From: Candidatus Woesearchaeota archaeon
GTDB taxonomy: Archaea > Nanobdellota > Nanobdellia > Woesearchaeales > DSVV01
Length of the DNA: 64,000 nt
Assembly: GCA_018661705.1 (NCBI GenBank)
Contig: JABJHR010000010.1
Span: 66,911-130,910 of the forward strand
Direction of reading: 5' to 3'
The notes beneath the pieces were generated by a model. It saw nothing but the letters and a program-made list of their open reading frames with translations. It ran no database searches and was not told the origin of the DNA. Shown here piece after piece: positions 1 through 64,000 of the stretch (positions within the stretch are counted from its first letter, which is position 1; the number at the start of each line of letters is the position of its first letter). The translations under genes were made by a program, and so were the position numbers.

Positions 1-407
1 ATGATTTTCCTAAACATGCAGACAAAAAAGTAGCAAAAAAACTAGCAAATAATCATGATTTCTTTATTGCGCAAGCAAATATCATGGGTAAAGTAGCTGG
101 TGCATTTGGTAAAGTATTTGGTCCAAGAGGAAAGATGCCAAACCCAAAAGCAGGTTGTGTTGTCCCTCCTAAAGCCCAGCTAAAACCATTATATGAAAGA
201 CTTCAGAAAACAGTAAGAGTTTCTGCAAAAACAGCTCTTATGTTTCAATGTGCAATTGGGACTGAAGATATGAAAGATGAAGAAGTAATTGACAATATTC
301 TTACAGTTATAAAACAACTAGTTCATCATTTACCAAATCATGAAAATAATATTAAAGCAGTTTTCTTAAAGCTTACAATGGGTAAGCCTGTGAAGGTGTC
401 AAAGTGA
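1..407 (+). CDS. rpl1: 50S ribosomal protein L1 (uL1), C-terminal part; 5' end lies outside the window
   Basis: Frame 3 is open from nt 3 and reads ...ADKKVAKKLANNHDFFIAQANIMGKVAGAFGKVFGPRGKMPNPKAG..., a typical L1 C-terminal half. It is followed directly by P0 and P1 as in archaeal operons. Confidence 0.85.
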   Translation, partial: DFPKHADKKVAKKLANNHDFFIAQANIMGKVAGAFGKVFGPRGKMPNPKAGCVVPPKAQLKPLYERLQKTVRVSAKTALMFQCAIGTEDMKDEEVIDNILTVIKQLVHHLPNHENNIKAVFLKLTMGKPVKVSK

Positions 408-1363
408 CTGACATAAAACCAGAAGAAACAAAGGAAGCAGTAAAACCAGAAGAAGTAAAAGAAGTAGCTAAGCAACCAGAAACAAAATCAGAAGTAAAGA
501 AAGAAATCAAAAAAGCAACAAAAGTTGCAGAAAAAAAAGTTACAACTGTTTCTGAATTTAAAGAATTGCTTAAAGAATATCAAATTGTTGCTGCTCTTAA
601 CATGGAAAATCTTCCTACAAAACAATTACAAAAAATGAGGGCTTCTCTTCGTGATGGTTGTGTCATTAAAATGACCAAAAGAAGATTACTTAAAATTGCT
701 TTAGAAGCATCAAAGGCAGAAAAGAAAGGAATTGAAGAATTAATTCCATATCTGAAAGGCATGCCAGCATTATTATTTACAAATCAAAATCCTTTTACTC
801 TTTACAAGAAATTGGAAAAGAGCAAATCAACAGCTCCTGCAAAATCAGGACAAACAGCTCCTAAGGATGTTGTTGTCAAAGCAGGACCAACAAGTTTTGC
901 CCCAGGTCCAATTATTGGTGAATTAGCCCAAATTGGAGTTAAAGCAGGAATTGATGGTGGGAAAGTTGTAATTAAAGCAGACTCCCTTGTTGTTAAAGAA
1001 GGAGACGCGTTTTCAGAAATGGCTGCAGGAATCTTATCAAGATTAGGTGTAGAACCAATGGAAATTGGTTTAGCAATAACAGCAGTTTATGAAGACGGAA
1101 CAATCTACACAAAGGATATTTTAGCAATTGATGAAGATGAATTCATGCAGAAGATTTCAACTGCAGCAAGTGAATCATTCAACCTTGCAGTAGAGATGGC
1201 TTATCCATGTGAAGATACAATAGAATTATTGTTGCAAGCAGCATTTAATAATTCAAAGGCTGTAGCATTAGAGGCAAATATCCTAGCAGATGCAGTTGTT
1301 GAAGATCTGTTAATGAAAGCCGAAAGAGAAGCTTCAAGTTTAAAGGCCGAAGCTAAACAATAA
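404..1363 (+). CDS. rplP0: 50S ribosomal stalk protein P0 (uL10)
   Basis: 319 aa, overlaps the L1 stop by 4 nt. K/E-rich N-terminus and conserved P0 core; sits between L1 and P1. Confidence 0.85.
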   Translation: MTDIKPEETKEAVKPEEVKEVAKQPETKSEVKKEIKKATKVAEKKVTTVSEFKELLKEYQIVAALNMENLPTKQLQKMRASLRDGCVIKMTKRRLLKIALEASKAEKKGIEELIPYLKGMPALLFTNQNPFTLYKKLEKSKSTAPAKSGQTAPKDVVVKAGPTSFAPGPIIGELAQIGVKAGIDGGKVVIKADSLVVKEGDAFSEMAAGILSRLGVEPMEIGLAITAVYEDGTIYTKDILAIDEDEFMQKISTAASESFNLAVEMAYPCEDTIELLLQAAFNNSKAVALEANILADAVVEDLLMKAEREASSLKAEAKQ

Positions 1364-1398
1364 AATACAATAAATTAATCTTATAGGAGGAAACAAAA

Positions 1399-1698
1399 AT
1401 GGAATACATATATGCGGCAATGTTAATACATAAAGCAGGAAATAAAGTAGATGAACAATCAGTTAAAAAAGTTTTGGAGGCTGCTGGCGTAACACCAGAC
1501 GATGCAAGAATTAAAGCATTAGTAGCAGCTCTTGATGGCGTTAATATTGAAGAAGCAGTTAAAAAAGCAGCAGTAGCTCCAGCAGCAGCAGCTCCAGCAG
1601 CAGCAGCAGCTCCAGCAGCAGCAGCTAAAGAAGAAAAGAAAGAAGAAAAGAAAGATGATGGCGCAGCAGCAGCTGGCCTAGGAAGTCTTTTCGGATAA
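1399..1698 (+). CDS. rpl12: 50S ribosomal stalk protein P1 (L12e)
   Basis: 99 aa [14 protein letters not shown]..., Ala/Pro hinge, acidic C-terminus ...GLGSLFG. GGAGG ribosome-binding site 8 nt upstream. Confidence 0.9.
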
Positions 1699-1805
1699 GA
1701 TAATAATTAAAAAAGTTTTAAGTAAGAAGTGGGAAGTAAGAAGTTTTACTTCAAACCTCCAACTTCAAACTTCTAACTTATTTTAATACAATGACGTGAG
1801 GAAAT

Positions 1806-2690
1806 ATGTTAACACCCGAAGAAAAAAAATCATTATTAGATGAATTAAACAAGAAAAAGGAATTAATCAAAGAGCTTCGTTCTAAACTTAATGAGATTAA
1901 TGAGCAGAAGGAACAGTGGTTCCAACAGCGAAATAATGCTTCTCAAGAGATTAAAAAGTTAATTGGTCAGTTAAAAGAAGCAAAAACTACACGTGATGGT
2001 TTTACTACAACAGTTAAAGGTAGTAAGGTTTCTAGAGATGATTTAAACAAAAAAATTAAAGTAAAAGTTGATGAATTAAAAAAATATGAAAAAGAAAAAT
2101 CAGATATTGTTAAAAAACACGATATTAAAGGGGACCCTAGTTATCTAAAAAAGCAAATTGAACAATTAGAGTATAAACATGAAACTTCTGTTATGAGTTT
2201 TGAGAATGAAAAAAAAATAATGAAAGAAATTAGAGACCTTAGATCAAATTACAAAAAATTAAGTGCTGTAAGCACAGTTTGGAAAAAGATTCATGCTTTA
2301 ACAAAAGACGTTGATGTATTGAAAAAAGAAGCAAACCTTTTCCATAGGAAAATGCAATCTCAAGCAAAACAAAGCCAGGAAAAACATGAATCTATGATAG
2401 AATCTTCTAAACTTGTTAAAGATTTAAAGAAAAAAGAAAATGAAGCACATATTAAATCACTTGAATTCAAGAAACAATTTACAGAGCTCAATGATAAATT
2501 AAAAGTAGATCTTGATGATCTTAACAAGTTATATGGGAAACTAGACATGAACAGAGAAGCAGTCAAGAAAGTTAAGAAAGAAAAACAACAAAAGACATTA
2601 AAACAAAAACAAAACGACGTTGACCATAAGCTAAAGACTGGTGGAAAGTTAACAACAGAAGATCTTTTAGCGTTTCAGAGTAGAAATTAA
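1806..2690 (+). CDS. K/E-rich coiled-coil protein, function unknown
   Basis: 294-aa ORF, strongly heptad-like and charged; no recognisable catalytic motif. Confidence 0.45.
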   Translation: MLTPEEKKSLLDELNKKKELIKELRSKLNEINEQKEQWFQQRNNASQEIKKLIGQLKEAKTTRDGFTTTVKGSKVSRDDLNKKIKVKVDELKKYEKEKSDIVKKHDIKGDPSYLKKQIEQLEYKHETSVMSFENEKKIMKEIRDLRSNYKKLSAVSTVWKKIHALTKDVDVLKKEANLFHRKMQSQAKQSQEKHESMIESSKLVKDLKKKENEAHIKSLEFKKQFTELNDKLKVDLDDLNKLYGKLDMNREAVKKVKKEKQQKTLKQKQNDVDHKLKTGGKLTTEDLLAFQSRN

Positions 2691-2749
2691 TTCTTAATTT
2701 AGTTTAATTTATTCTGTATTATTTTTTGTTATAGGATACAATAGTTTTT

Positions 2750-2845
2750 AGCGAGAAAAGAGCATCCGCAATTGTTGAAGAGTAATACACTACATCTCAC
2801 ACTACAACACTAGGTCCGAAGGACATGTTACTCACGAATTTTTTA
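2750..2845 (+). repeat. Repeat family A, intact copy (A1): ...TAGCGAGAAAAGAGCATCCGCAATTGTTGAAGAGTAATACACTACATCTCACACTACAACACTAGGTCCGAAGGACATGTTACTCACGAATTTTTT
   Basis: Near-identical copies at 11851-11946 and 37236-37342 (-). Terminal inverted ends TAGTGAG/CTCACTA, a GGTCC-NNN-GGAC hairpin, and a 3' oligo-T. Confidence 0.7.
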
Positions 2846-2891
2846 GAAAAATAGAATTTAAAAATAAGAATTATAATTAAAAATTAAAAAA

Positions 2892-3461
2892 TTACGAATG
2901 ATATGATTGCATCTCTCTATGGAAACTAGTATAGCTTTTTATTTTGATTCTACTTTCGTTTACTCTATTTCCACATTTTCTATCATCAAGGAATGTACTA
3001 ACATCACCTTTTACAAATGCTGCTTGTGGTTTGTCATAACCAAATTCTTTTGTAACAACAAAGTGTACATCACTGCCTCTGTCATGGAATACTCTCCAGT
3101 ATGCAAAAGATTTTTTTGCTTCTCCATCTACATTACTACCCATTCCACATCCAATACTTCCTCTATCTTTAATTTCTGCCATAGTTTCTAATAATGAAAT
3201 CATTGCTTCATGTTTTGTTATATCAACTTTTAAACTATCTCCCCAATAATCACTTAAAATTTCAGGAACATCAAACCAAACAGCATCATAAGCTGTTCCA
3301 TTACTACCGCCGTTTACAATACCTGTGCCGGTACTAGATACTGATCTTCCTTCATAGAATGCAAATGCTTGATCTCTAAATGTTTGTGCTTCTTCAAGAT
3401 ATTTTTCAAGTGTAAGTCCTTCTGTGTCTGTTGAATGTCTTGGCATATTATTTACCCCCAA
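2892..3461 (-). CDS. hypothetical protein
   Basis: 189-aa ORF with coding-like composition; no motif recognised. Confidence 0.4.
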   Translation of the reverse strand: MGVNNMPRHSTDTEGLTLEKYLEEAQTFRDQAFAFYEGRSVSSTGTGIVNGGSNGTAYDAVWFDVPEILSDYWGDSLKVDITKHEAMISLLETMAEIKDRGSIGCGMGSNVDGEAKKSFAYWRVFHDRGSDVHFVVTKEFGYDKPQAAFVKGDVSTFLDDRKCGNRVNESRIKIKSYTSFHREMQSYHS

Positions 3462-3565
3462 TTGTACTAATTTATGCTTGTTAACACATAGGTTATATTT
3501 AAATGTTTTGTTTCTGTAACTACTCGTGAGTAGTTCTTATGTCTTTTGTATTTTGAATTGGGATT

Positions 3566-3616
3566 GAGAAGCTCTAGAACACTAGGTCCATAGGACATGT
3601 CACTCACGAATTTTTA
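3566..3616 (+). repeat. Repeat family A, 3'-half fragment (ACACTAGGTCCATAGGACATGTCACTCACGAATTTTT)
   Basis: Matches the 3' half of A1/A2; the hairpin stem is retained with a different loop (ATA). Confidence 0.55.
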
Positions 3617-3729
3617 AAATAAATAATATTCTTCTAGCGAGAACTAATTGTATTTAATTATAAGAAAAAATAAAAATTAATTTTTTTCCATGTTTTAAAA
3701 TTGAAAATTTTAAAGCCAGAAAAACAGTT

Positions 3730-3909
3730 TTACTGTTTTTCCATGTATCCGCATTTGCCGCATGTGTCTCTGTTCTTATGTTTTGCCATGAACACAGCTG
3801 GGCCACATTTTGGACATGATTTATTTAATTTTTCTACTTTGTCTCCGGATACTTTATAATTTTTTGAAACATTAGATGTTCTTTTTGGTTTTTTCGGTTT
3901 CTTTGCCAT
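3730..3909 (-). CDS. rps27ae: 30S ribosomal protein S27ae (eS31); small gene not in the ORF track
   Basis: 59-aa reverse ORF MAKKPKKPKRTSNVSKNYKVSGDKVEKLNKSCPKCGPAVFMAKHKNRDTCGKCGYMEKQ. C4 zinc ribbon CPKCG...CGKCGY, immediately downstream of S24e as in the archaeal rps24e-rps27ae operon. Confidence 0.75.
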   Translation of the reverse strand: MAKKPKKPKRTSNVSKNYKVSGDKVEKLNKSCPKCGPAVFMAKHKNRDTCGKCGYMEKQ

Positions 3910-3918
3910 TTTATTTAC

Positions 3919-4437
3919 CTATTCTTTTTTTTCTTCAGCATTTTCAGCTGGCTTTGCTTCTTCTTTAGCAGGAGCTTCTTCTTTTTTCTCTTCTACTTTT
4001 TCTTCAGCCTTAGGTTCTTCTTTTTTTTCTTCTTCAGCTGGTTTTGCTTCTTTTTTAGCAGGAGCTTCTTCTTTTTTCTCTTCTACTTTTTCTTCAGCCT
4101 TAGGTTCTTCCTTTTTTTCTTCTTCAGCTGGTTTTTCAGCTTTTGGTTCTTCTTTCTTTTCTTCTTTATTATGTTTGTCTATTAGAACTTTGCCTTCTAA
4201 TCTTTCCATATATTTAGCGTCTTTGTAAACATGAGCAATAACTTTAGCAGTTTTTTGTCCATATCTTTGATAAATATGTCTGATAATAATAAGACTCTCA
4301 TCTGTTTTTAGTTTCTTTGCAATATCTTTTCTTAATTGAACTCTTGAAGGAGTTTTATTTTCAAAATCAACCATTGCACTAATTCTAGTTCTTTCTAACA
4401 GTGGTGTTTCCCTTTGTTTTGTGATCTCTAATTCCAT
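3919..4437 (-). CDS. rps24e: 30S ribosomal protein S24e with a C-terminal K/E/P/A-rich repeat extension
   Basis: N-terminal 100 aa MELEITKQRETPLLERTRISAMVDFENKTPSRVQLRKDIAKKL...IIIRHIYQRYGQKTAKVIAHVYKD is S24e-like. The C-terminal ~70 aa are (EEKKEEPKAEEKVEEKKEEAPAK)n, encoded by a ~93-nt tandem duplication at 3957-4142. Confidence 0.8.
   Translation of the reverse strand: MELEITKQRETPLLERTRISAMVDFENKTPSRVQLRKDIAKKLKTDESLIIIRHIYQRYGQKTAKVIAHVYKDAKYMERLEGKVLIDKHNKEEKKEEPKAEKPAEEEKKEEPKAEEKVEEKKEEAPAKKEAKPAEEEKKEEPKAEEKVEEKKEEAPAKEEAKPAENAEEKKE
3957..4142. repeat. ~93-nt tandem duplication inside the S24e 3' coding region
   Basis: Two nearly identical units, gcttcttc(t)tttagcaggagcttcttcttttttctcttctactttttcttcagccttaggttcttc..., seen directly. 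Confidence 0.8.
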
Positions 4438-4453
4438 CTTAATTCCCTCGACA

Positions 4454-4639
4454 TTATTTTACTTTTATTGCATATTCGCCTTTTTGTGCAATTCCAACTT
4501 GTTTTGCAATAAATGATTTTTCTGGATCGGCAATAAATAATCTTCCTTGCCAATTTGTTGAAAATGATGATGTTTTACATTCTGGACATTCACTTTCGTT
4601 TACGAATAATTTGCATCTTTTACATACTTTTCTTGCCAT
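4454..4639 (-). CDS. spt4: Transcription elongation factor Spt4 (RNAP subunit E'')
   Basis: 61 aa, zinc ribbon CKRCKLFVNESECPECK, C-terminal ...KGEYAIKVK; upstream of rpoE' as in the conserved operon. Confidence 0.75.
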   Translation of the reverse strand: MARKVCKRCKLFVNESECPECKTSSFSTNWQGRLFIADPEKSFIAKQVGIAQKGEYAIKVK

Positions 4640-4777
4640 TTTTATTACCTTCTATCTTGAGTTTTTATGCACAAAAATTTCATTTAAATTTTTGGCATCC
4701 TAAAAATCCGTTTGTCAAAATGGGTGTTACGACATACCCCTACCTTTAGGTTTGGGTGTGATACTCATGACGGATTT

Positions 4778-5380
4778 TTATGATTTTGCTTTAGCGCCTT
4801 TTGCTTTTGTTCCTTTTGTTGTTTTTTTAGCATCAGCAGCTGCTTTTTTTGCTTCTTCATCAATCCAGTCTAGTTTTCCAAGGCCATGTTGCCTCATTGT
4901 TAATCCTAGTTTTGGATTTGTTTGATCTTTATAACTAATAGCAATGATTCTTGCTCTGCATAAATCATTTACTTTTAAGCTTCTTTTACTTTCTTTTCCA
5001 GCTAAAGTTTTTTCTTTAGAAAAACTTACAAAATCATCCATTGTTTGGGAAATGTGAATCATTCCATCTAATGGGCCAACTGAAATAAATGCACCAAAAT
5101 CAGCAATGTCTTTGATTTTTCCAAGAACAACTTCTTGTAAATCTGGCTTGAAAACAAGTAAGTGGAACATTGTTTTATAATAAATAGCCCCATCACCAGC
5201 AATAATTATGCCTTGTGAAACTTCTTCAATATCAGAAACATCAATTACAACACCTAATTCCCTAGATATGTAACCATCATATTTCTCTCTGATTTGTTTT
5301 TGAATTGCTATTGTGGTATCTTCTCCGAATAATTTTGGGTCTACCCTTATATGATCCTCAATCTTTAGTTTGTAATACAT
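4778..5380 (-). CDS. rpoE: DNA-directed RNA polymerase subunit E' (Rpo7), S1 domain
   Basis: 200 aa with Rpb7-like N-terminus and S1-like fold, K/A-rich tail; operon context with spt4 and the PIN protein. Confidence 0.8.
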   Translation of the reverse strand: MYYKLKIEDHIRVDPKLFGEDTTIAIQKQIREKYDGYISRELGVVIDVSDIEEVSQGIIIAGDGAIYYKTMFHLLVFKPDLQEVVLGKIKDIADFGAFISVGPLDGMIHISQTMDDFVSFSKEKTLAGKESKRSLKVNDLCRARIIAISYKDQTNPKLGLTMRQHGLGKLDWIDEEAKKAAADAKKTTKGTKAKGAKAKS

Positions 5381-5451
5381 GAATTTTGCCTCCTTGCGTT
5401 GCTTTGTTAATGTAAGCTGTTTTATGTATTGTTTTTAATCTTAAGTACAAA

Positions 5452-5883
5452 TCAATAATTAACCAATTCTAAGTGGCTTTTCTGCCTTAAAACTATCACT
5501 CTTTTTAAATGTTTTTTTAATTCTTTGTCTGTTGTAGCTATAATATAGTCATTTTTGACTTCTTTTATTATATCATCAACATATTTATCTTTATATATAC
5601 TTATTAACTTCTTATTAGTTTTAATAGGGATTATATTAAGTTTTCCATCTTGAACCATATTTTCAACAAGTTTCAATGCGATGTTTACGGCCCGTTTAGT
5701 GGTTGTTTTCTGTTTCCTGGCCTTCTCTGGCAGTTTTTTGAGCTCATCAAGGCTTTTATCCAAAATATACAACTTATACTTGAAATGGCATATACGTTCA
5801 ATCTCTGTAAATATATCTACTCCAAAGTTTCCTGGAATCATAAGAAAGTTCGTATCTAACAGTATCTTTTCTTCATTGGGCAT
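5452..5883 (-). CDS. PIN-domain protein (Fcf1/Utp24-like), conserved partner of the rpoE operon
   Basis: 143 aa, N-terminal LLDTNFLMIP (PIN acidic motif), ...IIATTDKELK; position upstream of rpoE'/spt4 is conserved in archaea. Confidence 0.65.
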   Translation of the reverse strand: MPNEEKILLDTNFLMIPGNFGVDIFTEIERICHFKYKLYILDKSLDELKKLPEKARKQKTTTKRAVNIALKLVENMVQDGKLNIIPIKTNKKLISIYKDKYVDDIIKEVKNDYIIATTDKELKKHLKRVIVLRQKSHLELVNY

Positions 5884-5963
5884 TTATAAAGAAATGTAGT
5901 GGTTGATTTATAAACTTTACTATCTTTTTTATAGTAACTGTTTGAATTCTATTCAAAAGTTTT

Positions 5964-7232
5964 TCACTTATTTTTATTCTTTTTTTTCTCTAATTCTTTT
6001 TCTTTCTCAAACAATCTTTCTTTTTCATTTTCTAATGTTTTTTCTGGCGTTAAAAACCAATGATCAAATTTGCTGACAAAGGTTGCAACAATTAATGAGA
6101 ATAGCATAAATATAACTACTAGATTTAATATTGTTTGAAGTCCAGGTATTTCTGTAACTTTTGTTGCTAATGTAAACGCTACTACTGCTACAGCAATTCC
6201 TTTTGGAATGTTAAATGTCATGAATAGTTTTTCTTTTATTGTTAGTTTTTGTTTATTCATAGCCCACATTACTGCGGCGTATCTAATGCACAAATAAAAT
6301 ATAAACAGTATAAACGCTTTAATCCAAAAGATATAACTACTAAAAGGAACACTTATTCCAATTCCTACAAGAATAAAAACAAGTATCATTAATGAATTTT
6401 CAAATACAGAAGAGAAGCTATACAATTGTTCTTTCTGTTTAACATAAAAGTTTCCAAACATTAATCCCATTACTGTTACTGCTAAAACTCCGTTACCCCC
6501 TAAATTTTCTGCAAGAATATATGTTAAAAGTGCAGCAGTAATTAAAGCCAGAGGGCTTATTGTTTCTGAGTATGCTTTTTTCATTGCTTTTGCTACAATC
6601 AATCCAATTAAAACTCCTGCTCCAATTCCGACGACAAATTGGGTGATAAATGGTTTTAGGTTATCTAAAAGTTTTGAAAAAATAACTTCTTGTGCAGTTA
6701 ATGATTGCATTAAATCTAAAATAATAAATGGTAATAAAACAGTTAATGGCGTATTAACAATTGATTCAATTCTTAATAATTCTACTATTTTGTGGTTGCC
6801 TTGTTTTAGCATTGACAAAATAACATCGGGACTTGTTCCAACCATTATGCTGGAGAAAATTAATACTAAAAACACATCTTTGATTCCAAAAAGTAATGAT
6901 GTTGCAATTGCAAGTAAGAACATATTAAGTAATAAAAAGAAAAAAGCTAATTTTAATGCTCTTAATGTGTATTCATCAATCGTTTTCCATTTAAACCTAG
7001 AGGCAGCATCAAAAATAATCATAACTAAAGCAAGAACAGCTAACCCAGTTAAGAAAGTATGAGAAAACTGAAATAATTTTTCTCCATAATAAGTCATCTT
7101 AGACAAGATAATCCCTGAAATTAACAATAATAATAAATTAGAGGTTTTTAATTTTTTAGAAATAATTGCAATAAACACACCTATCAATAAAATTATAGCT
7201 ATGTTTGTTAAGTAAAGTAAATATTCTTCCAT
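5964..7232 (-). CDS. polytopic membrane protein, putative monovalent cation/H+ antiporter (CPA-like)
   Basis: 422 aa, about 11-12 hydrophobic segments, charged K/E tail; resembles NhaP-type exchangers by topology only. Confidence 0.4.
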   Translation of the reverse strand: MEEYLLYLTNIAIILLIGVFIAIISKKLKTSNLLLLLISGIILSKMTYYGEKLFQFSHTFLTGLAVLALVMIIFDAASRFKWKTIDEYTLRALKLAFFFLLLNMFLLAIATSLLFGIKDVFLVLIFSSIMVGTSPDVILSMLKQGNHKIVELLRIESIVNTPLTVLLPFIILDLMQSLTAQEVIFSKLLDNLKPFITQFVVGIGAGVLIGLIVAKAMKKAYSETISPLALITAALLTYILAENLGGNGVLAVTVMGLMFGNFYVKQKEQLYSFSSVFENSLMILVFILVGIGISVPFSSYIFWIKAFILFIFYLCIRYAAVMWAMNKQKLTIKEKLFMTFNIPKGIAVAVVAFTLATKVTEIPGLQTILNLVVIFMLFSLIVATFVSKFDHWFLTPEKTLENEKERLFEKEKELEKKKNKNK

Positions 7233-7488
7233 TGTTTCCCTCTTTTTTTTAAAATATTCTTACTATTGTATATGTACTTATTTATTAGATTATTTATAAA
7301 TATTTTGTATATTGTGTGTAACCTTTCTTTACTCTGCAGTAGTCCTAAACCAAAAAATATATAAATGATCTCTTTCCCCATATCTGTATTAGAGTACCAA
7401 AAGGGAGTGATTTCTTTGAGTCTTGAGGTGATCCAAAGTTAACAATTTGTCTTTTTTAAACAATTAGACATCTAACTAAGGTGAAAAT

Positions 7489-7605
7489 ATGGCAGGGAAA
7501 GTAACAGGTAAAGGCAAGAAAGGCCTAAAAGAAATTATGAACAGAACACGGTTTGACAAGTATGAATTAGAAGAATACATGCTTACAGACAAAGGTTTTC
7601 AATAA
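7489..7605 (+). CDS. small basic protein (38 aa) MAGKVTGKGKKGLKEIMNRTRFDKYELEEYMLTDKGFQ
   Basis: AGGTGA ribosome-binding site 6 nt upstream; below the ORF-track length cut-off; could be a small ribosomal-type or DNA-binding protein. Confidence 0.3.
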   Translation: MAGKVTGKGKKGLKEIMNRTRFDKYELEEYMLTDKGFQ

Positions 7606-7661
7606 AATTTTATTTTTTTCATAAAAAGCTTTTTATAGTGGATGTAATATAATTCTAGTTT

Positions 7662-8249
7662 ATGAAATACATTATTGAACATTTAGATGGACGTTTATAC
7701 AAATGGTGTTTTTTAGAATATAAACATATTTCTAAAATAGTCGGAAAAAGCAGCATTCTATTTACAAACGTGAATGGAGTGAAAGCACGTGAAAAACTAG
7801 GTCCGTCAGGACATGTTTATCATGAAAGTTTTACAGATTCTGAAAATATAACAAGAAAGAAAATATGCGTTTTAGATCCAAATGCTAAACAAATATTAAC
7901 AACTTCTGATAAAAATAAATTTGATTATCTTGTTTTTGGTGGGATTATGGGTGATTACCCTCCGAAAAAAAGAACAAAAGGCTTTTGTACTAAAATGCGA
8001 GAGAAAGGAATTAAATTTGAAACAAGAAATATGGGTAAAGAACAAATGTCAACAGATACTGCAGTTCTTGTTGCAAAAATGATAATGGATGGCAAAAAGT
8101 TTAATGAAATCAAATTCAAAGATACAATTATTATTGATATTAATGATTGTGAAGAAGTTGAGTTACCATTTAGATATGTTCTTAAAAATGAAAAACCAAT
8201 TCTTGCACCAGGTTTAGTTAAACATTTGAAAGAAAGAGGATATTTTTAA
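7662..8249 (+). CDS. conserved hypothetical protein (possible SPOUT/Tsr3-like RNA-modification fold)
   Basis: 195 aa; motifs VLDPNAKQIL and DYLVFGGIMGDYPP are weakly reminiscent of Tsr3/DUF367. Not secure. Confidence 0.35.
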   Translation: MKYIIEHLDGRLYKWCFLEYKHISKIVGKSSILFTNVNGVKAREKLGPSGHVYHESFTDSENITRKKICVLDPNAKQILTTSDKNKFDYLVFGGIMGDYPPKKRTKGFCTKMREKGIKFETRNMGKEQMSTDTAVLVAKMIMDGKKFNEIKFKDTIIIDINDCEEVELPFRYVLKNEKPILAPGLVKHLKERGYF

Positions 8250-8313
8250 AAACCAATTGTCGTAGTGTTTAATACACTGCATACTTTTATACTCTCATCT
8301 TCTATCATTTATT

Positions 8314-9258
8314 ATGGTATTAAATGATTATGGGTTCCTAACAGCATTTGATATAAATCCAGATAATGCAAGAGATAGAGTTAGGTTTCTTTTTAATGAA
8401 TTAGGAGTTGTTCATTTTCAGTTTTACGATGCAATGGAAAGATATGAAATTCCAATTGTTCCTGATAAAAAAGAATGGCATGATCCTATCGGCAGAACAA
8501 TAAAAAGAGAAACCCTTGATGCTTATGTAGACGAGATCAGAAAAGTTGGAGGTGCCAGTTGGTTTTATACGGGTATCTACAGCGTATCCCCTGGTTTTGT
8601 AATGCCTGGTCTAGAAAAAGCTTTATTTTCTTTTTTAGAAGATAAACAAGAGTTTGCCCAAGAATGGTTTTGTCTTGATGATAACCCTGATTGGGCATTT
8701 GTTTCAATAGTAGACCCTTCAACTGAAGAGTGGAAACAGCATTATACAGAGCAATTAAAGATTGTTGTTGAAAATCTTGGTTTTACAGGAATACATTTTG
8801 ATCAGTATGGTAGTCTTGATGTAAGATGGAAATTTAGGTATAAACCAGATGTATGGTCATTTGATAATATACATGACCCTGATTGTTTTGAAGAGGTTAA
8901 TAAAATAGAATTAATAATTGATTTTTTGAAATATTTTAAACAGGAGATGCCTAATGTGGGTGTTACATTTAATGCAGCAGATGGTTATGGTCTTGTTGAA
9001 ACGCAAAATCTTACTGATTTTCCCTATATAGAACTTTGGAATGATCATTCAATAGAACATTATTGTTCAAAGCTTAAAAATACTGGTAAGTTTGTAGTTG
9101 CAGCTTATAATTCTTCTGATGGAAAAACTTTTGACAGAAGTTTGTTTGAAAAGAGAAATGCTATTATTAATAATGCAGGTGGTGATTTATTGTTTAGAGG
9201 AGATGATAATAGGTATTTAGTTAATTGTTATTTTCCAAGTGCAATAAAACTAAATTAA
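8314..9258 (+). CDS. TIM-barrel glycoside-hydrolase-like protein (GH66/GH114-like)
   Basis: 314 aa; ...FTGIHFDQYG..., aromatic-rich, alternating beta/alpha pattern. Confidence 0.35.
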   Translation: MVLNDYGFLTAFDINPDNARDRVRFLFNELGVVHFQFYDAMERYEIPIVPDKKEWHDPIGRTIKRETLDAYVDEIRKVGGASWFYTGIYSVSPGFVMPGLEKALFSFLEDKQEFAQEWFCLDDNPDWAFVSIVDPSTEEWKQHYTEQLKIVVENLGFTGIHFDQYGSLDVRWKFRYKPDVWSFDNIHDPDCFEEVNKIELIIDFLKYFKQEMPNVGVTFNAADGYGLVETQNLTDFPYIELWNDHSIEHYCSKLKNTGKFVVAAYNSSDGKTFDRSLFEKRNAIINNAGGDLLFRGDDNRYLVNCYFPSAIKLN

Positions 9259-9365
9259 CATCCCTCTGCAGTTTAGATTTTCAGAAAAAGATTATATTTG
9301 GATAATCTTTTAATTCATTTTTGAAATCATAACCCATATAAACTACCTAATTAATAATTAAGACT

Positions 9366-10094
9366 ATGGATTCATTAATTTTAATTTTAATCATATCTGT
9401 ACTTGGACCAATTATTGGCTCATTAATTGGAGTAATTAAGAAACCATCACAAAAATTCATGTATAATATGATGGCATTTGCAGCAGGTGTGATGATGGCA
9501 ATTTCTTTTCTTGAATTAATTCCTCAAAGTATTGAGTTATCATCTGTTTGGTTATGTGCAATTGGTGTTTTAATTGGTGCATTGATTATGTATCTCTTGG
9601 ATAAATTAATTCCTCACATCCATCCTGAACTTTGCAGGCAAGAACATGGTTGTCAATTAAGAAAAACTTCAATTTATCTTCTTTTAGGAATTTTTTTACA
9701 TAATTTTCCAGAAGGTATGGCAATTGCTGTGGGTTATGTTTCAGGAATTAAAGTTAGTTTAACAATTGCATTAGGGATTGCAATTCATAATATTCCAGAA
9801 GGCATTTGTACTTCTGCTCCTTATTTTAGTTGTACTGGTAAACGACTAAAATCATTTTTGCTTTCATCTGCTACTGCAATTCCAATTTTACTTGGATTCT
9901 TCTTTGCTAAGTTTCTTTATGGAGTTATTTCAATGAATTTTATTGGTGTTGCAATTGCAGCAACAGCTGGTTTAATGATATATATCTCTGCAGATGAACT
10001 TATACCTTGTTCTTGCTGTGAAAAATCAGATCATAGTAACATATTTTCTTTAATTGCAGGTGTAATTTTTGTTGTGTTACTTGGGTTATTATAG
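9366..10094 (+). CDS. zupT: ZIP-family zinc/iron permease (ZupT-like)
   Basis: 242 aa, 8 TM segments, signature HNFPEGMAIAVG and HNIPEG. Confidence 0.75.
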   Translation: MDSLILILIISVLGPIIGSLIGVIKKPSQKFMYNMMAFAAGVMMAISFLELIPQSIELSSVWLCAIGVLIGALIMYLLDKLIPHIHPELCRQEHGCQLRKTSIYLLLGIFLHNFPEGMAIAVGYVSGIKVSLTIALGIAIHNIPEGICTSAPYFSCTGKRLKSFLLSSATAIPILLGFFFAKFLYGVISMNFIGVAIAATAGLMIYISADELIPCSCCEKSDHSNIFSLIAGVIFVVLLGLL

Positions 10095-10267
10095 TTCTTT
10101 TCTTACTATTCAGTGGTTATCTACCAAAACCTTTATAAAAACTAGTAAAATACATCTATTTGGGGAAATAAAATGTTAAACTTACTAATTCCTTAAACTC
10201 AAAATTAAAAAATACACAAAATACACACAAAGGTTTTATTACAAATAAATGTTTATAATATAATAAA

Positions 10268-11794
10268 ATGGTACGAACATTATTAGACACAGTTGAATTT
10301 GATGAGATCCCTGTATTTGGGAAACCTATTTTATCAGACCTTGTTTTAGAAAATCTTGAAGGAGCCACTAGAAGGATGACCTCTTATGGTGATGATATGG
10401 GTGATGAGGGGGATGAAAGTTTACGAAATTATGCATTTTCTCCAGATGGTCCTAGTTCAGATTCTTTTGGTTCTGATGCTGGTCTACAATCAAGAAGAAT
10501 GAGATCAAGCGGTGATGCAAGAACAGAACAAGTTGCTCCTACTTCAGACTTAGGTGGTATTGATAGTAGTCAAGGACTTCCTGGTGATGATGACGTAGTT
10601 ATGATTTCTTTGTTAAGTTCAACTGAACATGAAAGAGAAGTATTACTAGAAACTATTTCTGCGAAACCAGATGAAATTGTTACATTAGAACAGATTTTAT
10701 CAGAGTCATATAAAGACAGAATTGAGATTACTAGTATTAATGAATTCTCTGCAACAAGAAAACAAGTTAAGGAAGTACATTTTCTTAAAGGAGATGGGGA
10801 TTGGCTTAACAAAGTATGGATATTCAAAGCAGATCCAGTAGAAACAGCAAGAGAATTAATGATTTATCATTTAGCACATAAACATGGGATTCCTACTGGA
10901 AAACCAATTGGTTATAATCCTACGCCTGATCAAACTTATCCTTTTGACATTGCAATTTTAGGGGGAGTAGTTGAACATGCAGGTGATCCGTACAGAGATT
11001 TACTTAGAAATATGAGATTAAGACCAATAAGAATTTTTGACACTGCAAAACAAATTGCAAGAATCATTGCAGATTATCATGTTAAGCTAACGCTTGTAGA
11101 AGACGAATTTACAAAAGCAGGTGTTTCTTTAGAAACTTCTAGTCCTAGAAAAGAACTTGGTGAAAGATTTTTAGCAGGATTAAGAATTACAGAGGAAAAC
11201 GGAGAAGAACTATTGAAAGCTTGTGATGATTTATACAATCTTCAATCTGGTGTTAATGTTGTTTCTCATGGAGATATTCATTTAGGAAATCTTGTTACTG
11301 TGAAAAGAAAGCATGAAACAAGTATTAATCAATTTGGAGTTATTGATTGGGGATCAATTGTAAAAGATAATCCTTTTGGTGATCTATGGGATTTTTGGAT
11401 ACATCATAGAAGAGATACAATTGATGCAACTGGTAATGGTTATAGTTATACTTTTGAAAGATTTGCAGCAGCTTATTTAACTAGAATTAATGCTTTACGA
11501 ACAGAATATCGTGTTAATATTGATTTGCCTTCAGGTATTAATCCTGTAGATTCTCCAATACAATCTTCATTATGGAATTTGTATGAAATGTATGATCCTG
11601 TTAGAACAGATGCTAGAGATATTCAGAAAAAAGCATCATTCCATTGTTTGGAATTATGGCGTTCTTTAGATAAGGTTGAGAAATTTGGTGGCCAATACAG
11701 AGAAACAGTTCACACAATTAAAAAAGAACTAACAAGATTACTTGACAGCAAGAATTATTTAAAACCATATATGGTTGTTGGCGGATTGAGATGA
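10268..11794 (+). CDS. aminoglycoside/choline-kinase-like phosphotransferase (APH fold) with a ~100-aa G/D/S-rich disordered N-terminal region
   Basis: VVSHGDIHLGNLV (HGD.H.GN catalytic loop) and GVIDWGS (DWG/DFG-like); 508 aa. Confidence 0.6.
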   Translation: MVRTLLDTVEFDEIPVFGKPILSDLVLENLEGATRRMTSYGDDMGDEGDESLRNYAFSPDGPSSDSFGSDAGLQSRRMRSSGDARTEQVAPTSDLGGIDSSQGLPGDDDVVMISLLSSTEHEREVLLETISAKPDEIVTLEQILSESYKDRIEITSINEFSATRKQVKEVHFLKGDGDWLNKVWIFKADPVETARELMIYHLAHKHGIPTGKPIGYNPTPDQTYPFDIAILGGVVEHAGDPYRDLLRNMRLRPIRIFDTAKQIARIIADYHVKLTLVEDEFTKAGVSLETSSPRKELGERFLAGLRITEENGEELLKACDDLYNLQSGVNVVSHGDIHLGNLVTVKRKHETSINQFGVIDWGSIVKDNPFGDLWDFWIHHRRDTIDATGNGYSYTFERFAAAYLTRINALRTEYRVNIDLPSGINPVDSPIQSSLWNLYEMYDPVRTDARDIQKKASFHCLELWRSLDKVEKFGGQYRETVHTIKKELTRLLDSKNYLKPYMVVGGLR

Positions 11795-11850
11795 TACGTT
11801 TTTTAATTTTGATTTCTCTAATAAGAATTTAATAAAGAATAAAAGTCCTA

Positions 11851-11946
11851 GTGAAAAAGAGCATCCGCCGGTGTTGAAGAATATTACACTGCATGTCACA
11901 CTACAACACTAGGTCCGAAGGACATGTCACTCACTAAGATTTTTTA
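11851..11946 (+). repeat. Repeat family A, intact copy (A2)
   Basis: GTGAAAAAGAGCATCCGCCGGTGTTGAAGAATATTACACTGCATGTCACACTACAACACTAGGTCCGAAGGACATGTCACTCACTAAGATTTTTTAG, about 85% identical to A1; downstream of a + gene. Confidence 0.7.
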
Positions 11947-12002
11947 GAAACCCTTATGTTTTCTTAAACACATCTTATTAAAACACAAGATTCAAACAAA
12001 TA

Positions 12003-12908
12003 TCACAAAACCAATGCAAAGTATCCACCTGCCCCATCATATGTCTTCTGTACAATATTAATTAAGTGATGATAAAACATTGCTTCTGTTCCTTTACTTT
12101 TTTCTAATGCTGTTGAATACTTTTTTACTAGACCTTTTCTTCCTAGATATAATTTCTTTTTTAGTTTTGGATCAAACTTGTAAAACATCTCATAGAATGC
12201 TAAGTAATAATCAATTGACTCTTTGAATGCAAGTAACACTTCTTTACTGATCTTTTTATTATAACTCTCAAATGTATTACAGATATACTTAAATTCATCT
12301 GCGATTCTTTCAATGTTTTTTACTATTTCATAAATTTGCATTGTTCGTTTTGGAACTTTGTAACCTTTTTTATTAAGAATTCTTAAACAAATGTCTGTAA
12401 ATTTATTATTTAGTGATTCCATGTTACGAATTTCTTTTAGTTTTTCAAATTCTTGTTTTTCTAATGCTTCTAATACACTTCTTGCCATTTCATTTGTAAT
12501 CTGGAAAGATTTTCTTAATAAAGTATCAAATTCAGTTTCAATTGTTGTTGCAATGCTTTTAATATATACTCTGTTTTCTTTTTGATCAATTATTTCATAA
12601 CCCATGCACCCAACAATTCTTCTTTTGATTTCTTCAAGTGTGCTAGGATCTTCATATCTTATTACAATTTCATCATATCCTAATTGATAAAGATGGGATA
12701 AATTATTTTTAGTAAAAATTCCAGAATCAGAAACACTTACTTCTTTTTTTGGAGAAGCAATTTCTTTTGTTGTGGAAACCATTAAGATTGGTCCTGACAT
12801 TTCCAGTTCTAATTCATCACCTTTCTTAAGATCATACTTAGTTGCCCATTTAATAGGTAATGTTATTGTTAATGAACTGCTTCCATGTTGGACTATTCTT
12901 CGTTTCAT
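12003..12908 (-). CDS. PhoU-family regulator with N-terminal AbrB/SpoVT swapped-hairpin domain
   Basis: Likely start at internal Met (MKRRIVQHGSSSLTITLPIKWATKYDLKKGDELELEMSG, an AbrB-like N-terminus). C-terminal helical repeats are PhoU-like. The longer track ORF would overlap repeat B1. Confidence 0.5.
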   Translation of the reverse strand: MKRRIVQHGSSSLTITLPIKWATKYDLKKGDELELEMSGPILMVSTTKEIASPKKEVSVSDSGIFTKNNLSHLYQLGYDEIVIRYEDPSTLEEIKRRIVGCMGYEIIDQKENRVYIKSIATTIETEFDTLLRKSFQITNEMARSVLEALEKQEFEKLKEIRNMESLNNKFTDICLRILNKKGYKVPKRTMQIYEIVKNIERIADEFKYICNTFESYNKKISKEVLLAFKESIDYYLAFYEMFYKFDPKLKKKLYLGRKGLVKKYSTALEKSKGTEAMFYHHLINIVQKTYDGAGGYFALVL

Positions 12909-12935
12909 TTGGATTTTACCTTTGGTCTTGTAGAA

Positions 12936-13024
12936 AACAACAAAAACGGCAGGGCTCACGGACTTTTGCAAGCAAAAATCCTATTCAGCTCTTTTCAATC
13001 GCCTCATCAGCCCGCAATTGTTGT
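12936..13024 (-). repeat. Repeat family B copy (B1)
   Basis: On the - strand: AACAACAATTGCGGGCTGATGAGGCG...GAATAGGATTTTTG-CTTG-CAAAAGTCCGTGAGCCCTGCCGTTTTTGTTGTT. Same architecture as B2-B6. Confidence 0.65.
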
Positions 13025-13225
13025 TTTCTTGTTTATTAGTGAACTTGTTTAGTATTTAAACTTTTCTAAAAATACCACATTTATCAAAAAAATACACAAT
13101 TGTGTACTGGTGTGGTGATTACACTGGTAAAGTATATACTTCTTGAGTGTCTACTAATGTGTAGGATGAACAATGAAACATTGTTTGCCTAAAATAATAC
13201 ATTTTTAAGAATGGAGGGAAGAAAA

Positions 13226-14188
13226 ATGGAAAAAGTAAAACAGAGATTAAAGGTAGGGGAAGTAAAAGTACACAAGAATTTAGCAGTTGCACCACTTTTG
13301 GGCAAAGATAGTGGTTTAGATTATCTTGTTTTTGATGAAGCAGTTAATCAAGGTTTGAGTGTTAGAGAAACAGGAGAGGTTCCAACATTACATTTTAAAA
13401 ATGAAACAGATAAAGAAGTTTTAATTTTGCAGGGTGAATATGTTACAGGCGGAAAACAAAATAGGATGGTTGCAACTAATGTTTACATGGCAAAAGGTTT
13501 TGATGGTCCAGTTCCTGTAAACTGCGTTGAACAAAGTAGGTGGTCAGGTAATGAAAGAGGCGGCTTTACATCCGGTAATAGAAGAGCTCCAGCATCTGTT
13601 TCTTTAATGGCAAGTGTAGGCCAAGGAGAAGTTTGGGGTGAAGTAAGAAGAATGACTGAATCACTTGGAACGCATACTTCTACTGGAGACATGGGTGCTT
13701 CTTATGCGCAAAGAGAAAGTGATTTAGCAGAATATTTATCAAATTTTGAATTTCAAGAAGGTGCAGTTGGAGTAATTGCAGCAATGCAGAGAGGAAAACA
13801 CAGAGTTTATGTTGCTGATGTTTTTGATCAAACAGCAACACTCCAAAAAAACTATAAAAAATTGTTAGAAAGCTATGCAATTGAAGCACTTAGTTACAAA
13901 GCAATTGGTTCTCAAGCAAAATCTGACATGCAGGCATTTCTTAAAGTAGCAGGTGACACACCATACCATAAGAGACAACCTGTAAGTTTAGGTGATGATT
14001 TAAAGACAGCAGCAGGTGCTGTAACTGGTTTTGCTTTAGTTTATCAGGAAACACCATTGTATGTGAATCTAGCTTCCAACTTTATGCCACAAACACAAGG
14101 ACCTGGTGCTGATAATTTTGATCCAGCACAGACAATGATCTTTGAGAGACCTGTACGTACAGGAATGAGTAGGAGATTTTTCAGGTGA
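13226..14188 (+). CDS. conserved hypothetical protein
   Basis: 320 aa from MEKVKQ (GGAGGG ribosome-binding site); motif ...GEYVTGGKQNRMVATNVYMAKGFDGPVPV...; no family assigned. Confidence 0.45.
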   Translation: MEKVKQRLKVGEVKVHKNLAVAPLLGKDSGLDYLVFDEAVNQGLSVRETGEVPTLHFKNETDKEVLILQGEYVTGGKQNRMVATNVYMAKGFDGPVPVNCVEQSRWSGNERGGFTSGNRRAPASVSLMASVGQGEVWGEVRRMTESLGTHTSTGDMGASYAQRESDLAEYLSNFEFQEGAVGVIAAMQRGKHRVYVADVFDQTATLQKNYKKLLESYAIEALSYKAIGSQAKSDMQAFLKVAGDTPYHKRQPVSLGDDLKTAAGAVTGFALVYQETPLYVNLASNFMPQTQGPGADNFDPAQTMIFERPVRTGMSRRFFR

Positions 14189-14307
14189 TAAAAATAGAAA
14201 AGTCGTAAAAGGATAAAGTTTAAATATTCTTTTTCTTTTCCTTTAATTTTGTGGGGTTGGTTTTAAGTAATGTGAAAACAGTAGATACCCTATCTTTGGT
14301 GTTAAAA

Positions 14308-14393
14308 AATACAACCACAATGGCCAGGTGAGGCGAAGCTGAATAGGACTTTTTACGCAGTAAAAAGGTCCGTCTGTGCCAATATTGTTGTTG
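14308..14393 (+). repeat. Repeat family B copy (B2)
   Basis: ACAACCACAATGGCCAGGTGAGGCGAAGCTGAATAGGACTTTTTAC-GCA-GTAAAAAGGTCCGTCTGTGCCAATATTGTTGTTG. Terminal stem AACAAC/GTTGTT, inner 11-bp hairpin. Confidence 0.7.
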
Positions 14394-14439
14394 TATTTTT
14401 AATTATTAAAAAAGTAAAAAACAAAAAGGTAAAAACAAA

Positions 14440-15051
14440 ATGATAGAAGCAGTAGTATTTGATTTGTGGTATACACTAGCACAAAAGGAAAGAGGAACAT
14501 CATCTGTTCTTCGTGGACATTTTGATATCCCTGATAGTCCTACTTTCATGGCCGAGTATGAAACTGCAATTCAACTTCAAGAATGGGCCTCAGTTACCGA
14601 GATGGCACAGAGTTTTTTGCAAGCGTTTAAGTTAGGTGTTACTCCTGCAAATGTTTCTTTTTTTACTACTGCTATTATTGAAGGTGCACAAGGTGCAAAG
14701 CCTTATGATTGGGTTCCTGAAGTTTTGCATGGATTATCTGAGAATTATAAATTAGCTCTTCTTTCTAACACTTCTACTTATGAAGTAATTGATCCTTCAT
14801 GGGGAATTGCTGATTATTTTAATGAAGTAGTTTATTCATGGGAAGCTGAAGCTATAAAACCTTCTGCAAAAAGTTTTCAAGCTGTTTGTTCTAGATTAGG
14901 TGTTCCACCAAAAAAATGTTTATTTGTTGATGATTGTTTAGCAAACATTGAAGCTGCACGAGAATTTGGAATGAAAGCAGTACACTTTAAAGGTTTTGAT
15001 GGCGGAGATGTATTGAAAAAAGAATTAAAAAAGTATGATGTTTATTTGTAA
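14440..15051 (+). CDS. HAD-superfamily hydrolase (subfamily IA, haloacid-dehalogenase-like, D-x-W/Y variant of motif I)
   Basis: FDLWYTL (motif I lacking the second Asp, as in 2-haloacid dehalogenases), LALLSNTS (motif II), K...FVDDCLANIEAA (motifs III/IV). Confidence 0.55.
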   Translation: MIEAVVFDLWYTLAQKERGTSSVLRGHFDIPDSPTFMAEYETAIQLQEWASVTEMAQSFLQAFKLGVTPANVSFFTTAIIEGAQGAKPYDWVPEVLHGLSENYKLALLSNTSTYEVIDPSWGIADYFNEVVYSWEAEAIKPSAKSFQAVCSRLGVPPKKCLFVDDCLANIEAAREFGMKAVHFKGFDGGDVLKKELKKYDVYL

Positions 15052-15077
15052 AAAGAGAATTCAATCTATACAAATAC

Positions 15078-16076
15078 ATGCGATTTTTCTTTTTTCCCTT
15101 CGGAATCTTTTTAAATCCAATTCCATTCCTTTCTTTTATGTCAAGACCAAATTTTGATTTTCCTGGGTTTAATGATTTAGAGGGATTTATAACACTTTTA
15201 TCTGATACTAGAGCAATCTTTAAAGAAGAACCTAATTATCAAGAGTTACCTTTAGACAGACCAATTGTTTTTGTTGGGGATACTCATGGAGATATTGAAA
15301 CAACAGAACAAATTTTTGATATGTTTTTTGGTACACATTTAATTGCTATGTTAGGGGATTATGTAACAAGAGCTCCTGTTGAACATGGTTCAATAAAGAA
15401 TATTCATTATTTATTTGAAGTAAAAAGATCTCATCCTGAAGATCTTATTTTATTAAGAGGAAACCATGAAACACCAGATCACGCTGGAATAATAGAAATT
15501 ATGCTTGATTTAAGAGAATTTGGCGTAGATGCTTGGCGTAATACATCTTCTACTCTTTATGGTACTTTTTCTGATATGCCTTATGTTGTTTCAACAGAAA
15601 ATGGATTATTGGGGTTACATGGGGGCTTGCCAGATATTAAATCTGTAAGGGGTTTAAAATTAGTTCCAAAAGGAATCGAAGGTTTTCCTAATAATGGCGA
15701 GGGACTTCCTGCTCATTATCAAACAGCATTACAAATACTTTGGAATGATCATGTTGCAACAGATGAACCATTAATTACTTTAGATGGTTCAAAAAAAGAA
15801 AAAGGAAATTCAGTTTATAATTATTCTAGGCATACTGGCAGATTATATAATCAACATCATTTCAACAACGTAATGAGTTTACTTGGAAAAAATGTTTTAG
15901 TAAGGGGTCATGATTATAATGAGAAAGGTTATGCTTTTGATGATAGGTTATTAACAATTTTTAGTGCATCAAAATTTGTAAATCATGGAAATTTAAAAGG
16001 GAAATATGTTGCTGTCATGGATGATCCTCAAAAAGAATTAAAAACTGCAAAAGAGTTAAGAATTGTACAATTATAA
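15078..16076 (+). CDS. PPP-family metallophosphoesterase (Ser/Thr protein phosphatase-like)
   Basis: GDTHGD, GDYVTRA, GNHE signature motifs; the true start may be the internal Met at 15138, since the N-terminal 20 aa are odd. Confidence 0.65.
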   Translation: MRFFFFPFGIFLNPIPFLSFMSRPNFDFPGFNDLEGFITLLSDTRAIFKEEPNYQELPLDRPIVFVGDTHGDIETTEQIFDMFFGTHLIAMLGDYVTRAPVEHGSIKNIHYLFEVKRSHPEDLILLRGNHETPDHAGIIEIMLDLREFGVDAWRNTSSTLYGTFSDMPYVVSTENGLLGLHGGLPDIKSVRGLKLVPKGIEGFPNNGEGLPAHYQTALQILWNDHVATDEPLITLDGSKKEKGNSVYNYSRHTGRLYNQHHFNNVMSLLGKNVLVRGHDYNEKGYAFDDRLLTIFSASKFVNHGNLKGKYVAVMDDPQKELKTAKELRIVQL

Positions 16077-16112
16077 TTTTCAAAAATAAAATTCTTCTTC
16101 TTTACAAATCTA

Positions 16113-17447
16113 TCAATCGTTTCTGTCTAACGCATCCTGACAATTTTCCTTCATTTGTTCTTTTCTTATTTTATTACATATGGATTTATCCTTGATTTCC
16201 ATAGCAACATTCCAATAACAGTCATCACCATCTCCCCAGTAATTCTCTTCAGCCTTATCGTCATATAAATCTTCACAAATTTCAAAGGAGGATGCTAAAT
16301 TAGTTAAAGCATTGTTTACTGCCAAACTAATAATTTTGATAATCTGTTTATCTCTGACTTCCCTCGGACAGAATTCCCTTCCATAATCCCCATGATATTT
16401 AATTATGTTTTCACAAATAGATTCATTTCCTGATACCATGGCAGTTCCCCAATAGCACCTATCAGACTCCCAATTTTCGTCTATTTCATATAATCCTTTG
16501 CAAATTTCTAGAGAATAGGATAAATTAATTGAAGCGTTTCCTATTGCTGAGTCCGTGAGTTTGTAAAACTGGCAACTACCAAACTCTTCAGAACATTCTA
16601 TTAAACTTATGGATGGTTCTTCAAAGACATCATTATAATTTTTTGTAATTGTTCTACATTCTTCATACGCAAAATCATCTATTTTAAATATCTCATTATA
16701 AAAACCAGGCATAAACGCAATTGAACAATTCTCAAATTCAAAAAAAGTGATGTTTAATTTATTATAGTTTGGAATTAAATCATTTGGCGCCGGAACTTCA
16801 GGACCTTGAATCTTTAAATATTGAAAATTCTGATTTGTACCTATTGGTCTTATATCTTTATACTTATAATTAATCTCTGTGAAGTTTAAATTATCTACTA
16901 ACCATGAAACAATGTATTCTTCAGATAATACTTTTCCAGTACTATCAGCATAGCGATATTTTTTTATTTCTGTAAAGATATACTCTTCGCTTAACAATGG
17001 TAGAAATAATGGTTCATATTCTTCTGCAAAAATAGTGTCTTGTGATATATATCTCATATTATCTGGTTGATTTAATTCTTTCATAATATCATTAACACAT
17101 GAAAATAATTCTTCCTTTGTTCCTGCAAACGATTCTAAATAAAGCGGTCTTGCATAAACTTCTCCGGTTCCTACTTCACCATAAGTATAGTCGCATCCGA
17201 TTGAATATCCTCCAAGATAATCTTTATAATCATATATACAAAATTCAAATTGATCTGTTGGAGAATGATAAGGCACTAATTTAACAATCAAAAAATACTC
17301 CCTTGAATTACAGTTAGGTATTTTTTCAATAATCTCTTCTATGTTAATGTTATTAGTTTCTTCATTATCCAGAACATGATTAGAACATCCTATTAAAAAA
17401 ACCACTAAAAAACATAATGCCAAAAGTTTTAATGTATTTGATTTCAT
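16113..17447 (-). CDS. Cys-rich secreted lipoprotein, unknown function
   Basis: Signal peptide plus lipobox-like LIGCS; internal duplicated motif CYWGTAMVSGNESICENI / CYWNVAMEIKDKSICNKI. Confidence 0.5.
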   Translation of the reverse strand: MKSNTLKLLALCFLVVFLIGCSNHVLDNEETNNINIEEIIEKIPNCNSREYFLIVKLVPYHSPTDQFEFCIYDYKDYLGGYSIGCDYTYGEVGTGEVYARPLYLESFAGTKEELFSCVNDIMKELNQPDNMRYISQDTIFAEEYEPLFLPLLSEEYIFTEIKKYRYADSTGKVLSEEYIVSWLVDNLNFTEINYKYKDIRPIGTNQNFQYLKIQGPEVPAPNDLIPNYNKLNITFFEFENCSIAFMPGFYNEIFKIDDFAYEECRTITKNYNDVFEEPSISLIECSEEFGSCQFYKLTDSAIGNASINLSYSLEICKGLYEIDENWESDRCYWGTAMVSGNESICENIIKYHGDYGREFCPREVRDKQIIKIISLAVNNALTNLASSFEICEDLYDDKAEENYWGDGDDCYWNVAMEIKDKSICNKIRKEQMKENCQDALDRND

Positions 17448-17541
17448 ATCAATATCTTTCTTTTATTTATTTATAAACTTTTTTAATAATTCACTTTGAT
17501 TTCATAAATCTATCAATCGTTTCTGTTTTAATTTAGTATAT

Positions 17542-18600
17542 TCAACTAAGTTTTTCTTTCCAATACAATTCTCCTAATTTAATTACAGCATTTCTGAATC
17601 CCTTACCTTTTGGATTTCCAATATGTTTCATTGCATCGATATAAGCTTCACTATCGATTGGACTCTTTGTTTCTGCCATACTACTATTACCCATATTTTC
17701 ATTACAATATAAGACAAATAGTTTTGTAACTGTATCCTTGATTGATTCAGCGGGAACATAATTATCAGGATCTTGCAAAAAATCCAACGCAGTATTTAAT
17801 CCGCAAAATTGTGATTCATAATTAAATCTGTTTGGGTTAATTATGATACCTTCAACTTTATCTGTAAGAGAAGAATCTCTACCCTTATAAGGATATACTG
17901 GTGCTCTTTCTGGTTTCTTACTGTCTGATGCAAAATAATTATCAAAAAGCATCACTGGCCATCCCAAATCAGGAATATCTTCTGCAGTTAATGTTCTATA
18001 CCACATGCTTCTTCTAGGTCCGACCCAGGTTATTGCAACATCCTTAGGCAAGACATCTAAAATTGGTTCCCAATAATCCATAACACTTATCCTTGGTCCA
18101 ACATATTCCTCACCACATATTGCTCTTAACTTTCCCTCAGTTCCCTCATACATTTGTCTTATCAGCTCTGCATGTGCTTTACCATCTTTTATTATAGCAT
18201 TATGTTTTGAACTAGTGGGATTAGCAGCTTCCCAGAATCCTGGGTGAGTGTCATCCATAAAAAGATAAATAGCATCTGCACCATTTGCTAGAAAATATTT
18301 TGCATTATTGATAATTCTCCAACGATCTTTAGGATGAGAACAATATCTGGAATCACCTGGGTGCATTCCTGCCCATATTTTTACGCCTTGATCTTTGGCT
18401 AATTGTTCTAAAATCTTAAACTCTTTTTTGTGTTCTTCTGAGATTGGGCTGTTAGCTGTTCCCCAACTTAATCTTGACCACACATAAAGATTATTTCTAC
18501 TCTCACCTATTCTTTTCACAAGGTCTTTTCTATGCTCTAATTCAAATTTCCTACCTTTATCTACTATTCCTTTAAGTTTGAATGTTTTTTTGTCTGTCAT
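17542..18600 (-). CDS. GH84-like beta-N-acetylglucosaminidase (O-GlcNAcase/hyaluronidase family) candidate
   Basis: N-terminal KGIVDKGRKF...NNLYVW resembles the GH84 motif G(V/I)(I/V)EGFYG...N.Y.YAPKDD. LFMDDTHP matches the catalytic DD pair region. Confidence 0.4.
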   Translation of the reverse strand: MTDKKTFKLKGIVDKGRKFELEHRKDLVKRIGESRNNLYVWSRLSWGTANSPISEEHKKEFKILEQLAKDQGVKIWAGMHPGDSRYCSHPKDRWRIINNAKYFLANGADAIYLFMDDTHPGFWEAANPTSSKHNAIIKDGKAHAELIRQMYEGTEGKLRAICGEEYVGPRISVMDYWEPILDVLPKDVAITWVGPRRSMWYRTLTAEDIPDLGWPVMLFDNYFASDSKKPERAPVYPYKGRDSSLTDKVEGIIINPNRFNYESQFCGLNTALDFLQDPDNYVPAESIKDTVTKLFVLYCNENMGNSSMAETKSPIDSEAYIDAMKHIGNPKGKGFRNAVIKLGELYWKEKLS

Positions 18601-18698
18601 TTTATTATGATTAATTCTATAAATAAAGAAATTGAATTCGATTTATATATTTTCTATTTTTATGACGAAAATATTTATAACTTGTAAACTATAATTGT

Positions 18699-21389
18699 TT
18701 ATAAATCAATCAATCGTTTTTGTTTTAATTTAGTGAATTCAACAACATCATCTTCTTTATCATTCTCTTTTTTTGATTCATCTACTGAATCAGAATTAGT
18801 TTTTTCATTCTTATCATTAATTATGTTCTTTTTTTCATTTCCGTTTTTTCTTCTTTTCTCAACAATAATCTTATCTCTCATATTATCTGCAACTTCTAAT
18901 TTATATTGGATTTCTCTTGCTTTTTCAATTACATGTTTTGGCATGCCTGCTAATTTTGCAACATGCACACCAAAGCTTTTATCAGTGCCACCTTCTTGTA
19001 ATTTTCTTAAGAATATTAGTTCTTCTTTATTTTCTTTAACAGCAATGTGATAGTTTTTAACACCCTCAAACTTTTCTAACTTTGTTAAAACATGGTAATG
19101 TGTTGCAAACATTGTTTTTGCTTTAACTTTTTCATTGATATACTCTGCAACACTCCAAGCAATACTAACTCCATCAAACGTACTTGTGCCACGACCAATT
19201 TCATCCATTATGATTAGTGATTTAGATGTTGCATTATTAAGAATTGTAGCTGTTTCATTCATTTCTACCATAAATGTAGATTGTCCATGGGTTAAATCAT
19301 CATGCGCTCCTACCCTAGTAAAAATTCTATCAACAATTCCAATCTCTGCTTTTTTTGCAGGAACAAAACATCCAATCTGTGCCATTAAAACACATAAAGC
19401 AACTTGTCTCATTACTGTGCTCTTTCCAGACATGTTAGGCCCTGTAATTATCATCATTTTATTATCATTGTTAATAAAAATATCATTGGGAATGTAAACT
19501 TTTTCAATTTTCTCAATAACTGGATGTCTACATTCTTCTAATTTCATTGCAAATTTGTAGTCTACATCTGGCTTACAATAATTATTTTCACTTGCAATAT
19601 TTGCAAAGCTTAAGAAAACATCTATTTCAGAAATAAAATCACTTACGTCCTGAATTTGAATTGTTTGTTCAATAATGGTTGAGCAAACTTCTTGAAATAA
19701 TTTTAATTCTAATGTTTTGATTTTTTCTTCTGCTCCTAAGATTTTTTCTTCATATTGTTTTAGTTCTTCTGTAATATATCTTTCAGCATTTGCCATTGTT
19801 TGTTTTCTAATATAAACAAGGCTACCATCTTGATTTTTTGGAAGAAGATGTAAATTTGATTTTGTTATTTCAATAAAATAACCAAACACCCTATTAAAAC
19901 CAACTTTTAATGATTTAATTCCTGTTTTTTCTCTTTCTCTTTTTTCAATGTCTTTAATATATCCTCTACCATTTCTACAAATGTCATGGTACTCATCTAA
20001 TTCTTTATTATGTCCTTGTTTTATAATCCCTCCATCATTAACACTTAATGGTGGTTCATCTTTAATTGCAGCTTCAATTAGCCCAACTATTTCTTTCATA
20101 TCACTTACAATACTTACTTTTTCCAAATACTTATTTTTCAAATATTTTTCATCTAATAATGTTTTATCTACTTCTGTAAAAATTCTTTTTAATTCAGGAA
20201 TTACTCTTAATGATTCTTTTAATGCAATTAAATCACGAGCATTTGCATTTCCATAATTAACTCTTGAAATTAGTCTTTCAATATCTTTTACACTCTCTAA
20301 AACTTCTTTTAATTCTTGCCTAACAAGAATGTTTCTAAATAAAAAATCAACAGCATTTAGTCTTTGATTAATTTCTTCAATATCAAGAAGTGGATTAAGC
20401 AACCATCTTTTTAATAGTCTGGAACCCATTGGTGTAAGTGTTTTATCGACGACATCTAATAATGTATCATTTGAAGTATTATCTCTGATGTTACTTACAA
20501 TCTCTAGATTTCTAATTGTTGATTTGTCTAGGTTCATAAATTCATTTGTTGAAAAATATCTTATTTTGTTAATGTGTGTTAAACTAGTTTTTTGTGTTTC
20601 TTGGAGATAACTAATTAATGCGCCTGCACTTGCAATACTAAGTTTTCTTCCTTCTAGGCCATACCCTTCTAAATTTATGGTTTTAAATTGTTCAGTTAAG
20701 TTTTTACTTGCAATATCATGGAAATAAAATCTATCTTCATATTCGTTTAAGTAAAAGTTTTGTTTTTTTAATTCAGTAATTACTTTGTTATTAACTTGCA
20801 TACTTGGGAATATGATTTCAGCAGGACTAATTCTATGGATTTCACTCATTAATTTATCTTCACTAACTTCCGTTGTTAAAAATTCACCTGTTGATAAATC
20901 AACAATTGCAATTCCAATTACATTTTCGGTTTCTTTACTTTGGTTTAAAATTTTAGATGAGCTAGAAGTATTAGAATTAGCAAAATTCATTGAGAAATAC
21001 AAACTCATTAAATAATTATTTGCTTTATCTGAAATTAAACCACTATCAATAATTGTTCCAGGTGTCACAACTCTAACAACATCTCTTTTAACAACACCTT
21101 TTGCAAACTTTGGATTTTCTATTTGTTCACAAATTGCACATTTAATCCCTGCTCTAATTAATTTTGCTAAATAATTATCTAATGCATGGTAGGGAAGGCC
21201 TGCTAATGGTACTGGATTTTTAGTTCCTCGTTTTGTTAAGGTAATATTGAGAACTTTGGATGCTAATTTAGCATCATCATAGAACATTTCATAAAAATCT
21301 CCCATTCTAAATAATATTAAACAATCTGGATGCTTTTCTTTAAAGAAAACAAACTGTTTCATAGCTGGTGTTAAGTTGTCTTTGTCCAT
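18699..21389 (-). CDS. mutS: DNA mismatch repair protein MutS (MutS1 type)
   Basis: 896 aa; N-terminal mismatch-binding RMGDFYEMFYDDA, Walker A GPNMSGKSTVMRQ, ...DEIGRGTST.... Has an N/S-rich low-complexity insert and a K/E/N-rich C-terminal tail. Confidence 0.85.
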   Translation of the reverse strand: MDKDNLTPAMKQFVFFKEKHPDCLILFRMGDFYEMFYDDAKLASKVLNITLTKRGTKNPVPLAGLPYHALDNYLAKLIRAGIKCAICEQIENPKFAKGVVKRDVVRVVTPGTIIDSGLISDKANNYLMSLYFSMNFANSNTSSSSKILNQSKETENVIGIAIVDLSTGEFLTTEVSEDKLMSEIHRISPAEIIFPSMQVNNKVITELKKQNFYLNEYEDRFYFHDIASKNLTEQFKTINLEGYGLEGRKLSIASAGALISYLQETQKTSLTHINKIRYFSTNEFMNLDKSTIRNLEIVSNIRDNTSNDTLLDVVDKTLTPMGSRLLKRWLLNPLLDIEEINQRLNAVDFLFRNILVRQELKEVLESVKDIERLISRVNYGNANARDLIALKESLRVIPELKRIFTEVDKTLLDEKYLKNKYLEKVSIVSDMKEIVGLIEAAIKDEPPLSVNDGGIIKQGHNKELDEYHDICRNGRGYIKDIEKREREKTGIKSLKVGFNRVFGYFIEITKSNLHLLPKNQDGSLVYIRKQTMANAERYITEELKQYEEKILGAEEKIKTLELKLFQEVCSTIIEQTIQIQDVSDFISEIDVFLSFANIASENNYCKPDVDYKFAMKLEECRHPVIEKIEKVYIPNDIFINNDNKMMIITGPNMSGKSTVMRQVALCVLMAQIGCFVPAKKAEIGIVDRIFTRVGAHDDLTHGQSTFMVEMNETATILNNATSKSLIIMDEIGRGTSTFDGVSIAWSVAEYINEKVKAKTMFATHYHVLTKLEKFEGVKNYHIAVKENKEELIFLRKLQEGGTDKSFGVHVAKLAGMPKHVIEKAREIQYKLEVADNMRDKIIVEKRRKNGNEKKNIINDKNEKTNSDSVDESKKENDKEDDVVEFTKLKQKRLIDL

Positions 21390-21523
21390 CTCTCTTTTAA
21401 ACCCCTCTTTAATTTGGATATTTTGGTGATTTATATAGTTAATTGGTGTTAAATATATATTACAAAGATTACCTCTATTTGAGTAGCTAAAACTTTAAAA
21501 ATCTCCCCATATTTCACTTTTAC

Positions 21524-22066
21524 ATGGAAATAATCTTAGATATAGAAACAGCACCTCTTACAGAGAATGCAGAAGATGCTTTATCTCCAATGAATGGAAG
21601 GGTGGTTGCAATTGGAATGAAGTATTTGAAGGAAGAATTAATTATTATGGAAGATGATGAAAAAGAATTAATACAGAAATTCTGGGAGAAAATAAGAGAA
21701 TTACACAAGCAATTTTCAATTATCAGATATGTTGGTTTTAATATTAGGGATTTTGATTTCTATTTTCTTATTAACAGGTCTCTTCATTTTAATTTAGAGA
21801 TTGTAAGACCAACAGGTACATCATTTATTGATCTTCGTGAACATTTGGCTTTGTTTAGGACGTATGGGAAATCAGGAACATTAAATGATTATGCAAAATT
21901 AATTGGGGTAAAAGGAAAGTATAAAGATATTAAAGGTGGAGATGTTCCTTTACTTTGGAAACAAAAACAATTTGAAGAAATTAGAAATTATCTTAGCCAA
22001 GATTTATTTATGACTCATGCATTATTTGAAAGATGCAAGAATATTGGATTGATATTTGAGAATTAA
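21524..22066 (+). CDS. predicted 3'-5' exonuclease, DnaQ/PolB-exo-like (RNase H fold)
   Basis: 180 aa; ILDIETAPL (Exo I DxE motif) and later acidic/aromatic motifs; divergent from mutS. Confidence 0.5.
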   Translation: MEIILDIETAPLTENAEDALSPMNGRVVAIGMKYLKEELIIMEDDEKELIQKFWEKIRELHKQFSIIRYVGFNIRDFDFYFLINRSLHFNLEIVRPTGTSFIDLREHLALFRTYGKSGTLNDYAKLIGVKGKYKDIKGGDVPLLWKQKQFEEIRNYLSQDLFMTHALFERCKNIGLIFEN

Positions 22067-22103
22067 TTCTGTTTTTTATTTTTTATCTGTTTAGAATTTT
22101 TTT

Positions 22104-22185
22104 AATAATGTAGGTTGACAGGGGGTTGTCCCTTACGGGGTGGTCGATAGGTTTGAACGAAGTGAAAATCGTCTACCATTATTAA
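22104..22185 (+). repeat. Repeat family C copy (C1)
   Basis: AATAATGTAGGTTGACAGGGGGTTGTCCCTTACGGGGTGGTCGATAGGTTTGAACGAAGTGAAAATCGTCTACCATTATT. Closing stem AATAATG/CATTATT and a GC-rich hairpin with GGGGG. Confidence 0.6.
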
Positions 22186-22222
22186 AATAAAAAAATTCAA
22201 ATTCTTAGAAAAACCATCACAA

Positions 22223-22831
22223 TTAAATTTGGTTAAAGAAATTCAGTTCTCTATCTTCTAATTCTCGCCATTGACTTCTTACTAATCCTCGTCTTGTTAA
22301 CGTACCAAATTTAATTCTTTCCATAAATTCAATTTCATAGCCAAGGCTTGCAAAAACTTTTCTAACATATACATCACTTTTTTCAAAAACTTTTATTCTT
22401 AATAATGATTTTCTTTCGCTGGCAAATTTTATAATCCATGGCCTTAAGTGATGTTTTTTAAAATGAAAACCATTTCTCATTTCAATAAAATCTTTTTTTC
22501 TTAGTGGTTTATTTAATCTAATATAATATGTGAAATAGATTTTATTACTTCTTCTTATTTTCTCCACCATTTCTTTATCATCTGTTAAAACCATTAGTCC
22601 TTCAGAATCAAAATTTAATGTATCAACAGGAATTAAATTATCACTTACATAAAATGAGTCACCTGGTCTTCTATCATCATCCTGTGATCTTCTTTTGATT
22701 GGTTCTATATCAAACAATAGATTAATTGTATTTTTCTTTCCAATCATCCTTTCTTTTGGAAGTTCTCCAGTAATTGGATCTACAGAAATATATTCCTTTG
22801 GCTTGTTTAATACTATGTATTGAAATTCCAT
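22223..22831 (-). CDS. pseudouridine synthase, RsuA/RluB family (no S4 domain)
   Basis: YIVLNKPKEY and PVDTLNFDSEGLMVLTDD match the RsuA-family catalytic-Asp motif (hRLD..SeGLl). Confidence 0.65.
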   Translation of the reverse strand: MEFQYIVLNKPKEYISVDPITGELPKERMIGKKNTINLLFDIEPIKRRSQDDDRRPGDSFYVSDNLIPVDTLNFDSEGLMVLTDDKEMVEKIRRSNKIYFTYYIRLNKPLRKKDFIEMRNGFHFKKHHLRPWIIKFASERKSLLRIKVFEKSDVYVRKVFASLGYEIEFMERIKFGTLTRRGLVRSQWRELEDRELNFFNQI

Positions 22832-22953
22832 AATATATAATTAAAGGGTTCTATTAATAAATATTTGTATAAATACATATTAAATTATATTTAAACATAG
22901 GATTTAGTAACAATGTCACATACAAAAAACAACAATGGCGCACTTTAATAATC

Positions 22954-23060
22954 CAACAATAATGGCACAGACTGGCCGGGGGTTGGCTCCTTCGGAGTGG
23001 CCAGTAGGACTAATTCGAACATAGTGAGAATTTGGACGTCTGTTGCCATTATTATTGTTG
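22954..23060 (+). repeat. Repeat family C copy (C2), immediately upstream of tRNA-Met
   Basis: CAACAATAATGGCACAGACTGGCCGGGGGTTGGCTCCTTCGGAGTGGCCAGTAGGACTAATTCGAACATAGTGAGAATTTGGACGTCTGTTGCCATTATTATTGTTG. A 19-bp closing stem, a CTCC-UUCG-GGAG hairpin, GGGGG. Confidence 0.65.
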
Positions 23061-23135
23061 GATTCATTATCTACTTATTTTCAATCAAAAACAGTAAAAA
23101 CATTTATAAACAAATTACTTTTCTTAAGACATCAT

Positions 23136-23309
23136 GGCGGCATAACTCAGCCTGGAAGATGTTGATCATCTGGGCAATTAGAGTGCCACGCTCATATTGT
23201 TGAGCTAGGAGTTCCTTAATTGGGATGATGACTAAACAAGAGGCACGTGGATGTCCCGAGTTCAAATTTTGAAAAAGTTATTTTTCAATTGAAAGTCTCG
23301 GTGCCGCCA
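23136..23309 (+). tRNA. tRNA-Met/Ile2 (anticodon CAU) interrupted by three putative introns (D-arm 23 nt, canonical 37/38 48 nt, T-loop 29 nt)
   Basis: Hand-folded. Acceptor GGCGGCA/TGCCGCC, D-stem ACTC/GAGT with loop AGCCTGGAA, anticodon stem CCACG/CGTGG with loop CUCAUAA, variable ATGTC, T-arm CCGAG-TTCAAAT-[intron]-CTCGG, discriminator A, then oligo-T. Mature length 74. Confidence 0.5.
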
Positions 23310-23345
23310 CTTTTTTATCTATATAATAAAAATTGGGGTGAAAGA

Positions 23346-23810
23346 ATGAGAAAACTGATTGTATTAATGATTGTATTGTTTCTATTTGGATTTATTGGAT
23401 GCACAACTGTTACAGAAGTTGTTACAGAAGAACAGCTAGAGAAGAGTATGGAAGAGAATGGTGCTGATGATGTTGAAGTTGACATTAAAGATGGTGGCAA
23501 AGAAATGACAATTGAGACAGAAGAGGGCACAGTTAATGTTAAAACAGATATGAAAAATGTTGATGATTGGTGTGCAACTGGTTCAAACTGGAAATATGCA
23601 GCAGATATTGATGATGGTCAAACTAATGCAAAATGGGAAGTTTTAGGTATGGCTTCTGGTGAATATGCTGGATTATGTCATGTAAAATACACAGCAGTTG
23701 GTCCAGAAGGAGATGCTACCATGGATTATTACTTCAGTGAAGATGGCGAATCTGGTTATTTTGAAATGGATGTAGGCGGCCAAGTTATGAAGCAAGAGTG
23801 GCACAACTAA
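23346..23810 (+). CDS. small secreted lipoprotein, unknown function
   Basis: Start at MRKLIVLMIVLFLFGFIGCTT (GGGGTGA ribosome-binding site); lipobox FIGC; the track start at 23247 would overlap the tRNA. Confidence 0.5.
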   Translation: MRKLIVLMIVLFLFGFIGCTTVTEVVTEEQLEKSMEENGADDVEVDIKDGGKEMTIETEEGTVNVKTDMKNVDDWCATGSNWKYAADIDDGQTNAKWEVLGMASGEYAGLCHVKYTAVGPEGDATMDYYFSEDGESGYFEMDVGGQVMKQEWHN

Positions 23811-23876
23811 AAGATAAGTAAGTAGTTTTAAGTCATAAGTAAGTAGTTTTGGTTTGTAGTAGATAAGTAAGCAGTG

Positions 23877-23943
23877 TACTACCAACTACCAACTACTAAC
23901 TACCAACTACCAACTACCAACTACCAACTACCAACTACCAACT
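23877..23943. repeat. heptanucleotide tandem repeat (CTACCAA)x9, then (CTTCATA)x3
   Basis: actaccaactaccaactactaactaccaactaccaactaccaactaccaactaccaactt read directly; lies in the 3' region after the lipoprotein gene. Confidence 0.8.
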
Positions 23944-24408
23944 TATAACCCACTTCATACTTCATACTTCATACTTCAAACTTAGAACTCATATCCCCCT
24001 TATCTACTCCCGAGTGATTTAATGTTTATTCTTTATGATTTTGCTAGTAGAAAGGTTGTATTCTTAAATTTCTTATATTTTATAATCTCCTTATCGCAAA
24101 GTTTATAAACTACCAATTACTATAAAGGAATACATTAAAAGAGTTGTGTTGGGCTTTATACGCCCTAGTATAGTACTAAGTATAGTACATCGTATAATGT
24201 TTCATAAAAGCATTAACTAGTAAACAAGAGGTTGAACTCTACTTTCCAAGTAGATAATGCTCTTAGCTTTATCTAATGCTTTAATCCAAGTAGATAAAAG
24301 AATAAAAAACGAGTCAGAAAACAAACAAAATAAGAAAAAAACAAATAAAACAAGCAAAATACATACATAAAATACAAAAAAGTACGGAAAAGAATTGAGG
24401 TGAAAAGA

Positions 24409-24681
24409 ATGAAACGGATTATGGCAATATTAGGATTATTGCTCGTGTTTGGATTGGTGTTTGGGTGTAGTGCCCCATCAGAAGAACCTGCAATGGAAGC
24501 TGACGAACCAGCAGCAGATGTCGCAGAAGAGCCTGAATTAGGAGAAGAAGAACCTCTGCTAGAAGAAGATGAAAGTCTAGATGCAGGGGAAGAACCTGAA
24601 GGTGACATGGAAGATCCTGAAGCTGATGAAATGGAAGATGAATCAGAAGCTGAAGATGGTGAAGAGGACCTTGAGGTTTAA
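24409..24681 (+). CDS. small acidic lipoprotein (signal peptide + D/E-rich tail)
   Basis: GAGGTGA ribosome-binding site, MKRIMAILGLLLVFGLVFGCSAPSEEP... lipobox, then about 60 aa that are about 45% Asp/Glu. The antisense ORF 24273..24608 is rejected. Confidence 0.45.
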   Translation: MKRIMAILGLLLVFGLVFGCSAPSEEPAMEADEPAADVAEEPELGEEEPLLEEDESLDAGEEPEGDMEDPEADEMEDESEAEDGEEDLEV

Positions 24682-24788
24682 AATGAATGGATTTTTTATT
24701 TTTCTTTTCTTAACAAAACAAATATGTAATCACTGTGTGATAGTTCTAAAAACAAAGATTTAAAAATCCACACGCACACCCTCCTTCT

Positions 24789-26153
24789 ATGGCCACTAAC
24801 TTAGCTAAGTTATTAGAATTAAGAACAGAATTAGATGGATTTCTATCAGGATATGAGCAAAGAAAGCATTTATTTGATCAAGTTCCTAAATACGATATAG
24901 ATCTAGTATTCTCTCTGTGGGATGAATATTTGGCTTTTTTAGATGAAAATGCTGATGCAGAGAAAGCAGAGCGAGTAAGAAGAGCAGAAAAAAGAGTAAA
25001 AGAAGGGCAAGAATATGAAGAAACACCTGCAGTGCATTTAGATGGTGGTTTTCCAGAGAAGATTCGTGAACCTATTAAACATATTTACAAGGCAATGAAT
25101 GATACATTAAATTTAGTTTTTCCTTCAACTAATATTCCAGAATTAGCTGAAAATGCACTAGGAGATCCCAAATTATGGAAATTCTTTGTTCATGATATTA
25201 ATCACCTTGATTCAGATCTTAACAGACAACAATGGACAGTTAGTCAAGTTTATTTTGATGAGTCTGTTGCAAGAATGAGGCACAGAAGAGAAGAAATGAG
25301 ATGGTTTTTAGAGCTATTCAATAATAATTCTGAATTTATGTATGGAGCTAAAATCGAACCATATAAAATGCTTGATTTTATTGTAGCAGATGAGCTTGGA
25401 GAAAGACAAAAGATGGCCTTCTTTAAACCAGCTGATTTGGCTTTGAAAACTGCTTTAACATTGCAAAACAGACATCCACAATTTGAATTTGCTTTAGTTA
25501 ACGAATTAACTGATAGTTTACAAAATGAGATTGCAGTTGATGCTGAACCAGTTGCAATGTATGGGAATTCTGGCCTAGCTTTTTCAATTCTTTATAATTT
25601 AGCTAAAAATGCTTACAAAAAAATGGTTGCTGGAAAAAATACTGGTGAAAAAATGTTTATGCAAGTTTATGAAGCTCCTTTATCTTCAGTTGTTATAACA
25701 GTAGGTGATAATGGAACTCCAATTGATTTAAACAAAATGAAATCTCAAGTAAGAGAATTAATCAAAGAAAATGGAATTGAAAGTGTTGTATTTCCTAATA
25801 AAGAAGCAAAACAAAGATATCAGGGTTGGCAAGAATCTGAATATAAAATTGGAGATTTAACCATGAAAGATATTACAGATGTTGCATTCATGGCAAGAAT
25901 GAGTGGATTTGATAGTGATAATGCATTTTCTTCAGGAATGGGTTTATATGGATTAAAATATTTTGTTGAGAAAATGGGTGGTATTGCTATGTATGGAGAA
26001 AACTTTGAAACTGGAAGTCCACTTTTCACTTGTATCCTTCCGAAGAAAATGGAAACTGGTGGGGTAAGAAGAGTTCTTAATTTATTATCATCTACTTATA
26101 ATGCTACTAAACTATACAGGCATGGTCATGGAAGAGTTCAAAGAACAGCATAA
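24789..26153 (+). CDS. GHKL-type ATPase domain protein (histidine-kinase-like ATPase without recognisable HisKA/sensor domain)
   Basis: C-terminal N-box ILYNLAKNAYKKM, G1 VGDNGTPID, G2 SSGMGLYGLKYFVEKMGG; N-terminal 250 aa unassigned. Confidence 0.5.
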   Translation: MATNLAKLLELRTELDGFLSGYEQRKHLFDQVPKYDIDLVFSLWDEYLAFLDENADAEKAERVRRAEKRVKEGQEYEETPAVHLDGGFPEKIREPIKHIYKAMNDTLNLVFPSTNIPELAENALGDPKLWKFFVHDINHLDSDLNRQQWTVSQVYFDESVARMRHRREEMRWFLELFNNNSEFMYGAKIEPYKMLDFIVADELGERQKMAFFKPADLALKTALTLQNRHPQFEFALVNELTDSLQNEIAVDAEPVAMYGNSGLAFSILYNLAKNAYKKMVAGKNTGEKMFMQVYEAPLSSVVITVGDNGTPIDLNKMKSQVRELIKENGIESVVFPNKEAKQRYQGWQESEYKIGDLTMKDITDVAFMARMSGFDSDNAFSSGMGLYGLKYFVEKMGGIAMYGENFETGSPLFTCILPKKMETGGVRRVLNLLSSTYNATKLYRHGHGRVQRTA

Positions 26154-26159
26154 ATTACT

Positions 26160-26756
26160 TTAATTTTTTGATTCTGATATAATTACTTCACCAAGAGGAT
26201 CATTATTTTTCATTGACAATGCTACTGAATTAACAGAAATTCTAGTTAGTTCATCTTTGTATCTTCTGTTTTTGTCTAAATCTTCAGCAACTTCTAAATA
26301 ATGTGTTGCATGATTTACATAATCTTCTGAATCATCATATCTTTCTTCTTTAGTTAACAAATAAGCTTCATGCATATACACATTAGCAAGGTCCATAAAT
26401 ATTCTTGGATTATCTTTGTGTGTTTGAAGTCCTCTTTTAAGTAATTTAGTTGCATCATTAAATTTACAATATTTTGCTTCTCTCCAACCAACAGCAAAAG
26501 CATGGTAAACAGAAATATCTGCTTCTTCTTTTAGTTTTATCATTGATCCACATAACTCAATCATGGGTCTAACTAATGCGTCATATAATCCAGAACTATG
26601 TGTTCTTGCATACCAACGTGCATAAGATGTTGCAGAACCAGCTTCAACTAATTTAACTAATCTTTTTTTACCAAACACATCTAAATTTTTTCTAAGATAG
26701 TCTATTGTATCATCTAGTGTATCAAAAAACTTTGCTGATCTTGTCACCTCTACCAT
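26160..26756 (-). CDS. hypothetical protein (helical)
   Basis: 198-aa ORF, no motif recognised. Confidence 0.4.
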   Translation of the reverse strand: MVEVTRSAKFFDTLDDTIDYLRKNLDVFGKKRLVKLVEAGSATSYARWYARTHSSGLYDALVRPMIELCGSMIKLKEEADISVYHAFAVGWREAKYCKFNDATKLLKRGLQTHKDNPRIFMDLANVYMHEAYLLTKEERYDDSEDYVNHATHYLEVAEDLDKNRRYKDELTRISVNSVALSMKNNDPLGEVIISESKN

Positions 26757-26774
26757 AATTTCACTATCTATTAT

Positions 26775-27029
26775 CTACTCTATTTTTTTATTCATTTTTT
26801 TCAAAGGAAGAACAAAGATTAAATAAATTATTCCAAAACCTATGAATAAGTAAATCATGTCATAGGGATTCATTACAAAGTAAGTCATGTGAGCAATTAC
26901 TGAAACAATTCCAATAATTCCCCATATTAATTTAAGTTTTTTTTGGTCTATCATTTTTTTGGTAATGGGTGGTGTGTTTTGAGTCTTGAGTTGGTTTTGG
27001 GCAAGTAAGTTTTGAGAAAATTGCATCAA
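26775..27029 (-). CDS. small membrane protein (2 TM)
   Basis: 84 aa with two hydrophobic helices. Confidence 0.35.
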   Translation of the reverse strand: MMQFSQNLLAQNQLKTQNTPPITKKMIDQKKLKLIWGIIGIVSVIAHMTYFVMNPYDMIYLFIGFGIIYLIFVLPLKKMNKKIE

Positions 27030-27083
27030 TACTCATAACTTCTTACCAACCCATAACTCAATACTCACAACTACTTACTATAA

Positions 27084-28106
27084 TCATATCTTTTTCATAA
27101 TTACTTTATGTTTATATTTCTTCATTTCTTTCAAAGCTTGTTTCCATGTTAGTAATATATTTTTTGCTCCATAACTTTGAATTACACTTTCTGCATTTGT
27201 TGCTGCTAAGAATAAACAAAATTCAATTGGTTTATTTTTTGCTAATCCTGCAATAAATGAAGAGGTAAATGCATCACCTGCTCCTGTTGTTTCCATAATC
27301 TTAACTTTTCTCGGTTCAATATGGTATAAATAATTCTTTTTTTCATCAACAAAACAATACGATCCGTTTTTCCCATCTGTAATTAACACAATATTAGGTC
27401 CAAGAGTATTTAGTTCTTTAACTAATCTTTCAATTTTTATGTTTTTGTTTTCACATTTATATCCTAATAATAATTTTGCTTCCTCTAAATTAAGAACTAA
27501 TGCCGTTGTTTTGTCAAGAATTTTTTTTAATTTTTTAGGACCTTCTTTTGCAAGATAATTAGTAGGATTAAAAGCAATTTTTATCTTATTTTTTTCTGCA
27601 TATTCTGCTAGTTTCTCTAAAGTTTTAAATGATTCACCTAACATTGTGCAAAAATAAAACCATTTTGCTTTTAATTTTCCTTTTTTAATTTGTTTATTTA
27701 GCTTGCTGAATTTTAATTGATTGCTCAATGCCTTATACGTGAGGATAGTTCGATGATGTTCAATACTATCAAGAATTACTGAATATGCCGTCATTCCTTT
27801 TTCTTCTTCATGTCCTATAAAAGAAACTTTTTCTTTTTTCAATTCTTCAATTATATGTTTTCCATTATCATCTTTTCCAACCATTCCAAGACAAGCTGTT
27901 TTTAGTCCCAATCTAGAAAAACAAACACCTGTATTAGTTGCTCCTCCTCCTGTCATAAAATCAAGTTGTTCTATAAGAACTTTTTTCCCGCAAGGATAAG
28001 CAATAAGATCTTCCTGGCATGTTTTTGTTTTTATTCTTATTAGTTCATTGTCTGTTTTAACAAATACATCAACAGTAGCAGATCCAACAGTTATTACATC
28101 ATACAT
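27084..28106 (-). CDS. PfkB-family carbohydrate/nucleoside kinase (ribokinase-like)
   Basis: N-terminal VITVGSATVDV, GG dipeptide region FMTGGGATNT, C-terminal TTGAGDAF (ATP-binding anion-hole motif). Confidence 0.75.
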   Translation of the reverse strand: MYDVITVGSATVDVFVKTDNELIRIKTKTCQEDLIAYPCGKKVLIEQLDFMTGGGATNTGVCFSRLGLKTACLGMVGKDDNGKHIIEELKKEKVSFIGHEEEKGMTAYSVILDSIEHHRTILTYKALSNQLKFSKLNKQIKKGKLKAKWFYFCTMLGESFKTLEKLAEYAEKNKIKIAFNPTNYLAKEGPKKLKKILDKTTALVLNLEEAKLLLGYKCENKNIKIERLVKELNTLGPNIVLITDGKNGSYCFVDEKKNYLYHIEPRKVKIMETTGAGDAFTSSFIAGLAKNKPIEFCLFLAATNAESVIQSYGAKNILLTWKQALKEMKKYKHKVIMKKI

Positions 28107-28147
28107 TTTAATTAATTCAGGGTTAAGGAAGTTTATAAATCTTGCTG

Positions 28148-28302
28148 TTTGATGGCAATGTCAAACTAATTGTGTTTGCCTACTATTTGTCATTTTCATA
28201 ATTTAATGCTTTAGCATACTTTGTTGTCTACCACATTGAGGCGAAGCAAGATGGTTGGTAGGCTGAAAATGGCTGGCAACACATATAACATAACATTGCC
28301 AT
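28148..28302. other. structured intergenic segment with long-range inverted repeats (candidate ncRNA)
   Basis: GATGGCAATGT...ACATTGCCATG ends; TGTGTTTGCC/GGCAACACA, GCCTAC/GTAGGC and GTCATTTTC/GAAAATGGC pairings. Confidence 0.35.
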
Positions 28303-28373
28303 GTTTGTTAGTCTTGTTAATTTAAGTGTATTAATCATGAATGGGTGCCTTTTACACTTGAATCCATAAAAAT

Positions 28374-28446
28374 CCGGGAAAGTGCCTCATCCCACATTAA
28401 AGTGTGGGGTATGATGAGGCACTTTCCCGGATTTTTAGGATCCCAT
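28374..28446. other. 30-bp near-perfect palindrome/hairpin AAAAATCCGGGAAAGTGCCTCATCCCACA-TTAAAG-TGTGGGGTATGATGAGGCACTTTCCCGGATTTTT
   Basis: Read directly; followed by a second hairpin, CCCATGAAAGCA ... TGCTTTCATGTGG (28455-28525). Confidence 0.6.
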
Positions 28447-28625
28447 GAAAGCATTATGCGGCACAGGACCACATCCAGAACCTAAATGATCTGGTATTGT
28501 GCTTTCATGTGGATAAGGGTAACTTTTATAAAACAAAAGGCCTTTCTTCCTATAATTATATCTCTATTATGAGATATACTCAAATAACGTACATTATAAT
28601 AATGAAGCAAACAAGGTGAGACCAA

Positions 28626-29033
28626 ATGACAGGAGATAATACAGGAATTGAATATATTGCAAGTGGAGCATCAGCTGTAGAAGCACAAAAGAAATTAGAT
28701 GCTATGAAGAAAAAAGGAACAAAAGGAGCAAAACCATACAAGGTAGAGTATTTTGTTGAATTTACTGGAATTAAACCAGATACACAAGGTCAAGTTTTTG
28801 CAGGAGATAGAAGTACTGACAGCGGAAGAGCTTATGATAATGCCATGGCAAAAACAGGTTGTAATACTTTGGCAGAATTAACTGATAAATATGCTGCAAC
28901 TTTTAAGGTAATTGGTCATTGGGGAAATCAACCAGCTAAAAAAGACGCAAAAGATCCATCTTGTAGAAGTCCTTCTGGTAGTGTAATTGATACAACTAGA
29001 AGAACAGAAGATCTTACATACAAATTATTTTAA
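28626..29033 (+). CDS. hypothetical protein
   Basis: 135-aa ORF, AGGTGAGA ribosome-binding-site-like sequence upstream. Confidence 0.4.
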   Translation: MTGDNTGIEYIASGASAVEAQKKLDAMKKKGTKGAKPYKVEYFVEFTGIKPDTQGQVFAGDRSTDSGRAYDNAMAKTGCNTLAELTDKYAATFKVIGHWGNQPAKKDAKDPSCRSPSGSVIDTTRRTEDLTYKLF

Positions 29034-29133
29034 TTATTATTTTATCTTATTTTATTATTTTTCACAAAAAAGTGTTTTGAGACTTCTTACTTAATTAAAG
29101 TATAAAAACATAACGGAGAAAAACTAATATAAA

Positions 29134-30693
29134 ATGACATCACCATTCCCAAAGCAACTAACAGAAATGGTTAGAAAGAGAATTGAACGTAGTGACATCT
29201 TTTTTGGTAAAGAAGAAAGTTTTTACAAACGAGCATATGATACTGCTGTTCACGGAAGAGATTTTTTTAGTTATGGTTTTTCTGGCTGTTTGTACACTGG
29301 AAATTTTGCACCTTATCAACATGAAATGGAGTTAGATGGATATAAAGGATTTAATTGTACAACTGTTATTCCTTCTTTATACACTTTTTGTGATCTTTTT
29401 GAATTACAACCAAGAATTGTTCAATTTATTAATTTTAGAGATATAAAAAAAACAAAAGAAGCACAAAAAAAACCAGAACCATTATCAAGTTCACATTACG
29501 GAATAATTGTAAAAGTAAAGGGTCAAGATTATTTTGTTGATCCATATCATTCTAGATTTGGTAAAATAAAAGAATTTACAGGTACATATATGGAAGTTGG
29601 TAAAAGTAGATCAACAAAAGCAGTTAGAAGAGAATTCCAACAAATTATTCCTTATACTCCTGAACAATTTGTAGAAATGATGGATCATCTCAGAACTCCC
29701 GAAGGTTCATTGGAAATGTTAATTGCAGGTCAAGAAATTAAAAAAGGGGGATATTATGGTGGTTTTAGGGATTGTAAAATAATGCTTCATTATTTTGATG
29801 ATGTAAATGAAGTTAGAGTTAGATTAGAAATACCACAACCAAACATACAAGATAAAATTGTTTACAACCATATGTTTTTTGATGACGAAGGAGAAATAAC
29901 AGGACAATCAACTGAATTACTTGTTACTGAATTAGCATATTGGGATGATTTAATAGATCCAACATCAATTGCAAAAGGAACTTTGCCTTTTATGAAATCA
30001 ATTGATACATTACTTAAAGATAAAATTGATCTAAAAAAATCACCACGTTTAGGGCCGTTTTTTATGCAGCCAGATAATCAGGGTTTGTTTGGAATGATTG
30101 AACAAGAAATGTTAACTGATTTTACACAAAGAACTCCTGGTTCAGAAGCACTAATAAGGATGATTCTTGCAAGAACATTATATGAAACAGAAGCTCCTGA
30201 AAAAGAATATTTGTTTGATGAAGGAGCAAGAACAGCAGATTTAAGAAAGAAATTAGAACAATGGAGAGTAATGGGTGCTAAGTTTGTTACTCATCCTGAT
30301 GAAGTAGAACGATTAGATATTTCAGTTGGTTTATTTAATCCTGATAAAGAATATAAAAGACGAAATCGAAGAATAACAAGGGCTAGATCAAGAAGACATA
30401 GAAAAATTGATGAGAATTTTGGGGATGATCTTAATTTAAGAGGCGTTAGCAGAGAAAAACACGATAGAGTAATGGATATGGTTTTATATGCAAAACAATT
30501 AGGAAATATTTCTGTTGATGAATTAAATGCAAGAGTAAAAGAAAGAAATGTTAATCCAAGTTTTGGTTATTTGGCAATGGTTGCTGATTTTATCCCTTCA
30601 ATTTTAGGGGCTGAAAAACTTTTAACATTAGAACCTTTTATGGATGATATCAAAGCAAAAATTAAGGCAAGAAGAGCATTTTTGAAAAAATAA
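29134..30693 (+). CDS. hypothetical protein; possible papain-fold (transglutaminase/NAT-like) Cys-His enzyme
   Basis: 519 aa; GFNCTTVIPSLY...HYGIIVKV...DYFVDPYH gives a Cys...His...Asp order. Weak. Confidence 0.35.
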   Translation: MTSPFPKQLTEMVRKRIERSDIFFGKEESFYKRAYDTAVHGRDFFSYGFSGCLYTGNFAPYQHEMELDGYKGFNCTTVIPSLYTFCDLFELQPRIVQFINFRDIKKTKEAQKKPEPLSSSHYGIIVKVKGQDYFVDPYHSRFGKIKEFTGTYMEVGKSRSTKAVRREFQQIIPYTPEQFVEMMDHLRTPEGSLEMLIAGQEIKKGGYYGGFRDCKIMLHYFDDVNEVRVRLEIPQPNIQDKIVYNHMFFDDEGEITGQSTELLVTELAYWDDLIDPTSIAKGTLPFMKSIDTLLKDKIDLKKSPRLGPFFMQPDNQGLFGMIEQEMLTDFTQRTPGSEALIRMILARTLYETEAPEKEYLFDEGARTADLRKKLEQWRVMGAKFVTHPDEVERLDISVGLFNPDKEYKRRNRRITRARSRRHRKIDENFGDDLNLRGVSREKHDRVMDMVLYAKQLGNISVDELNARVKERNVNPSFGYLAMVADFIPSILGAEKLLTLEPFMDDIKAKIKARRAFLKK

Positions 30694-30734
30694 TTTTAGT
30701 TTTTCTAGTAATATATAGGGTTATAACGCCTTTC

Positions 30735-30780
30735 TACAATTGCGGATGCTTCTTTTTTCACTAGGATTTTTTCTATTTTC
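30735..30780 (-). repeat. Repeat family A, 5'-half fragment (reverse orientation)
   Basis: ACAATTGCGGATGCTTCTTTTTTCACTAGGATTTTT is the reverse complement of the A 5' end ...TAGTGAAAAAAGAAGCATCCGCAATTGT. Confidence 0.55.
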
Positions 30781-30911
30781 AGTTTTACTAAGATTGTAGT
30801 GAGAAAGAAGGGATTATCCCCTCAAAGTCCCCATTCAACCATCCTTTTACTATCATTAAATACTAAAACCGTACCCAAAGGCTTATATACTCCTGTTCTA
30901 TTCTATAACTG

Positions 30912-32108
30912 ATGAATTATAACAAAATACTTGATTTTCTGTACAAAAAAGGGATACACACAGTAGATTTGGGTCTAGAAAGAGTTAAAATGCTATTAGA
31001 GAAGTTAGGCAACCCTCATTTAGATTTAAACGTTATTCTTGTGGGTGGAACAAATGGAAAGGGAAGTACAGCTACAATGATTAGTTCTATCCTTCAGGAA
31101 GCTAGTTTTAAGGTTGGGCAGTATAGTTCTCCTCATTTGATCAGATTTACAGAAAGATTTAGAGTAAATGGAGAAGAAATTTTAAAAAAGGATATTGAAA
31201 AGATCTTTGATCAGGTAAAACCACATATTACAGACCAAACTTATTTTGAAATCATAACTGTTATGGCATATCTTTACTTTAAGGAAGAAGAAGTAGATTT
31301 TGCAATTATGGAAGTTGGTATGGGTGGAAGATTAGATGCAACAAATGTAGTTGATCCAATGGTTTCTGTTATTACAAATGTTTCTTTAGAACATACTCAA
31401 CATTTAGGAAAAACAGTTGAAGCAATAACTTTTGAGAAAGCAGGAATTATTAGAGAAGGTGGTTATGCTGTAACTGCAGCAGAAGGTGAAGCTTTAGAGA
31501 TTCTTCAACAAATTGCTATGAAAAGACAAGCAACTTTATTGGTTGCAACACCAACTGGCTTAGAATTAGGATTAATGGGTGAGTTTCAAAAAACAAACGC
31601 AGGAATTGCAATTAAAACAACAAAATCGTTAAAACATTTCGGAGTAGAGATTCCAAAGATTGCTTTTGTTAATGGTTTGTCTAAAGCAAGGTGGCCTGGA
31701 AGGTTTGAGTTATTCAGAAGAAACATTATAATGGATTGTGCACATAATGTTGCAGGTGTTGAAATTTTAATGGAAGAATTAACAGCGCTAAAAGAAGATT
31801 ATGAATATGAAAAAATGCATCTTGTATTTGGTGCAATGGAAGATAAAGATTACAAATCAATGATTTCTATTTTAGAACCAATGTTTGATAAGATTATTTT
31901 TACAAGACCTTTGGGTGAAAGAGGAGAAATGAAAGAAAGATCTGCTGATCCAAAAGTAATGGCCAAATTAGTTGATGACCATAAAAAAGTAATTATTTTA
32001 GAATCACCGACAGAAGCATTCAAGAAAGCAAAATCATTAACATCAGAGGAAGATTTAATGGTTGTTTGTGGTAGTTGTTTTCTGGTTGGGGATTTGATAA
32101 GGGGATAG
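30912..32108 (+). CDS. folC: folylpolyglutamate synthase / dihydrofolate synthase (Mur ligase family)
   Basis: P-loop VILVGGTNGKGST and Mur-ligase central/C-terminal pattern; 398 aa. Confidence 0.8.
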   Translation: MNYNKILDFLYKKGIHTVDLGLERVKMLLEKLGNPHLDLNVILVGGTNGKGSTATMISSILQEASFKVGQYSSPHLIRFTERFRVNGEEILKKDIEKIFDQVKPHITDQTYFEIITVMAYLYFKEEEVDFAIMEVGMGGRLDATNVVDPMVSVITNVSLEHTQHLGKTVEAITFEKAGIIREGGYAVTAAEGEALEILQQIAMKRQATLLVATPTGLELGLMGEFQKTNAGIAIKTTKSLKHFGVEIPKIAFVNGLSKARWPGRFELFRRNIIMDCAHNVAGVEILMEELTALKEDYEYEKMHLVFGAMEDKDYKSMISILEPMFDKIIFTRPLGERGEMKERSADPKVMAKLVDDHKKVIILESPTEAFKKAKSLTSEEDLMVVCGSCFLVGDLIRG

Positions 32109-32114
32109 AATTAA

Positions 32115-32873
32115 TTAGTTGTTTTCATAACTTCTTGCTCTTTTTTCAAGTTCTTCTTGAGATCTTCTAAGTTCTTCACCTAGTTTTTTTGAATTTTTTA
32201 TGTTTTGCTGAACTTGCACTATACAACCCTCTAGTTGCCTGTACAATGCATCAGTAATACTAACAAAGGATGCTTTATCTGTTGTTTCTCTATATTTTGG
32301 TTGTAAAATAGAATACATTTTTCCTTTTACACTTTTTATTTTTCTCTTTAATAAATAATTTCTAATTTTTCCAACTATTCTCATAGGGGATAGATTATAT
32401 TTTAATTTAGTTGTACCATTTCTTACTGCATAATATGCTGAATGTGCAGGAATAAAATTATCAAAAAAAGACAAAAGTCTTGAATTTGGTGATTTTTCTT
32501 TTAATTCTTCTTTAAGTTTTTCTGCAGTATTAGTTTCTCTTATAGATTCTGCAGCGTAAATAGCTCTACAGTATGCATATTTTGTATCTTCTTCTTTTGC
32601 TTTTTTTATAATAACATCAAGAAACTGTTTTCGAAGATAGTAATTCTCAATTAATGGGAGACATTCAACAGCAGCGCCTTGATTTTTTTTAAATATCCCT
32701 GAATTAAGTATAGTTTCATCTAAATCTTTATCATAATCAATATTACATGAGCCACATTCACCTGAAGACTCAAGTATTCTAGAAAGGTCTCTTTTTCTAA
32801 TTCTTAGCTCTAACTCATATGCCCTATAAAGTTCAAGTATTTCTTCTTCTAGATTAACTTTTTTATTTGCCAT
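32115..32873 (-). CDS. hypothetical coiled-coil protein
   Basis: 252-aa ORF, charged helical. Confidence 0.4.
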   Translation of the reverse strand: MANKKVNLEEEILELYRAYELELRIRKRDLSRILESSGECGSCNIDYDKDLDETILNSGIFKKNQGAAVECLPLIENYYLRKQFLDVIIKKAKEEDTKYAYCRAIYAAESIRETNTAEKLKEELKEKSPNSRLLSFFDNFIPAHSAYYAVRNGTTKLKYNLSPMRIVGKIRNYLLKRKIKSVKGKMYSILQPKYRETTDKASFVSITDALYRQLEGCIVQVQQNIKNSKKLGEELRRSQEELEKRARSYENN

Positions 32874-32878
32874 TTTAT

Positions 32879-34234
32879 TTATCTTCTAGCAATTACTATT
32901 TCTGTTTTATGTGGATCATAAGCAATAATTAGGTTTGGATCTTTATTTTGATCTCTTGGAAAATATTTTTGAGCTACTCTTTTAATATCCTTTGGAGTAA
33001 TTGCTTTTATTTTTTCAGCTTCATCTGATAAACTAAATCCTCTCTTTTTGTACAATTGAGTTAAACGTAGCATTCCATCATTAAGTGGATCTTTGTCACT
33101 ATTTACAGAGGAGATTAAGCTTGCAAGACAATTTCTTTTAAAGATTGATAAATAACCTTCATTCATTTGTGATTCTTCTAAATCCTGTAAATCTCGTATT
33201 AAAGAAAAGACCTCTTTAACACATTTTTGCCAGTATCTTGCGTGTGGATTAATATCTATTCTGAACAATCCTGCGTCTTCTTTAATGCTGTCAGCTGCAC
33301 TATAATTACAACTACCTGAGTAAGTTAAGCCCCATTGTTCTCTAATCTGCCTATAAACAGGAGATTCAGATTCAGCAATATCAAACAAGTGTGTCATTAA
33401 TTGAATAACTGTAATATCAAAACTATTTTCTGGTTGTATTGGAAACGCAATCATTAAATTTGCATTACTTTCTTCTCGGTTAGTAGGATTAATAAGTCCC
33501 GGCGAAGCAATATGACTATAGTAAGGAATGTTTAGGTATTCTATAACTCTTTCTTTAGTTTTTATTGGTGTTCCTGGTGTAAGTCCACCAAAACATCTAG
33601 TAATTTGTTCTTCAATATCTTCTGGTAAATTCCCAACTAAATATAACTCCATGTTGTTTGATATGTGTGTTCTTGAAAAATATGCTTTTAATGCTGCTGG
33701 TGTTATTCTTGAAATTTCTTTTTCTGTTCCCGATAATAAAATAGGTTCATTTCTTCCTTCAATAATTTGAAAGATCTGACTATCAACACTTTTACCAGAA
33801 TATAACCTCTCAGCAGTTTCTCTTAAAATGACTTTTCCTTCTTCTTCACAGATTTTTCTATCAAACTCTGGATCTGTGAATGTGGTTCCAAATGCTTCTA
33901 AGAATACACTAATTTGGTCAGAAAACCCTTGTACTCCATATTCAATTCTATGGTGACTTGTTCCACCATTTGAAACTGTTCCAATTGGCATCCCTTTTTC
34001 CTTACCTCTGATTCTAGCTTCACGTACTATTACATGTTCAAGAAAGTGTGCTACACCTTCTTCTCCTGGGTTTTCATCTATTGCTCCATTATTTACAACT
34101 AATTTACCCGAAAAAAGAGGTTCACCTGAATCATATATGACTACTTCTAACCCATTATCAAGTGTAAATTCTCTATATCTACTCATATCTAATATGTAGT
34201 TTTGCCCCATATCTTCTTTCAGGTAATCACCCAT
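32879..34234 (-). CDS. M16-family (pitrilysin/insulinase-like) zinc peptidase
   Basis: Inverted zinc motif GVAHFLEHVIV (HxxEH) near the N-terminus; 451 aa. Confidence 0.7.
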   Translation of the reverse strand: MGDYLKEDMGQNYILDMSRYREFTLDNGLEVVIYDSGEPLFSGKLVVNNGAIDENPGEEGVAHFLEHVIVREARIRGKEKGMPIGTVSNGGTSHHRIEYGVQGFSDQISVFLEAFGTTFTDPEFDRKICEEEGKVILRETAERLYSGKSVDSQIFQIIEGRNEPILLSGTEKEISRITPAALKAYFSRTHISNNMELYLVGNLPEDIEEQITRCFGGLTPGTPIKTKERVIEYLNIPYYSHIASPGLINPTNREESNANLMIAFPIQPENSFDITVIQLMTHLFDIAESESPVYRQIREQWGLTYSGSCNYSAADSIKEDAGLFRIDINPHARYWQKCVKEVFSLIRDLQDLEESQMNEGYLSIFKRNCLASLISSVNSDKDPLNDGMLRLTQLYKKRGFSLSDEAEKIKAITPKDIKRVAQKYFPRDQNKDPNLIIAYDPHKTEIVIARR

Positions 34235-34308
34235 ATATAAATGTTTTCATTATTAACCACTTTCAAGTAGTTAACACAATAACATTTATAAATAAACCTG
34301 GGTTTCCT

Positions 34309-35427
34309 GTGTATATGCATTTCACAGAATCAGACCTTAAAGAAAGATATCTAGAGAAATTACTTAGCTCTGCAAAGGCAACAGCTGCTGAACCAAAAGT
34401 AATTAGGTGGTTATCTCAAATGGGTAGGGGTGCCACTGAAGCACACGTAAAAGATTTTTTAGGTTCTATTGCTACTAATAAAATGATTAAATTTCAGGAA
34501 AGAGCAATGAGAGAATATGCTGTTGAATGGGGGAATGTTTCAACAGCGCATAAAGAATTTGGCCTTTACAAAACAATTGCTGAATTTATGGGACCTCAGG
34601 AAGGTTTAGGTGTTGATTTTGGATGTGGTGTTGGTCATTTAATTGCTGAAATACAAAAACTAAACAAAACACCTATGTTAGGTATTGATCTTAATTCTTA
34701 TACTTTACAGTTAGCAGAACAATTGCTAAAATCAGAAGATCATGATGTTACAAGAATGTCTGACTCACATATTTCATTTGATCCAATGAAAGGATTTGTT
34801 TTAAGACCAGTTCCTTATTCATTAGATACACCTGTTGATTTATCAGGAATAAATTTATTATGTGAGGATTTTGCAGATATGAAAAACACAACAAGAGTTT
34901 TATACAATCAAGGTAGGAAAGCAGATTTTGCAACATTTACTTTAAGTGGTGGAAAAGAAACTTATGATTCTGGAAACTTTTTACGAGTATTAACTCCTGA
35001 ATTAGATGATATTCATTCAAAAAAAAGTCCGCATTATTTTATGGATACTATTATAAATAATCTTTACAGAGTTTGTCATTATGGTGCAAAAGTTTATTTT
35101 GCTATAAGGTTTCAAGCTTTAGCGAGTGATGGGGGAGAAATTGTTGAAGTTGGTGAAACAAGTAATGACTCTAATTTAGTCTTGCTTGAGGAAGTAGAAA
35201 AATTTCATAGAAATCATTTTCATGACAGATATAATGGGAAATTAGAACTTCTTAAATTTGGAATCACAGAAATGTTAGATGAAACTGGGTTTGATGGAAT
35301 TGGTTTAAATAAAGGTATTATTGGAAGCATAACAAGTGATGCTAGTGGCGGAGATTTAGATGAACAAGTTGTTAAGTTTGATCAATACAAAGTTGTTTTA
35401 ATTGAAGCCAGAGTTTTGGGGAAATAA
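34309..35427 (+). CDS. class I SAM-dependent methyltransferase
   Basis: Motif I GVDFGCGVGHLIAEI; 372 aa. Confidence 0.6.
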   Translation: MYMHFTESDLKERYLEKLLSSAKATAAEPKVIRWLSQMGRGATEAHVKDFLGSIATNKMIKFQERAMREYAVEWGNVSTAHKEFGLYKTIAEFMGPQEGLGVDFGCGVGHLIAEIQKLNKTPMLGIDLNSYTLQLAEQLLKSEDHDVTRMSDSHISFDPMKGFVLRPVPYSLDTPVDLSGINLLCEDFADMKNTTRVLYNQGRKADFATFTLSGGKETYDSGNFLRVLTPELDDIHSKKSPHYFMDTIINNLYRVCHYGAKVYFAIRFQALASDGGEIVEVGETSNDSNLVLLEEVEKFHRNHFHDRYNGKLELLKFGITEMLDETGFDGIGLNKGIIGSITSDASGGDLDEQVVKFDQYKVVLIEARVLGK

Positions 35428-35428
35428 A

Positions 35429-36481
35429 ATGCCATTAGAATATTGTTTAGCAGCAAAGTTAGAAGGATATGGTGGTACATGTAGTTTTATGACTCAAAAA
35501 CTTAAGGGTTTAACAGAAGCAAAAGTAGATGATAATCTTCAAGAAAATCCAAATGATCCAAAAGCTTATATTATAAAATCTTATGTTATGCTGCAAACAA
35601 GAGATCCTAATGCAATTGCTTTTACAGAAAGTGCAATTGATAAGTTTCCTGAGAGTGAAGTTTTATATCATGCATTAGGAATGCTTCAGGCACAAAACGG
35701 AGATAATAAACTTGCTTTGGAAGCATACAAAAAAGCATTTGAACTAAATCCAATTAGTCTTGAATCTGCAATAAGTGTTGGAACAATGTTAAATAGATTA
35801 GAAAGATATGAAGAAGCAAAATCATTTTTCTATAGAGCAATTGAACTTAACCCAGAACATGTTGGTTGTTGGGTAAGCCTTGCAAAGTCTGAATTGGAAA
35901 CAGGAGAATTAGAAAAAGCATTACAACATATGAGTGCAGCTGTTTATTGTGCAGAGTTTTCTGGTGAAAAGAATCATGAGATTGCTTGTTTATCTAATAG
36001 GATGGAACTTTATGATAAATTAGGAAATATTTCAGAATTATTAGATGATTTTGAAAGAGTTTATAATTTAGATCCCAGAAAAGCATCCCACACAATCTCT
36101 GGAATCATTACAAGTAGATTAGGATCAGATGATCTTTTAGTAGTTAAGGAATTAACAGAAGGTTTTGAAACAAGAATTCCAGGGTTTGGTGGTGATTATA
36201 ATTTTTATTCTGTTTTAGGTATTGTTTATGCAAAGTTAGGTGAACAAGATAAAATAGAAGGGTTAGCAAAAAGAGCAATGAGATTTGGAATGAATCCTTC
36301 ATCATTATATGGGTTAATTAATCAAGTTCTTGGTTATAATGTTCTTGGTGAAAGTTCTAAATCACAAAAAAAAACCAAAGAAAAAGGAACAACTGTAAAA
36401 ACAGATAAAAAAATAGGAAGAAATGCTTTATGTCCATGTGATAGTGGAAAGAAATTTAAGAAATGTTGTGGAAATCATTAA
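35429..36481 (+). CDS. TPR-repeat protein with C-terminal SEC-C zinc-binding motif
   Basis: Multiple TPR-like A..Y..A repeats; C-terminal CPCDSGKKFKKCCG. Start chosen at MPLEY; the track start at 35402 would overlap the previous gene. Confidence 0.55.
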   Translation: MPLEYCLAAKLEGYGGTCSFMTQKLKGLTEAKVDDNLQENPNDPKAYIIKSYVMLQTRDPNAIAFTESAIDKFPESEVLYHALGMLQAQNGDNKLALEAYKKAFELNPISLESAISVGTMLNRLERYEEAKSFFYRAIELNPEHVGCWVSLAKSELETGELEKALQHMSAAVYCAEFSGEKNHEIACLSNRMELYDKLGNISELLDDFERVYNLDPRKASHTISGIITSRLGSDDLLVVKELTEGFETRIPGFGGDYNFYSVLGIVYAKLGEQDKIEGLAKRAMRFGMNPSSLYGLINQVLGYNVLGESSKSQKKTKEKGTTVKTDKKIGRNALCPCDSGKKFKKCCGNH

Positions 36482-36638
36482 TTATAAGTTCTAAGTAATA
36501 AGTTTTAAGTTAGAACTAATTTCTCCAAAAATATTCCTAACACTATTTAAACTTCTTGGTGTTTTTCCGGCTGTCGTCGTAAATCTTTCAGAAAAAGCTT
36601 GATCGAACTTATTAAGATGTTTATCTTTAACTAATGAT

Positions 36639-36935
36639 ATGTATGAATTGGATGTAAAACCAAGGGCAGATAAGATTTTCTTTAAATTATCAAAAAAGAA
36701 TTCTATTATGCTAACAGCAATCCAGAAAAAAATAGATGAAATTAGATTAAATCCTCATCATGAGTATAAATTCCTGAGAAAACCACTACAAAAATTCAAT
36801 AGAGTTCATATAGATAAGCATTTTGTTTTAGTATTTAGAATTAATCACAATAACAGAGTTGTTGAAGTACATAATTTTGACCATCATGATTATATCTACA
36901 AATGGATACCAGTAATAACTTTACTATTCTTTTAA
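36639..36935 (+). CDS. RelE/ParE-family type II toxin
   Basis: 98 aa; ...KPLQKFNRVHIDKHFVLVFRINHNNRVVEVHNFDHHDYIY matches the RelE/YoeB C-terminal pattern. Confidence 0.6.
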   Translation: MYELDVKPRADKIFFKLSKKNSIMLTAIQKKIDEIRLNPHHEYKFLRKPLQKFNRVHIDKHFVLVFRINHNNRVVEVHNFDHHDYIYKWIPVITLLFF

Positions 36936-37157
36936 TCCGTATCTCTTTGCAAAATCTTTTACCCTTATACTCTTCTGTTTTTGTATTTTCTTCATTTCAG
37001 CAATAAATTCAGGTCTTAATTCAGGTTCTTCTTCTTCAATATATTTGCATACAATAAATTCTATTGCTTTTCCTTTGTCCTTAAGATCAAACTTTGCTTT
37101 AACAACATTCAAAACTCTATTTGTATTTTCATTAATCTGTACTAATGCTTGTACCAT
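36924..37157 (-). CDS. small DNA-binding-like protein, possible cognate antitoxin (convergent, overlapping the toxin 3' end)
   Basis: 77 aa; no antitoxin ORF exists upstream of the toxin (stop at 36600 in the toxin frame), so this convergent ORF is the only candidate partner. Confidence 0.3.
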   Translation of the reverse strand: MVQALVQINENTNRVLNVVKAKFDLKDKGKAIEFIVCKYIEEEEPELRPEFIAEMKKIQKQKSIRVKDFAKRYGLKE

Positions 37158-37235
37158 ATTAGCTCACCTTAGCTTAACTAAGTTAGGCTTATTTATATGT
37201 TTTTTGATTTTATGTGGTTCTTTTACTTTGAACAA

Positions 37236-37342
37236 AAAAAGTTTCGTGAGCTATATGTCCTTCGGACCTAGTGTTGTAGTGTGACATGCAGTGTAATACT
37301 CTTCAACAATTGCGGATGCTCCTTTTGTCACTAAGAATTTTA
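37236..37342 (-). repeat. Repeat family A, intact copy (A3, reverse orientation)
   Basis: Reverse complement reads AAAATTCTTAGTGACAAAAGGAGCATCCGCAATTGTTGAAGAGTATTACACTGCATGTCACACTACAACACTAGGTCCGAAGGACATATAGCTCACGAAAC...; downstream of the - gene 37395..39236. Confidence 0.7.
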
Positions 37343-37394
37343 GTTTTATTATAATTCTAATAGAAATAAATTAAAGAAAAAGAAAATAAAAAAA

Positions 37395-39236
37395 TTAATA
37401 ATTCACTAAGACTTCGACATCTTTACCAAAGATCTTTTTCATGTCTTCAAAGATTTTCTCTTTAATGAAAACTTTTGATGGAATCTCTATCTTAGCTAGG
37501 TGTTTTTCTAGCTCTTCTAGGTTACTCTTTTGAGTTGTTCCAATTCCACCATCTTTATTGATCTTTGCTATACTGATTTCTTTGTCTTTGTGATCTATGT
37601 CATGGATAATAAATGCTGTATCATCTAATAATAATACTTCACCGTATCTGTTTCCATGTTTAACTCTAATTTTGGTTCTTTCTAGTTCTCTTCCACGCTT
37701 TCTTTGCATGTATTCTACTAAGAATCTAATTAGTTCTCCAGAAACTTTTCTTGCTTGTTCAATTTCTGTTTTACCTAACTTGCCTTTATCATAATCAGCT
37801 TTTGCTTTGACTATTTCATCAAGCATTCTTAGATATTTTTGTGGAATTAATCCTTTGTGAACCATTTCATTTTCAAAGATTTTTAAGATTTCAGAATCTT
37901 TTACTTTTTCAATTCCTTCTAATCTTAAAATATCTCGAACAATTGTTACAACAGATTCATAGATATGAACAATTGATTCTTTTTCTTTCATAACTTCTAT
38001 CTGTGTGAACAGTTTTTTGATTCTCTTAAGGAATTTCTCTGCATCCGTTAACAATTTGTCAACTTCTTTTCCATTAAGTGATTCTTTTGTTCCATGTTCA
38101 AGTTCTTTTCTAATTTGGATGTTGTGTTCGAGGATTTTAACATATTCTTCCTCTAACAGTTTTTCCTTTTTAACAAACACTTCTCTAAGAAGTTTTGCTG
38201 TTTCTCTTGGAGCCGGTGGTGGAACACCATACAACATTAAAGCTGCCTGTGAAGGAGTTAAGATTGCATAGTAAGTATCTTCCATACCTATTTCTTTAAT
38301 CTTAAAGCTAACTCTTTTCAACATTTGCTCACCAGAGTTCATGAACATATCAATTGCTTCCATTGATGGTTTAATTTTTCCCATCCTGAGCAACTGTTTC
38401 CATGGCATGAAAATTCCTCTGTCGAAGAATGGCACACCATCTCTTAGTAATGTAAAGATTATTGGGTTTGCTTCTTTTAATGAGTCCCAGAAGTCTGTTA
38501 GGATATATACTTGGATGTTAAGTTTGTTTTTAATTCCAGTAATTTCTCCTGCTTCAATACCCATTCCAATAATAATTGCTCTCAGCTTATCTTTAAGCTC
38601 AGCTCTTGTCATTCTTTTGACATCTGTATCATCAATTACAATGAAAACGTCAATGTCACTTGTAGAAGTTGCTTGTCCTCTTACTAAGCTTCCGCTTAAT
38701 ACATAGGTTACAATATATTTTTCAAACTTCTTAAGAATCATATTTTTGTGAAGCTCTGCAATTTTAACTGCGCTCAACATACCTGCGTCATATACAGGGG
38801 CTGATAATGCAATTAATTGTAGAACATCATATTTTGCGTCATAACAACTTTGCCAAAGTTCTGAAAAAATAACTGTTCTTGCTTCGATATTTTTGTCTGT
38901 TTCTTTAGCAATGTTTTCAATGATTGATCCTAATTTTGATTTTAACTCTTCTTTAGACATTTTCTTTGAGTCAGTATCATCGATAAGAACTAAAACATTG
39001 ATTTTGTCTAAATTTGGTTTTCCACCTTCTTTAGGTTTTTCTGGTGGTAGTAATGCAATTCCTGCAATATAAGATTCAAATTTTCCAAGAAGTTTTTTCT
39101 TGAATGTTTCTAATTTCGCTTTAATTTTATCTAATTTTTCCTGTGCTTCTTTTGGTAGCTCAGGTGCTCCTGGTGCAACTGGCACTGCAGGTAATTTTTG
39201 AACTTTTTTAACTTTCTTTGCTTGTTTTTTACTCAT
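37395..39236 (-). CDS. protein with two tandem minimal nucleotidyltransferase (Pol-beta-like) domains and a helical C-terminal region with an Rx4H (HEPN-like) motif
   Basis: GS...DID-type motifs twice (VLVLIDDTD; GSLVRGQATSTSDIDVFIVIDDTD), K-rich N-terminus, IRKELEH. Confidence 0.5.
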   Translation of the reverse strand: MSKKQAKKVKKVQKLPAVPVAPGAPELPKEAQEKLDKIKAKLETFKKKLLGKFESYIAGIALLPPEKPKEGGKPNLDKINVLVLIDDTDSKKMSKEELKSKLGSIIENIAKETDKNIEARTVIFSELWQSCYDAKYDVLQLIALSAPVYDAGMLSAVKIAELHKNMILKKFEKYIVTYVLSGSLVRGQATSTSDIDVFIVIDDTDVKRMTRAELKDKLRAIIIGMGIEAGEITGIKNKLNIQVYILTDFWDSLKEANPIIFTLLRDGVPFFDRGIFMPWKQLLRMGKIKPSMEAIDMFMNSGEQMLKRVSFKIKEIGMEDTYYAILTPSQAALMLYGVPPPAPRETAKLLREVFVKKEKLLEEEYVKILEHNIQIRKELEHGTKESLNGKEVDKLLTDAEKFLKRIKKLFTQIEVMKEKESIVHIYESVVTIVRDILRLEGIEKVKDSEILKIFENEMVHKGLIPQKYLRMLDEIVKAKADYDKGKLGKTEIEQARKVSGELIRFLVEYMQRKRGRELERTKIRVKHGNRYGEVLLLDDTAFIIHDIDHKDKEISIAKINKDGGIGTTQKSNLEELEKHLAKIEIPSKVFIKEKIFEDMKKIFGKDVEVLVNY

Positions 39237-39488
39237 TTTCTCACCTTTAGGTTTGTTTTATTAACTAATTGGCGTCTCATTGTCACTTTTAGTGACAACC
39301 ATATAATTAATAGTATATTTTCGTTATATAGTTTATAAAGTATTGTTTACTTCACAATATAGGTGTGTGACAAAATAGTCATATTTTAGTGTTTTTGGGT
39401 AGTTTTATTCTTCACTCAAGAGTAGTTATGAATCGAAAACTTTAAATATAAGTTAGGTCTTAAGAATATTAATTTAGGGGTAATATGC

Positions 39489-41174
39489 ATGACTGATAAA
39501 GACAAAGATGATAAATCTGGCAAAGGTATCTTTGGTAAATATAGTAATGCGGCAATAATGAGTTCTCTTCTTGGTCTACATAAACAACAGTCTTCTTATG
39601 GGATTGGTAATATCTTAGCAACCACAAATAATCCTAGTGAAATTGATCCTGATCTTAAAGAACGTATGGGTAAAAAGAAATTTACATTAACAGATGGTTC
39701 TGATGATAATACAGGATTTTCTTATAGAGGAAATGCTGGTCCCTTAGGTGATAGTCTTTCTACTAAACTATGGCATGATGAAGGTTTTAGATTAGGAGCA
39801 CAAGGAAGAATGCCACCAACTGATTTAAATGATGTTATGAAGAAAGAAGCAGTTGATCTAAAACCTAAAATTAGATTTCCACATAAAATCAGTGGTATGG
39901 AAGATACTGGTTTCTTTGATATGTCTGGAAGTATGCAACGTGCAGAATACCCGCAATATGATATGTTTGGAAATCCAACTAATAATGCTGCGATAAAAGC
40001 AGAAGTTGAGAGATTGGGGCTTGGTTCTAATTTTGTTGATCTTGGTTTAGAAAAAAAATCAGAGTCTTTGGATTTTATGAATACGTATAAAGAACTAAAA
40101 AAATCAATTTATCAAGAACCTATTCTTAAGAAACAAATTACTAACTTAAAAACTAATAAAAAACTAATTAAACCATTTATTGATAGTGATGGTAATGTGC
40201 AACATCTTGATACTGCAGAATTTGCTAGGATACTTGCTGAGGCTGGACCTAAAAGAGAACCTACTTTTTATCTTGGTCCAAATCCTGCTTATGATCAACA
40301 ACAGACTGAAGAATCTGGACAAAAACCTTATGTTGGAGAAGCTCTTGCTCAACCTATAACAGTTCGTGACGAGGGGAAATTTGCAAGAAGAAATGGTTAT
40401 GTGGAAGGTCTTGAAGGTAAGTTTATGCCTCAACATGGTTTAGACTTTAAAAAATTAATACCTGAAGGATTTGGTGTAGGTTCTGTTGAAGAAGTTATTA
40501 CAAATCCACAATCATTTATGGAATATATTAGTGCAGTTCAATTAGGTGCTCCAATGTCTGGTTCAAGAAGTAATCCAAGAATACTTGCTGGAAGAATTTT
40601 AGGATTTGCAGTTGCAGTTGCTCGTGAGGCAGGAGTGATTCTTGGGGCAGAAGATGTTCCACTTTCAAACAAACATTATAATGTTTGGATGGGTGGTTAT
40701 AATGGATTAGAAAGGGCAGCATTAGAACAAGAAAAAGATAATACTGTTACATCATTTTCACAACAACCAAAACAACTATCAAGAGAAGATTTAGAAGATG
40801 AAGCAATGTATCATGCTGGATTAAGAGTTTGGGCTTCACAACATGGTGGAGAACATATTCCTGTTAACTTATTAAGAAATCCAATTGCTTTAGAAGCATG
40901 TAAGAGAACATTAGAAGGGGGAATGCCTTCACCAAATTATCAAATGAAAGATATGGCTTATTATATGACCTTATCAGCTAATATGGATCCACATATGAAA
41001 ATGCAATTTTTAAGTGGCGGTCCAGTTGCAAGAGCACAACAATTAGTATCTCAATCATCTATTGCAAATAGGGCTGAAAGCGATAAATTATTCTATGAAA
41101 TAATTGGATATGAATGTGGTTTAGCTATGAAAATGGCTGGAAACTCAGTTGTTGATCAGATGAATAAAAGATAA
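39489..41174 (+). CDS. hypothetical protein, paralog 1 of a tandem pair (shared ~300-aa C-terminal domain)
   Basis: The C-terminal region aligns with the next gene: GLEGKFMPQHG / GLETKFMPEHG; ILAGRILGFAVAVAREAG / IVAGRILGYVIGVARETG; MDPHMKMQFLSGGPVARAQQL / MDPQMKMYFLRGGPVAHARQL. Confidence 0.5.
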   Translation: MTDKDKDDKSGKGIFGKYSNAAIMSSLLGLHKQQSSYGIGNILATTNNPSEIDPDLKERMGKKKFTLTDGSDDNTGFSYRGNAGPLGDSLSTKLWHDEGFRLGAQGRMPPTDLNDVMKKEAVDLKPKIRFPHKISGMEDTGFFDMSGSMQRAEYPQYDMFGNPTNNAAIKAEVERLGLGSNFVDLGLEKKSESLDFMNTYKELKKSIYQEPILKKQITNLKTNKKLIKPFIDSDGNVQHLDTAEFARILAEAGPKREPTFYLGPNPAYDQQQTEESGQKPYVGEALAQPITVRDEGKFARRNGYVEGLEGKFMPQHGLDFKKLIPEGFGVGSVEEVITNPQSFMEYISAVQLGAPMSGSRSNPRILAGRILGFAVAVAREAGVILGAEDVPLSNKHYNVWMGGYNGLERAALEQEKDNTVTSFSQQPKQLSREDLEDEAMYHAGLRVWASQHGGEHIPVNLLRNPIALEACKRTLEGGMPSPNYQMKDMAYYMTLSANMDPHMKMQFLSGGPVARAQQLVSQSSIANRAESDKLFYEIIGYECGLAMKMAGNSVVDQMNKR

Positions 41175-41267
41175 ACTTCTTTTTCATTTTCTACTCTTGA
41201 GTAGTTATAAAACAAAAGATTTATATAGTAAACAGGTGTATTTTCTTTAAGATTAGGGGTAAATTCA

Positions 41268-42452
41268 ATGTCAGATGATGATTTTTTAGCAGAGCTTGGA
41301 ATAAGTGAAGAAGATTTTGTTAAGCATAATAGAGAAATTGCTAGAAATAACCAGCTTTCTGATGATGATTTTGAAGAAGTTACTGCAAATCAAGCTATAG
41401 AAACAGAAACTGCTGTAGCAAGACAAAGAAAATATGAGCTAGGTTTTGAAGCTGGTTCTAAAGGTATTGAACCCCCAAATGGGATTTTTGAAGTTTTAAC
41501 TACTACAACAAAAACTACTGCTAACTTTGACATTAATAGGGATTTGTATGCACATGAAAATCCAGATGAACAAATTGCTATTCCTGAATTAACTGCTAAA
41601 CCAACTGAGCATTTATTAATTAATCCTGACACTCAAAATCTAGTTTTTAATGCCATAGAAAAAAAAGCAAGGGCTATAAAAAATGCACAAACAAAAACCG
41701 GGCATAAAAACGTCTCAGGATTAACAGGTTATATTGAAGGACTAGAAACTAAATTTATGCCAGAACACGGAATTATATTTGACGACACTATTCCAGCAGT
41801 AATTCCTGTTAGAACTATTGAAGAAATTTTATCTGATTCTAAAGCTTTTTCTGAATTTGATCAAGCAATTCAATTACATGGCCTTTATTATGGTGACTTA
41901 GTTAATCCCTACATTGTTGCTGGAAGAATTTTAGGATATGTTATTGGGGTTGCTAGAGAAACAGGTCTTGTAATAAATGCAGGAGAGGTTCCATTAACAA
42001 CACCTCAATATAAAGTTTGGATGAATGGTTTCAATGCAACTGAGAAAGAAATACCAAATGGAAAAAAGCCAGCTCAACAAACTTTTGAAGAAGAAGTTAT
42101 GTATATGGCTGGTCTTAGAATTTGGTTAGCTAAAAATGGTGGTCAACATATTCCTGCTCAAGAATTAAGACATCCTACTGCATTAAAAAAGTGTAAAGAA
42201 ACTTTAATTGGTGGTGATAATCCTACTTATTATGGGACTAGGGAAGTTTCTTATTATCTAACTTTAGCAAAATCTATGGATCCACAGATGAAAATGTATT
42301 TCTTAAGAGGGGGTCCAGTTGCACATGCAAGACAACTTGCATCTTCATCATCTTCAATGGCACAAAACAAAGAAGAATTATTTCAGGAAGTAATTGGCCA
42401 TGAATATGGGTTAGCGATGAGAATGAGTGTGGGAATTAATAACTTAAAATAA
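41268..42452 (+). CDS. hypothetical protein, paralog 2 of the tandem pair
   Basis: See paralog 1; 394 aa, lacks the first ~170 aa of paralog 1. Confidence 0.5.
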   Translation: MSDDDFLAELGISEEDFVKHNREIARNNQLSDDDFEEVTANQAIETETAVARQRKYELGFEAGSKGIEPPNGIFEVLTTTTKTTANFDINRDLYAHENPDEQIAIPELTAKPTEHLLINPDTQNLVFNAIEKKARAIKNAQTKTGHKNVSGLTGYIEGLETKFMPEHGIIFDDTIPAVIPVRTIEEILSDSKAFSEFDQAIQLHGLYYGDLVNPYIVAGRILGYVIGVARETGLVINAGEVPLTTPQYKVWMNGFNATEKEIPNGKKPAQQTFEEEVMYMAGLRIWLAKNGGQHIPAQELRHPTALKKCKETLIGGDNPTYYGTREVSYYLTLAKSMDPQMKMYFLRGGPVAHARQLASSSSSMAQNKEELFQEVIGHEYGLAMRMSVGINNLK

Positions 42453-42602
42453 TTCTTTTCTTGTGAATTTAAGCTTTAATTTTTTCTTCATCTCTTTTTT
42501 CTTATTCTTCTTTTTATTTACTCGTTAGTAGTCCTCAAACACAATATTTATAAACACTTATTTGATTCTTTATGTAATAAACATACATATGAGGTTATAA
42601 TT

Positions 42603-43163
42603 ATGGCAGGAAATGTACATACAGAAACAGCAGGATTTTCAGAAAGAGAAACTGGTATAAATGCTCTTTTAGCTGAAGAAGTTGAACCAAGACTTATAGA
42701 TGAAGAATCAATTCCTTTAGATGTTGAACTTAATCAATTTGAACAGAGAGTTTATGATGCTTTAAGACCTAAGTTTGAGAGAGTAGGTTTTGATGTGGTT
42801 GTTAAAGGTTCTACACATAAGAAACATTTTCCAGAACATGATTATAGTTGGATTACTAAAGAATTAAGAAGAGCTGGAATTAATGCTCCTATAATTAAAC
42901 AAAAAACTCCAAGTAATTTCAAATATTTAATTGTAGAAGTTTCTCCGAGCGATGGACTTAGAAATGATGATCATTCCTTTGACCATAGTTATCACTTAAA
43001 ATCTGGATTTCATTCAAGATTAAATAAATTTATGACTGGTGGTGCAGTTCCACTTGATGATGCATCAAGAATTCCTGGCTATAAAAATGATGGTGTCTAT
43101 AAATATAGATTCAAAGTTGGTCCAGAAAGAGAAGCTCATGTAGAAATAAGATATACAAATTAA
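42603..43163 (+). CDS. hypothetical protein (third gene of the cluster)
   Basis: 186-aa ORF preceded by the same upstream palindromic motif as the two paralogs; hairpin terminator CCGACCA...TGGTCGG at 43195-43240. Confidence 0.45.
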   Translation: MAGNVHTETAGFSERETGINALLAEEVEPRLIDEESIPLDVELNQFEQRVYDALRPKFERVGFDVVVKGSTHKKHFPEHDYSWITKELRRAGINAPIIKQKTPSNFKYLIVEVSPSDGLRNDDHSFDHSYHLKSGFHSRLNKFMTGGAVPLDDASRIPGYKNDGVYKYRFKVGPEREAHVEIRYTN

Positions 43164-43350
43164 TTTCTTTATTAGACTAATATTAAACTCTCTCGTTCAC
43201 ACCGACCAAGATTAAGTGTTAATATCTTAATGTGGTCGGACAAAACATAAATTTATCATTTTACATTTTGCTCACTTGCCAAAATTGGCGATAGTTTAAT
43301 ATTAGCCTTTTTTATTAAACTTTATATATCATACAAATAATAACAAAAAA

Positions 43351-43656
43351 ATGAAAGAAATAACATCAGAAAAACTAGCTAAATACTTTGATGTAACTGG
43401 CAGAGCTTTAAAGAAAGTTAAAATAGTTGAAGGAAAGAAAGAAATAGATTTTAAAGCTAATGCAGAAGATTTCTTAGACATGGCTCAACGTTATTATAAT
43501 GATGCAAAACATTTTGAAGAAAAAGGAGATGTTGTTAATGCGTTTGCGGCTCTTAACTATGCCCATGGTTGGTTAGATGCAGGTGCTCGTCTTAATTTAT
43601 TTGATGTTGATGGAGATAATGTTTTGTTTACAGTAGATGCAAAAGAAGATAAATAA
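43351..43656 (+). CDS. small conserved archaeal-type hypothetical protein
   Basis: 101 aa, ...NAFAALNYAHGWLDAGARLNLFDVDGDNVLF... Confidence 0.4.
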   Translation: MKEITSEKLAKYFDVTGRALKKVKIVEGKKEIDFKANAEDFLDMAQRYYNDAKHFEEKGDVVNAFAALNYAHGWLDAGARLNLFDVDGDNVLFTVDAKEDK

Positions 43657-43673
43657 ATTCTTAAATCATTTTT

Positions 43674-45185
43674 TTAATTTTCTAATAATCTTTTCAAACC
43701 ATTAAGACCATTAGTTTTGTTATCTCCGTTAGAATACATTTGAGGAATTCTTAATACTGGTCCTGGTCTTATTTCAATAACACCTGCAGATACTTTTTCT
43801 TCTGCATCTATTGAATATTTTATTTCAGGTACTATTTCAACAGTATGATATTTTACTTCTCCATCTGTTTCTTTTTTCAATAACTTTTTCTTTGGTTTTG
43901 TTTCAACTGTTATTTCCCTAACAACACCATCAAAGCAGTTTATTAGTGTTGGTGTAAACCCAGGTTTATATGTTTTTAAAAAATTCCATGCCAGATTAAC
44001 ATACGGCATATCTCCTGCATAAATATGAATGTCTCCTGCTTCATTTCTTTGTTGTAATCTATAAAACGGATCAATCCCTATAACTTTTATTCTCATTGCA
44101 GAAGCTCCTAATGCATTGAATTGTTCATAAGGTAATTTTTCACCATCAACATGAACTGTTGCTTCAAGTGGTTTTAAAATTTCATGATGATATGATGTTG
44201 GAAAACCAATACTTCCCAAAACTAAAGCACCCATACCTCTACCAATTACTCTCACTGCTTTGATTACACTGGGTCTGTCCATTGGATACATTTTAAATGT
44301 TTCTTCTAATATTTGATCAATAAATTCACTTACTCTTTTTGTTCTTGCAATTTTATCAAATGAAATATCCAAAAGTTTTTCAACATATTCACTTGCTGGG
44401 TGAGTTACTGGCATAACTTTAATTAGTCTATCAATTGTATTTTCTATAACTGATTTGCTTACTTTTTTTAGTCTTTCTATATCTCTGTCTGTAAATAAAG
44501 CTTCAATTATATCATACAATACATGTCTTGCCATTTCATTTCCCGGCACTTTATCAACAGTTTTTTCAAGTAAAACTTTACTGACTTCTCTAACTTTGTC
44601 TGAGTCTTCTCTGCCATAATATTTTTCAAGAAAATTAGTTACACCTCCTGCAGCAAACACAAAACCATATTCTAGACTTTTAACATCATGTGGTTTTCCA
44701 ATTGGATATGTTCTAACTTCAAGTGTTTGTACTGGAAAAGTTGGAAATGTTTCTCCTCTATAATTTGCTTGAACAATTTTACTTATTAAAGTTTCAGGAG
44801 AATCTTTTATTTCAACAAGATTTGCAGTAAAATTAATTGTGCCTCTATTTCCAGGATAAATCAAAGGTAATTGCATAATTGGTGTTTCTGATACTTTTCC
44901 AGGATTTTCAAGATATGCTTTTCTGAGTCTTGCTTTATTAATCTGTGCAACTTGGTTAAGATAACTAGTAATACTTTGTTGGACTGTTCCATCGCCCCCA
45001 AATATTACTAATTGTTTAACACCAGCCTCAATAAATTCACTAACAGCATTTGGAACATCAGAAATATCTTCTGTTTGTCTAACTATACCATCATTTCTAA
45101 CAATTAATTCTAATCTCTCTGCTAACTTACGATCTTTTATATTTCCTTTAGCCTTTGGGTTTACTATGATGCCTATCTCTGTCAT
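43674..45185 (-). CDS. DAGK_cat/NAD-kinase-fold lipid-kinase-like protein with a long C-terminal extension
   Basis: QLVIFGGDGTVQQS (GGDG motif) in the N-terminal 80 aa; 503 aa. Confidence 0.5.
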   Translation of the reverse strand: MTEIGIIVNPKAKGNIKDRKLAERLELIVRNDGIVRQTEDISDVPNAVSEFIEAGVKQLVIFGGDGTVQQSITSYLNQVAQINKARLRKAYLENPGKVSETPIMQLPLIYPGNRGTINFTANLVEIKDSPETLISKIVQANYRGETFPTFPVQTLEVRTYPIGKPHDVKSLEYGFVFAAGGVTNFLEKYYGREDSDKVREVSKVLLEKTVDKVPGNEMARHVLYDIIEALFTDRDIERLKKVSKSVIENTIDRLIKVMPVTHPASEYVEKLLDISFDKIARTKRVSEFIDQILEETFKMYPMDRPSVIKAVRVIGRGMGALVLGSIGFPTSYHHEILKPLEATVHVDGEKLPYEQFNALGASAMRIKVIGIDPFYRLQQRNEAGDIHIYAGDMPYVNLAWNFLKTYKPGFTPTLINCFDGVVREITVETKPKKKLLKKETDGEVKYHTVEIVPEIKYSIDAEEKVSAGVIEIRPGPVLRIPQMYSNGDNKTNGLNGLKRLLEN

Positions 45186-45280
45186 ATTAGAAGAAAATCG
45201 CTCATGTTTTTTATATGTTTTGGTCAGGTTTTGTGTTATTATAAGGAATTTTGTTTTTTTTATGTGAAAAAGAAAGATTA

Positions 45281-45516
45281 ATGAGTGACATGTCCTACGG
45301 ACCTAGTGTTTAATTTTATAATGTGGTGAGATAACAAAAAACAACAACAAAGGCACAGACGGACTTTTTCCAAAAGTCCTATTCGGCCGGTACTTGAGAG
45401 TTCGTAGAACTCACTCTCTTCGCACCACCTCATCTGGCCGTGTTGTTTTTTGTACTAAGAAGATAATATTTAATACTCTTTAACAATTGCGGATGCTATT
45501 TTTCTCACTAAGAGTT
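45281..45516 (-). repeat. Composite element: A 3'-half, B copy (B3, 45339-45448, with an extra internal hairpin), then A 5'-half, all in reverse orientation
   Basis: gagtgacatgtcctacggacctagtgtt ... aacaacaacaaaggcacagacggactttttccaaaagtcc...ggccgtgttgtt ... taatactctttaacaattgcggatgctatttttctcactaagag. Confidence 0.65.
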
Positions 45517-45549
45517 TTTATATCTGTAATATCAAAAAAGAAAATAATC

Positions 45550-46056
45550 TTACCATTTACCAAATAAATACCCTAGAATTAAACCAACTATTAATCCAAT
45601 TAATGTTCCAAATGAGATTATATGTGCTTTTTCTCTTAGATCATCAAGGGATGTGAAATCAAAAGATTTTTTATTTGTTTTTTCAGCGTTTTTTGCAACA
45701 GTCTCAGTTTCTTTAATGTCTTGTTCTAATAACCCTTCAAAACTTGTAAAATCTTCGTGTTTTTTAATCTCTCCTTGAAGTTCTCCAACTCTTGTTTCTA
45801 TTAACTCTGTTATTTCACCTTTTGTGTAGAAGCAACTAACTGCCTCTGCTAGGTCAGAGTCTTTTAACACATCTTTAATCCAGTTTGAGAAATCATTTTT
45901 GTTTTCATTAACATGATGAGAAAATGATTCTTTATCCATTGTTTTCAATGCTTTTAGAAGTTCTTCTAAATTTACTAATTCTCCACCACTAACTACTTTA
46001 AACTTAAAATCGTGGTGTACATTACTTAATATTTTCTTGGCTTTTTTATGCATCAT
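45550..46056 (-). CDS. hypothetical protein with C-terminal TM helix; paralog of the next gene (shared HHVN-x-KNDF-x-WIKD motif)
   Basis: ESFSHHVNENKNDFSNWIKDVLKD here versus EHFVHHVNDKKNDFAKWIKDCMGE in 46083..46601. Confidence 0.45.
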   Translation of the reverse strand: MMHKKAKKILSNVHHDFKFKVVSGGELVNLEELLKALKTMDKESFSHHVNENKNDFSNWIKDVLKDSDLAEAVSCFYTKGEITELIETRVGELQGEIKKHEDFTSFEGLLEQDIKETETVAKNAEKTNKKSFDFTSLDDLREKAHIISFGTLIGLIVGLILGYLFGKW

Positions 46057-46082
46057 TTTTGTTTAATCTTTTTTTAATTAAT

Positions 46083-46601
46083 TTATTTAAATGATTTTAA
46101 CTCATTTGTAATATGTCTTAAGATTAATAATTCATTGCTTGACTTTGTTTTGTATTTTGCTAAGTCATTTGCTAATGTTTTTTCACCCATACAATCTTTA
46201 ATCCATTTTGCAAAGTCATTTTTCTTGTCATTAACATGATGCACAAAATGTTCTTCTTTCATATGTCTAATTGCTTTTGCTAAATCTAATAGATTATTAA
46301 ATTTGCTCCCACAACTGCTGTGAAACATTTTATCATTTCCAACATCTTTACTAAATTCAAAATTATGTTTATCTCCTAAATTTAGATTGTTATTCCATTT
46401 CTTATCTTTTATCCAATCCATGTTTATGTTTTTATCTTTAAAGTTTAGATTGGTAATTCCAACATTATTTGCTAGGCTTAATAATTCCTTATCTACAACC
46501 TTAGATTTCTTTGTTTTTGTTTTTTTTGCTTTAGAACTTGCAGTTTTCCTAGATTTAACTTTTTTTTGTGACATTGAAAATGTTTTTGCCATAATATGCA
46601 C
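46083..46601 (-). CDS. hypothetical protein, paralog (K-rich N-terminus)
   Basis: See previous. Confidence 0.45.
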   Translation of the reverse strand: MHIMAKTFSMSQKKVKSRKTASSKAKKTKTKKSKVVDKELLSLANNVGITNLNFKDKNINMDWIKDKKWNNNLNLGDKHNFEFSKDVGNDKMFHSSCGSKFNNLLDLAKAIRHMKEEHFVHHVNDKKNDFAKWIKDCMGEKTLANDLAKYKTKSSNELLILRHITNELKSFK

Positions 46602-46736
46602 CTCTTTTTATGATATAATCTTTTATAATGTAATATTATCTATATATTCTATACTCTGTAATAAAAGATATATAAATATTACTATTAAATTGGGGTTAAT
46701 ATGAAATTTTCGCTTGTTAAGGCAAGTGAGAAATAA

Positions 46737-47687
46737 TTACCTTCTTACGCCAACTTGTGCATAAGGTAAATGAATAGTTTGAGAATCTCCTATCATCTGC
46801 CCAACGATATATGATCCTTGTTTAGCATCTTTTCTTTCAAATGATTTGTATAATAAGAATTTGTTCAAAGCCTGAATATGGGCGACACCATATTGGTCAG
46901 ATACTTTTTTGATTATACCAACTGCTTCTTTTAGTTCTGTATGTGTTGCATATGAAAATTTATTTACTTGTTCATTTGAAAGTAAGGTTTGTCTATATGC
47001 CCTGCTAATTTTTCCAAGTACTTTTCTTTTGAGCGAGAAATGAAGAAAAACATGGCTTGCAAACGGTTCGCCTGCAAAGGGTCTTGGATTAGATAAATGA
47101 TCGTAACTCTTAACATATTCGCTTCTTTGCTGTGCTTTATCTTGTAATACTAATGCATTTGGTTCTACTTTTTGGCCTTCTTCTATTGGGATAAATGAAT
47201 TTGTTCTTGTATCATATCCTGCTGCTACATACATGCCGTCTTGAAATATCATAAACTTAGGTAATTCTTGTGGTAGTTCAGCACCGGGATTTCTCACATC
47301 TCTTGTTTTTAATGTTGGAATAAATATATTTGAACCAGAACCAACAAATGCTTCTGACATTATATGTGTAAATCTTGAATCTAATTTATCTTCAATTTTA
47401 TAACTTCTATCTGCTATTTTCTTCCCTCTTGCATTTTTCCATGTATAACCATTATGTCCTGCATTCAAAAAACTAGGGTCTCCCACTGGAACAACATCTT
47501 CTAGAGAAAAATAATCTGATTTTCTTATTCTTGTTCTTACTTCAGCAGCATCTCCAAGATCTGTCTCTCCAACTAATTCAGGATTTAAATCATTAACAAA
47601 AATTGCATGAATAACATTCCCTAAGTCTTCTGAATCTTCAGAAAGTTTGTGTACTTCTCCATCACATAATGCCAAATTTAGACTCAT
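46737..47687 (-). CDS. hypothetical protein
   Basis: 316-aa ORF. Confidence 0.45.
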   Translation of the reverse strand: MSLNLALCDGEVHKLSEDSEDLGNVIHAIFVNDLNPELVGETDLGDAAEVRTRIRKSDYFSLEDVVPVGDPSFLNAGHNGYTWKNARGKKIADRSYKIEDKLDSRFTHIMSEAFVGSGSNIFIPTLKTRDVRNPGAELPQELPKFMIFQDGMYVAAGYDTRTNSFIPIEEGQKVEPNALVLQDKAQQRSEYVKSYDHLSNPRPFAGEPFASHVFLHFSLKRKVLGKISRAYRQTLLSNEQVNKFSYATHTELKEAVGIIKKVSDQYGVAHIQALNKFLLYKSFERKDAKQGSYIVGQMIGDSQTIHLPYAQVGVRR

Positions 47688-47792
47688 AAAATATGTTATT
47701 CTAATTAGGTTTATATATATTATTGTGATTAAGTGTTATTTATCGTAATCTTTACATAAATCTTTATAAAAATCAGAAAAACACTAATTATT

Positions 47793-48410
47793 ATGAAACA
47801 TGATAGTTCAAAGTTACAACTAAGGCTTATTTTATCATTCTATGCAGTAATCATGATTGTATTTGCTAGGCATGCGTATCTTACAGAAGCAGTTACTTGG
47901 TTATGGGATTGTGTTGTTACTTTTTTAGTTGGTTTAATAGTTTACAAATTCAGAAATAAACTTAATTTAACACCTTTATTATTTTTTGTGCTTATGTTTA
48001 GTTTAGGATTGCATACTGCAGGTGTTTATGGGTTGTATGCACAACAATTTTTAAATTTAGATTTTGATCATTACACACATTTCTTTGGAAGCATGGCGAT
48101 GTGTATGATATTAACAAACTGGTTATTGCATTACAAAAGTTTGAAATATAAATTAGGAGTTGTTTGTTTTATTGCGATTCTTATGACCCTTGGAATAAGT
48201 GCAATCCATGAAATAATTGAATTTCTAGGATATTTCTTTTTTGGAGAAGGTGAAGGATTTTTATTTGCAGGGGCAGGTGATGGAATATTAACTTCTGCAG
48301 ACATTGGAGTAAGTGGAACGTATCATAATGCAATGATTGATCTTTTGTTTAATGCAATTGGTGCAGTTGTTGCTTGTATTGTTTTGGGTTTTAAAAAATT
48401 ATTTTTATAA
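47793..48410 (+). CDS. integral membrane protein, unknown function
   Basis: 205 aa, about 6 TM segments. Confidence 0.45.
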   Translation: MKHDSSKLQLRLILSFYAVIMIVFARHAYLTEAVTWLWDCVVTFLVGLIVYKFRNKLNLTPLLFFVLMFSLGLHTAGVYGLYAQQFLNLDFDHYTHFFGSMAMCMILTNWLLHYKSLKYKLGVVCFIAILMTLGISAIHEIIEFLGYFFFGEGEGFLFAGAGDGILTSADIGVSGTYHNAMIDLLFNAIGAVVACIVLGFKKLFL

Positions 48411-48424
48411 TCTTGGAAAAAAAT

Positions 48425-48572
48425 CCTAGCGAAAAATAGCATTCGCAATTGTTAAAGAGTAATAATATTTAATATTTTAATACAAAAAATAACCATGGCC
48501 AGGCGAGGTGAAACCGAGTAGGATTTTTTGAGTGGAACGAAAAAAGTCCGTCTGTGCCTTTGTTGTTATTTT
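48425..48572 (+). repeat. A 5'-half (48425-48470) directly followed by a B copy (B4, 48486-48572)
   Basis: TAGCGAAAAATAGCATTCGCAATTGTTAAAGAGTAATAATATTT...AATAACCATGGCCAGGCGAGGTGAAACCGAGTAGGATTTTTTG-AGTGGAA-CGAAAAAAGTCCGTCTGTGCCTTTGTTGTTATTTT. Confidence 0.65.
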
Positions 48573-48600
48573 TTGTTCTTATACTTTCAAAGTTTTATTA

Positions 48601-49002
48601 ATGTCATTAAATAACTTTAAAATGGATTTACAAAAAAGAATTGAAACAATAAGAAAAAGAGTTGCAGAGAATAAAGCATTTAACCCTAATTGTTTTGGTG
48701 TTGCTTTGTACTTAGCTGGGTTTAGTGATAATTTGGCTTCAATTAGAAGAATAGGTGCTGAAGCTGTCTTAGGAGAAGAATTAACTCTTCCACAACCTGG
48801 TTGTTTTGTTACATTTAGATCCAGTAAAAGATATATGGAGTTACATCACCTAGGAATAATTCTTAATGGCAATCCCAAAGAAATGGCCCATTATCATTCA
48901 AATACAGGCTTAGTTTTAGACGAAAACATAAAGGCATTTCAAGAAAAACATTATAAGGGATATATGGTTAAATATTATCAAGCGAATCAACAAACATCAT
49001 AA
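48601..49002 (+). CDS. hypothetical protein
   Basis: Start moved to MSLNNFKMDLQ... because the track start at 48532 lies inside the B4 repeat. Confidence 0.4.
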   Translation: MSLNNFKMDLQKRIETIRKRVAENKAFNPNCFGVALYLAGFSDNLASIRRIGAEAVLGEELTLPQPGCFVTFRSSKRYMELHHLGIILNGNPKEMAHYHSNTGLVLDENIKAFQEKHYKGYMVKYYQANQQTS

Positions 49003-49038
49003 AAAAACACTAATTTTATATACTATTTTCACAATGGA

Positions 49039-49734
49039 ATGCATATGAGAACTAAAATCATTGCAACTATTGGCCCTGCTTCTATGAAAAAAGTTAAACA
49101 AATGTGTAAAGCAGGAATGCATATTGCAAGGATTAATACGAAATATGGTAAAACCAAAGAGTATGAAAAGATTGTTTCTGATTTAAGAAAAACAAAATGT
49201 AAAATTATGTTTGATATTAAAGGTCCTATGCATATTGAATGGTTAAAGAAAAAAGATTTTGATTTTATTGCGGTTTCTTTTGCTCAAACAGCTAAACAAA
49301 TTAGAGAAATAAGAAAAGCATTTTCTCCAAGACGAATTAGAATTATCTCAAAGATTGAAAACAGAAAAGGTTTTCACAATTTAGCAGAGTTAATCAGAGA
49401 AAGTGATGGAATAATGGTGGCAAGAGGAGATTTAGGAAGACATGTTCCATTTGAAGAAGTTCCAATACTTCAAAAATTAATTATTAGAAGATGCAATAAA
49501 AAAAATACAATGGTAATCACTGCAACTGAGATGTTATTATCAATGGTTAAATCTAAAATTCCAGAAAGAGCAGAAGTAAGTGATGTTGCAAATGCAATAT
49601 TAGATGGCAGCAATGGAGTAATGCTATCAGAAGAGTCTGCTATTGGCAAACACCCTGTATTAGCTGTCCAAACAATGGCTAAAGTGATTACTTGCACTGA
49701 GAAGAATATGGGTAGATTGAGTGTTTGTGATTGA
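49039..49734 (+). CDS. pyruvate-kinase-like protein, truncated (231 aa; PK barrel motifs only)
   Basis: MRTKIIATIGPAS...AGMHIARINTKYG (PK N-terminus) and ITATEMLLSMVKSKIPERAEVSDVANAILDGSNGVMLSEESAIGKHP (PK active-site region). No B-domain insertion and no C-terminal domain. Confidence 0.5.
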   Translation: MHMRTKIIATIGPASMKKVKQMCKAGMHIARINTKYGKTKEYEKIVSDLRKTKCKIMFDIKGPMHIEWLKKKDFDFIAVSFAQTAKQIREIRKAFSPRRIRIISKIENRKGFHNLAELIRESDGIMVARGDLGRHVPFEEVPILQKLIIRRCNKKNTMVITATEMLLSMVKSKIPERAEVSDVANAILDGSNGVMLSEESAIGKHPVLAVQTMAKVITCTEKNMGRLSVCD

Positions 49735-49921
49735 TTACTTTAAGTGATGTATTAAGCTACAACAAATGTTGTATTATTTTTCATTAATTTTAACCATTTA
49801 GGCGGCTCCGACAAAATGGTCTGTAAACTCTTTTTCTGTTATATTTCATTTTATTGATACTACCAAAACGATAAAATACCATTAATTTTATAAATAGATT
49901 CTTGTTTTTAAATTCTAACGC

Positions 49922-50072
49922 GCCAGCGTGGCACAATCTGGTACTGCGCAAGCCTGGAAATGTGCTTTTGCGCAAAGGTTAGCTTGTTGGCTTCGGCCTA
50001 TCCCGGTTCAAATATCAAACTGTGTTTAATACACAAAAAAACGCAGTTTTTTTGAATGTCCGGGCGCTGGCG
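49922..50072 (+). tRNA. tRNA-Ser (anticodon GGA) with two putative introns (37/38, 21 nt; T-loop, 46 nt)
   Basis: Hand-folded. Acceptor GCCAGCG/CGCTGGC, U8, 3-bp D-stem GCA/TGC, anticodon stem CAAGC/GCTTG with loop CUGGAAA, long variable arm TTGGCTTCGGCCTAT, T-arm CCCGG-TTCAAAT-[intron]-CCGGG, discriminator G, oligo-T. Mature length 84. Confidence 0.5.
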
Positions 50073-50140
50073 TTTTTTTATCTATCTAAGCTATTTCTTT
50101 CCATCAATTTTAAATATAACAATCTTTATAATATAATTTT

Positions 50141-51520
50141 ATGAAAAAAATGTATTATATTGTTATTATTGTTCTAATTATATTATTTATATTTGTGGCA
50201 GCTCCAGAGAATGAGGAAGTAGTTGAGGATTTGCATGGGCAAGCAGGTGAAGTATACATGCCTGCTGAACAAAACTCTATAATAGATGATATTGAAGAAC
50301 AACCAATTCAAGAAGTAGAACAAAATCAGAAAATAAAGAATGAACCTAAAATTAATCCTCCCTTTGTACCACCACCAATTGAACATATTGAAGAAAGACC
50401 TGAACCACCACAACCTGTTTCTGAATTTCAAAGTTGTGGTGATAAGATGGATTTATTAACTCATTCGCCTTTAGATTATGATGATTTTATTAACATTGTT
50501 CCTTTAGGTAATCTTAATCCTTCTGGACATACATTTCCAACTGATCATATCTATTGGAGATTACGTCCTAAAAATACTAATAAGCCTTACATACTATCAA
50601 TAACATCTCCGTTAATTTCTCCAGGAGATGGTTGGATAACTGAAATAAGTTCTTCAGAACATCTTTATGCTACCCCTACTTTTACAGATTATAGTTTTAA
50701 ATTAGTTTTTTGTGAAGAGTTTAATATAGAATTTGGTCATGTAAGTTCTTTATCTGAAAAATTAGAAAAAGCATTTGATAATGCAAAAAGAAATTGTGAT
50801 AAATATGATACAGGGGGAGGTGGTTATGCAAATTGTTGGACTGAAGAATTAACTAAGTTAAAAGTTTCAGCAGGAGAAGTCATAGGGACAGCTGGTGGTA
50901 ATCCTGATCAAGATGCATTAGATATTTGGGCACATGATTTTAGAATCACACCATTAAATTATGTCAATCCTAAACGATGGGATGAATTTAGTTTACATGT
51001 TGTTTGTGCTTTAGATTATTTTGTAGATGAGGAAAAAGAAAAGTTTTATGATCTATTAGGTGGTTATAGTCCTTCTGCAGATAAAGATAAGAAAAGAACA
51101 ATTGAACCTTTATGTGGAACAGTTGAACAAGACATTAAAGGAACTGCACAAGGTGTTTGGTTTATTGAAGGAACACCACAAAAAGTTTCATATAGTGAAG
51201 ATTCTCATCTTGCATTAGTTACTGATAATATTGCTCCTGACTTTAATGTGTTTTCTGTTGGAACTTCTACTGAAATAGAATCCGATACATATCTTTTTGA
51301 ACCAGAAAAAACAGGAGATGTTAATATTGCATTTGCTGATGTAAGGCCCGGAAAAACATATTGTTATGAACCATTTAAACCTTGGGAACCTACTAAAGGA
51401 TATGGTTTTGTTATTTTATTAGAACTTTTAGATGAAGAAACATTAAAGATTGGAAAAAACCAAGGAAAAAGATGTAAGAAACCTTATTCTTTTGATGATT
51501 ATGTGATGTTTGAAAGGTGA
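50141..51520 (+). CDS. secreted/membrane-anchored protein with Pro-rich linker, unknown function
   Basis: N-terminal hydrophobic signal/anchor MKKMYYIVIIVLIILFIFVAA; 459 aa. Confidence 0.45.
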   Translation: MKKMYYIVIIVLIILFIFVAAPENEEVVEDLHGQAGEVYMPAEQNSIIDDIEEQPIQEVEQNQKIKNEPKINPPFVPPPIEHIEERPEPPQPVSEFQSCGDKMDLLTHSPLDYDDFINIVPLGNLNPSGHTFPTDHIYWRLRPKNTNKPYILSITSPLISPGDGWITEISSSEHLYATPTFTDYSFKLVFCEEFNIEFGHVSSLSEKLEKAFDNAKRNCDKYDTGGGGYANCWTEELTKLKVSAGEVIGTAGGNPDQDALDIWAHDFRITPLNYVNPKRWDEFSLHVVCALDYFVDEEKEKFYDLLGGYSPSADKDKKRTIEPLCGTVEQDIKGTAQGVWFIEGTPQKVSYSEDSHLALVTDNIAPDFNVFSVGTSTEIESDTYLFEPEKTGDVNIAFADVRPGKTYCYEPFKPWEPTKGYGFVILLELLDEETLKIGKNQGKRCKKPYSFDDYVMFER

Positions 51521-51595
51521 TGTCTGGGAGTAACCACTTCTGAGTAGATATTATTCAAAAACTTTATAAATCCATATGTGATCTTTTGTTGTAAT

Positions 51596-52345
51596 ATGGG
51601 GGAAGACTTTAAATTAACTGAGTTTGAAAGAGTATTAGATTTCCACACACATGTTGGTGAAGGTAGAATGACTTCTTTTTCTGTGTCTCAATTAGGAAAA
51701 GCAATGTCAGAAAGTGGAGTTACGGATGCAATTATTTTTCCTTTTGGTGTTGAAGGTCCAATTTCTGAAACTAAAAGTCTTAAACTAGTGAAAGAAGTAG
51801 AATATTTTCCAAATTTATTTCAATTTTTAAGGTTTGATCCTAAAACAATGACTCCTGAAAGATTATCAGAATTATTACCTTTATTCTATGGTGTAAAACT
51901 TCATTCTAAATCAGAAAATTTTGATCCTATTAATCCAACTTTTTTTCCATTATATGATGTTATTGCTAACTCAGGAAAACCTTTATTGTTTCATACAATG
52001 GTTTGCAATTATCAAAATACTCACCCAGATAGAATTGTTGCCATCACAGATGAAATTCCAGATCTAGTTTTAGTATTGGCACATTTTTGTGATTGTTTTC
52101 CTGGTTTACTTGATAAAATAAAAACTAATGATAATATCTATTTAGAAACTTCCCTCGGAAGATCATCCCCATATTCAATCTGTTCTGCAGTTGATAAAAT
52201 TGGTGAAGATAGAATTTTATTTGGTTCTGATGCACCATATGGTGATCAACTAATTGAAAGATTAAACGTTGAGAGAACTAAATTAAGTTACAAACAAAAA
52301 GAAAAAATTCTTTACAGGAATGCTGCAAGACTTTTAGGGCTTTAA
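51596..52345 (+). CDS. amidohydrolase-2 family metal-dependent hydrolase (TIM barrel)
   Basis: LDFHTHVGEG (HxH metal-binding motif) near the N-terminus, ...FGSDAPYG near the C-terminus. ATG at 51596 is preferred over the GTG at 51578. Confidence 0.55.
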   Translation: MGEDFKLTEFERVLDFHTHVGEGRMTSFSVSQLGKAMSESGVTDAIIFPFGVEGPISETKSLKLVKEVEYFPNLFQFLRFDPKTMTPERLSELLPLFYGVKLHSKSENFDPINPTFFPLYDVIANSGKPLLFHTMVCNYQNTHPDRIVAITDEIPDLVLVLAHFCDCFPGLLDKIKTNDNIYLETSLGRSSPYSICSAVDKIGEDRILFGSDAPYGDQLIERLNVERTKLSYKQKEKILYRNAARLLGL

Positions 52346-52384
52346 TAACAAGTAAATTCAAAAATTTCTTTTCAAATTTTTCTA

Positions 52385-52876
52385 TTAATTCATGACAACA
52401 TAATAAATATCTTTTTCTCCACCAACACCTATTGCATCTCCGTCTGAGTTTGTTGAATATCCATATAAACCATCTTTTTCAACACTAACTTTTCCAGGTA
52501 TCTTGAATGATTGTCCAGCTTCAAATGTGCCGCAGTTAATATTATCTCCGTCTTCTTCACACCCCCAATAATTTTCTTCTGCATTACTTTTAATTCTAAT
52601 TCCAACTGCAGAATAATCAGAAAGATATGGTCTTACAGTATCTGCTGTTGTTACATCATCAACTATAAGAATTTGATAACTACATTTTCCAGAGGCCATA
52701 CAAACAATTGTATTAGGAGCAATAATTCCTTCCACAATTACATCTTTCCCTATTAATTCATTATTTCCAATAATATCTGAAGGTTTGTAAACATCAACTT
52801 CTTGTTCAATTACCTTTTTTGTGCATCCAAATGTTAGAACAATTAATATTAGTAGTAAGATAGTTTTATATTTCAT
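52385..52876 (-). CDS. secreted lipoprotein, unknown function
   Basis: Signal peptide plus LTFGCTKK lipobox. Confidence 0.45.
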   Translation of the reverse strand: MKYKTILLLILIVLTFGCTKKVIEQEVDVYKPSDIIGNNELIGKDVIVEGIIAPNTIVCMASGKCSYQILIVDDVTTADTVRPYLSDYSAVGIRIKSNAEENYWGCEEDGDNINCGTFEAGQSFKIPGKVSVEKDGLYGYSTNSDGDAIGVGGEKDIYYVVMN

Positions 52877-53072
52877 GGTAATATGTTTTATTAAGAAAGA
52901 AGTTTAAATAATTTGTTGTTAACTAGGGATGAAAAAGTAATTCCCCTCTTCTATTTATAGAGGTTTTTAGGATTTAGGTGTAGATTTATGTATCTTAATT
53001 AGCTTAATACTTGCAAAATCATGCAAATTAATTTAAACTTGGCTGCATTTCCTTTAAAATAAGGGGGATGAA

Positions 53073-53807
53073 GTGATTTCAATGCAAAAACAAGATTTAG
53101 ATGCAAAAGTAGAGGATAATTCTAACAACAGGTGGCTATCTGGCAAATTTGGAAGATTATGTGCTATGACTTCATTATTATTTATTGCATTAACTGGTTG
53201 TGCTGAAAAACCAGTTGAGATTACTGGGAAAGTAACAAGAATAGAGGCTCGTTCTTCAACATCTGATCCTTATAAAAATAAAACAACTGGAGAAATAGAA
53301 CGCGAGTTTTACACCTCATGTAATATATATTTAGATTCAGGAAATGGGGAATACAAATTAGAAATGATTAGTGGATATAGTATCGGTATATGTGATCAAG
53401 TTATTGAAGCTAGTGCAGGAGTTCAATGTTGTGAGGAGTTTAAGTCAGAATATGAAAACGGTGAACTAAAAGAAACAGTTGATTCAACTGATACTGAACA
53501 AGATGTAGATAAAGCAGCTAAGAGAGATCAATGTAATGGTGTTAAGTGTTATTTTTTTGATTCAAATCCTACTGATTACAATTATAAAGCAGTTATTGAA
53601 GATAAATCAAAATCACCGGTAGTTACATGTTCTGTCCATGTTGATGATATTAGTACAGAAACTGGTAGTAATGGTAATGAAATAAAAAAAGTTAATGTTG
53701 ATTATAGGTACTGGATGGAGAAAAATGAATCCTCTACATTTTTAGTTAAAAAATCACCTTTCATGAGAAAAAAAACTGATTTTTTCTTTCACTATTTAAA
53801 GCGTTAA
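53073..53807 (+). CDS. Cys-containing secreted protein, unknown
   Basis: Internal hydrophobic segment LLFIALTGCAEK (lipobox-like); 244 aa. Confidence 0.4.
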   Translation: MISMQKQDLDAKVEDNSNNRWLSGKFGRLCAMTSLLFIALTGCAEKPVEITGKVTRIEARSSTSDPYKNKTTGEIEREFYTSCNIYLDSGNGEYKLEMISGYSIGICDQVIEASAGVQCCEEFKSEYENGELKETVDSTDTEQDVDKAAKRDQCNGVKCYFFDSNPTDYNYKAVIEDKSKSPVVTCSVHVDDISTETGSNGNEIKKVNVDYRYWMEKNESSTFLVKKSPFMRKKTDFFFHYLKR

Positions 53808-53978
53808 ATAAGTACTATTAGTAACTAATTTTTGCAATTTCTATTATCAAGAACAAATATCTTTATAAATAACATTAACATACTAGACTTTGGTGATATG
53901 GTTTTTGGTGGCGACTTCGGTTGCCTCCCAGGAACCATTTTATTTAATCTTAATTATTTAAAAAAAGGAGGGATATTT

Positions 53979-54554
53979 ATGGAAGAAAATAATGGCTTAG
54001 GTCATGAGTATACTGATAAAGATAATCTTAGTTCTGGTGAGAATAATTCTACTGAAATGAATACAGATGAAGGTAATTCTAATCCAGCTAATAATGATGA
54101 AAACAGTTCTAATGAAATGAATGCTAATGAAGGTAGTCCTAATGAAGTTAATACTACTGAAAATAGTTCTACGGAAATGAGTTCTGATGAAGATAGTTCT
54201 AACATGCCGGATTCTGATACTGATAATTCTGAGGAAGAAATGGAAGAAGTAGAGGTATGTGCTACTTGCAGTAAATCAGATGAAGAATGTAATTGTCCTT
54301 GTGCTAAATGTGGGAAATCTGCAGAAGAATGTCAATGTCCTTGCTCAGATTGTGGAAAAGTAGAGTGCGAATGTGAATGTAGTGATGAAGTAGAGGAAAT
54401 TGCAGAGCATGCTGATGATAAAGTAGATGCATTAGTTTCTTTATTAGTAAAAAAAGGAATTATTACAGAAGCAGAATTACAAAGTGAATATGATGATTTG
54501 TTTGAAGAGGATAAAGAAGAAAAAGAACATCCTGGAGAACCAATCGCAAATTAA
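53979..54554 (+). CDS. acidic S/N/E-rich protein with a CxxC-rich putative metal-binding block
   Basis: GGAGGG ribosome-binding site then MEENNG...; tandem aa repeats (NSTEMNTDEGNS.../NSSNEMNANEGS...); CATCSKSDEECNCPCAKCGKSAEECQCPCSDCGKVECECECSDE. Confidence 0.45.
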   Translation: MEENNGLGHEYTDKDNLSSGENNSTEMNTDEGNSNPANNDENSSNEMNANEGSPNEVNTTENSSTEMSSDEDSSNMPDSDTDNSEEEMEEVEVCATCSKSDEECNCPCAKCGKSAEECQCPCSDCGKVECECECSDEVEEIAEHADDKVDALVSLLVKKGIITEAELQSEYDDLFEEDKEEKEHPGEPIAN

Positions 54555-54577
54555 TTTTTTTCTTTTTATAATTCTTA

Positions 54578-55483
54578 TTAAATCAAGGATCTTAAAGTAT
54601 TAACATAAGTTGCTAATTCTCTGTCAGTATACTTGTCAGTTTTCACTTCTAAAATAATTGGTAATGCAGAACGTCTGAATCTTTTTATGAATCTATCAAA
54701 GTGTGGTAGGTTTTCAGGTGTTGCAAAGATGTGTTGGTCGTCTTTATAATCAGTACTACTAATATAACCCTCGTTTGAATGAAAATGTAGATTATTAACT
54801 TCACCATAACTGAATAATGCTGCAATTGACATTGCATGATTAAGTCTTCTATGGCCAGTATCGACTGTAATTCCAACATGAGATGTATCTCCAATTAGTA
54901 AATCAATTTGTTTTGGTCTATAACCTAAATTAGACACCCCAATTCTTTTTGGTGCAACCATATTTTCAATATCAAACTTAAAACCATAACCTTTTCTAAT
55001 AATTAATTCATCAATTTGTTTATATAATTCAATTCCTGCATCTAAAGCTTCCTTTTCACTCCATTCAACTATGTCTACTAATTTAAAAGCAGGCGGATGC
55101 ATTGTTAATACTGTTCCAAGATCATATTTTTCATGAAGTTCTCCAAACATTTCCATTCTTGATAATAATAGGGGGTGATGAGATCTATCTGCTTGACATA
55201 AGCCTGTTTCAGCAGTTGGGTCCTGAAAATCTTCAAAAGGAATATGAATTTGTGCTTCAATACCTTTTTTCTTTAGTAATAGCATTATATTACTGGCATT
55301 TTCATGATTAATAGAAAACTTTTGCCCATCAAATGAATACAATTCAATATTACTTTTTCTCTTCAAATGATCTGGTTTAAGTTCAACAAGATCAACAGTT
55401 GGGACATTAGTTACTCTGACTAACTCTTCAGCAGATCTAACATGAAACCCTAGTTTGTTTCTATATTCTTGGTCATTGGGCAT
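54578..55483 (-). CDS. xylose-isomerase-like TIM-barrel protein (sugar-phosphate isomerase/epimerase or AP-endonuclease-2 family)
   Basis: HFHSNEGY, ITVDTGH, acidic metal-ligand pattern; 301 aa. Confidence 0.45.
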   Translation of the reverse strand: MPNDQEYRNKLGFHVRSAEELVRVTNVPTVDLVELKPDHLKRKSNIELYSFDGQKFSINHENASNIMLLLKKKGIEAQIHIPFEDFQDPTAETGLCQADRSHHPLLLSRMEMFGELHEKYDLGTVLTMHPPAFKLVDIVEWSEKEALDAGIELYKQIDELIIRKGYGFKFDIENMVAPKRIGVSNLGYRPKQIDLLIGDTSHVGITVDTGHRRLNHAMSIAALFSYGEVNNLHFHSNEGYISSTDYKDDQHIFATPENLPHFDRFIKRFRRSALPIILEVKTDKYTDRELATYVNTLRSLI

Positions 55484-55569
55484 AATAGAAAGGTTACAAT
55501 TGGGGTATAAATAGTTTTTGCTGTTTTTTAGACATTTCTAGTAATATTTGACTTAAAAAACAAAATTCA

Positions 55570-55835
55570 CGAGAAACATGTCCTTCGGACCTAGTGTTGT
55601 AGGAGTTATTACTTTCTTTTATGATACAAAAAATAACAACTGGGCCAGATGAGGCAAAGCCGAATAGGATATTTTACAAAGTAAAATGTCCGTCTGTGCC
55701 GTTGTTGTTATTGTTGCTTGATGTTAATCATGTTTAATAATTTCGACTTTAGTCGTAATTATTATTGTTTTTTGCTAATGCTTTGTTTACTAAATAAAAT
55801 TACAATTGCGAATGCTACTTTTCTCACTAATATTT
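55570..55835. repeat. Composite element: A 3'-half (reverse), B copy (B5, 55632-55712, forward), spacer, A 5'-half (reverse)
   Basis: acatgtccttcggacctagtgttgtag ... AATAACAACTGGGCCAGATGAGGCAAAGCCGAATAGGATATTTTAC-AAA-GTAAAATGTCCGTCTGTGCCGTTGTTGTT ... ttacaattgcgaatgctacttttctcactaa. Confidence 0.65.
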
Positions 55836-55916
55836 AGTTTTTTACTTTAATTTAAAGATTGATTAAGATAATTTCGCACAAAATATAAATACTTCTTAAC
55901 TATTAATAACTAAATC

Positions 55917-57866
55917 ATGAAAAAAACAATACTTGTTTTAATAATGGTCTTCTTAGTGAGCATTTCTATGGTTTTTGCTACCGATTGTGTATGGAAGAAG
56001 GTCATGGAGAGCTCTACTGAGTACAAAGGTCTTTTTGAAAATAAAGGCGACGTTTATGTTGCAGAAGCTGGAAAAATTCATTTTTCTGAAGATTATGCAA
56101 CTACATTTGAAGAATATGGTGAAAAAGAAACTTCTACATTTATAGATTTAGAATTAGATGGTAATGATTTAATTGCTGTATCCACAAAAGCAGCGTATTT
56201 AGTAGAGGATGATGGAAAGGAGAAAAAGTTTACAAAGTTTTTTGAAACTGATCCAATGGATAAATTTAGTTTGTTCGTAGCAATTGGTTCTGATTTTTAT
56301 GGTACTGATGGAAGTGAAAAAATAATTTTTAAAGACGGTACAGATAATGAAGACCAAATTGGAGAAGAAACAGCAGCTCTTACTGGTGTTTCTGATATTT
56401 CAGAGATGGTTAATATTGACAAACAATTATGGGTTGTTCCCAAAGCAGATTCAAAGTTACATTATTCCAAAAACCCATTAGACGTTTGGTATACAACTGC
56501 AAACATGGGAAGTATTCAAGACCTAGGGAATGTTAATTCAATTGGTGATAATGTCTATATTACTGGTAGAAAGAAAGGTGAAGATCTTAAAATTAAATTT
56601 ACAGTAACAGATAGTTCTTCATGGAGTGATTATCCTGCACAAATAATTGGTGTTGAAGAATTTAATGCATTATTAATGTTTGAATCTACCAACCCATTTG
56701 CTTTAGTTAAGTTAAATGATGGTTCTGTTAAAATCTATAAACAATATTCTAACACAGAATGGAAAGAATATGGGACTGGATTAGGAGCAGAAATTGTTGG
56801 TGGTGTTAGTTTAATTAAAATGAGTAATGATAAATTACTTCTTTTGGCGAATACAACCGGAGATAAAAATGCATTGTTAAGATGTGAACCAAATAGTAAA
56901 CCTGTTGCTAAAGCGGGCTTAGATCAAAAAGTTTTTGTTGGTGAAACAGTTAAATTGGATGGTACAAAATCATTTGATTCTGACGGTGACAAAATGAGTT
57001 ATGATTGGCAACAACCAGCTGTTGATAAAGTAATGTTAACTGGTGGTACGACTTCATCTCCTGAATTTTTAGCTTCTACTGCTGGAAAATATTTATTTAA
57101 TCTTTTTGTTCAAGATGAGTTTGGTGGAGCATCCTCTCCCGATACTGTTGTTGTTGACGTCATAAAGGGAACAGAATATTATTTAGGGTTAGAATCTGAA
57201 ACCGATCATTTTTCTTGGGTAGAGGGTAATGATTACAAGTTAGGTAGTGTTTTCTTTGATGGAAGCAAACAAAATGATTATTACTTAGCATTTAAATTTT
57301 ATCCAGGAGTTGGTAATGTAGTTAACACACCACTTCCTTTTGCAACAGCAACTTCTACAAGTATTTTCACAAATAAACCTGTGCAGAAAGTTATATTCAA
57401 TGACGTTAATAGTATTAAAATTGCGTCCGTCTACCTTAAGTCTAGTGCAAATTTAGAAGCAAAAGGTGATGATGTAACTTTAAAGATTAGAAAAGGAAGT
57501 ATTGGTGGTGAAGTAATTGCAGAATCTACACAATTTGTTTCAAAGAAAACTTATCCAGAGTGGGTAGAGTTTGTTTTTGCAGGAGCTGGTGATAATGTTG
57601 ATGTTAGCGACGAAGCAGATACAAGCGACGACGTTGATACTGAAGAAACAGAAACAGAAGAAGATACAACAACTACTGACACAACTAAATCTAGCGACGA
57701 CAAAGAAGTAACAACTGATGCAGACGAAACAAAAGATGATGAAACAAAAACAACAAATGCAATGTTTGGATTATCCAAATGGATGGCTGCTGGTATTGTT
57801 GGAGTTGTTTTATTAATAATAATTGCAGTTGTTGTTTTAATATTTCTTTTGGCAAGAAAGAAGTAG
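55917..57866 (+). CDS. cell-surface protein with PKD domain, acidic Thr/Asp-rich stalk and C-terminal TM anchor plus basic tail (possible archaeosortase-type substrate)
   Basis: Signal peptide; PKD motif KPVAKAGLDQKVFVGETVKLDGTKSFDSDGDKMSYDWQ; C-terminal ...MAAGIVGVVLLIIIAVVVLIFLLARKK. Confidence 0.55.
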   Translation: MKKTILVLIMVFLVSISMVFATDCVWKKVMESSTEYKGLFENKGDVYVAEAGKIHFSEDYATTFEEYGEKETSTFIDLELDGNDLIAVSTKAAYLVEDDGKEKKFTKFFETDPMDKFSLFVAIGSDFYGTDGSEKIIFKDGTDNEDQIGEETAALTGVSDISEMVNIDKQLWVVPKADSKLHYSKNPLDVWYTTANMGSIQDLGNVNSIGDNVYITGRKKGEDLKIKFTVTDSSSWSDYPAQIIGVEEFNALLMFESTNPFALVKLNDGSVKIYKQYSNTEWKEYGTGLGAEIVGGVSLIKMSNDKLLLLANTTGDKNALLRCEPNSKPVAKAGLDQKVFVGETVKLDGTKSFDSDGDKMSYDWQQPAVDKVMLTGGTTSSPEFLASTAGKYLFNLFVQDEFGGASSPDTVVVDVIKGTEYYLGLESETDHFSWVEGNDYKLGSVFFDGSKQNDYYLAFKFYPGVGNVVNTPLPFATATSTSIFTNKPVQKVIFNDVNSIKIASVYLKSSANLEAKGDDVTLKIRKGSIGGEVIAESTQFVSKKTYPEWVEFVFAGAGDNVDVSDEADTSDDVDTEETETEEDTTTTDTTKSSDDKEVTTDADETKDDETKTTNAMFGLSKWMAAGIVGVVLLIIIAVVVLIFLLARKK

Positions 57867-57918
57867 TTTTTTTAATTTTTTATTTCTTTTAATTTAACTT
57901 GTTAAAAAACAAAAATTT

Positions 57919-58060
57919 GTGAGTGACATGTCCTTCGGACCTAGTGTTGTAGAGATTAATTATTTTCTTTTATGATACAAAAATAACAACAATGGCCAGG
58001 CGAGGTTAAACCGAGTAGTATTTTTTCGACAGAATGGAGAAAAAATGCGTCTGTGCCATT
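57919..58060. repeat. A 3'-half (reverse) followed by a B copy (B6, 57980-58060, forward)
   Basis: gtgagtgacatgtccttcggacctagtgttgtag ... AACAACAATGGCCAGGCGAGGTTAAACCGAGTAGTATTTTTTC-GACAGAATGGA-GAAAAAATGCGTCTGTGCCATTACTTGGTGTT. Confidence 0.65.
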
Positions 58061-58196
58061 ACTTGGTGTTAATCAAGCTTAATAATTCCTGACTTTAGTC
58101 GGAATTATTTTTGTTGTTGTTATTTCGTTATTATATTAATTATTAATAGAATTTTCAAACCAACTTATTACTTAAAACTTAGAACTAACAACTTCA

Positions 58197-58802
58197 CTAC
58201 AACCTATGGCCCATTCGTGCTTTCTTTGTTCCTAGATATTTTTCATTGTGTTTGTTTGGTTCAATTTTAATTGGTGTCATTACTGCATGGATTCCTTTTT
58301 CTTGTAATGGTTTTACTTTTTTTAGATTGTTTGTTAACAATCTTAGAGAACCAACTTTGAAATAGTCTTTTAATATTATTGCGCAGGCTTCATAATCTCT
58401 TAAATCTGGAACAAAACCAAGCTCCATGTTAGCTTCTACTGTGTCATAGCCTTTTTCTTGTAATTTATAGGCCTTTGTTTTGTTTTTCAGGCCTATTCCT
58501 CTACCTTCTTGCCCTAGATAAAACAATAATCCATGCCCTTCTTGAGCAATTAACTGCTTTGCTTTAGCTAATTGTTCTCCACAATCACACTTTTTGCTAT
58601 CAAATAGGTCTCCAAACATGCATTCGCTATGTATTCTGCACATAACATTTTCTTGTCTAAACACTTCTCCTTTTGCAAGAACAGAAATATATTCATTAAA
58701 CCGCTTAAATAGGAAGAATTTGGTATCATCCCCTACTTGTGTGGGCAGATTAACTACTTCAACTAACTCTACATCTTCCTTGTCAAAGTGTTCTTTAACC
58801 AT
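58197..58802 (-). CDS. ribA: GTP cyclohydrolase II (RibA-type)
   Basis: CRIHSECMFGD, CDCGEQL zinc motif, YLGQEGRGIGLKNKTKAYKLQEKGYDTVEAN. Confidence 0.75.
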   Translation of the reverse strand: MVKEHFDKEDVELVEVVNLPTQVGDDTKFFLFKRFNEYISVLAKGEVFRQENVMCRIHSECMFGDLFDSKKCDCGEQLAKAKQLIAQEGHGLLFYLGQEGRGIGLKNKTKAYKLQEKGYDTVEANMELGFVPDLRDYEACAIILKDYFKVGSLRLLTNNLKKVKPLQEKGIHAVMTPIKIEPNKHNEKYLGTKKARMGHRL

Positions 58803-58882
58803 GGAAAATAGGAAGTGGTTATTGTTTTTAAATGTTATTGATTTAAGTTATGTGTTTTTTAGTTAATATTGATGAGAAAGCA

Positions 58883-59926
58883 TCACTTAGTAAAAAAACT
58901 CTTAATTTTGTCTAAAAAACTATTATTTTTACCATGTGTTATTTCTTGTTCTATTTCAATTTCTTTTTCTTTGTGTTTTACTTTAGTTGACATTTTTTTT
59001 TCTGATTGAATCTCTTTTATATGTTTAATAATATCATTTGTTGACCAATTCTTAACACAATCTTGAATTCTTCTCATTCCAGAAGCATAATAAGCAGAAA
59101 ATGCATCGTTTATTCTTCCTGATTCTAATAGGTTATCAGCAATAACTAATATTTCTTTTTTTTTATAATCTTCTTGAAGTTTTTGAAACCCAAATTTTTC
59201 ACCAATCAATATCATTTTTTTTATTTCTTTGTTTTTTATAAACTTTAGTTCATCTTTTTTAGTAGTTGGATTAGTGATAATTCCTATTTTCTTTCCTACT
59301 TTTTGTAGTTTATCAAATTTTTCTATTAATTTCTTATTTTCATCTTTATTTAAAATGTATTCTGTAGTCTGTACTGTTTTTTCTTTTACCCTTGGTTGAT
59401 TAATTATTGTTTCTCGTAGTGTTATTGGTTCATTTATTTTTTGTTTGTTTAGGATACATAATCCTTCATTTAGAAAATCTCTTTTTTCTTCTAATGTTAA
59501 GTAATCATTGTTTAAACCACGGATTATTAAGTCAATTGTTTTATTTAAAACATTTTTATAATCATGATGGTGAAGTGGTATTTTTTTCAGTGCCCAATAA
59601 TAAAGCATTAGAGCTTCTTTTTCTTTCTTTTCCTTTAATCTCTTCTCTGCAACTTTAACTTGTGTTTCATAAGGTTCCTCTCTTGATGTTACAGCAGGTA
59701 ATTTTTCCCACCCATCCATTGTTCTTAAGAAAGATGACTCATAATCAACATACCCACATTTTGGGCAACTATCTACCCATGAATTATGTGTCTCTTTTAG
59801 ACTAGAAAGTTTGTGGAATGGTTTTTCTGGCTCTTTTATTATTATACCCATACATCCACTCAAAAAACCTTTTCTTCTAGCCTCATTTTCCTGAGAAATC
59901 ATTACATTACATTTTGGACAAATCAT
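58883..59926 (-). CDS. hypothetical protein with N-terminal zinc-ribbon motifs
   Basis: MICPKCNV... and ...CPKCGY pairs of CxxC; 347 aa. Confidence 0.4.
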   Translation of the reverse strand: MICPKCNVMISQENEARRKGFLSGCMGIIIKEPEKPFHKLSSLKETHNSWVDSCPKCGYVDYESSFLRTMDGWEKLPAVTSREEPYETQVKVAEKRLKEKKEKEALMLYYWALKKIPLHHHDYKNVLNKTIDLIIRGLNNDYLTLEEKRDFLNEGLCILNKQKINEPITLRETIINQPRVKEKTVQTTEYILNKDENKKLIEKFDKLQKVGKKIGIITNPTTKKDELKFIKNKEIKKMILIGEKFGFQKLQEDYKKKEILVIADNLLESGRINDAFSAYYASGMRRIQDCVKNWSTNDIIKHIKEIQSEKKMSTKVKHKEKEIEIEQEITHGKNNSFLDKIKSFFTK

Positions 59927-60303
59927 ACTTATAGAATAGTTCTGCTATATATAAATATTTCCTCTTTTTGTTAGACTTTTTTCTTGTTTAATGTTTTGGG
60001 GAAAATAAATTAATTTTCCGTAATATTTCCTAGTTCTCGAGGAGAAATTAACTTTTTTTCGGGAAAATAACTTTGTTTTCCTCACTCTATAATAGCCTCA
60101 CAGAAACAGAAAGCTTTATATACCTCCTCTTTCAGTGAAATACTTGAGTGGGTAAAGTATTATTGGGAATATTATGTGTAATATAATTCATAATACTATT
60201 TTCGTCGGGCCATCATCCTAATCTCTAAAGTTCGATACTCCCCGGATTAGGATGTTTGGTGTTTTGGGGGTGTCATAGACAATTTATGTGTGTGTGGCAT
60301 TTA

Positions 60304-61167
60304 ATGAGTGGAAATCAAAAAGAGGTTCAATTAAAAGAAGTGTTTAGGGGTAAACATTTCACAGAAAAAGACATTTCTAGAGTTCTCAATCTTTCACAAT
60401 CTAATGCACATTATTTCCGTCATAAACTTCTAAAACAACAGAAAATTGCTAGGATAGCTAGAGGAAAGTATAAATTTACTAGTTCTGAACAAGAATTTAA
60501 GCACGACTCACTTACTCAATACATACAAAAATCATTATCTATTCTAAACAAAAAGTTTGTAATTACAGGAAGCTCTTTCTTTAATAGGTTTTATCCACTC
60601 TCAAACCACATTGTTATTTATGTAGAAAAAGGTTCTGCACAACTATTTCTTGGTTACTTAGCCTCACTCCAGTTAAACTTTGTTGCTTTAGCAGAGCCAA
60701 AAGCAGAAGAGATTGAATTGTTAAGAACACACGCACAAAAACGAAATTTTATAATAATCAGGGAGAAAAACTATTTCTATGGCTCAACAGAAGGAATTGC
60801 TTCTTTAGAAACAGCATTTGTTGATTATTATTTTGAAATTACTAGAAAATTATTACCAATTGAAAATAAGGTAGAAGATGTTCTTGATCATTTACTCGCT
60901 AACCACACATTAAACATTTCCACTCTTCTTAGGTATGCAAAAGAAAGAGGAATTAGAACTGAAATTAAAAATCTGCTAGAAGATGTAAAAATGTTACATT
61001 ATACAAAGCAAGAAAAAGATAAAACGACTAGTGATAGTACTTCTTTAGTTTCTGATAACAAACAAAATACAGATTCTGATTTTGATCCAGAACAACATAA
61101 TTTCCCGGACAAAAAACCAAAATCATTCAGACTAATCAAAATTAATGATGGTGATAATCATGAATAA
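60304..61167 (+). CDS. hypothetical protein
   Basis: Start taken at the first ATG (MSGNQKEV...); the track ORF starts with TTG. Confidence 0.4.
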   Translation: MSGNQKEVQLKEVFRGKHFTEKDISRVLNLSQSNAHYFRHKLLKQQKIARIARGKYKFTSSEQEFKHDSLTQYIQKSLSILNKKFVITGSSFFNRFYPLSNHIVIYVEKGSAQLFLGYLASLQLNFVALAEPKAEEIELLRTHAQKRNFIIIREKNYFYGSTEGIASLETAFVDYYFEITRKLLPIENKVEDVLDHLLANHTLNISTLLRYAKERGIRTEIKNLLEDVKMLHYTKQEKDKTTSDSTSLVSDNKQNTDSDFDPEQHNFPDKKPKSFRLIKINDGDNHE

Positions 61168-62236
61168 AAATAAACACGCACAACTTTCCTTATTTGTATT
61201 ATTAGGAGTAATTGCTTTGGTCTTATTAGGTGTTTCAGTTTATTTTATTACAAAACCAGCAGCAGTTGTTGAAGAAGATAAACCTGTAACAATTAAAACA
61301 TTTGTTGAAAGATGTTTACAAGATACAACTTTGGGTGGGGCATCTTTAATTGCAGTTCAAGGCGGAGTAATTTATGATGTAGATGAAATGCTTGATACAG
61401 CTGCAATTGATATTGAAAACAAAGTTGCTTATGGTTATTATAATGATAAGAATTTAGTTGTAACAAGAGAAATAATGCAAGACGAGATGAGTGATTATAT
61501 TGAAAATGCATTACCTAGTTGTATTAATAACTTTGAACAATTTGTTGGAACAACTGTTGAACATGGGGAAATTACAGCAGAAACAACAATTACTATAAAT
61601 AAAATAATTGTTACTATTAATTATCCAATTAAATATGATCAAGGAGCATCAGAAGAAACAATTGATCAATTTAATGCTGAGCTTGATTTAAGATTAGGTT
61701 ATATACGAGAGATAATAAATGAAGCAGTTGAAGCACAAATAGATGATCCGTTCTTTATTGATTATACAATGTTAGGACAGATGGCACAAGGATTGCATGA
61801 GTTTAAACATTCTGATGTTGTAATAGGTGGACAACAACCAATCTCAGATAGTATTGATATTATTCCTGTAGATGAACAAAATTATTTGTTAGCAATAAAT
61901 GATTCTGGATTATTATTCTTATCAGCGTTTGAAATCAAACAAAATAATGCTCCTTTGATGGAAATCCTTGAACAATTTGTGGTTACAGAAGGTGAAGAGT
62001 TTATTTTCACAGTAGAGGTTGAAGATGATGATTCTGAAATTGAGTTTAGTGATGATTCAGGAATGTTTGACATCTCTGCAAATGGATTAATTAGATTTAC
62101 ACCAGAAATTCCGGGAGAGTATGAAGTTATAATCACAGCAACAGATCCTCATGGTAATTATGATTCAAGATTAGTTAATTTTGTTGTCGAAGAAAAGCAA
62201 ATTGGAGTAACAAATGATGAGGTGGTGCTTGAATAA
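61160..62236 (+). CDS. membrane-anchored extracellular protein with C-terminal Ig/PKD-like region
   Basis: GGTGA ribosome-binding site, then MNKNKHAQLSLFVLLGVIALVLLGVSVYFI (signal anchor); ...ITATDPHGNYDSRLVNFVV. Confidence 0.45.
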   Translation: MNKNKHAQLSLFVLLGVIALVLLGVSVYFITKPAAVVEEDKPVTIKTFVERCLQDTTLGGASLIAVQGGVIYDVDEMLDTAAIDIENKVAYGYYNDKNLVVTREIMQDEMSDYIENALPSCINNFEQFVGTTVEHGEITAETTITINKIIVTINYPIKYDQGASEETIDQFNAELDLRLGYIREIINEAVEAQIDDPFFIDYTMLGQMAQGLHEFKHSDVVIGGQQPISDSIDIIPVDEQNYLLAINDSGLLFLSAFEIKQNNAPLMEILEQFVVTEGEEFIFTVEVEDDDSEIEFSDDSGMFDISANGLIRFTPEIPGEYEVIITATDPHGNYDSRLVNFVVEEKQIGVTNDEVVLE

Positions 62237-62260
62237 AATTAGAGATTAAGATCTAAAGCA

Positions 62261-62340
62261 AAAAATAATAACATTGGTGCTGGTGGGGGTGGGTTGGCTC
62301 CGTCGGAGTACCCGCCAGCTGCCGTTGTTGTTATTATTTT
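62261..62340 (+). repeat. Repeat family C copy (C3)
   Basis: AATAACATTGGTGCTGGTGGGGGTGGGTTGGCTCCGTCGGAGTACCCGCCAGCTGCCGTTGTTGTTATT. Closing stem AATAACA/TGTTATT, stem GCTGGTGGG/CCCGCCAGC, inner CUCC-GUCG-GGAG. Confidence 0.6.
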
Positions 62341-62368
62341 TTGCATCTACAAGAACACATAAAAAAAC

Positions 62369-64000
62369 ATGGTAAGAAAAACTAGCAATTGGATGGAGAA
62401 AGCAAAGAAGGTTTTTGCTATTTTGTCAATCTATTTAATGATAGGTATGGTTTTTGCTAGTTCTGTGCTTAGTGCACCACCAGTAACTCCTGAAGATTAT
62501 CCAAGCCAAGAAACAAAACCAACAGAGTTTTGGAAAGCTGTGAAAGCAGGTGGAGAATGGCAGTATGTAGATTGGACAAAATCAAGTCTGAAGGATCCAA
62601 ATTACTGGGTAGAAAATGATATTGATCAAAGTAAAATCCCTCCAGAGTATATTGATAAGATCCCTCCAGAAGTTGTTGATGTAAACAAAGTAATGGATAA
62701 AAGTAAATTAACATCCGATCAACTAGCTTACAGCGAGGATGGAACACCTAATGTAGAAAAAATACCTGATTTAGGAGTATTAGATCAAAAAGAACTATCA
62801 GGTGCAATAAACAAGGCATATGGTACTGAATTAAAGATATTTGTATTACCTGGATCAACTATTAAGAATGGTGTATTAAGAGGGCCTGGACAACCTGGTA
62901 ATTCAAACATGCCTGGTGTTGATTGGAGATTTACAATTGATTTAAAGGATGAAAAAGTAAAGAACGGCTTAAAAGGTGCATTAATCAGTGGGGTTGATTA
63001 TAATGACCAAGGAAAACAATATTCTGGATTCATAGTTTGTGTTAATGATGGGACTTGTACTCAGTTTACTGGCCATGTTAAGGAAATTGCAATTACTCCT
63101 GATGGTGATTTTGTTATAACACCAAAAGGAGAAGGAGAACCACTTGTTATTGGTAAAGGTGGAAATTCTCATTATGTTGTAACTGCTGATGGGCTTATTA
63201 AAGTAGAGTTTGGAGAAAAAACAGACTTTTCATTTAAAGGAGTAAGTTTTGTTGCAGAAGGTACAGATACAACATCTGTTATTTACAATGAGAATGAGAT
63301 GAGAATTTCAGGACCTGTTACTTTTGAAAGTTATTTAGTTAGTGGTTATAATAATGAAGGTGTTTCTTCATTTAAGTTTAAACCAGAAACAGCTGAACTT
63401 GTATCTGTTAAAGTTTCAAATGGTGAACTTACATTTAATGATCCTGATAGAAATGGTGATAGTAGATTTGTAGGTGGGTTTGAAATAAATATTGATGAAA
63501 ATCATATAACTGATTATACACTATTATCTGAAGGAAGTTATTCACACTTAGAAGAATATGGATTAAAGAGATTTACATTAAATGATAATGGTCCACATAA
63601 AGTTAAACTATACTATAAAGATGGTGAAGAAGTATTAACAATAAGAGTAATACTTGCAAAACAAAATATTTTACAAGATAAGTTTAATAATCTTGCTCAA
63701 CATGTGAAAGATGAGAGAGAAAGATTAGAAGAAGTAATGGGGAAATGTAAAGATGATCCTTGTAGAGAAGATATTACTAAGCAATTAGATACATTAGAAG
63801 CAGACTTAAAAACACAATGGGAAGAAGAAATAGTTAGATTAAATCAAGAAGTAGAATATTTCAGAAAAGTACATGATCCTGAAGTTGGTAAAGAACAAAG
63901 AGATGCACTTATTGCAAAAGAAATTGCTGACGAGAAAGCTGATTATGAAAAGAAATTAAAGAAAGCTAAAAGAGCAAAAGACGAAGACAGAATAAAACAA
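62369..64000 (+). CDS. large secreted protein (N-terminal signal peptide), 3' end lies outside the window
   Basis: ATG at 62369, MVRKTSNWMEKAKKVFAILSIYLMIGMVFASSVLSAPP...; frame stays open to the window end; the C-terminal part is coiled-coil K/E-rich. Confidence 0.5.
   Translation, partial: MVRKTSNWMEKAKKVFAILSIYLMIGMVFASSVLSAPPVTPEDYPSQETKPTEFWKAVKAGGEWQYVDWTKSSLKDPNYWVENDIDQSKIPPEYIDKIPPEVVDVNKVMDKSKLTSDQLAYSEDGTPNVEKIPDLGVLDQKELSGAINKAYGTELKIFVLPGSTIKNGVLRGPGQPGNSNMPGVDWRFTIDLKDEKVKNGLKGALISGVDYNDQGKQYSGFIVCVNDGTCTQFTGHVKEIAITPDGDFVITPKGEGEPLVIGKGGNSHYVVTADGLIKVEFGEKTDFSFKGVSFVAEGTDTTSVIYNENEMRISGPVTFESYLVSGYNNEGVSSFKFKPETAELVSVKVSNGELTFNDPDRNGDSRFVGGFEINIDENHITDYTLLSEGSYSHLEEYGLKRFTLNDNGPHKVKLYYKDGEEVLTIRVILAKQNILQDKFNNLAQHVKDERERLEEVMGKCKDDPCREDITKQLDTLEADLKTQWEEEIVRLNQEVEYFRKVHDPEVGKEQRDALIAKEIADEKADYEKKLKKAKRAKDEDRIKQ

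Follow-up and report, generated by a model that had tools for sequence, protein, structure and literature searches.

A dispersed repeat behind genes of a marine Woesearchaeota genome, most likely a modular MITE-like element often broken up by a second, structured repeat

A sequence of about 95 nt recurs, whole and in halves, along the 64,000-nucleotide stretch of a Woesearchaeota contig analysed here (the window), and the question is whether this repeat, family A, is a mobile element, a signal that serves the genes it follows, or something of another kind. We found that A is a genuine non-coding repeat of ~100 bases, dispersed behind genes in a small DPANN genome, and its best reading is a modular MITE-like family, a kind of element that is already known. 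Most likely it represents a miniature mobile element, frequently disrupted by family B, a second repeat that is strongly structured and unrelated to A, rather than a dedicated terminator. We put at about 0.55 the probability that A is a miniature inverted-repeat element, non-coding and specific to the lineage of this marine Woesearchaeota (DPANN) genome.

Copies and anatomy of family A

The sequence-only reading had placed three intact copies in the window, along with four arms of each kind, 3' and 5', and direct reading and repeat finding recovered all of them far beyond chance. An nhmmer profile built from the three intact window copies and searched against the window gave E-values of 1e-36 to 1e-38 for the intact copies, 9e-12 to 3e-8 for the 3' arms and 9e-8 to 1.5e-5 for the 5' arms, and the half copies are statistically real; the arm 55832-55802(-) is weak by itself (E 0.03) but has the exact 5' motif. 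The core ACTAGGTCCNNNGGACAT occurred seven times in the window vs 0.00 expected from shuffles, and AGCATYCGCAATTGT six times exactly, with one more chance-like match at two mismatches, vs 0.25 expected. The two forward intact copies, previously estimated at about 85% identity, were 85% identical over 96 nt. The copies, apart from the composites with B, are as follows.

2736..2859 (+), core 2750-2845: intact copy A1, nhmmer E 7.5e-38, between the convergent DUF7121 gene (1806..2690 +) and ORF 2892..3446 (-)
11836..11960 (+): intact copy A2, nhmmer E 2.3e-37, with convergent genes 10268..11794 (+) and 12003..12908 (-) on either side
37235..37346 (-): intact copy A3, nhmmer E 2.7e-36, 49 nt past the stop of 37395..39236 (-), with a small 77-aa gene, 36924..37157 (-), downstream
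3533..3660 (+): solo 3' arm and remnant, arm 3573-3616 plus T-run, nhmmer E 2.3e-9
30713..30773 (-): solo 5' arm, nhmmer E 1.5e-5, exact AGCATCCGCAATTGT, 20 nt past the stop of 29134..30693 (+)
7793..7826 (+): 3'-arm core AAACTAGGTCCGTCAGGACATGTTTATCATGA with a 4-nt loop, arm-only HMM E 6.3e-6, also found by pattern scan
57953-57909(-), 55602-55558(-), 3573-3630(+), 45313-45272(-): nhmmer spans of the 3' arms
45521-45471(-), 48420-48464(+), 30773-30713(-), 55832-55802(-): nhmmer spans of the 5' arms

In total the window holds three intact copies, eight arms and one in-gene core, a copy number in keeping with MITEs, as is the size of A (core 89-97 nt, MITEs being well under 500 bp; unit ~95 nt, or ~115 nt including the ends). 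No conserved ORF was found in A, since in A1 and A2 the sole one (26 aa, through A3) is interrupted, either by a stop or by a frameshift. The solo 3' arm at 3573 is preceded by a linker (3533-3572) resembling that of the type-2 composites described below, blastn matched 3533-3612 to a composite on metagenome contig L007, and a degenerate 5' arm, CTAGCGAGAACTAATTGTA, which had escaped the earlier reading, can be read from the sequence after the arm at 3635-3660; the whole is a tail-to-head remnant.

All intact copies are bounded by imperfect terminal inverted repeats, as in MITEs (AAAAWTCYTAGTGAG / CTCACNAANTTTTT), with the form AAAAWTCY-TAGTGAG ... CTCAC-NAA-TTTTT, in which the 7-nt terminal core TAGTGAG pairs with CTCACNA and one position is variable. 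Terminal inverted repeats followed by T5-6 had been described; the repeats stand, but the boundary moves outward, since the upstream A-run and the oligo-T tail are part of the repeat. The 5' arm is variable (AGCATCCGCAATTGT), the centre is an imperfect palindrome (GTTG..CAAC), and the 3' arm is strongly conserved around a 4-bp hairpin in a fixed context (CTAG-GTCC-N3-GGAC-ATGT). As first noted, the stem is kept while the loop varies: window copies all have GTCC/GGAC, with loops GAA, ATA or GTA. The 18 specified core bases are invariant in seven of seven window copies, which differ by 10-30% elsewhere, and one base pair is gone from both sides of the stem in copy L019b. On metagenome contig L006, a 3' arm of the A3 type recurs in inverted form as the 5' arm.

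The core at 7793-7826, the 12th A-related copy in the window and absent from the sequence-only reading, falls within a conserved gene (7662..8249) for an SFM1-like methyltransferase and keeps its reading frame; the orthologues of this gene have equal length and unrelated bases at this site.

Family B and its composites with A

Family B is a three-way-junction element with terminal repeats of its own, and it behaves as a structured RNA by both fold and covariation, with compensatory changes at 10 of 21 pairs; the folds of B, the C hairpin and the composites are much more stable than those of shuffles (z -3 to -5). A does not: its fold had z ~0 vs shuffled sequence when the A strand was taken, z between 0 and -1.8 when the reverse strand was, and none of 22 predicted pairs had a compensatory change (consensus energy -7.4 kcal/mol). 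Rfam gave no family matching B, and none matching A even at E 5-10. Two copies of B stand without A in the window.

12926..13037 (-): solo B, nhmmer E 7.6e-9, covariance model 77 bits
14298..14405 (+): solo B, covariance model 102.9 bits, fold z-score -2.9

The copy at 12926..13037 shows that B exists independently of A. B alone is commoner than B inside A, both orientations occur, and B is also present in a species with no A detected in 20 kb. A kinship between the two families had been suggested from a resemblance of their 5' sequences; profile cross-searches gave no match better than E 0.5, even with a database as small as about a dozen sequences, and by sequence comparison A and B appear to be unrelated.

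B had been seen in or beside A at three loci; the composites are real, and there are four of them (45272-45521, 48420-48583, 55558-55832 and 57909-58083). B does take either orientation relative to A, the same at 45 kb and 48 kb and the opposite at 55 kb and 57 kb.

45272..45521 (-): type-1 composite; 5' arm 45521-45471, B, diverged A middle TATCTCACCACATTATAAAATT, 3' arm 45313-45272
48420..48583 (+): type-1 composite without 3' arm; 5' arm 48420-48464, linker, B 48473-48583
55558..55832 (-): type-2 composite; 3' arm 55602-55558, linker, B, C hairpin and T-run, X module, short 5' arm
57909..58120 (-): type-2 composite without 5' arm; 3' arm 57953-57909, linker, B 57970-58083 (+), C hairpin 58057-58120

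At 45 kb, B (45463-45327, oriented as A) has an enlarged P2 hairpin, and the sequence reads TATTA before B and TATCT after it, a possible target duplication. At 55 kb, B (55619-55725 +) is opposite to A, the C hairpin with its T-run spans 55716-55775, the 5' arm (55832-55802) ends at CAATTGTA, and the A middle is missing; the X module and 5' arm here are 84% identical to units of metagenome contig L002, where [5' arm + X] units stand in tandem, with an intact A at the end of the array. The left junction of the 48 kb composite (48431-48493) is homologous to 45442-45504 as an inverted repeat of 63 nt (83%), and the junctions 55599-55675 and 57950-58026 are homologous as a direct repeat, which means that composites were duplicated whole. 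Therefore, a composite mobile unit and repeated insertion of B into A, which had been offered as alternatives, are each partly right: B is independent, yet composite junctions are duplicated.

Distribution and placement relative to genes

Family A extends beyond the window. L019, another contig of the window's MAG (GCA_018663845.1), carries two more intact copies in 21 kb, and further copies lie on L002, L006 and L007. The syntenic comparison that had been proposed showed A to be absent at the sites in three related species. A was not found in syntenic 20-kb regions of two related species (proteins ~60-85% identical), it is absent from syntenic sites in L010-L014, L025, L110 and L111, and two other related species have only the 3'-arm hairpin core of A, in different contexts. 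The DUF7121-S27e gap is 2 nt in L014 vs 1040 nt in the window, and the 3' end of an orthologous aminotransferase gene has an intact A in the window species, two B elements and an arm in L022, and nothing in L025, L110 and L111. Presence and absence at the species level is a property of MITEs that A shares; no strain-level insertion polymorphism was found among the strains compared, all of which are 99.9-100% identical to the window. A core of ~16-22 nt is common to different repeat contexts in three species, and L022 tolerates a change in the stem only where the reverse strand still forms a G-T pair.

All seven intact copies begin ~20-50 nt past a stop codon and most arms lie 10-50 nt beyond one; A and B together make up ~16% of the intergenic DNA of the window, and convergent spacers with A measure 200-330 nt vs a median of 23 nt without A. 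Such strict placement could be a sign of function and not of tolerance. The host might select for A, or for no more than the 3' arm with its hairpin and T-run, to terminate transcription in both directions, to stabilise RNA 3' ends or to bind a host protein, in which case the repetition of A would reflect function and not mobility. Consistent with this are the placement itself, the T-run that both A ends carry on the outgoing strand, the invariance of the core in the window though the loop varies, its retention in other species, and the loss of the L019b stem pair on both sides at once. We nevertheless consider this reading unlikely. Intact copies had been described as lying just 3' of genes and in the same orientation; the first part held and the second did not, as three of the seven are co-oriented with the upstream gene, two are anti-oriented and two are ambiguous, and for two of the three window copies the statement is uninformative because they lie between convergent genes. 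The window genes upstream of intact A have their own T6-T7 tract before A begins, and A has neither a fixed orientation nor the first T-tract after the stop codon, as a terminator would. The mixed orientation and the location after the gene's own T-tract do not support the terminator or 3'-UTR reading put forward earlier, and the lack of fold and covariation in A and its absence at related syntenic sites, where orthologous genes manage without it, argue against it as well. Moreover, the hairpin core stands 20 nt from the T-run, a terminator scan of 2600-12100 picked up nothing terminator-like at A1, at A2 or at the 3573 arm, and one composite (55558..55832) is placed in a divergent promoter region. 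On the mobile-element reading, the outgoing T-run at each end may let a copy strengthen termination both ways, but that would be a side effect and not the reason for family A.

Mobility and the conserved core

Classical prokaryotic MITEs include the Neisseria Correia elements and the Sulfolobus SM elements. Judged by its features, A is like prokaryotic, archaeal and DPANN MITEs (PMC11602168) in being ~100 nt, non-coding and bounded by terminal inverted repeats, with many dispersed intergenic copies, a lineage-specific distribution, the nested, truncated and chimeric forms typical of such families, and possible terminator-like signals; a MITE census counted 105 MITEs per Mb in one Woesearchaea genome, a density that ranks with the highest of any archaea (PMC11602168). 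It differs in that its ends are A/T-runs and its most conserved part is an internal sub-terminal hairpin and not the termini. TA is found at the 5' end of 11 of 12 copies and at the 3' end of only 3 of 13, the copy ends demonstrate no target-site duplication and close relatives give no empty site. Searches of the window and L019 (85 kb) recognised no transposase, integrase or HUH protein that could serve as a partner, and ORF 2892..3446, with A copies on both sides, had no Pfam, NCBIfam or PHROG match.

Pneumococcal BOX elements are modular repeats of the form boxA-boxB(n)-boxC. A resembles them in its 5' module, optional middle and 3' module, its partly complementary end modules and its intergenic, gene-proximal sites, whereas its middle module, B, forms a family of its own that has terminal repeats and a covarying three-way junction and can lie in either orientation. 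A also lacks sequence homology to BOX, and its host is an archaeon. The Rickettsia palindromic elements (RPE) are likewise repeats of a reduced genome, with in-frame copies in conserved protein genes. A has one such copy, but it is a 33-nt replacement with no change of length vs orthologues and not a whole-element insertion, and all other copies are intergenic. RPE are also cited in the REP survey (PMC3733652).

On the MITE-like reading, A would be copied or moved as DNA by a transposase or recombinase that is supplied in trans from outside the 85 kb and recognises the A ends and/or the hairpin core. The copies would persist where insertion into a compact genome is safest, 20-50 nt past stops and past the genes' T-tracts, in either orientation. 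The halves would arise in four ways, of which the copies described above have partly shown the course: insertion of the unrelated, independently spreading, structured B into A (type 1), replacement of the A interior by B, C and X modules (type 2), partial tandem duplication, and truncation. The resulting A/B chimeras would then be duplicated whole. The uniformity of the core is probably maintained by gene conversion or ectopic recombination among copies, which probably also wrote the core, once, in frame into a housekeeping gene. Selection on the core fits its invariance and its recurrence in other species equally well as descent from an active master copy.

Further, the core might be the single-stranded recognition hairpin of a singly encoded domesticated HUH tyrosine transposase (RAYT-like) or other nuclease, with A and the core-bearing repeats of sister species as its products. 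A recalls REP/REPIN sequences (PMC3733652; PMC3116915) in its small conserved hairpin of fixed context, its location behind genes, where the neighbouring ORFs are tandem or convergent, its intragenic copy and its clustered, tandem and tail-to-head arrangements; the gene-downstream sites and intragenic copy match published REP behaviour (PMC3733652), and the ~16-22-nt core in differing contexts of three species and the L022 change to a reverse-strand G-T pair would agree. We regard this as quite improbable, given that REP stems have 5-13 bp and a GTAG or CGTC tag next to them (PMC3733652), while A has a 4-bp GTCC/GGAC stem with no abutting tag (the nearest GTAG is ~10 nt off, on the reverse strand), its hairpin lies inside a longer unit bounded by inverted repeats, inverted doublets are not the rule, no RAYT or other Y1/HUH protein was seen in 85 kb, and the GTAG and CGTC families of the REP survey came from bacterial phyla only (PMC3733652).

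More improbable still is that each A copy or A/B composite is a small-RNA gene with its own AT-rich promoter and T-run terminator, since the upstream T-tract and AT-rich sequence before A, the T5-T7 at its end, its GC content (40-46% vs 31% in the genome) and the folds of B, C and the composites are set against the lack of a TATA-like box at a fixed distance, of fold or covariation in A itself and of A in sister species, the very high density of nine A loci in 64 kb, and the plentiful truncated and chimeric copies.

A last proposal concerns the ~20-nt core (CTAG-GTCC-N3-GGAC-ATGT). As it is common to different repeat families in at least three Woesearchaeota species, invariant in the window and present in frame in a housekeeping gene, it might be recognised by a protein that acts on it in trans and is dedicated to it, such as a REP/RAYT-like nuclease or recombinase that has been domesticated, and form with B a lineage-specific recombination or regulatory system. 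We consider this rather doubtful, and we know of no description of such a domesticated enzyme in DPANN archaea. If true, the core and the covarying three-way junction of B would shape the accessory regions of tiny Woesearchaeota genomes.

Copies, spread and anatomy of family A

Read directly, the three claimed intact copies have in common a unit of some 95 nt, TAGTGA-AAAAGAGCATCCGCAATTGTTGAAGAGTATTACACTGCATGTCACACTACAACACTAGGTCCGAAGGACATGTCACTCAC-NAA-T5-7, and a repeat search of the window recovered the full copies together with separate 5' and 3' arms (half copies of A):

2736-2859 (+), intact copy A1
11836-11960 (+), intact copy A2
37235-37346 (-), intact copy A3

An nhmmer profile built from these copies returned them at E 1e-36 to 1e-38, four 3' arms at E 9e-12 to 3e-8 and three 5' arms at E 9e-8 to 1.5e-5, while the fourth 5' arm (55832-55802) was weak alone (E 0.03) yet had the exact 5' motif. 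The hairpin core ACTAGGTCCNNNGGACAT, a GTCC/GGAC stem in fixed context within the 3' arm, had 7 occurrences, where shuffles gave an expectation of 0.00. The sequence-only reading had the coordinates right, and likewise the oligo-T tail, the loops GAA, ATA and GTA, and the 85% identity of the forward pair; the nhmmer E-values indicate that the arms are not chance matches.

The window has 31% G+C and codes archaeal ribosomal and transcription proteins, its ribosomal protein P0 has its best named relatives in Woesearchaeota (73-74% identity), and positions 40141-52833 are identical to one contig of MAG GCA_018663845.1. On another contig of this MAG, L019, a 21-kb stretch contained a further pair of intact A copies plus a single B (the second, structured repeat). 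A is therefore dispersed in the genome, and the confinement to the window that the sequence-only reading had named as refuting mobility does not apply. A pattern scan detected further copies in the metagenome contigs L002, L004, L006 and L007, and the gene adjoining the L004 copy was found on L019. The A and B patterns gave only chance matches in viral contigs, none confirmed by profiles, and the core pattern gave one chance-like match, in a Bacteroidetes MAG, in the genome collection. Together, A and B cover about 16% of the window's intergenic DNA. Short intergenic tandem heptamer-like repeats (ACTACCA/ACTTCAA units, 23878-23957 and 1747-1781) were unrelated to both.

Seven intact copies were aligned with fourteen arms to derive the anatomy of A. 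The intact copies had 68-91% mutual identity and 40-46% G+C, and their terminal inverted repeats took in the flanks (5' terminus AAAAWTCY-TAGTGAG, 3' terminus CTCAC-NAA-TTTTT), so the oligo-T belongs to the repeat; the reverse strand likewise ended in a T-run. The 5' arm was more variable than the rest of A, and in L006 it was replaced by an inverted copy of a 3' arm. The centre was an imperfect palindrome (GTTG...CAAC), and the 3' arm was highly conserved, with a 4-bp hairpin in fixed context as its core. In copy L019b the hairpin had lost its T-A pair from both sides (GGCC-GAA-GGC), and the hairpin of L022, a locus of a related species, had a GGA loop and one altered stem position for which a reverse-strand G-T pair is the only pairing. 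On L002 (5757-6060, minus strand) three to four units repeated in tandem about every 96 nt, each being the A 5' arm to CAATTGTA plus the composite module X, and the array ended in an intact A.

The core also occurred outside the full element. In L111, from a related species, it was present twice, running on into a conserved sequence unlike that of A, which indicates that the core is common to distinct repeat families of related species. An arm-only profile matched one site within a gene (E 6e-6):

7793-7826 (+), A 3'-arm core, in frame in a conserved SFM1-like methyltransferase gene (7662..8249), coding LGPSGHVYHE

Orthologues of this gene were of equal length with unrelated bases at the site, and the in-gene core looks like a short gene-conversion patch, its frame presumably kept by the 4-nt loop.

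Family B and the A/B composites

A covariance model of B found 12 strong copies in the loci examined; beyond the window, B was present in L002, L007, L019, L022 and L111. A second subfamily, whose second helix is enlarged and ends in CUCC-UUC-GGAG, was detected by the covariance model only, including in L010, a related species with no A detected in 20 kb:

12926-13037 (-), B
14298-14405 (+), B
45327-45463 (-), B
48473-48583 (+), B
55619-55725 (+), B
57970-58083 (+), B
22940-23072 (+), second B subfamily
62252-62348 (+), second B subfamily
L010 1492-1614, second B subfamily

B has its own AT-rich terminal repeats and forms a three-way junction (fold z-scores -3 to -5). The outer stem is long and AT-rich, and the junction further includes GGCCAG../..CUGUGCC, one small hairpin with GA/GA flanks and a third hairpin that varies. 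Compensatory changes were present at 10 of 21 pairs, with almost none broken (11 copies). A structure under selection, as RNA or as single-stranded DNA, seems a better description of B than a repeat in decay. It had no match in Rfam. The copies at 12933 and 55622 read C(U/A)GAUGA...GAA, as in a hammerhead ribozyme; this assignment was rejected, as A6 and A14 were changed in other copies, the A15.1-U16.1 pair was missing and no Rfam hammerhead was found. B was co-oriented with the downstream gene in 5/6 window cases and in only 8/12 overall, which is not significant. The likeness of AACAATTGCGG in A to AACAACAATGGCC in B had been taken as a possible sign of relationship; profile cross-searches gave only E >= 0.5, and by this comparison B is a separate family, unrelated by homology to A.

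Two types of composite join the families. In type 1 (45 kb and 48 kb), the A 5' arm up to about position 53 was followed by a linker and B in the same orientation, and at 45 kb a diverged rest of A came after B; TATTA ahead of this B and TATCT behind it are compatible with insertion and a short duplication. In type 2, the A middle was missing and the order was 3' arm, linker, opposite-orientation B, C hairpin with T-run, X and a short 5' arm:

55 kb, type 2 composite
57 kb, type 2 composite
3.5 kb, type 2 remnant
L007, type 2 composite

Within each type, junctions were homologous between loci (direct and inverted repeats), indicating that the chimeras were copied as units. L022 and L111 had B on the outer side of the arm, and, set against the window types, this placement suggests that A and B associate repeatedly without one fixed architecture. 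In both window type 2 composites, the C module behind B (55716-55775, 58057-58120) was a hairpin, AATAATTYCGAC-TTTA-GTCGRAATTATT, that ran into a T-run. A TATA-like TTTTATGATA closely precedes B, and with both features B-C could be a small transcription unit.

Genomic position and presence in related species

All seven intact copies started or ended 20-50 nt beyond a stop codon. Two window copies sit between convergent genes, where orientation is uninformative, and the other five comprised three co-oriented and two anti-oriented with the upstream gene. The upstream genes of the window copies each had their own T6-T7 tract ahead of A, one A/B composite lay in a divergent promoter region, and a scan for bacterial-type terminators found none at the A copies within 2600-12100. 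Window convergent spacers were 200-330 nt with A and had a median of 23 nt without it. The earlier suggestion of a terminator or 3'-UTR element is disfavoured by the mixed orientation, the genes' own T-tracts and the promoter-region composite; the positions fit insertion at tolerated sites better than a dedicated terminator. Beside A3, at 36639-37157, two convergent overlapping small genes (98 aa plus, 77 aa minus) were toxin-antitoxin-like in look.

Presence/absence of A at syntenic loci, which had been proposed as a check, differed between species; every retrievable strain was 99.9-100% identical to the window, so strain-level polymorphism was unavailable and no empty site was seen among them. 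For the gene next to A2, homologue identity fell directly from 100% to 53%. Two related species had no A in the 20 kb syntenic to window 1-21 kb, with conserved gene order and proteins about 60-85% identical. The DUF7121-S27e gap was 2 nt in L014 and 1040 nt in the window, where it is occupied by A1, an ORF specific to the lineage and a 3' arm. This ORF (2892-3446, minus strand, 184 aa) lies between an intact A and a 3' arm of the same orientation; L014 lacked it between these flanking genes, and L010 had an unrelated ORF in its place. Block 10268-17447, with A2 and two B, was missing in L010 between the same flanking genes (GH66-like and NAGidase); it is a repeat-rich accessory region of about 7 kb with six genes (kinase-like, PhoU-like, ARPP-1, HAD, metallophosphatase, unknown). 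Three minus-strand genes in a row, MutS among them, shared a AAATCTATCAATCGTTTCTGT motif at their 5' ends (16071-16126, 17471-17526, 18668-18723); the motif may be a common promoter/operator or a conserved N-terminus.

An orthologous aminotransferase gene had an intact A at its 3' end in the window species. In L022 (79% identity) this place was taken by B, a second B inverted, and a 3' arm of A; neither A nor B was there in L111, L110 and L025 (76%), and in L026 (68%) the sequence was different, with A and B undetected. At this position L026/L027 (11353-11400, plus strand) had ACTAG-GGAC-GAA-GTCC, the A hairpin context and loop with the stem flipped, of which about one is expected by chance in the scanned sequence.

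Nature and meaning of family A

Family A is a genuine repeat family with a well-described structure, and a lineage-specific, modular family of MITE-like repeats is the reading with the best support. A trans-supplied factor would generate the copies at the DNA level, and arms and chimeras would arise by B nesting, interior replacement, tandem duplication and recombination. We infer transposition by a putative trans-acting enzyme, with the hairpin core as its candidate recognition site. The copies gave no demonstrable target duplication, no transposase partner was recognised in 85 kb (window and L019), and ORF 2892..3446, tried as a candidate, had no family match. The A5'-B-A3' build resembles pneumococcal BOX elements, with B autonomous here.

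Two alternatives, a REP/RAYT-like system and a host function, both draw on the invariant core and its reuse in other species. Like REP elements, A is placed downstream of genes with occasional intragenic copies; unlike them, it failed the REP stem-length and tag criteria (PMC3733652). As for a function as RNA, A had no meaningful Rfam match (gathering thresholds over the whole window, permissive E-value mode at three A/B loci), and a tRNA/tmRNA scan found none. Its fold was no better than shuffled sequence on either strand (A strand z about 0, reverse strand z 0 to -1.8), with 0/22 compensatory pairs in a six-copy alignment of weak consensus fold (-7.4 kcal/mol). A is not a coding mini-gene (no conserved reading frame, with stops and frameshifts varying by copy) or a diversity-generating retroelement template (copy differences not adenine-specific, no reverse transcriptase recognised).

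In a large census, one Woesearchaea genome was reported to have a very high density of MITEs (PMC11602168), so the kind of element is known. The parts most worth following are B and the conserved hairpin core; B, a well-supported structured element of no known family, merits separate study. The family definition offers a handle toward the putative responsible transposase, and the profiles and coordinates a marker to track strains and species in metagenomes; in annotation, A/B elements should not automatically be called terminators or sRNA genes. Given how small DPANN genomes are, repeats filling about a sixth of the intergenic DNA are notable. The A/B repeats are probably a driving force of genome plasticity, since they mark gene blocks specific to the lineage and form chimeras by recombination.

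Follow-up and report, generated by a model that had tools for sequence, protein, structure and literature searches.

In a 64-kb stretch of the genome of a Woesearchaeota (DPANN) archaeon, hereafter called the window, a short inverted repeat recurs upstream of genes that have no recognisable common functional theme. The original prediction took the repeat for a shared transcription-factor operator that defines a small regulon including two tandem paralogs. This reading is favoured by the sequence evidence presented here, namely spacing, promoter enrichment, cross-genome conservation and recovery of the sites by a matrix built from foreign genomes.

The Motif and Its Sites

The motif consensus is the 12-mer ACTY-NN-NAGTAG, with an invariant core ACT-N4-AGT(AG) and an extended form ACTY-N3-AGTAG-T. 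Across 14 aligned sites (seven from the window and seven foreign), ACT and AGT are invariant and the AG that follows AGT is nearly so; a 5′ T before ACT occurs in only some of them and is not conserved. All six sequences first quoted for the motif are found in the window, at coordinates that were right within 0-7 nt and are corrected in the list below; the spacer, described as 2-4 nt long, is 2 nt at every site. The proposed distance of 50-90 nt to the start codon holds where sites lie 56-85 nt away and fails at 7331, which is 158 nt before a 38-aa ORF at 7489. The minus-strand gene thought to start at 3461 most likely begins at ATG 3446 (184 aa, the gene caller's choice). A seventh site was newly found at the centre of a divergent promoter pair. 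The putative operators and their candidate target genes are as follows.

3520-3533, minus strand: putative operator site 1, CTACTCGTGAGTAG, perfectly palindromic over its 14 nt, 16 nt upstream of the TATA box TTTAAATA (3503-3496, minus strand)
2892-3446, minus strand: target gene, 184 aa, unmatched in Pfam, NCBIfam and PHROGs
7331-7342, plus strand: putative operator site 2, ACTCTGCAGTAG, 15 nt upstream of the TATA box TATATAAA (7358-7365)
7489-8249, plus strand: targets, the 38-aa ORF (7489-7605) followed by an SFM1-like methyltransferase gene (7662-8249)
34257-34270, no strand: putative operator site 3 (new), CCACTTTCAAGTAG, central in the divergent promoter pair, with TATA boxes on the plus strand (34285-34292, at 14 nt) and on the minus strand (34241-34234, at 15 nt)
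34315-35427, plus strand: target gene, 370 aa, with a weak methyltransferase-like match; a TPR/SEC-C gene is next downstream
32879-34210, minus strand: M16 peptidase gene, possible second target of site 3, with a 443-aa start at 34210
39414-39425, plus strand: putative operator site 4, ACTCAAGAGTAG, 15 nt upstream of the TATA box TTTAAATA (39441-39448)
39489-41174, plus strand: target gene, 561 aa, of an orphan all-helical family
41191-41204, plus strand: putative operator site 5, CTACTCTTGAGTAG, perfectly palindromic, with the TATA box TTTATATA (41220-41227) following at 15 nt
41268-42452, plus strand: target gene, 394 aa, paralogous to the 561-aa gene
42520-42531, plus strand: putative operator site 6, ACTCGTTAGTAG, 15 nt upstream of the TATA box TTTATAAA (42547-42554)
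42603-43163, plus strand: target gene, 186 aa, orphan, with orthologs in relatives L009 (190 aa, 35% identity) and L003 (207 aa, 31%)
51536-51547, plus strand: putative operator site 7, ACTTCTGAGTAG, 15 nt upstream of the TATA box TTTATAAA (51563-51570)
51596-52345, plus strand: target gene, Amidohydro_2 family, 249 aa

As originally proposed, every gene of the orphan cluster at 39.5-43.2 kb has its own copy of the motif (three genes, three copies); the promoter of the gene after the cluster (DUF357, 43351) lacks it. The 370-aa gene is leaderless, with approx. 30 nt from TATA to ATG, and 34210 is a possible start codon for the M16 peptidase that would fit a leaderless transcript from the minus-strand TATA box.

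Promoter Geometry and Enrichment

All seven window sites end 14-16 nt upstream of a TATA box of the type TTTAWAWA, with the AGTAG half toward the TATA box, and the profile of motif-to-TATA distances has a single peak at 14-16 nt. The claim of a fixed distance just upstream of the BRE/TATA is thus borne out. When a composite was defined as a match of 8/10 or better to the consensus, followed at 13-17 nt by a TATA-like octamer, eight matches were found in the window, as compared with a mean of 0.25 for 1000 permuted consensus words used as decoys, none of which (0/1000) reached eight. The strict form ACTC-N2-GAGTAG has six matches in the window against 0.15 expected, and ACT-N4-AGTAG has 11 matches at nine loci against 1.61 expected. 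Eight of these nine loci are intergenic in a window that is 85% coding (binomial estimate, P ~2e-6), and the motif is enriched at promoters and confined to them. A chance origin of the copies was ruled out by shuffles and by the decoy consensus words.

Two further copies stand apart from this arrangement: that at 24004-24015 has no TATA box and is outside the promoter geometry, and that at 5817-5828 is coding and likewise without it. The motif is present on only ~7 of ~45 promoters in the window, and most others, including those of ribosomal-protein genes, lack it.

Conservation in Related Woesearchaeota

The motif also occurs at matching promoters in six related genomes. In 125.6 kb from seven other Woesearchaeota genomes, the composite has seven matches, as compared with 0.61 for decoys (0/500 reached seven), and these seven foreign sites show the same offset to TATA of 14-16 nt as the window sites. 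A weight matrix built from the foreign sites only ranks six of the seven window sites at the top; its nine best matches are window sites, and three of them exceed every shuffle maximum.

Members of the 561/394-aa family are preceded by the motif in all four genomes for which the upstream region is available (the window, where this occurs twice, and relatives L004, L009 and L015). The family proteins are only 24-32% identical across genomes; the neighbouring nucleotidyltransferase is 75-87% identical. A phylogenetic footprint is seen for window site 7331 versus L010 and for window site 39414 versus L004, as well as at the family-linked sites of L009 and L015. In particular, between site 7331 and L010, the whole motif-to-TATA block is conserved: ACT and AGTAG are kept, the central four bases vary and the flanks diverge. 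L010 has no orphan cluster, yet it retains the motif at the orthologous small-ORF promoter, and the 38-aa ORF of the window is 87% identical over 24 aa to a 40-aa ORF of L010. Other contigs of the source species are 99.9% identical and thus uninformative on strain-level variation.

Candidate Target Proteins and the Orphan Family

The target orphan proteins have no match in Pfam, NCBIfam or PHROGs that would indicate a function, and a PDB profile search with the target proteins returned only non-significant IpaD/BipD-like matches (E 0.1-0.5). The 561-aa and 394-aa genes are tandem paralogs with 46% identity over the C-terminal 248 aa. The AlphaFold model of the 394-aa protein (pLDDT 73) is all-alpha and has no fold match in the PDB (Foldseek, E <= 0.001) or BFVD; the single-sequence model of the 186-aa protein (pLDDT 41) is unusable. 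No homology is detectable among the 184-aa, 186-aa and 166/173-aa proteins. The 184-aa gene is accessory, as it is missing between DUF7121 and S27 in L010.

The orphan all-helical family is represented by only 36 cluster representatives among 1.84 billion; distant members retrieved by cluster look-up are nearly all singletons without names, and a scan of GTDB representative genomes found neither the family nor a neighbouring gene. A viral or proviral origin of the cluster was considered and rejected, given no PHROG matches, no IMG/VR relatives and no BFVD fold match. The composite DNA pattern has only three matches in IMG/VR: a pair whose bacterial/phage-like surroundings are identical, and a third from a contig of 49% GC.

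Nature of the Element

The best explanation, to which a probability of roughly 0.78 is assigned, is that the motif serves as a cis-regulatory operator, in the sense of a control or upstream activating site, for one sequence-specific, probably dimeric DNA-binding protein. A single regulator would dock at the motif and most likely control a small set of mostly orphan, fast-evolving genes. The site ends 14-16 bp upstream of TATA, just past the BRE; with TATA near -27, the motif centre would lie at approx. -50, and a bound factor would modulate the recruitment of TBP/TFB. We infer both that a protein binds at the motif and that it activates rather than represses. The proposed regulon would comprise the orphan cluster at 39.5-43.2 kb (three genes, each with a promoter of its own), the 184-aa orphan, the 38-aa ORF with the SFM1-like methyltransferase, the divergent pair of the 370-aa gene and the M16 peptidase, and the amidohydrolase.

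The rigid distance to TATA and the constant orientation of the AGTAG half would also be expected if the motif were a far-upstream extension of the core promoter that marks one promoter class and is recognised by the basal machinery itself, for example through an alternative TFB/TBP paralog or a factor associated with RNAP, with no signal-responsive regulator, and the spacer, which is A-rich and BRE-like throughout the 14 aligned sites, points the same way. However, the motif lies outside the usual 6-7 bp BRE footprint and is palindromic, as expected of a dimeric factor; moreover, the single copy at 34257-34270 serves two opposed TATA boxes, and the BRE/TATA sequences of motif promoters resemble those of the remaining promoters in the window. 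Such a promoter class is therefore considered improbable. The hairpin that an inverted repeat could form in RNA or DNA, acting as a terminator or insulator for the upstream transcript, is a far weaker candidate and scarcely credible. T-rich tracts do precede four sites, and the site at 41193 (site 5) is only 17 nt past the stop codon of the 561-aa gene, but the hairpins predicted for the RNA have little stability, with folding energies between 0 and -6 kcal/mol, and four of the seven reach no lower than -0.8 kcal/mol and do not outperform shuffled sequences. A11 and G12 are conserved while their pairing partners are not, and it is from the TATA box downstream, rather than from the stop codon upstream, that the sites keep a constant distance. 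Furthermore, the site at 39414 is in a divergent intergenic region with no co-directional gene upstream. An RNA hairpin or intrinsic terminator was thus rejected, as no stable stem-loop is conserved by pairing. No known RNA families or tRNAs were found in the window.

The copies might instead be relics of promoter duplication, i.e., a cassette spread by gene duplication or recombination, owing their likeness to shared ancestry and having no dedicated binding factor. Some copies may indeed share ancestry, because the promoters at 7331 and 42520 are alike beyond the motif itself and the likeness between the promoter at 41193 and that of L003 (1809) reaches beyond the palindrome; moreover, the 561-aa and 394-aa genes are paralogous, and a 28-nt segment including site 41193 has an exact counterpart in a fragment of a relative's gene, evidence of recombination at that site. 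As an account of all copies, however, this is quite doubtful: between orthologs, changes have accumulated in the flanks and the central N4 but not in ACT/AGTAG or in the spacing, unrelated genes (amidohydrolase, 184-aa and 370-aa) have only the motif and TATA in common, and the motif is conserved across genomes though the proteins fall to 24-32% identity. An operator bound by a dedicated factor remains the preferred reading.

Candidate Regulators and Likeness to Known Systems

A cognate wHTH/Lrp/TrmB regulator was looked for, as originally suggested, and no such gene lies within the window, where Pfam gives no candidate even at E <= 0.1. The factor may be of the TrmB family, the operators of which share TACT/AGTA half-sites. 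The TrmB operators of P. furiosus and T. litoralis are TACT-N3-AGTA, that of H. salinarum VNG1451C is TACT-N7-8-GAGTA, and the TrmBL1/Tgr site TGM is TATCAC-N5-GTGATA; a TrmB-type regulator activates when its site is upstream of the BRE/TATA (PMC4158304). The motif resembles these operators in being an inverted repeat whose half-sites come close to (T)ACT and AGTA, AGTA being nearly invariant here; unlike them, it has N4 between ACT and AGT instead of N3 or N7-8, and the preceding T is not conserved. TrmB genes are common in related Woesearchaeota loci; there is none in the window, and the targets are not sugar-metabolism genes but orphans, an SFM1-like methyltransferase, an amidohydrolase and an M16 peptidase. 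TrmB-family genes are present in the loci of three relatives (L009, L011 and L018); they cannot be tied to the motif because they are paralogs only ~30% identical to one another, and the L009 copy has no motif upstream.

By analogy, archaeal regulators that have been characterised act as activators from sites placed in this way, upstream of the BRE/TATA. Ptr2 (Lrp family; rb2/fdxA of M. jannaschii) and TFB-RF1 of P. furiosus activate by recruiting TBP or TFB (PMC4158304), and their sites, like the motif, are directly upstream of the BRE/TATA. Ptr2 sites differ in sequence and are paired, and no Lrp/AsnC gene was seen in the window; the TFB-RF1 site is another sequence and not the palindrome found here.

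EarA sites are short non-palindromic repeats, unlike the arrangement described here, in which there is one palindrome per promoter, spread across several loci. EarA of Methanococcus maripaludis is similar in that its activator sites are upstream of the BRE of the fla operon and control a dedicated gene cluster (PMC5512572).

Implications

The element remains one of an ordinary kind, a putative transcription-factor operator upstream of an archaeal promoter. A bolder and rather unlikely possibility is that, in DPANN (Woesearchaeota), a single conserved operator, through its regulator, governs a hypervariable module restricted to the lineage (the all-helical orphan family and small partner proteins) that is gained, lost and rearranged at a chromosomal hot spot beside the conserved nucleotidyltransferase gene, a pattern that would be expected if the genes served host interaction or conflict in an episymbiont. 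Recombination that reshuffles the module may even take place at the palindromic operator itself, a possibility raised by the 28-nt junction at site 41193.

To our knowledge, there are no genetic systems for DPANN archaea, and a literature search returned nothing on transcription regulation in this group. The cis-element described here is sharply defined, conserved across genera and fixed in its promoter geometry, and it thus offers a handle for the full Woesearchaeota regulon and its regulator. Moreover, the motif groups several orphan genes into one putatively co-regulated set and gives a first functional clue to an orphan family without annotation, Pfam domain or structural neighbour.

Sequence and position of the motif

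A palindromic motif recurs in the window upstream of archaeal promoters, and its reading as a putative transcription-factor operator, an ordinary kind of element, is supported. All six motif sequences quoted in the original prediction are found in the window, although the coordinates assigned to them were wrong by 0-7 nt. The variable spacer of N2-4 did not hold up: in an alignment anchored on the motif, every site is the 12-mer ACTY-NN-NAGTAG with a 2-nt centre.

Motif sites in the window
3520-3533, site 1, perfect palindrome of 14 nt upstream of a minus-strand gene
7331-7342, site 2
34257-34270, site 3, CCACTTTCAAGTAG, at the mid-point of a divergent promoter pair
39414-39425, site 4
41191-41204, site 5
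42520-42531, site 6
51536-51547, site 7

The fixed position just upstream of the BRE/TATA that had been claimed is borne out by TATA boxes 14-16 nt downstream at the sites, with a gap of 16 nt for site 1 (3531) and 15 nt for the other quoted sites. At each of the six quoted sites, the TATA box is the canonical archaeal octamer TTTAWAWA, is preceded by an A-rich, BRE-like stretch, and (site 2 at 7331 excepted) lies 42-56 nt before a start codon with a GGGGT/GAGGT Shine-Dalgarno sequence. Site 3 is flanked by a plus-strand TATA (14 nt away), which serves a 370-aa methyltransferase-like gene at 34315, and by a minus-strand TATA (15 nt away), which serves an M16 peptidase gene whose 443-aa start at 34210 fits a leaderless transcript. 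In many window genes (e.g., at 5452, 16113, 24789, 27084, 43351, 43674, 50141, 58197, and 58883), the TATA lies 29-33 nt before the ATG, which implies leaderless transcripts; unlike these, the motif-bearing genes of the orphan cluster have short leaders and a GGGGT Shine-Dalgarno sequence.

The motif is present at approx. 7 of approx. 45 window promoters; it is missing from the ribosomal-protein promoters in the window and from the DUF357 promoter directly after the cluster. Copies without promoter geometry also occur, one of them next to heptamer tandem repeats.

Other motif copies and heptamer repeats
24004-24015, minus strand, exact copy without a TATA, next to heptamer tandem repeats in the 23.8-24.3 kb intergenic region
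5817-5828, intragenic copy without promoter geometry
5960, minus strand, marginal copy (8/10 identity)
1748-1779, tandem repeat ACTTCAA x4.6, intergenic, just 3' of a gene
23878-23943, tandem repeat ACTACCA x9.4, intergenic, just 3' of a gene
23952-23983, tandem repeat ACTTCAT x4.6, intergenic, just 3' of a gene
36482-36512, tandem repeat TTATAAG x4.4, intergenic, just 3' of a gene

Enrichment in the window

ACTC-N2-GAGTAG has 6 matches in the window against 0.15 expected, and ACT-N4-AGTAG has 11 matches at nine loci against 1.61. Coding sequence does not carry the motif at equal frequency, since eight of the nine loci are intergenic in a window that is 85% coding (binomial estimate ~2e-6). 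When the motif (8/10 or more positions matching the consensus) was combined with a TATA-like octamer 13-17 nt downstream, this composite matched 8 times, compared with a mean of 0.25 over 1000 composition-matched decoy words, none of which reached 8. The profile of motif-to-TATA distances holds a signal at 14-16 nt only and is otherwise empty.

Host genome and putative target genes

The window is 99.9% identical to contigs of the MAG GCA_018673555.1 and of many metagenome assemblies, and its GC content is 31%. Homologs of its 613-aa nucleotidyltransferase carry the names Candidatus Woesearchaeota or Nanoarchaeota, which identifies the host as a DPANN archaeon. GTDB representative genomes, scanned for the orphan family and a neighbouring gene, gave no match. 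Elsewhere in the window, a giant gene (called 8309 aa) starts at ~62369 (locus L007, 16453 onward) and runs past the window end, and a 90-nt tandem repeat is present in 2.1 copies (97% matches) at 3943-4135 within a 172-aa S24e-containing ORF; its length varies between strains, as seen in the overlapping alignment of locus L005 to the window.

The 561-aa and 394-aa genes of the cluster are paralogs (46% identity over a C-terminal domain of ~245 aa) whose proteins match nothing in Pfam, NCBIfam, or PHROG. An exhaustive HMMER search recovered only 36 relatives among 1.84 billion cluster representatives, with no Pfam domain except for a GNAT fusion in one. The AlphaFold model of the 394-aa protein is all-alpha (pLDDT 73, >90 in the conserved domain), and no fold neighbours were found in PDB or BFVD. 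The 186-aa and 184-aa target genes are orphans too. Further targets are a conserved 38-aa ORF together with an SFM1-like methyltransferase gene, the gene of an Amidohydro_2 enzyme, and the divergent gene pair at 34.2 kb. A leader of ~100 nt (7366-7488) separates the predicted promoter of site 2 from the 38-aa ORF (MAGKVTGKGKKGLKEIMNRTRFDKYELEEYMLTDKGFQ); this leader is conserved only in part in locus L010 and has no Rfam match.

Conservation in other Woesearchaeota

The conserved nucleotidyltransferase served as the anchor for fetching loci from seven other Woesearchaeota genomes. The L003/L004 anchor matches that of the window at 75% identity over its N-terminal part and 86% for the full-length protein, and the 681-aa cluster protein of this organism is only 32% identical to its counterpart; ACTCTAAAGTGG lies 14 nt upstream of the TATA of the 681-aa gene, and ACTTGATAGTAG lies 15 nt from that of the next gene (173 aa). 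In L009, the cluster genes (478, 166, and 190 aa) share one operon, whose only motif copy, ACTTCAGAGTAG, is 14 nt from the TATA; the L015 family member shares only 24-29% identity with the window proteins, and its copy, ACTCAATAGTAA, is 15 nt from the TATA. L010 has neither the cluster nor the 184-aa gene, and it retains ACTTGTGAGTAG in front of its 40-aa ortholog of the 38-aa ORF. A comparison of this copy with site 2 (7331) shows conservation of ACT, of AGTAG, and of the sequence onward to and including the TATA, with changes at the four central bases and divergent flanks. Two more composite sites, in L011 and L013, precede unrelated genes of no known function.

Across this foreign DNA, the composite has 7 matches in 125.6 kb versus 0.61 for decoys (0 of 500 reach 7). 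With a weight matrix built only from the seven foreign sites, the nine best-scoring window positions correspond to six of the seven window loci, three of which score higher than any position in the shuffled windows. When the 14 sites are aligned, ACT and AGT never vary, and the AG that follows is nearly constant. Upstream of the nucleotidyltransferase gene there is another conserved block, (G)ACAAAA..GTCATAAT/ATTT (window 39368-39400, L004 ~742-775, L009, L015); since L015 retains it without an adjacent cluster, it is probably part of the nucleotidyltransferase promoter.

A variable hot spot and a possible recombination junction at site 5

Loci L008-L019 place the orphan cluster (39237-43163) at a variable hot spot adjoining the anchor gene. 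The cluster occupies it in the window, L004, and L009 but not in L010, L011/12, L013, L016, and L018; in L015, the family member lies on the opposite side of the anchor, and L008, whose anchor protein is identical, carries an island of integrase, DNA methylase, and T4SS-pilin genes in its place. A 28-nt perfect identity, ACTCAAGAGTAGAAAATGAAAAAGAAGT, links window 41175-41202 (minus strand) to L003 2093-2120. In L003 it is coding (GDSRVENEKEV) within the 166/173-aa gene, which is highly conserved (90% DNA identity between L003 and L009) and absent from the window; L003 thus carries a perfect intragenic motif copy. In the window, the segment is inverted and intergenic, runs from the 561-aa stop codon to the 394-aa promoter, and includes site 5, 3' of which the sequence is homologous to the promoter of the relative's 173-aa gene. 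What looks like a recombination junction thus falls inside the palindromic operator.

Alternative explanations and candidate regulator

An RNA hairpin or terminator is excluded: predicted stems are weak (four of seven at or above -0.8 kcal/mol), site 4 (39414) is situated in a divergent intergenic region, and the conserved bases lack conserved pairing partners. Descent of the copies from one promoter cassette accounts for some extra similarity among the motif promoters but leaves unexplained both the footprint pattern and the unrelated genes that have only motif and TATA in common; as the sole cause it is very improbable. It is also unlikely that basal factors read the motif as a promoter-class element, as both the palindrome and site 3, where one copy serves two opposing TATA boxes, point to a dimeric factor distinct from the basal ones. 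The shared transcription-factor operator proposed originally is supported by TATA spacing, enrichment, and cross-genome conservation. No published description of it was found in the literature searched.

The perfectly palindromic core ACT-N4-AGT suggests that a dimeric factor would recognise it, and the longer TATA-proximal half (AGTAG-T) points to a functionally asymmetric site. The site would lie immediately past the BRE, with ~25 bp between its centre and that of the downstream TATA, which, if the TATA is at ~-27, would put the motif centre at roughly -50. Among characterised archaeal regulators, a position upstream of BRE/TATA accompanies activation via TBP/TFB recruitment, as for Ptr2, TFB-RF1, and, in their activator role, TrmBL1/Tgr and VNG1451C (PMC4158304); on this positional ground, an activator is slightly favoured over a repressor. 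The half-sites resemble those of the published TrmB operators TACT-N3-AGTA and TACT-N7-8-GAGTA (PMC4158304). TrmB genes occur in the loci of three relatives, where they are paralogs only ~30% identical to one another, and none was found in the window; a TrmB-family regulator is a tentative lead.

The putative operator is unusually cleanly defined, comes from a poorly understood lineage, and is tied to a novel gene module that is fast-evolving and sporadically distributed.

Follow-up and report, generated by a model that had tools for sequence, protein, structure and literature searches.

A conserved three-way-junction repeat in the intergenic DNA of DPANN archaea, a likely non-autonomous mobile element

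The stretch of 64,000 nucleotides analyzed here (the window) belongs to a Woesearchaeota-like DPANN archaeon and carries at least six copies of a structured element of about 90-110 nt, family B, one strand of which forms a conserved hairpin with three arms, i.e. a three-way junction. We regard it as fairly probable that family B represents a mobile, non-autonomous palindromic repeat that occupies the intergenic DNA of DPANN archaea in high copy number, of the kind represented by REP/REPIN sequences, MITEs and the transposase-free 'small mobile repeats' (SMRs) of Haloquadratum. The original prediction left the choice between a MITE-like mobile hairpin and a new family of sRNAs; the evidence favours a mobile element over a dedicated sRNA gene, because the copies show neither an orientation bias nor a promoter at fixed distance, copy B1 and probably B2 are absent from an orthologous site, copies are nested behind truncated ones, and near-identical copies occur at unrelated sites.

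A comparison of 115 distinct copies, taken from related genomes and from metagenomes, led to a revised fold, which is best described for copy B5 (55629..55716, plus strand; 83.2 bits in the CM search described below), the structure of which was derived from covariation. AT-rich inverted arms of the type (A)nYAACAAC...GTTGTTR(T)n, in B5 at 55626-55641 and 55701-55716, form a long outer stem around the junction. Helix P1, GGC-CAG/CUG-u-GCC, is formed by GGCCAG at 55643-55648 and by the 3' strand with its bulged u at 55694-55700. P2 consists of R-U, Y-R' and tandem sheared G.A/A.G pairs followed by three base pairs and a loop of the GAA or GNNA type; RY (55649-55650) precedes the first GA (55651-55652), GGC-AAA-GCC occupies 55653-55661, and the partner R'U (55664-55665) follows the second GA (55662-55663). 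A single unpaired A (55666) lies 3' of P2, and the variable hairpin P3 with its U-rich/A-rich strands (55667-55691) is followed by an unpaired GU (55692-55693). The architecture that had been proposed as common to all six copies is corrected in that RY pairs with R'U; pairing of RY with the 3' GU, as in the MFE fold, was rejected since covariation joins RY to R'U.

A covariance model (CM) built from related copies recovered the six window copies at their predicted positions with 58-85 bits (E 2.5e-16 to 4.6e-25), and the next-best match in the window reached 21 bits. B1 (12935..13027, minus strand; 58.5 bits, E 2.5e-16) is flanked by divergent PhoU-like and ARPP-1 genes, with the PhoU-like ATG 27 nt downstream, and represents a variant subfamily with P1 GGGCU/AGCCC, the outer-helix variant noticed before, and an 11-nt apical module GA-UU-GAA-AA-GA on P2; a second member lies at L020:4798-4888. 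B2 (14308..14396, plus; 81.2 bits, E 8e-24) is flanked by the ARPP-1 and HAD-hydrolase genes. B3 (45336..45453, minus; 69.7 bits) sits between the halves of a 'family A' module and does contain the extra hairpin reported for it, which is however an extension of P2 (about 34 nt, UACG cap) with counterparts at L060:992 and L095:6653. B4 (48483..48574, plus; 85 bits, E 4.6e-25) and B6 (57980..58073, plus; 70.2 bits) carry apical modules on P3, the 11-nt GA-GU-GGA-AC-GA and GA-CA-GAA-UG-GA, respectively; the 3' arm of B6 is degenerate, and B5 and B6 flank a PKD-domain gene (55917-57866) as direct repeats. The expectation of further copies is borne out by a divergent seventh member at 22950..23063 (plus; 20.9 bits, E 6e-4), which keeps the family B arms and has P1 GGCACAGAC/GUCUGUUGCC, the junction AGUAG, a P3 module GA-AC-AUA-GU-GA and, as P2, a GC-rich UUCG hairpin without the GA...GA motif, giving a density of 6-7 copies per 64 kb. 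A related element at 62262..62339 (plus; 15.4 bits, E 0.04) has AATAACA/TGTTATT arms and a GG..CC closing helix as in family B; its core is a different one, GC-rich and similar to P2 of the 22950 element, and it has relatives at L101:4915 and L108:938. All strings, P3 hairpin variants and loops listed in the original prediction were found in the sequence, and the elements are GC-rich islands as described there (38-45% GC in a window of 31%). Each of the six copies folds better than its own shuffles (z -3.6 to -5.7).

Beyond the window, 157 CM matches were reduced to the 115 distinct copies, which come from Woesearchaeota and Nanoarchaeota MAGs and from Saanich Inlet and other metagenomes; about 10-20% of the genes in these genomes adjoin a copy. 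A search of Rfam 15 gave no match at gathering thresholds or at E<=10, hence family B corresponds to no known family there, and the statement that it is not a tRNA is supported. Compensatory change, claimed from six copies, became stronger with 111 distinct copies compared to 500 shuffles: 98.9% of cells are paired against 86.6% in the shuffles, 15 of 20 pairs show double-sided changes, none of the 500 shuffles reaches the observed values, and slid registers give at most 50% pairing. Examples are the Y:R' pair (C-G 81, U-A 29 and other 1 in one count, CG 80, UA 26 and 2 mismatches in another), the second P2 pair (GC 52, CG 41, UA 11) and a P1 pair (A-U 92, G-C 16). P3 comprises 857 Watson-Crick pairs, 63 G.U and one A.C, an asymmetry which indicates that the fold is strand-specific. 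With RNA parameters, 112 of the 115 copies fold more stably as top strand than as bottom strand, and with DNA parameters 111 of 115 do so. Pairing and strand asymmetry together support the earlier view that it is the fold of a single strand, and not the primary sequence, that is under selection.

Which nucleic acid folds is suggested by the loops. P2 is capped by GAA (56), GTTA (17) or GATA (6), and P3 by GAA (36), CTTG (10), GTA (8) or GGA (5); among the simple P2/P3 loops GNRA occurs once and UNCG never. The terminal loops are those of the DNA mini-hairpins d(GCGAAGC), d(CCGAAGG), d(GCGTTAGC) and d(gCTTGc), and melting temperatures of 76.5 C for d(GCGAAGC), 69.5 C for d(GCGTTAGC) and 71 C for d(GCGATAGC) have been reported, compared to 39 C for r(GCGAAAGC) (PMC13037366). 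Judged from the sequence of the loops, the repertoire suggests single-stranded DNA rather than RNA, since DNA mini-hairpin motifs prevail and GNRA and UNCG are nearly absent or absent. RNA-like traits also occur, namely c(UACG)g caps in B3 and L060:992, in both on the extended P2, and UUCG loops in elements related to family B, and the tolerated G.U pairs, the tandem G.A and the strictly conserved junction bases would fit a functional RNA equally well.

Family B could also represent multi-copy structured non-coding RNAs or RNA-level cis elements acting in stability, processing or protein binding, which we consider rather unlikely. The three-way junction with tandem G.A would then be a protein-binding or catalytic RNA core and the arms a stem for processing or termination, and each copy would be either one of a dispersed set of sRNA genes or a module transcribed together with its neighbours. 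Such a role is consistent with the strand-specific fold that keeps G.U and essentially lacks A.C, with the invariance of the GA...GA-R-U-A and GU junction nucleotides across genomes with differing arms, with the UACG/UUCG caps, with the T-run 3' of every copy and with the lack of an Rfam match, which would make the family new. Moreover, the helix-tip modules GA-NN-NNN-N'N'-GA look like archaeal K-loops, which bind L7Ae. The loops GAA, GTTA, GATA and CTTG, however, give very stable hairpins in DNA but weak ones in RNA, about one copy per 10 kb would be extreme for a paralogous sRNA family, and copies are nested, truncated and in one case, probably two, missing at an orthologous site. The gene context argues in the same direction. 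Among 97 copies, 37 lie between two genes of the same orientation as the element, 32 between two genes of the opposite orientation, 17 between divergent and 11 between convergent genes, so that tandem contexts (37 sense, 32 antisense) reveal no orientation preference. No promoter was found at a fixed distance: beyond position -16 on the upstream side the information content is nil, and hence there is no positioned TATA box.

All family B copies are intergenic, gene ends are often 7-45 nt away, and the 3' arm ends in T4-7, as by symmetry does the complement of the 5' arm. Host-selected bidirectional transcription terminators or insulators have to be considered, in which a very stable hairpin with A-run and T-run stops the archaeal RNA polymerase from either side and the conserved core serves only to nucleate a stable fold. 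Transcription termination at oligo-T tracts is established for archaea and fits the element ends, and the observed independence of placement from orientation agrees with this role. As the reason for the existence of family B this explanation is nevertheless improbable: 17 of the 97 copies separate divergent genes, whose start regions require no terminator, B1 lies 27 nt upstream of an ATG within what can only be the 5' leader, and the element is lacking at orthologous sites. Furthermore, oligo-T alone is sufficient in archaea, which leaves the strand-specific junction with its invariant unpaired bases unneeded, and nested copies and identical copies at new sites are left unexplained. A terminator role is thus best seen as a side effect; with a T5-7 run after a strong hairpin in both orientations, copies of a mobile repeat would probably be tolerated, or even useful, as bidirectional transcription stops.

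The mobile repeat is supported by the distribution of the copies. Family B spreads by copy-and-paste within genomes, with copies 100%, 97.7% and 96.5% identical in unrelated flanks, and close relatives differ by gained or lost copies: B1 is absent at the orthologous site of a 90%-identical contig (L125) and in the syntenic L126, and B2 is probably absent in L125, which ends at this site. Copies also land in or beside other repeats, including older family B copies. In at least 12 places full copies lie directly 3' of 5' fragments of another subfamily, which usually stop near a ...RYGAG/UAAG point, tandem 3' fragments are present as well, and another repeat, which is contiguous at other places, lies in two halves around B3 and likewise around B5. 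Some observations count against mobility. The ortholog comparisons yielded no clean empty site and no demonstrated target-site duplication. Orientations are mixed on a 397-kb contig (10 plus, 6 minus), so that a replication-strand bias as in IS200/IS605 is not obvious, and a core kept across MAGs labelled as different orders, with arms varying by genome, is more conserved than usual for a purely selfish short repeat.

A further reading takes family B for attC-like recombination sites, either belonging to archaeal integrons or scattered as solo attC sites. The folded strand recognized by an integron integrase would then comprise an R box (..AAC / GTT..), an unpaired spacer and an L box, with the bulged U/T of P1 as extrahelical base and P2 plus P3 as variable terminal structure. 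Indeed, the arms end ...CAAC beside an internal loop and the opposite side restarts GTTG..., the extrahelical T in P1 is conserved, the fold is single-stranded and strand-specific, one gene is flanked by B5 and B6 as direct repeats, and integrons have been reported in archaea. Even so, this is a most improbable reading, because of the RYYYAAC/GTTRRRY boxes only YAAC/GTTR is matched, the supposed variable terminal structure is the most conserved part, the reverse of attC, and fragment junctions fall at the junction core and not at G|TT. The window holds no unidirectional array (orientations -,+,-,+,+,+, among housekeeping genes), and no integrase gene was seen in it.

Returning to the mobile repeat, family B might fold in the form of single-stranded DNA, such as that of the lagging-strand template, and be copied by a trans-acting single-strand-specific enzyme. 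The best candidate would be the IS200-type Y1 (HUH) transposase of these genomes, by analogy with REP/RAYT and with the T-shaped parvovirus ITRs nicked by HUH Rep. The link is only circumstantial and concerns one locus, where a sense copy from the most recently active subfamily is followed, about 110 nt further downstream, by a 164-aa Y1_Tnp gene (PF01797, E 1e-29), and the left end of the unit carries an AAAAAGC-GAA/GTTA-GCTTTTT mini-hairpin of the P2 type. Homologous IS200-like units on other DPANN contigs have no B copy nearby and end hairpins unlike family B, a B copy adjoins about 10-20% of genes in these genomes in any case, and among the Pfam-annotated gene calls of the window (roughly 2-53 kb) no transposase was annotated.

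Regarding known structures, family B shares with hammerhead ribozymes and k-turns a three-way junction with one helix extended by tandem sheared G.A/A.G, and B1 and L020:4798 even read CUGAUGAGG...CYGAAUAG...GUG. However, most copies have CAGGCGA or CAGAUGA and thus do not keep U4 and A6 of the hammerhead core, and the nucleotide preceding the first GA is paired to the one that follows the second GA; a hammerhead was rejected for lack of the A15.1-U16.1/H17 arrangement and of an Rfam hammerhead match. A classical k-turn is excluded by covarying Watson-Crick pairs on both sides of G.A and by the missing 3-nt bulge. The T-shaped ITRs of parvoviruses such as AAV, which are read as ssDNA by an HUH nuclease, also combine a long stem with two short hairpin arms and 3-nt loops, a likeness of mechanism only. 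Mini-hairpin sequences identical to family B P2 (GCGAAGC/CCGAAGG type) are contained in ssDNA origins (PMC13037366). Such viral or plasmid replication origins occur once or twice per replicon and not as dispersed chromosomal repeats.

Correia/NEMIS and RPE elements resemble family B in their length of about 100 nt, long terminal inverted repeats and multi-copy intergenic occurrence, and within one genome the same arms enclose different cores (B, the 22950 variant and the 62262 family). In contrast to them, family B has no demonstrated target-site duplication and no parent IS found to share its ends, conserves the core and not the ends between genomes, and is under structural selection on a single strand, an outcome that a transposase working by double-strand cut-and-paste would not predict. 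With the bacterial REP/REPIN sequences and their RAYT enzymes (REP-associated tyrosine transposases) family B has several traits in common: hundreds of copies per genome, strictly extragenic, occur as singletons and inverted pairs, an imperfect palindrome is maintained through compensatory change, copy content varies between close relatives, and the proposed driver is a Y1/HUH enzyme acting on a folded single strand. A conserved (G/A)TAG directly 5' of P3 and CGTC directly 3' of P3 both correspond to tags of REP superfamilies (PMC3733652). Family B is 3-4 times longer, with a three-way junction in long AT-rich arms instead of a single hairpin of 20-40 nt, and its GTAG is ATAG in 26% of copies, covarying with a partner base. 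An enzyme of the RAYT class (class 2) was not found with it; the only Y1 gene seen belongs to the typical IS200 genes of subclass 1.1 and has structured ends of its own, and a survey from 2018 lists subclass 1.1 only, and no REP-associated TnpA, for Archaea (PMC6006769). PATEs are without terminal inverted repeats and have IS605-like subterminal palindromes, which family B lacks, and the passages drawn on here make no mention of a three-way-junction core or covariation for SMRs (PMC3119063). The host is a DPANN archaeon at 30% GC and not a haloarchaeon, and the likeness is one of description. The SMRs of Haloquadratum walsbyi have inverted terminal repeats unrelated to known transposons, make no target duplication, prefer to land inside other mobile elements including IS605-type ends, and are mobilized in an unknown way (PMC3119063). 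SMR-A/PATE and family B are alike in being archaeal, of non-coding length and far more numerous than transposons (PMC3119063), and the landing of family B in older B copies, between family-A modules and directly beside an IS200-like left end corresponds to the preference described for SMRs.

The strings originally quoted for six copies of family B, an intergenic three-armed repeat of about 90-110 nt, are present in all six by direct reading of the sequence. A covariance model built from 21 family B copies recovered exactly these six in the window with 58-85 bits, namely B1 at 12935-13027(-), B2 at 14308-14396(+), B3 at 45336-45453(-), B4 at 48483-48574(+), B5 at 55629-55716(+) and B6 at 57980-58073(+), while the next match, a divergent seventh member at 22950-23063(+), reached 21 bits. 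The elements form local GC-rich islands as had been proposed (38-45% GC vs 31% for the window), and each of the six is more stable than its own dinucleotide shuffles (z of -3.6 to -5.7). It was also correctly stated that they are not tRNAs, as an ARAGORN cloverleaf search returned no tRNA or tmRNA gene in the window. With gathering thresholds, Rfam 15 matched nothing anywhere in the window; a cutoff relaxed to E<=10 brought up only chance-level matches, for B5 and B1 (E 0.19-10). The genes for RpoE/Rpb7, Spt4 and ribosomal protein S27e near family B copies point to an archaeal host, as does the match of the window, at 99.9-100% identity, with contigs of Woesearchaeota-type MAGs and with a contig from a Saanich Inlet metagenome. 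Three other assemblies with the window proteins (L001, L123 and L124) show the same 99.9-100% identity and are hence uninformative.

The copies fold into a three-way junction within long AT-rich inverted arms, which comprises the stem P1 (GGC-CAG/CUG-u-GCC), the helix P2 with its two GA dinucleotides and the variable hairpin P3. The decisive evidence comes from the bases flanking the GA dinucleotides. The pyrimidine before the first GA and the purine after the second combine as C-G in 80, as U-A in 26 and as a mismatch in 2 of 108 parsed copies, and on the model-based alignment the same pair is C-G in 81, U-A in 29 and other in one case. This covariation indicates that the two positions are paired and that P2 is longer than the energy fold shows, consisting of an R-U pair, the Y-R' pair, tandem G.A/A.G, three more pairs and a loop. 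Hence, the minimum free energy pairing of RY with the 3' GU was rejected in favor of RY-R'U. The tandem GA is kept almost throughout (5' GA in 105 and 3' GA in 107 of the 108 copies), and the inner P2 pairs covary as well, with GC 88, AU 13 and GU 5 at pair 1, GC 52, CG 41 and UA 11 at pair 2, and CG 97 and UA 9 at pair 3. One P1 position alternates between A-U (92) and G-C (16-17), and double changes occur in seven of nine P3 pairs. The claim of compensatory changes was thus borne out: 98.9% of 2137 cells pair compared to 86.6% in column shuffles, a value somewhat inflated by fitting the alignment to a closely related structure, and both-sided changes were found in 15 of the 20 pairs of the whole structure. 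The covariation score was 0.355 vs 0.147 after shuffling, no observed measure was equalled in any of 500 shuffles, and pairing fell to 26-50% when the 3' partners were shifted by 1-3 columns. The decisive Y:R' pair (22-92) is absent from the model's structure, so its covariation is independent of the fitting. Conserved yet unpaired are the A between P2 and P3, the GU between P3 and P1 and the bulged U in P1. The tips of P2 and P3 accept insertions, either a recurrent 11-nt module (GA-NN-NNN-N'N'-GA) or long hairpins as in B3. The arms, (A)nYAACAAC and GTTGTTR(T)n, represent terminal inverted repeats, with conservation spanning positions -15 to +19 relative to the core; palindrome-extension dynamic programming was discarded for defining the element ends, because it runs too far in AT-rich flanks.

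The fold has a strand. The P3 pairs include 857 Watson-Crick, 63 G.U and one A.C combination. With RNA parameters the given strand, on which the fold is drawn, is the more stable of the two in 112 of 115 copies, and with DNA parameters in 111 of 115. These counts indicate selection on one strand rather than on a double-stranded palindrome, in agreement with the original proposal of RNA or single-stranded DNA as the target. Between the two, mainly the loops favor DNA. Simple P2 loops are GAA (56), GUUA (17) and GAUA (6), simple P3 loops are GAA (36), CUUG (10), AAA (9), GUA (8), UUUA (7) and GGA (5); GNRA occurs once and UNCG never among the simple terminal loops, which is unusual for RNA. Together with their closing pairs they read GCGAAGC, CCGAAGG, GCGTTAGC, GCGATAGC and gCTTGc, i.e. 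DNA mini-hairpin motifs, and the d(gCNNGc) class is known from DNA tetraloop selections. From its motifs, the family B core probably acts as single-stranded DNA. DNA mini-hairpins of this kind melt at 76.5 C for d(GCGAAGC), 69.5 C for d(GCGTTAGC) and 71 C for d(GCGATAGC) compared to 39 C for r(GCGAAAGC), and such sequences have been found at single-strand DNA origins (PMC13037366). A structured RNA family new to Rfam is a serious rival, however, and the DNA reading is weakened by the UACG/UUCG caps that certain P2 extensions and related elements carry.

The genomic placement bears on whether the family is an sRNA or a MITE-like hairpin, the two options initially offered. All copies are intergenic, and the 97 copies with both neighbours called lie tandem-sense (37), tandem-antisense (32), divergent (17) or convergent (11); the equal sense and antisense placement rules out a strand-specific 5' or 3' UTR element. 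When 101 copies were aligned on the core, information was confined to -15 to +19 and no TATA-like signal appeared at a fixed distance. The missing orientation bias and promoter argue against a dedicated sRNA, and termination at the flanking T-runs is likely a side effect. The mobile repeat, on the other hand, is favored by placement, by nesting and by absence in relatives. B1 is absent from L125, a relative with a 90%-identical ARPP-1 ortholog that carries another short repeat in its place, and from the more distant syntenic relative L126, which has kept the divergent control region; B2 is very probably absent from L125 as well, the contig of which ends at that site. At 12 or more sites, a full-length element of one subfamily (arms AAAATAACAAC) stands immediately behind the 5' portion of an element from a different subfamily (arms AAATCCAACAAC). 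This older element is usually truncated right behind ...RYGAG or a degenerate UAAG, in one case inside P3, and such 5' parts sometimes occur several in series; 3' parts with flanking DNA are also found in tandem arrays. Copies with 100%, 97.7% and 96.5% identity have unrelated flanks. Moreover, the core is kept between genomes while the arms differ (e.g. GTGATGATGAT/ATCATCATCAC), and within one genome the same arms surround different cores (B, the 22950 variant and the 62262 family). Collectively, the placement, the absence in relatives, the nesting and the near-identical copies at unrelated loci are the marks of a repeat copied to new sites with fast turnover.

No direct repeats suggesting a target-site duplication were evident at the ends, and a clean empty site was not recovered: the search with 134 flank pairs gave self matches only, and the search for homologs of the HAD gene to close the B2 site returned the protein itself. 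Half-element nhmmer profiles were too insensitive for degenerate 5' fragments. Orientation, examined with a view to replication-strand bias, is mixed on one 397-kb contig (10 + and 6 -). The left flank reads ..AG| before 10 of 12 copies of one subfamily and before three of four IS200-like units, and both end in TTTC|, a post hoc pattern that offers a weak lead. At the loci L064:1229-1308(+) and L089:261-350(-) (the same as L005:1217-1243), the unit duplicated in tandem consists of the 3'-terminal third of a B copy with 25-40 nt of adjoining flank; the junctions carry A-rich microhomology and look like hairpin-induced replication slippage.

Several other repeats accompany family B. Family A consists of two modules, A-left (GTGAGTGACATGTCCTTCGGACCTAGTGTTGTAG), a hairpin with UNCG-type loop that covaries in related loci, and A-right (TAATACTCTTCAACAATTGCGGATGCTCTTTTTCACTAAG); it has no Rfam match, and its modules often lie downstream of genes with a T-run after them. 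The halves are contiguous at three window sites, 2756-2851(-), 11855-11950(-) and 37232-37371(+), and are parted at two, by B3 (45267-45332 / 45471-45548) and by B5 (55555-55620 / 55790-55867), while single modules occur at 3574-3630, 30724-30801, ~48430-48465 and 57905-57970. A related GC-rich core, GGTGCTGGTGGGGGTGGGTTGGCTCCGTCGGAGTACCCGCCAGCTGCC, is found within the same AATAACA/TGTTATT arms as in family B at 62262-62339(+) in the window and at two related loci, L101:4915-5024(-) and L108:938-1048(-), indicating that several core types share one kind of arm per genome; the divergent seventh copy (22950-23063) has a P2 domain similar to this core. The alike small hairpins aatttcgactttagtcgtaatt (55740-55765) and aattcctgactttagtcggaatt (58083-58108), ~30 nt downstream of B5 and B6, place both copies within a direct duplication of ~250 nt flanking the PKD-domain surface-protein gene at 55917-57866. 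In related contigs (L024:3200-3500(-), L022, L079 and L104), several B copies are followed downstream by another short hairpin, ACAACAAAAGGRGCCTGCCGGCYTGTTAAAAAA, that recurs two or three times. Intergenic short tandem repeats of the ACTACCA / ACTTCAAACC type occur at 23878-23992 and 1747-1781, and L125 has a comparable CCTTCYAAACC repeat (~545-590) where B1 would otherwise stand. The palindrome ATACACAATTGTGTAC at ~13053-13140, in the divergent control region between a PhoU/AbrB-like gene and the ARPP-1 gene, is kept in L125 (90%-identical) and L126 (48%-identical, syntenic), and is probably a shared operator and promoter. Finally, a 90-nt periodic repeat in the ORF at 3919-4437(-) (copies at 3925-4173) is unrelated to family B and looks like a low-complexity Lys/Glu/Ala-rich coding repeat.

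Beyond the window, a pattern scan of one genome per species identified 15 true copies, in two Woesearchaeota MAGs, one Nanoarchaeota MAG and two MAGs labelled Methanosarcinales (contigs of 36-40% GC, binning taken as labelled), besides three GC-rich chance matches; those in Methanoculleus and Sphingomonas were rejected as such. A looser pattern, with no constraint on the RY dinucleotide, on any part of P2 or on the base that follows the second GA, found at least 103 loci in metagenomes, and the covariance model gave at least 157 matches with at least 115 distinct sequences on the fetched loci. Viral contigs yielded a single chance match within coding-like sequence. Although DPANN archaea have very small genomes, family B makes up about 1% of the sequence examined, and the window holds 6-7 copies per 64 kb, approximately one per 10 kb.

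How the repeat is copied may be related to an IS200-like Y1 transposase. A scan of all ORFs in ~0.86 Mb of fetched DNA, with an IS608 TnpA query, found one gene of 164 aa at L050:74-568(-), the same as L094:3342-3836(-) (Pfam Y1_Tnp, E 1e-29), ~110 nt downstream of a sense B copy that belongs to the most recently active subfamily, with an inverted copy 1.1 kb downstream of the gene. Like this gene, its homologs on other DPANN contigs, at L127:2501-2935, L133:2501-2935, L136:864-1295 and L138:2501-2935, are solitary IS200-like Y1 genes lacking tnpB; the homologs have no B copy close by, which makes the link circumstantial. The structured ends of the IS200-like units are conserved. The left end begins with GGTTCC and has three hairpins, the third being an AAAAAGC-GAA/GTTA/GTAA-GCTTTTT mini-hairpin, and the right end combines an outer stem with an 8x4 internal loop bearing (A/G)TAG and an inner hairpin closed by a TTTA loop. 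The family B hairpins differ from these and have the GCGAAGC-type mini-hairpin alone in common, and no insertion sequence with family B arms was seen in the ~0.86 Mb of loci.

The best-supported reading sees family B as a mobile palindromic repeat (REP/SMR/MITE-like) carried by DPANN archaea, the three-way-junction core of which is strand-specific and covaries strongly. A further, rather doubtful step would make it the first archaeal REP/REPIN-like system, a dispersed repeat with a single-stranded DNA junction as its replicating form. This T- or Y-shaped junction of ultra-stable DNA mini-hairpins and tandem G.A pairs might then be read and copied in DPANN archaea by a Y1/HUH enzyme or a hitherto undescribed single-strand recombinase, and the strictly conserved junction (GA..GA-R-U-A, GU, bulged T) could be the recognition or cleavage centre. 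More remotely, the junction itself might have catalytic activity as a small self-cleaving nucleic-acid motif of a new type, and the breakage of fragments there would then be accounted for. As a mobile single-stranded DNA repeat, family B would extend REP/REPIN-type biology to Archaea, supply a defined branched DNA substrate with strong covariation, on which structure recognition by HUH and other single-strand enzymes can be examined, serve as a marker for strain typing and explain assembly breaks in Woesearchaeota MAGs. As RNA, it would be a new and widespread archaeal family, for which the three-way-junction model is well supported. Under both readings, the structure and the covariance model can be deposited and tested.

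Comparison with known RNAs gave no match. The hammerhead ribozyme, suggested by CUGAUGAGG in B1, fails at the core positions and in covariation: it needs C3-U4-G5-A6-N7-G8-A9, G12-A13-A14, A15.1-U16.1 and H17, whereas the B consensus is C-A-G-R-Y-G-A ... G-A-R-U-A, and Rfam reports no hammerhead match for family B. Tandem sheared G.A pairs and the GA-N7-GA modules at the helix tips resemble the kink-turn or K-loop bound by L7Ae; a classical k-turn was rejected, since there is no 3-nt bulge and covarying Watson-Crick pairs adjoin the G.A pairs on both sides. H/ACA, C/D, SRP and RNase P RNAs do not fit in architecture, and Rfam is silent. Among mobile repeats, family B resembles REP/REPIN elements in being a high-copy, extragenic, imperfect palindrome, but it is branched and ~90-110 nt long, whereas REPs are hairpins of 20-40 nt. 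The foot of a REP hairpin is marked by GTAG or CGTC (PMC3733652); in family B, GTAG (~74% of copies) or ATAG (~26%) precedes P3 and CGTC follows it in most copies, both inside the junction and not at the element end. In a 2018 survey of Y1 enzymes, Archaea had the classical IS200 subclass only and no REP-associated class (PMC6006769). The terminal inverted repeats are MITE-like, and the long arms also set family B apart from IS200/IS605-derived PATEs, which lack terminal inverted repeats and carry subterminal palindromes of a resident IS. Integron attC sites form unidirectional arrays that separate cassettes and adjoin, or derive from, an intI platform, unlike family B with its mixed orientations and housekeeping neighbours, and no integrase is annotated on the window parts covered by Pfam-annotated gene calls. 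The small mobile repeats (SMRs) of Haloquadratum are transposase-free, have inverted ends unrelated to known transposons, make no target duplication, insert into other mobile elements and are mobilised in an unknown way (PMC3119063). The likeness to SMR-A is one of behaviour, in which the Haloquadratum repeats are the closest archaeal precedent for family B.
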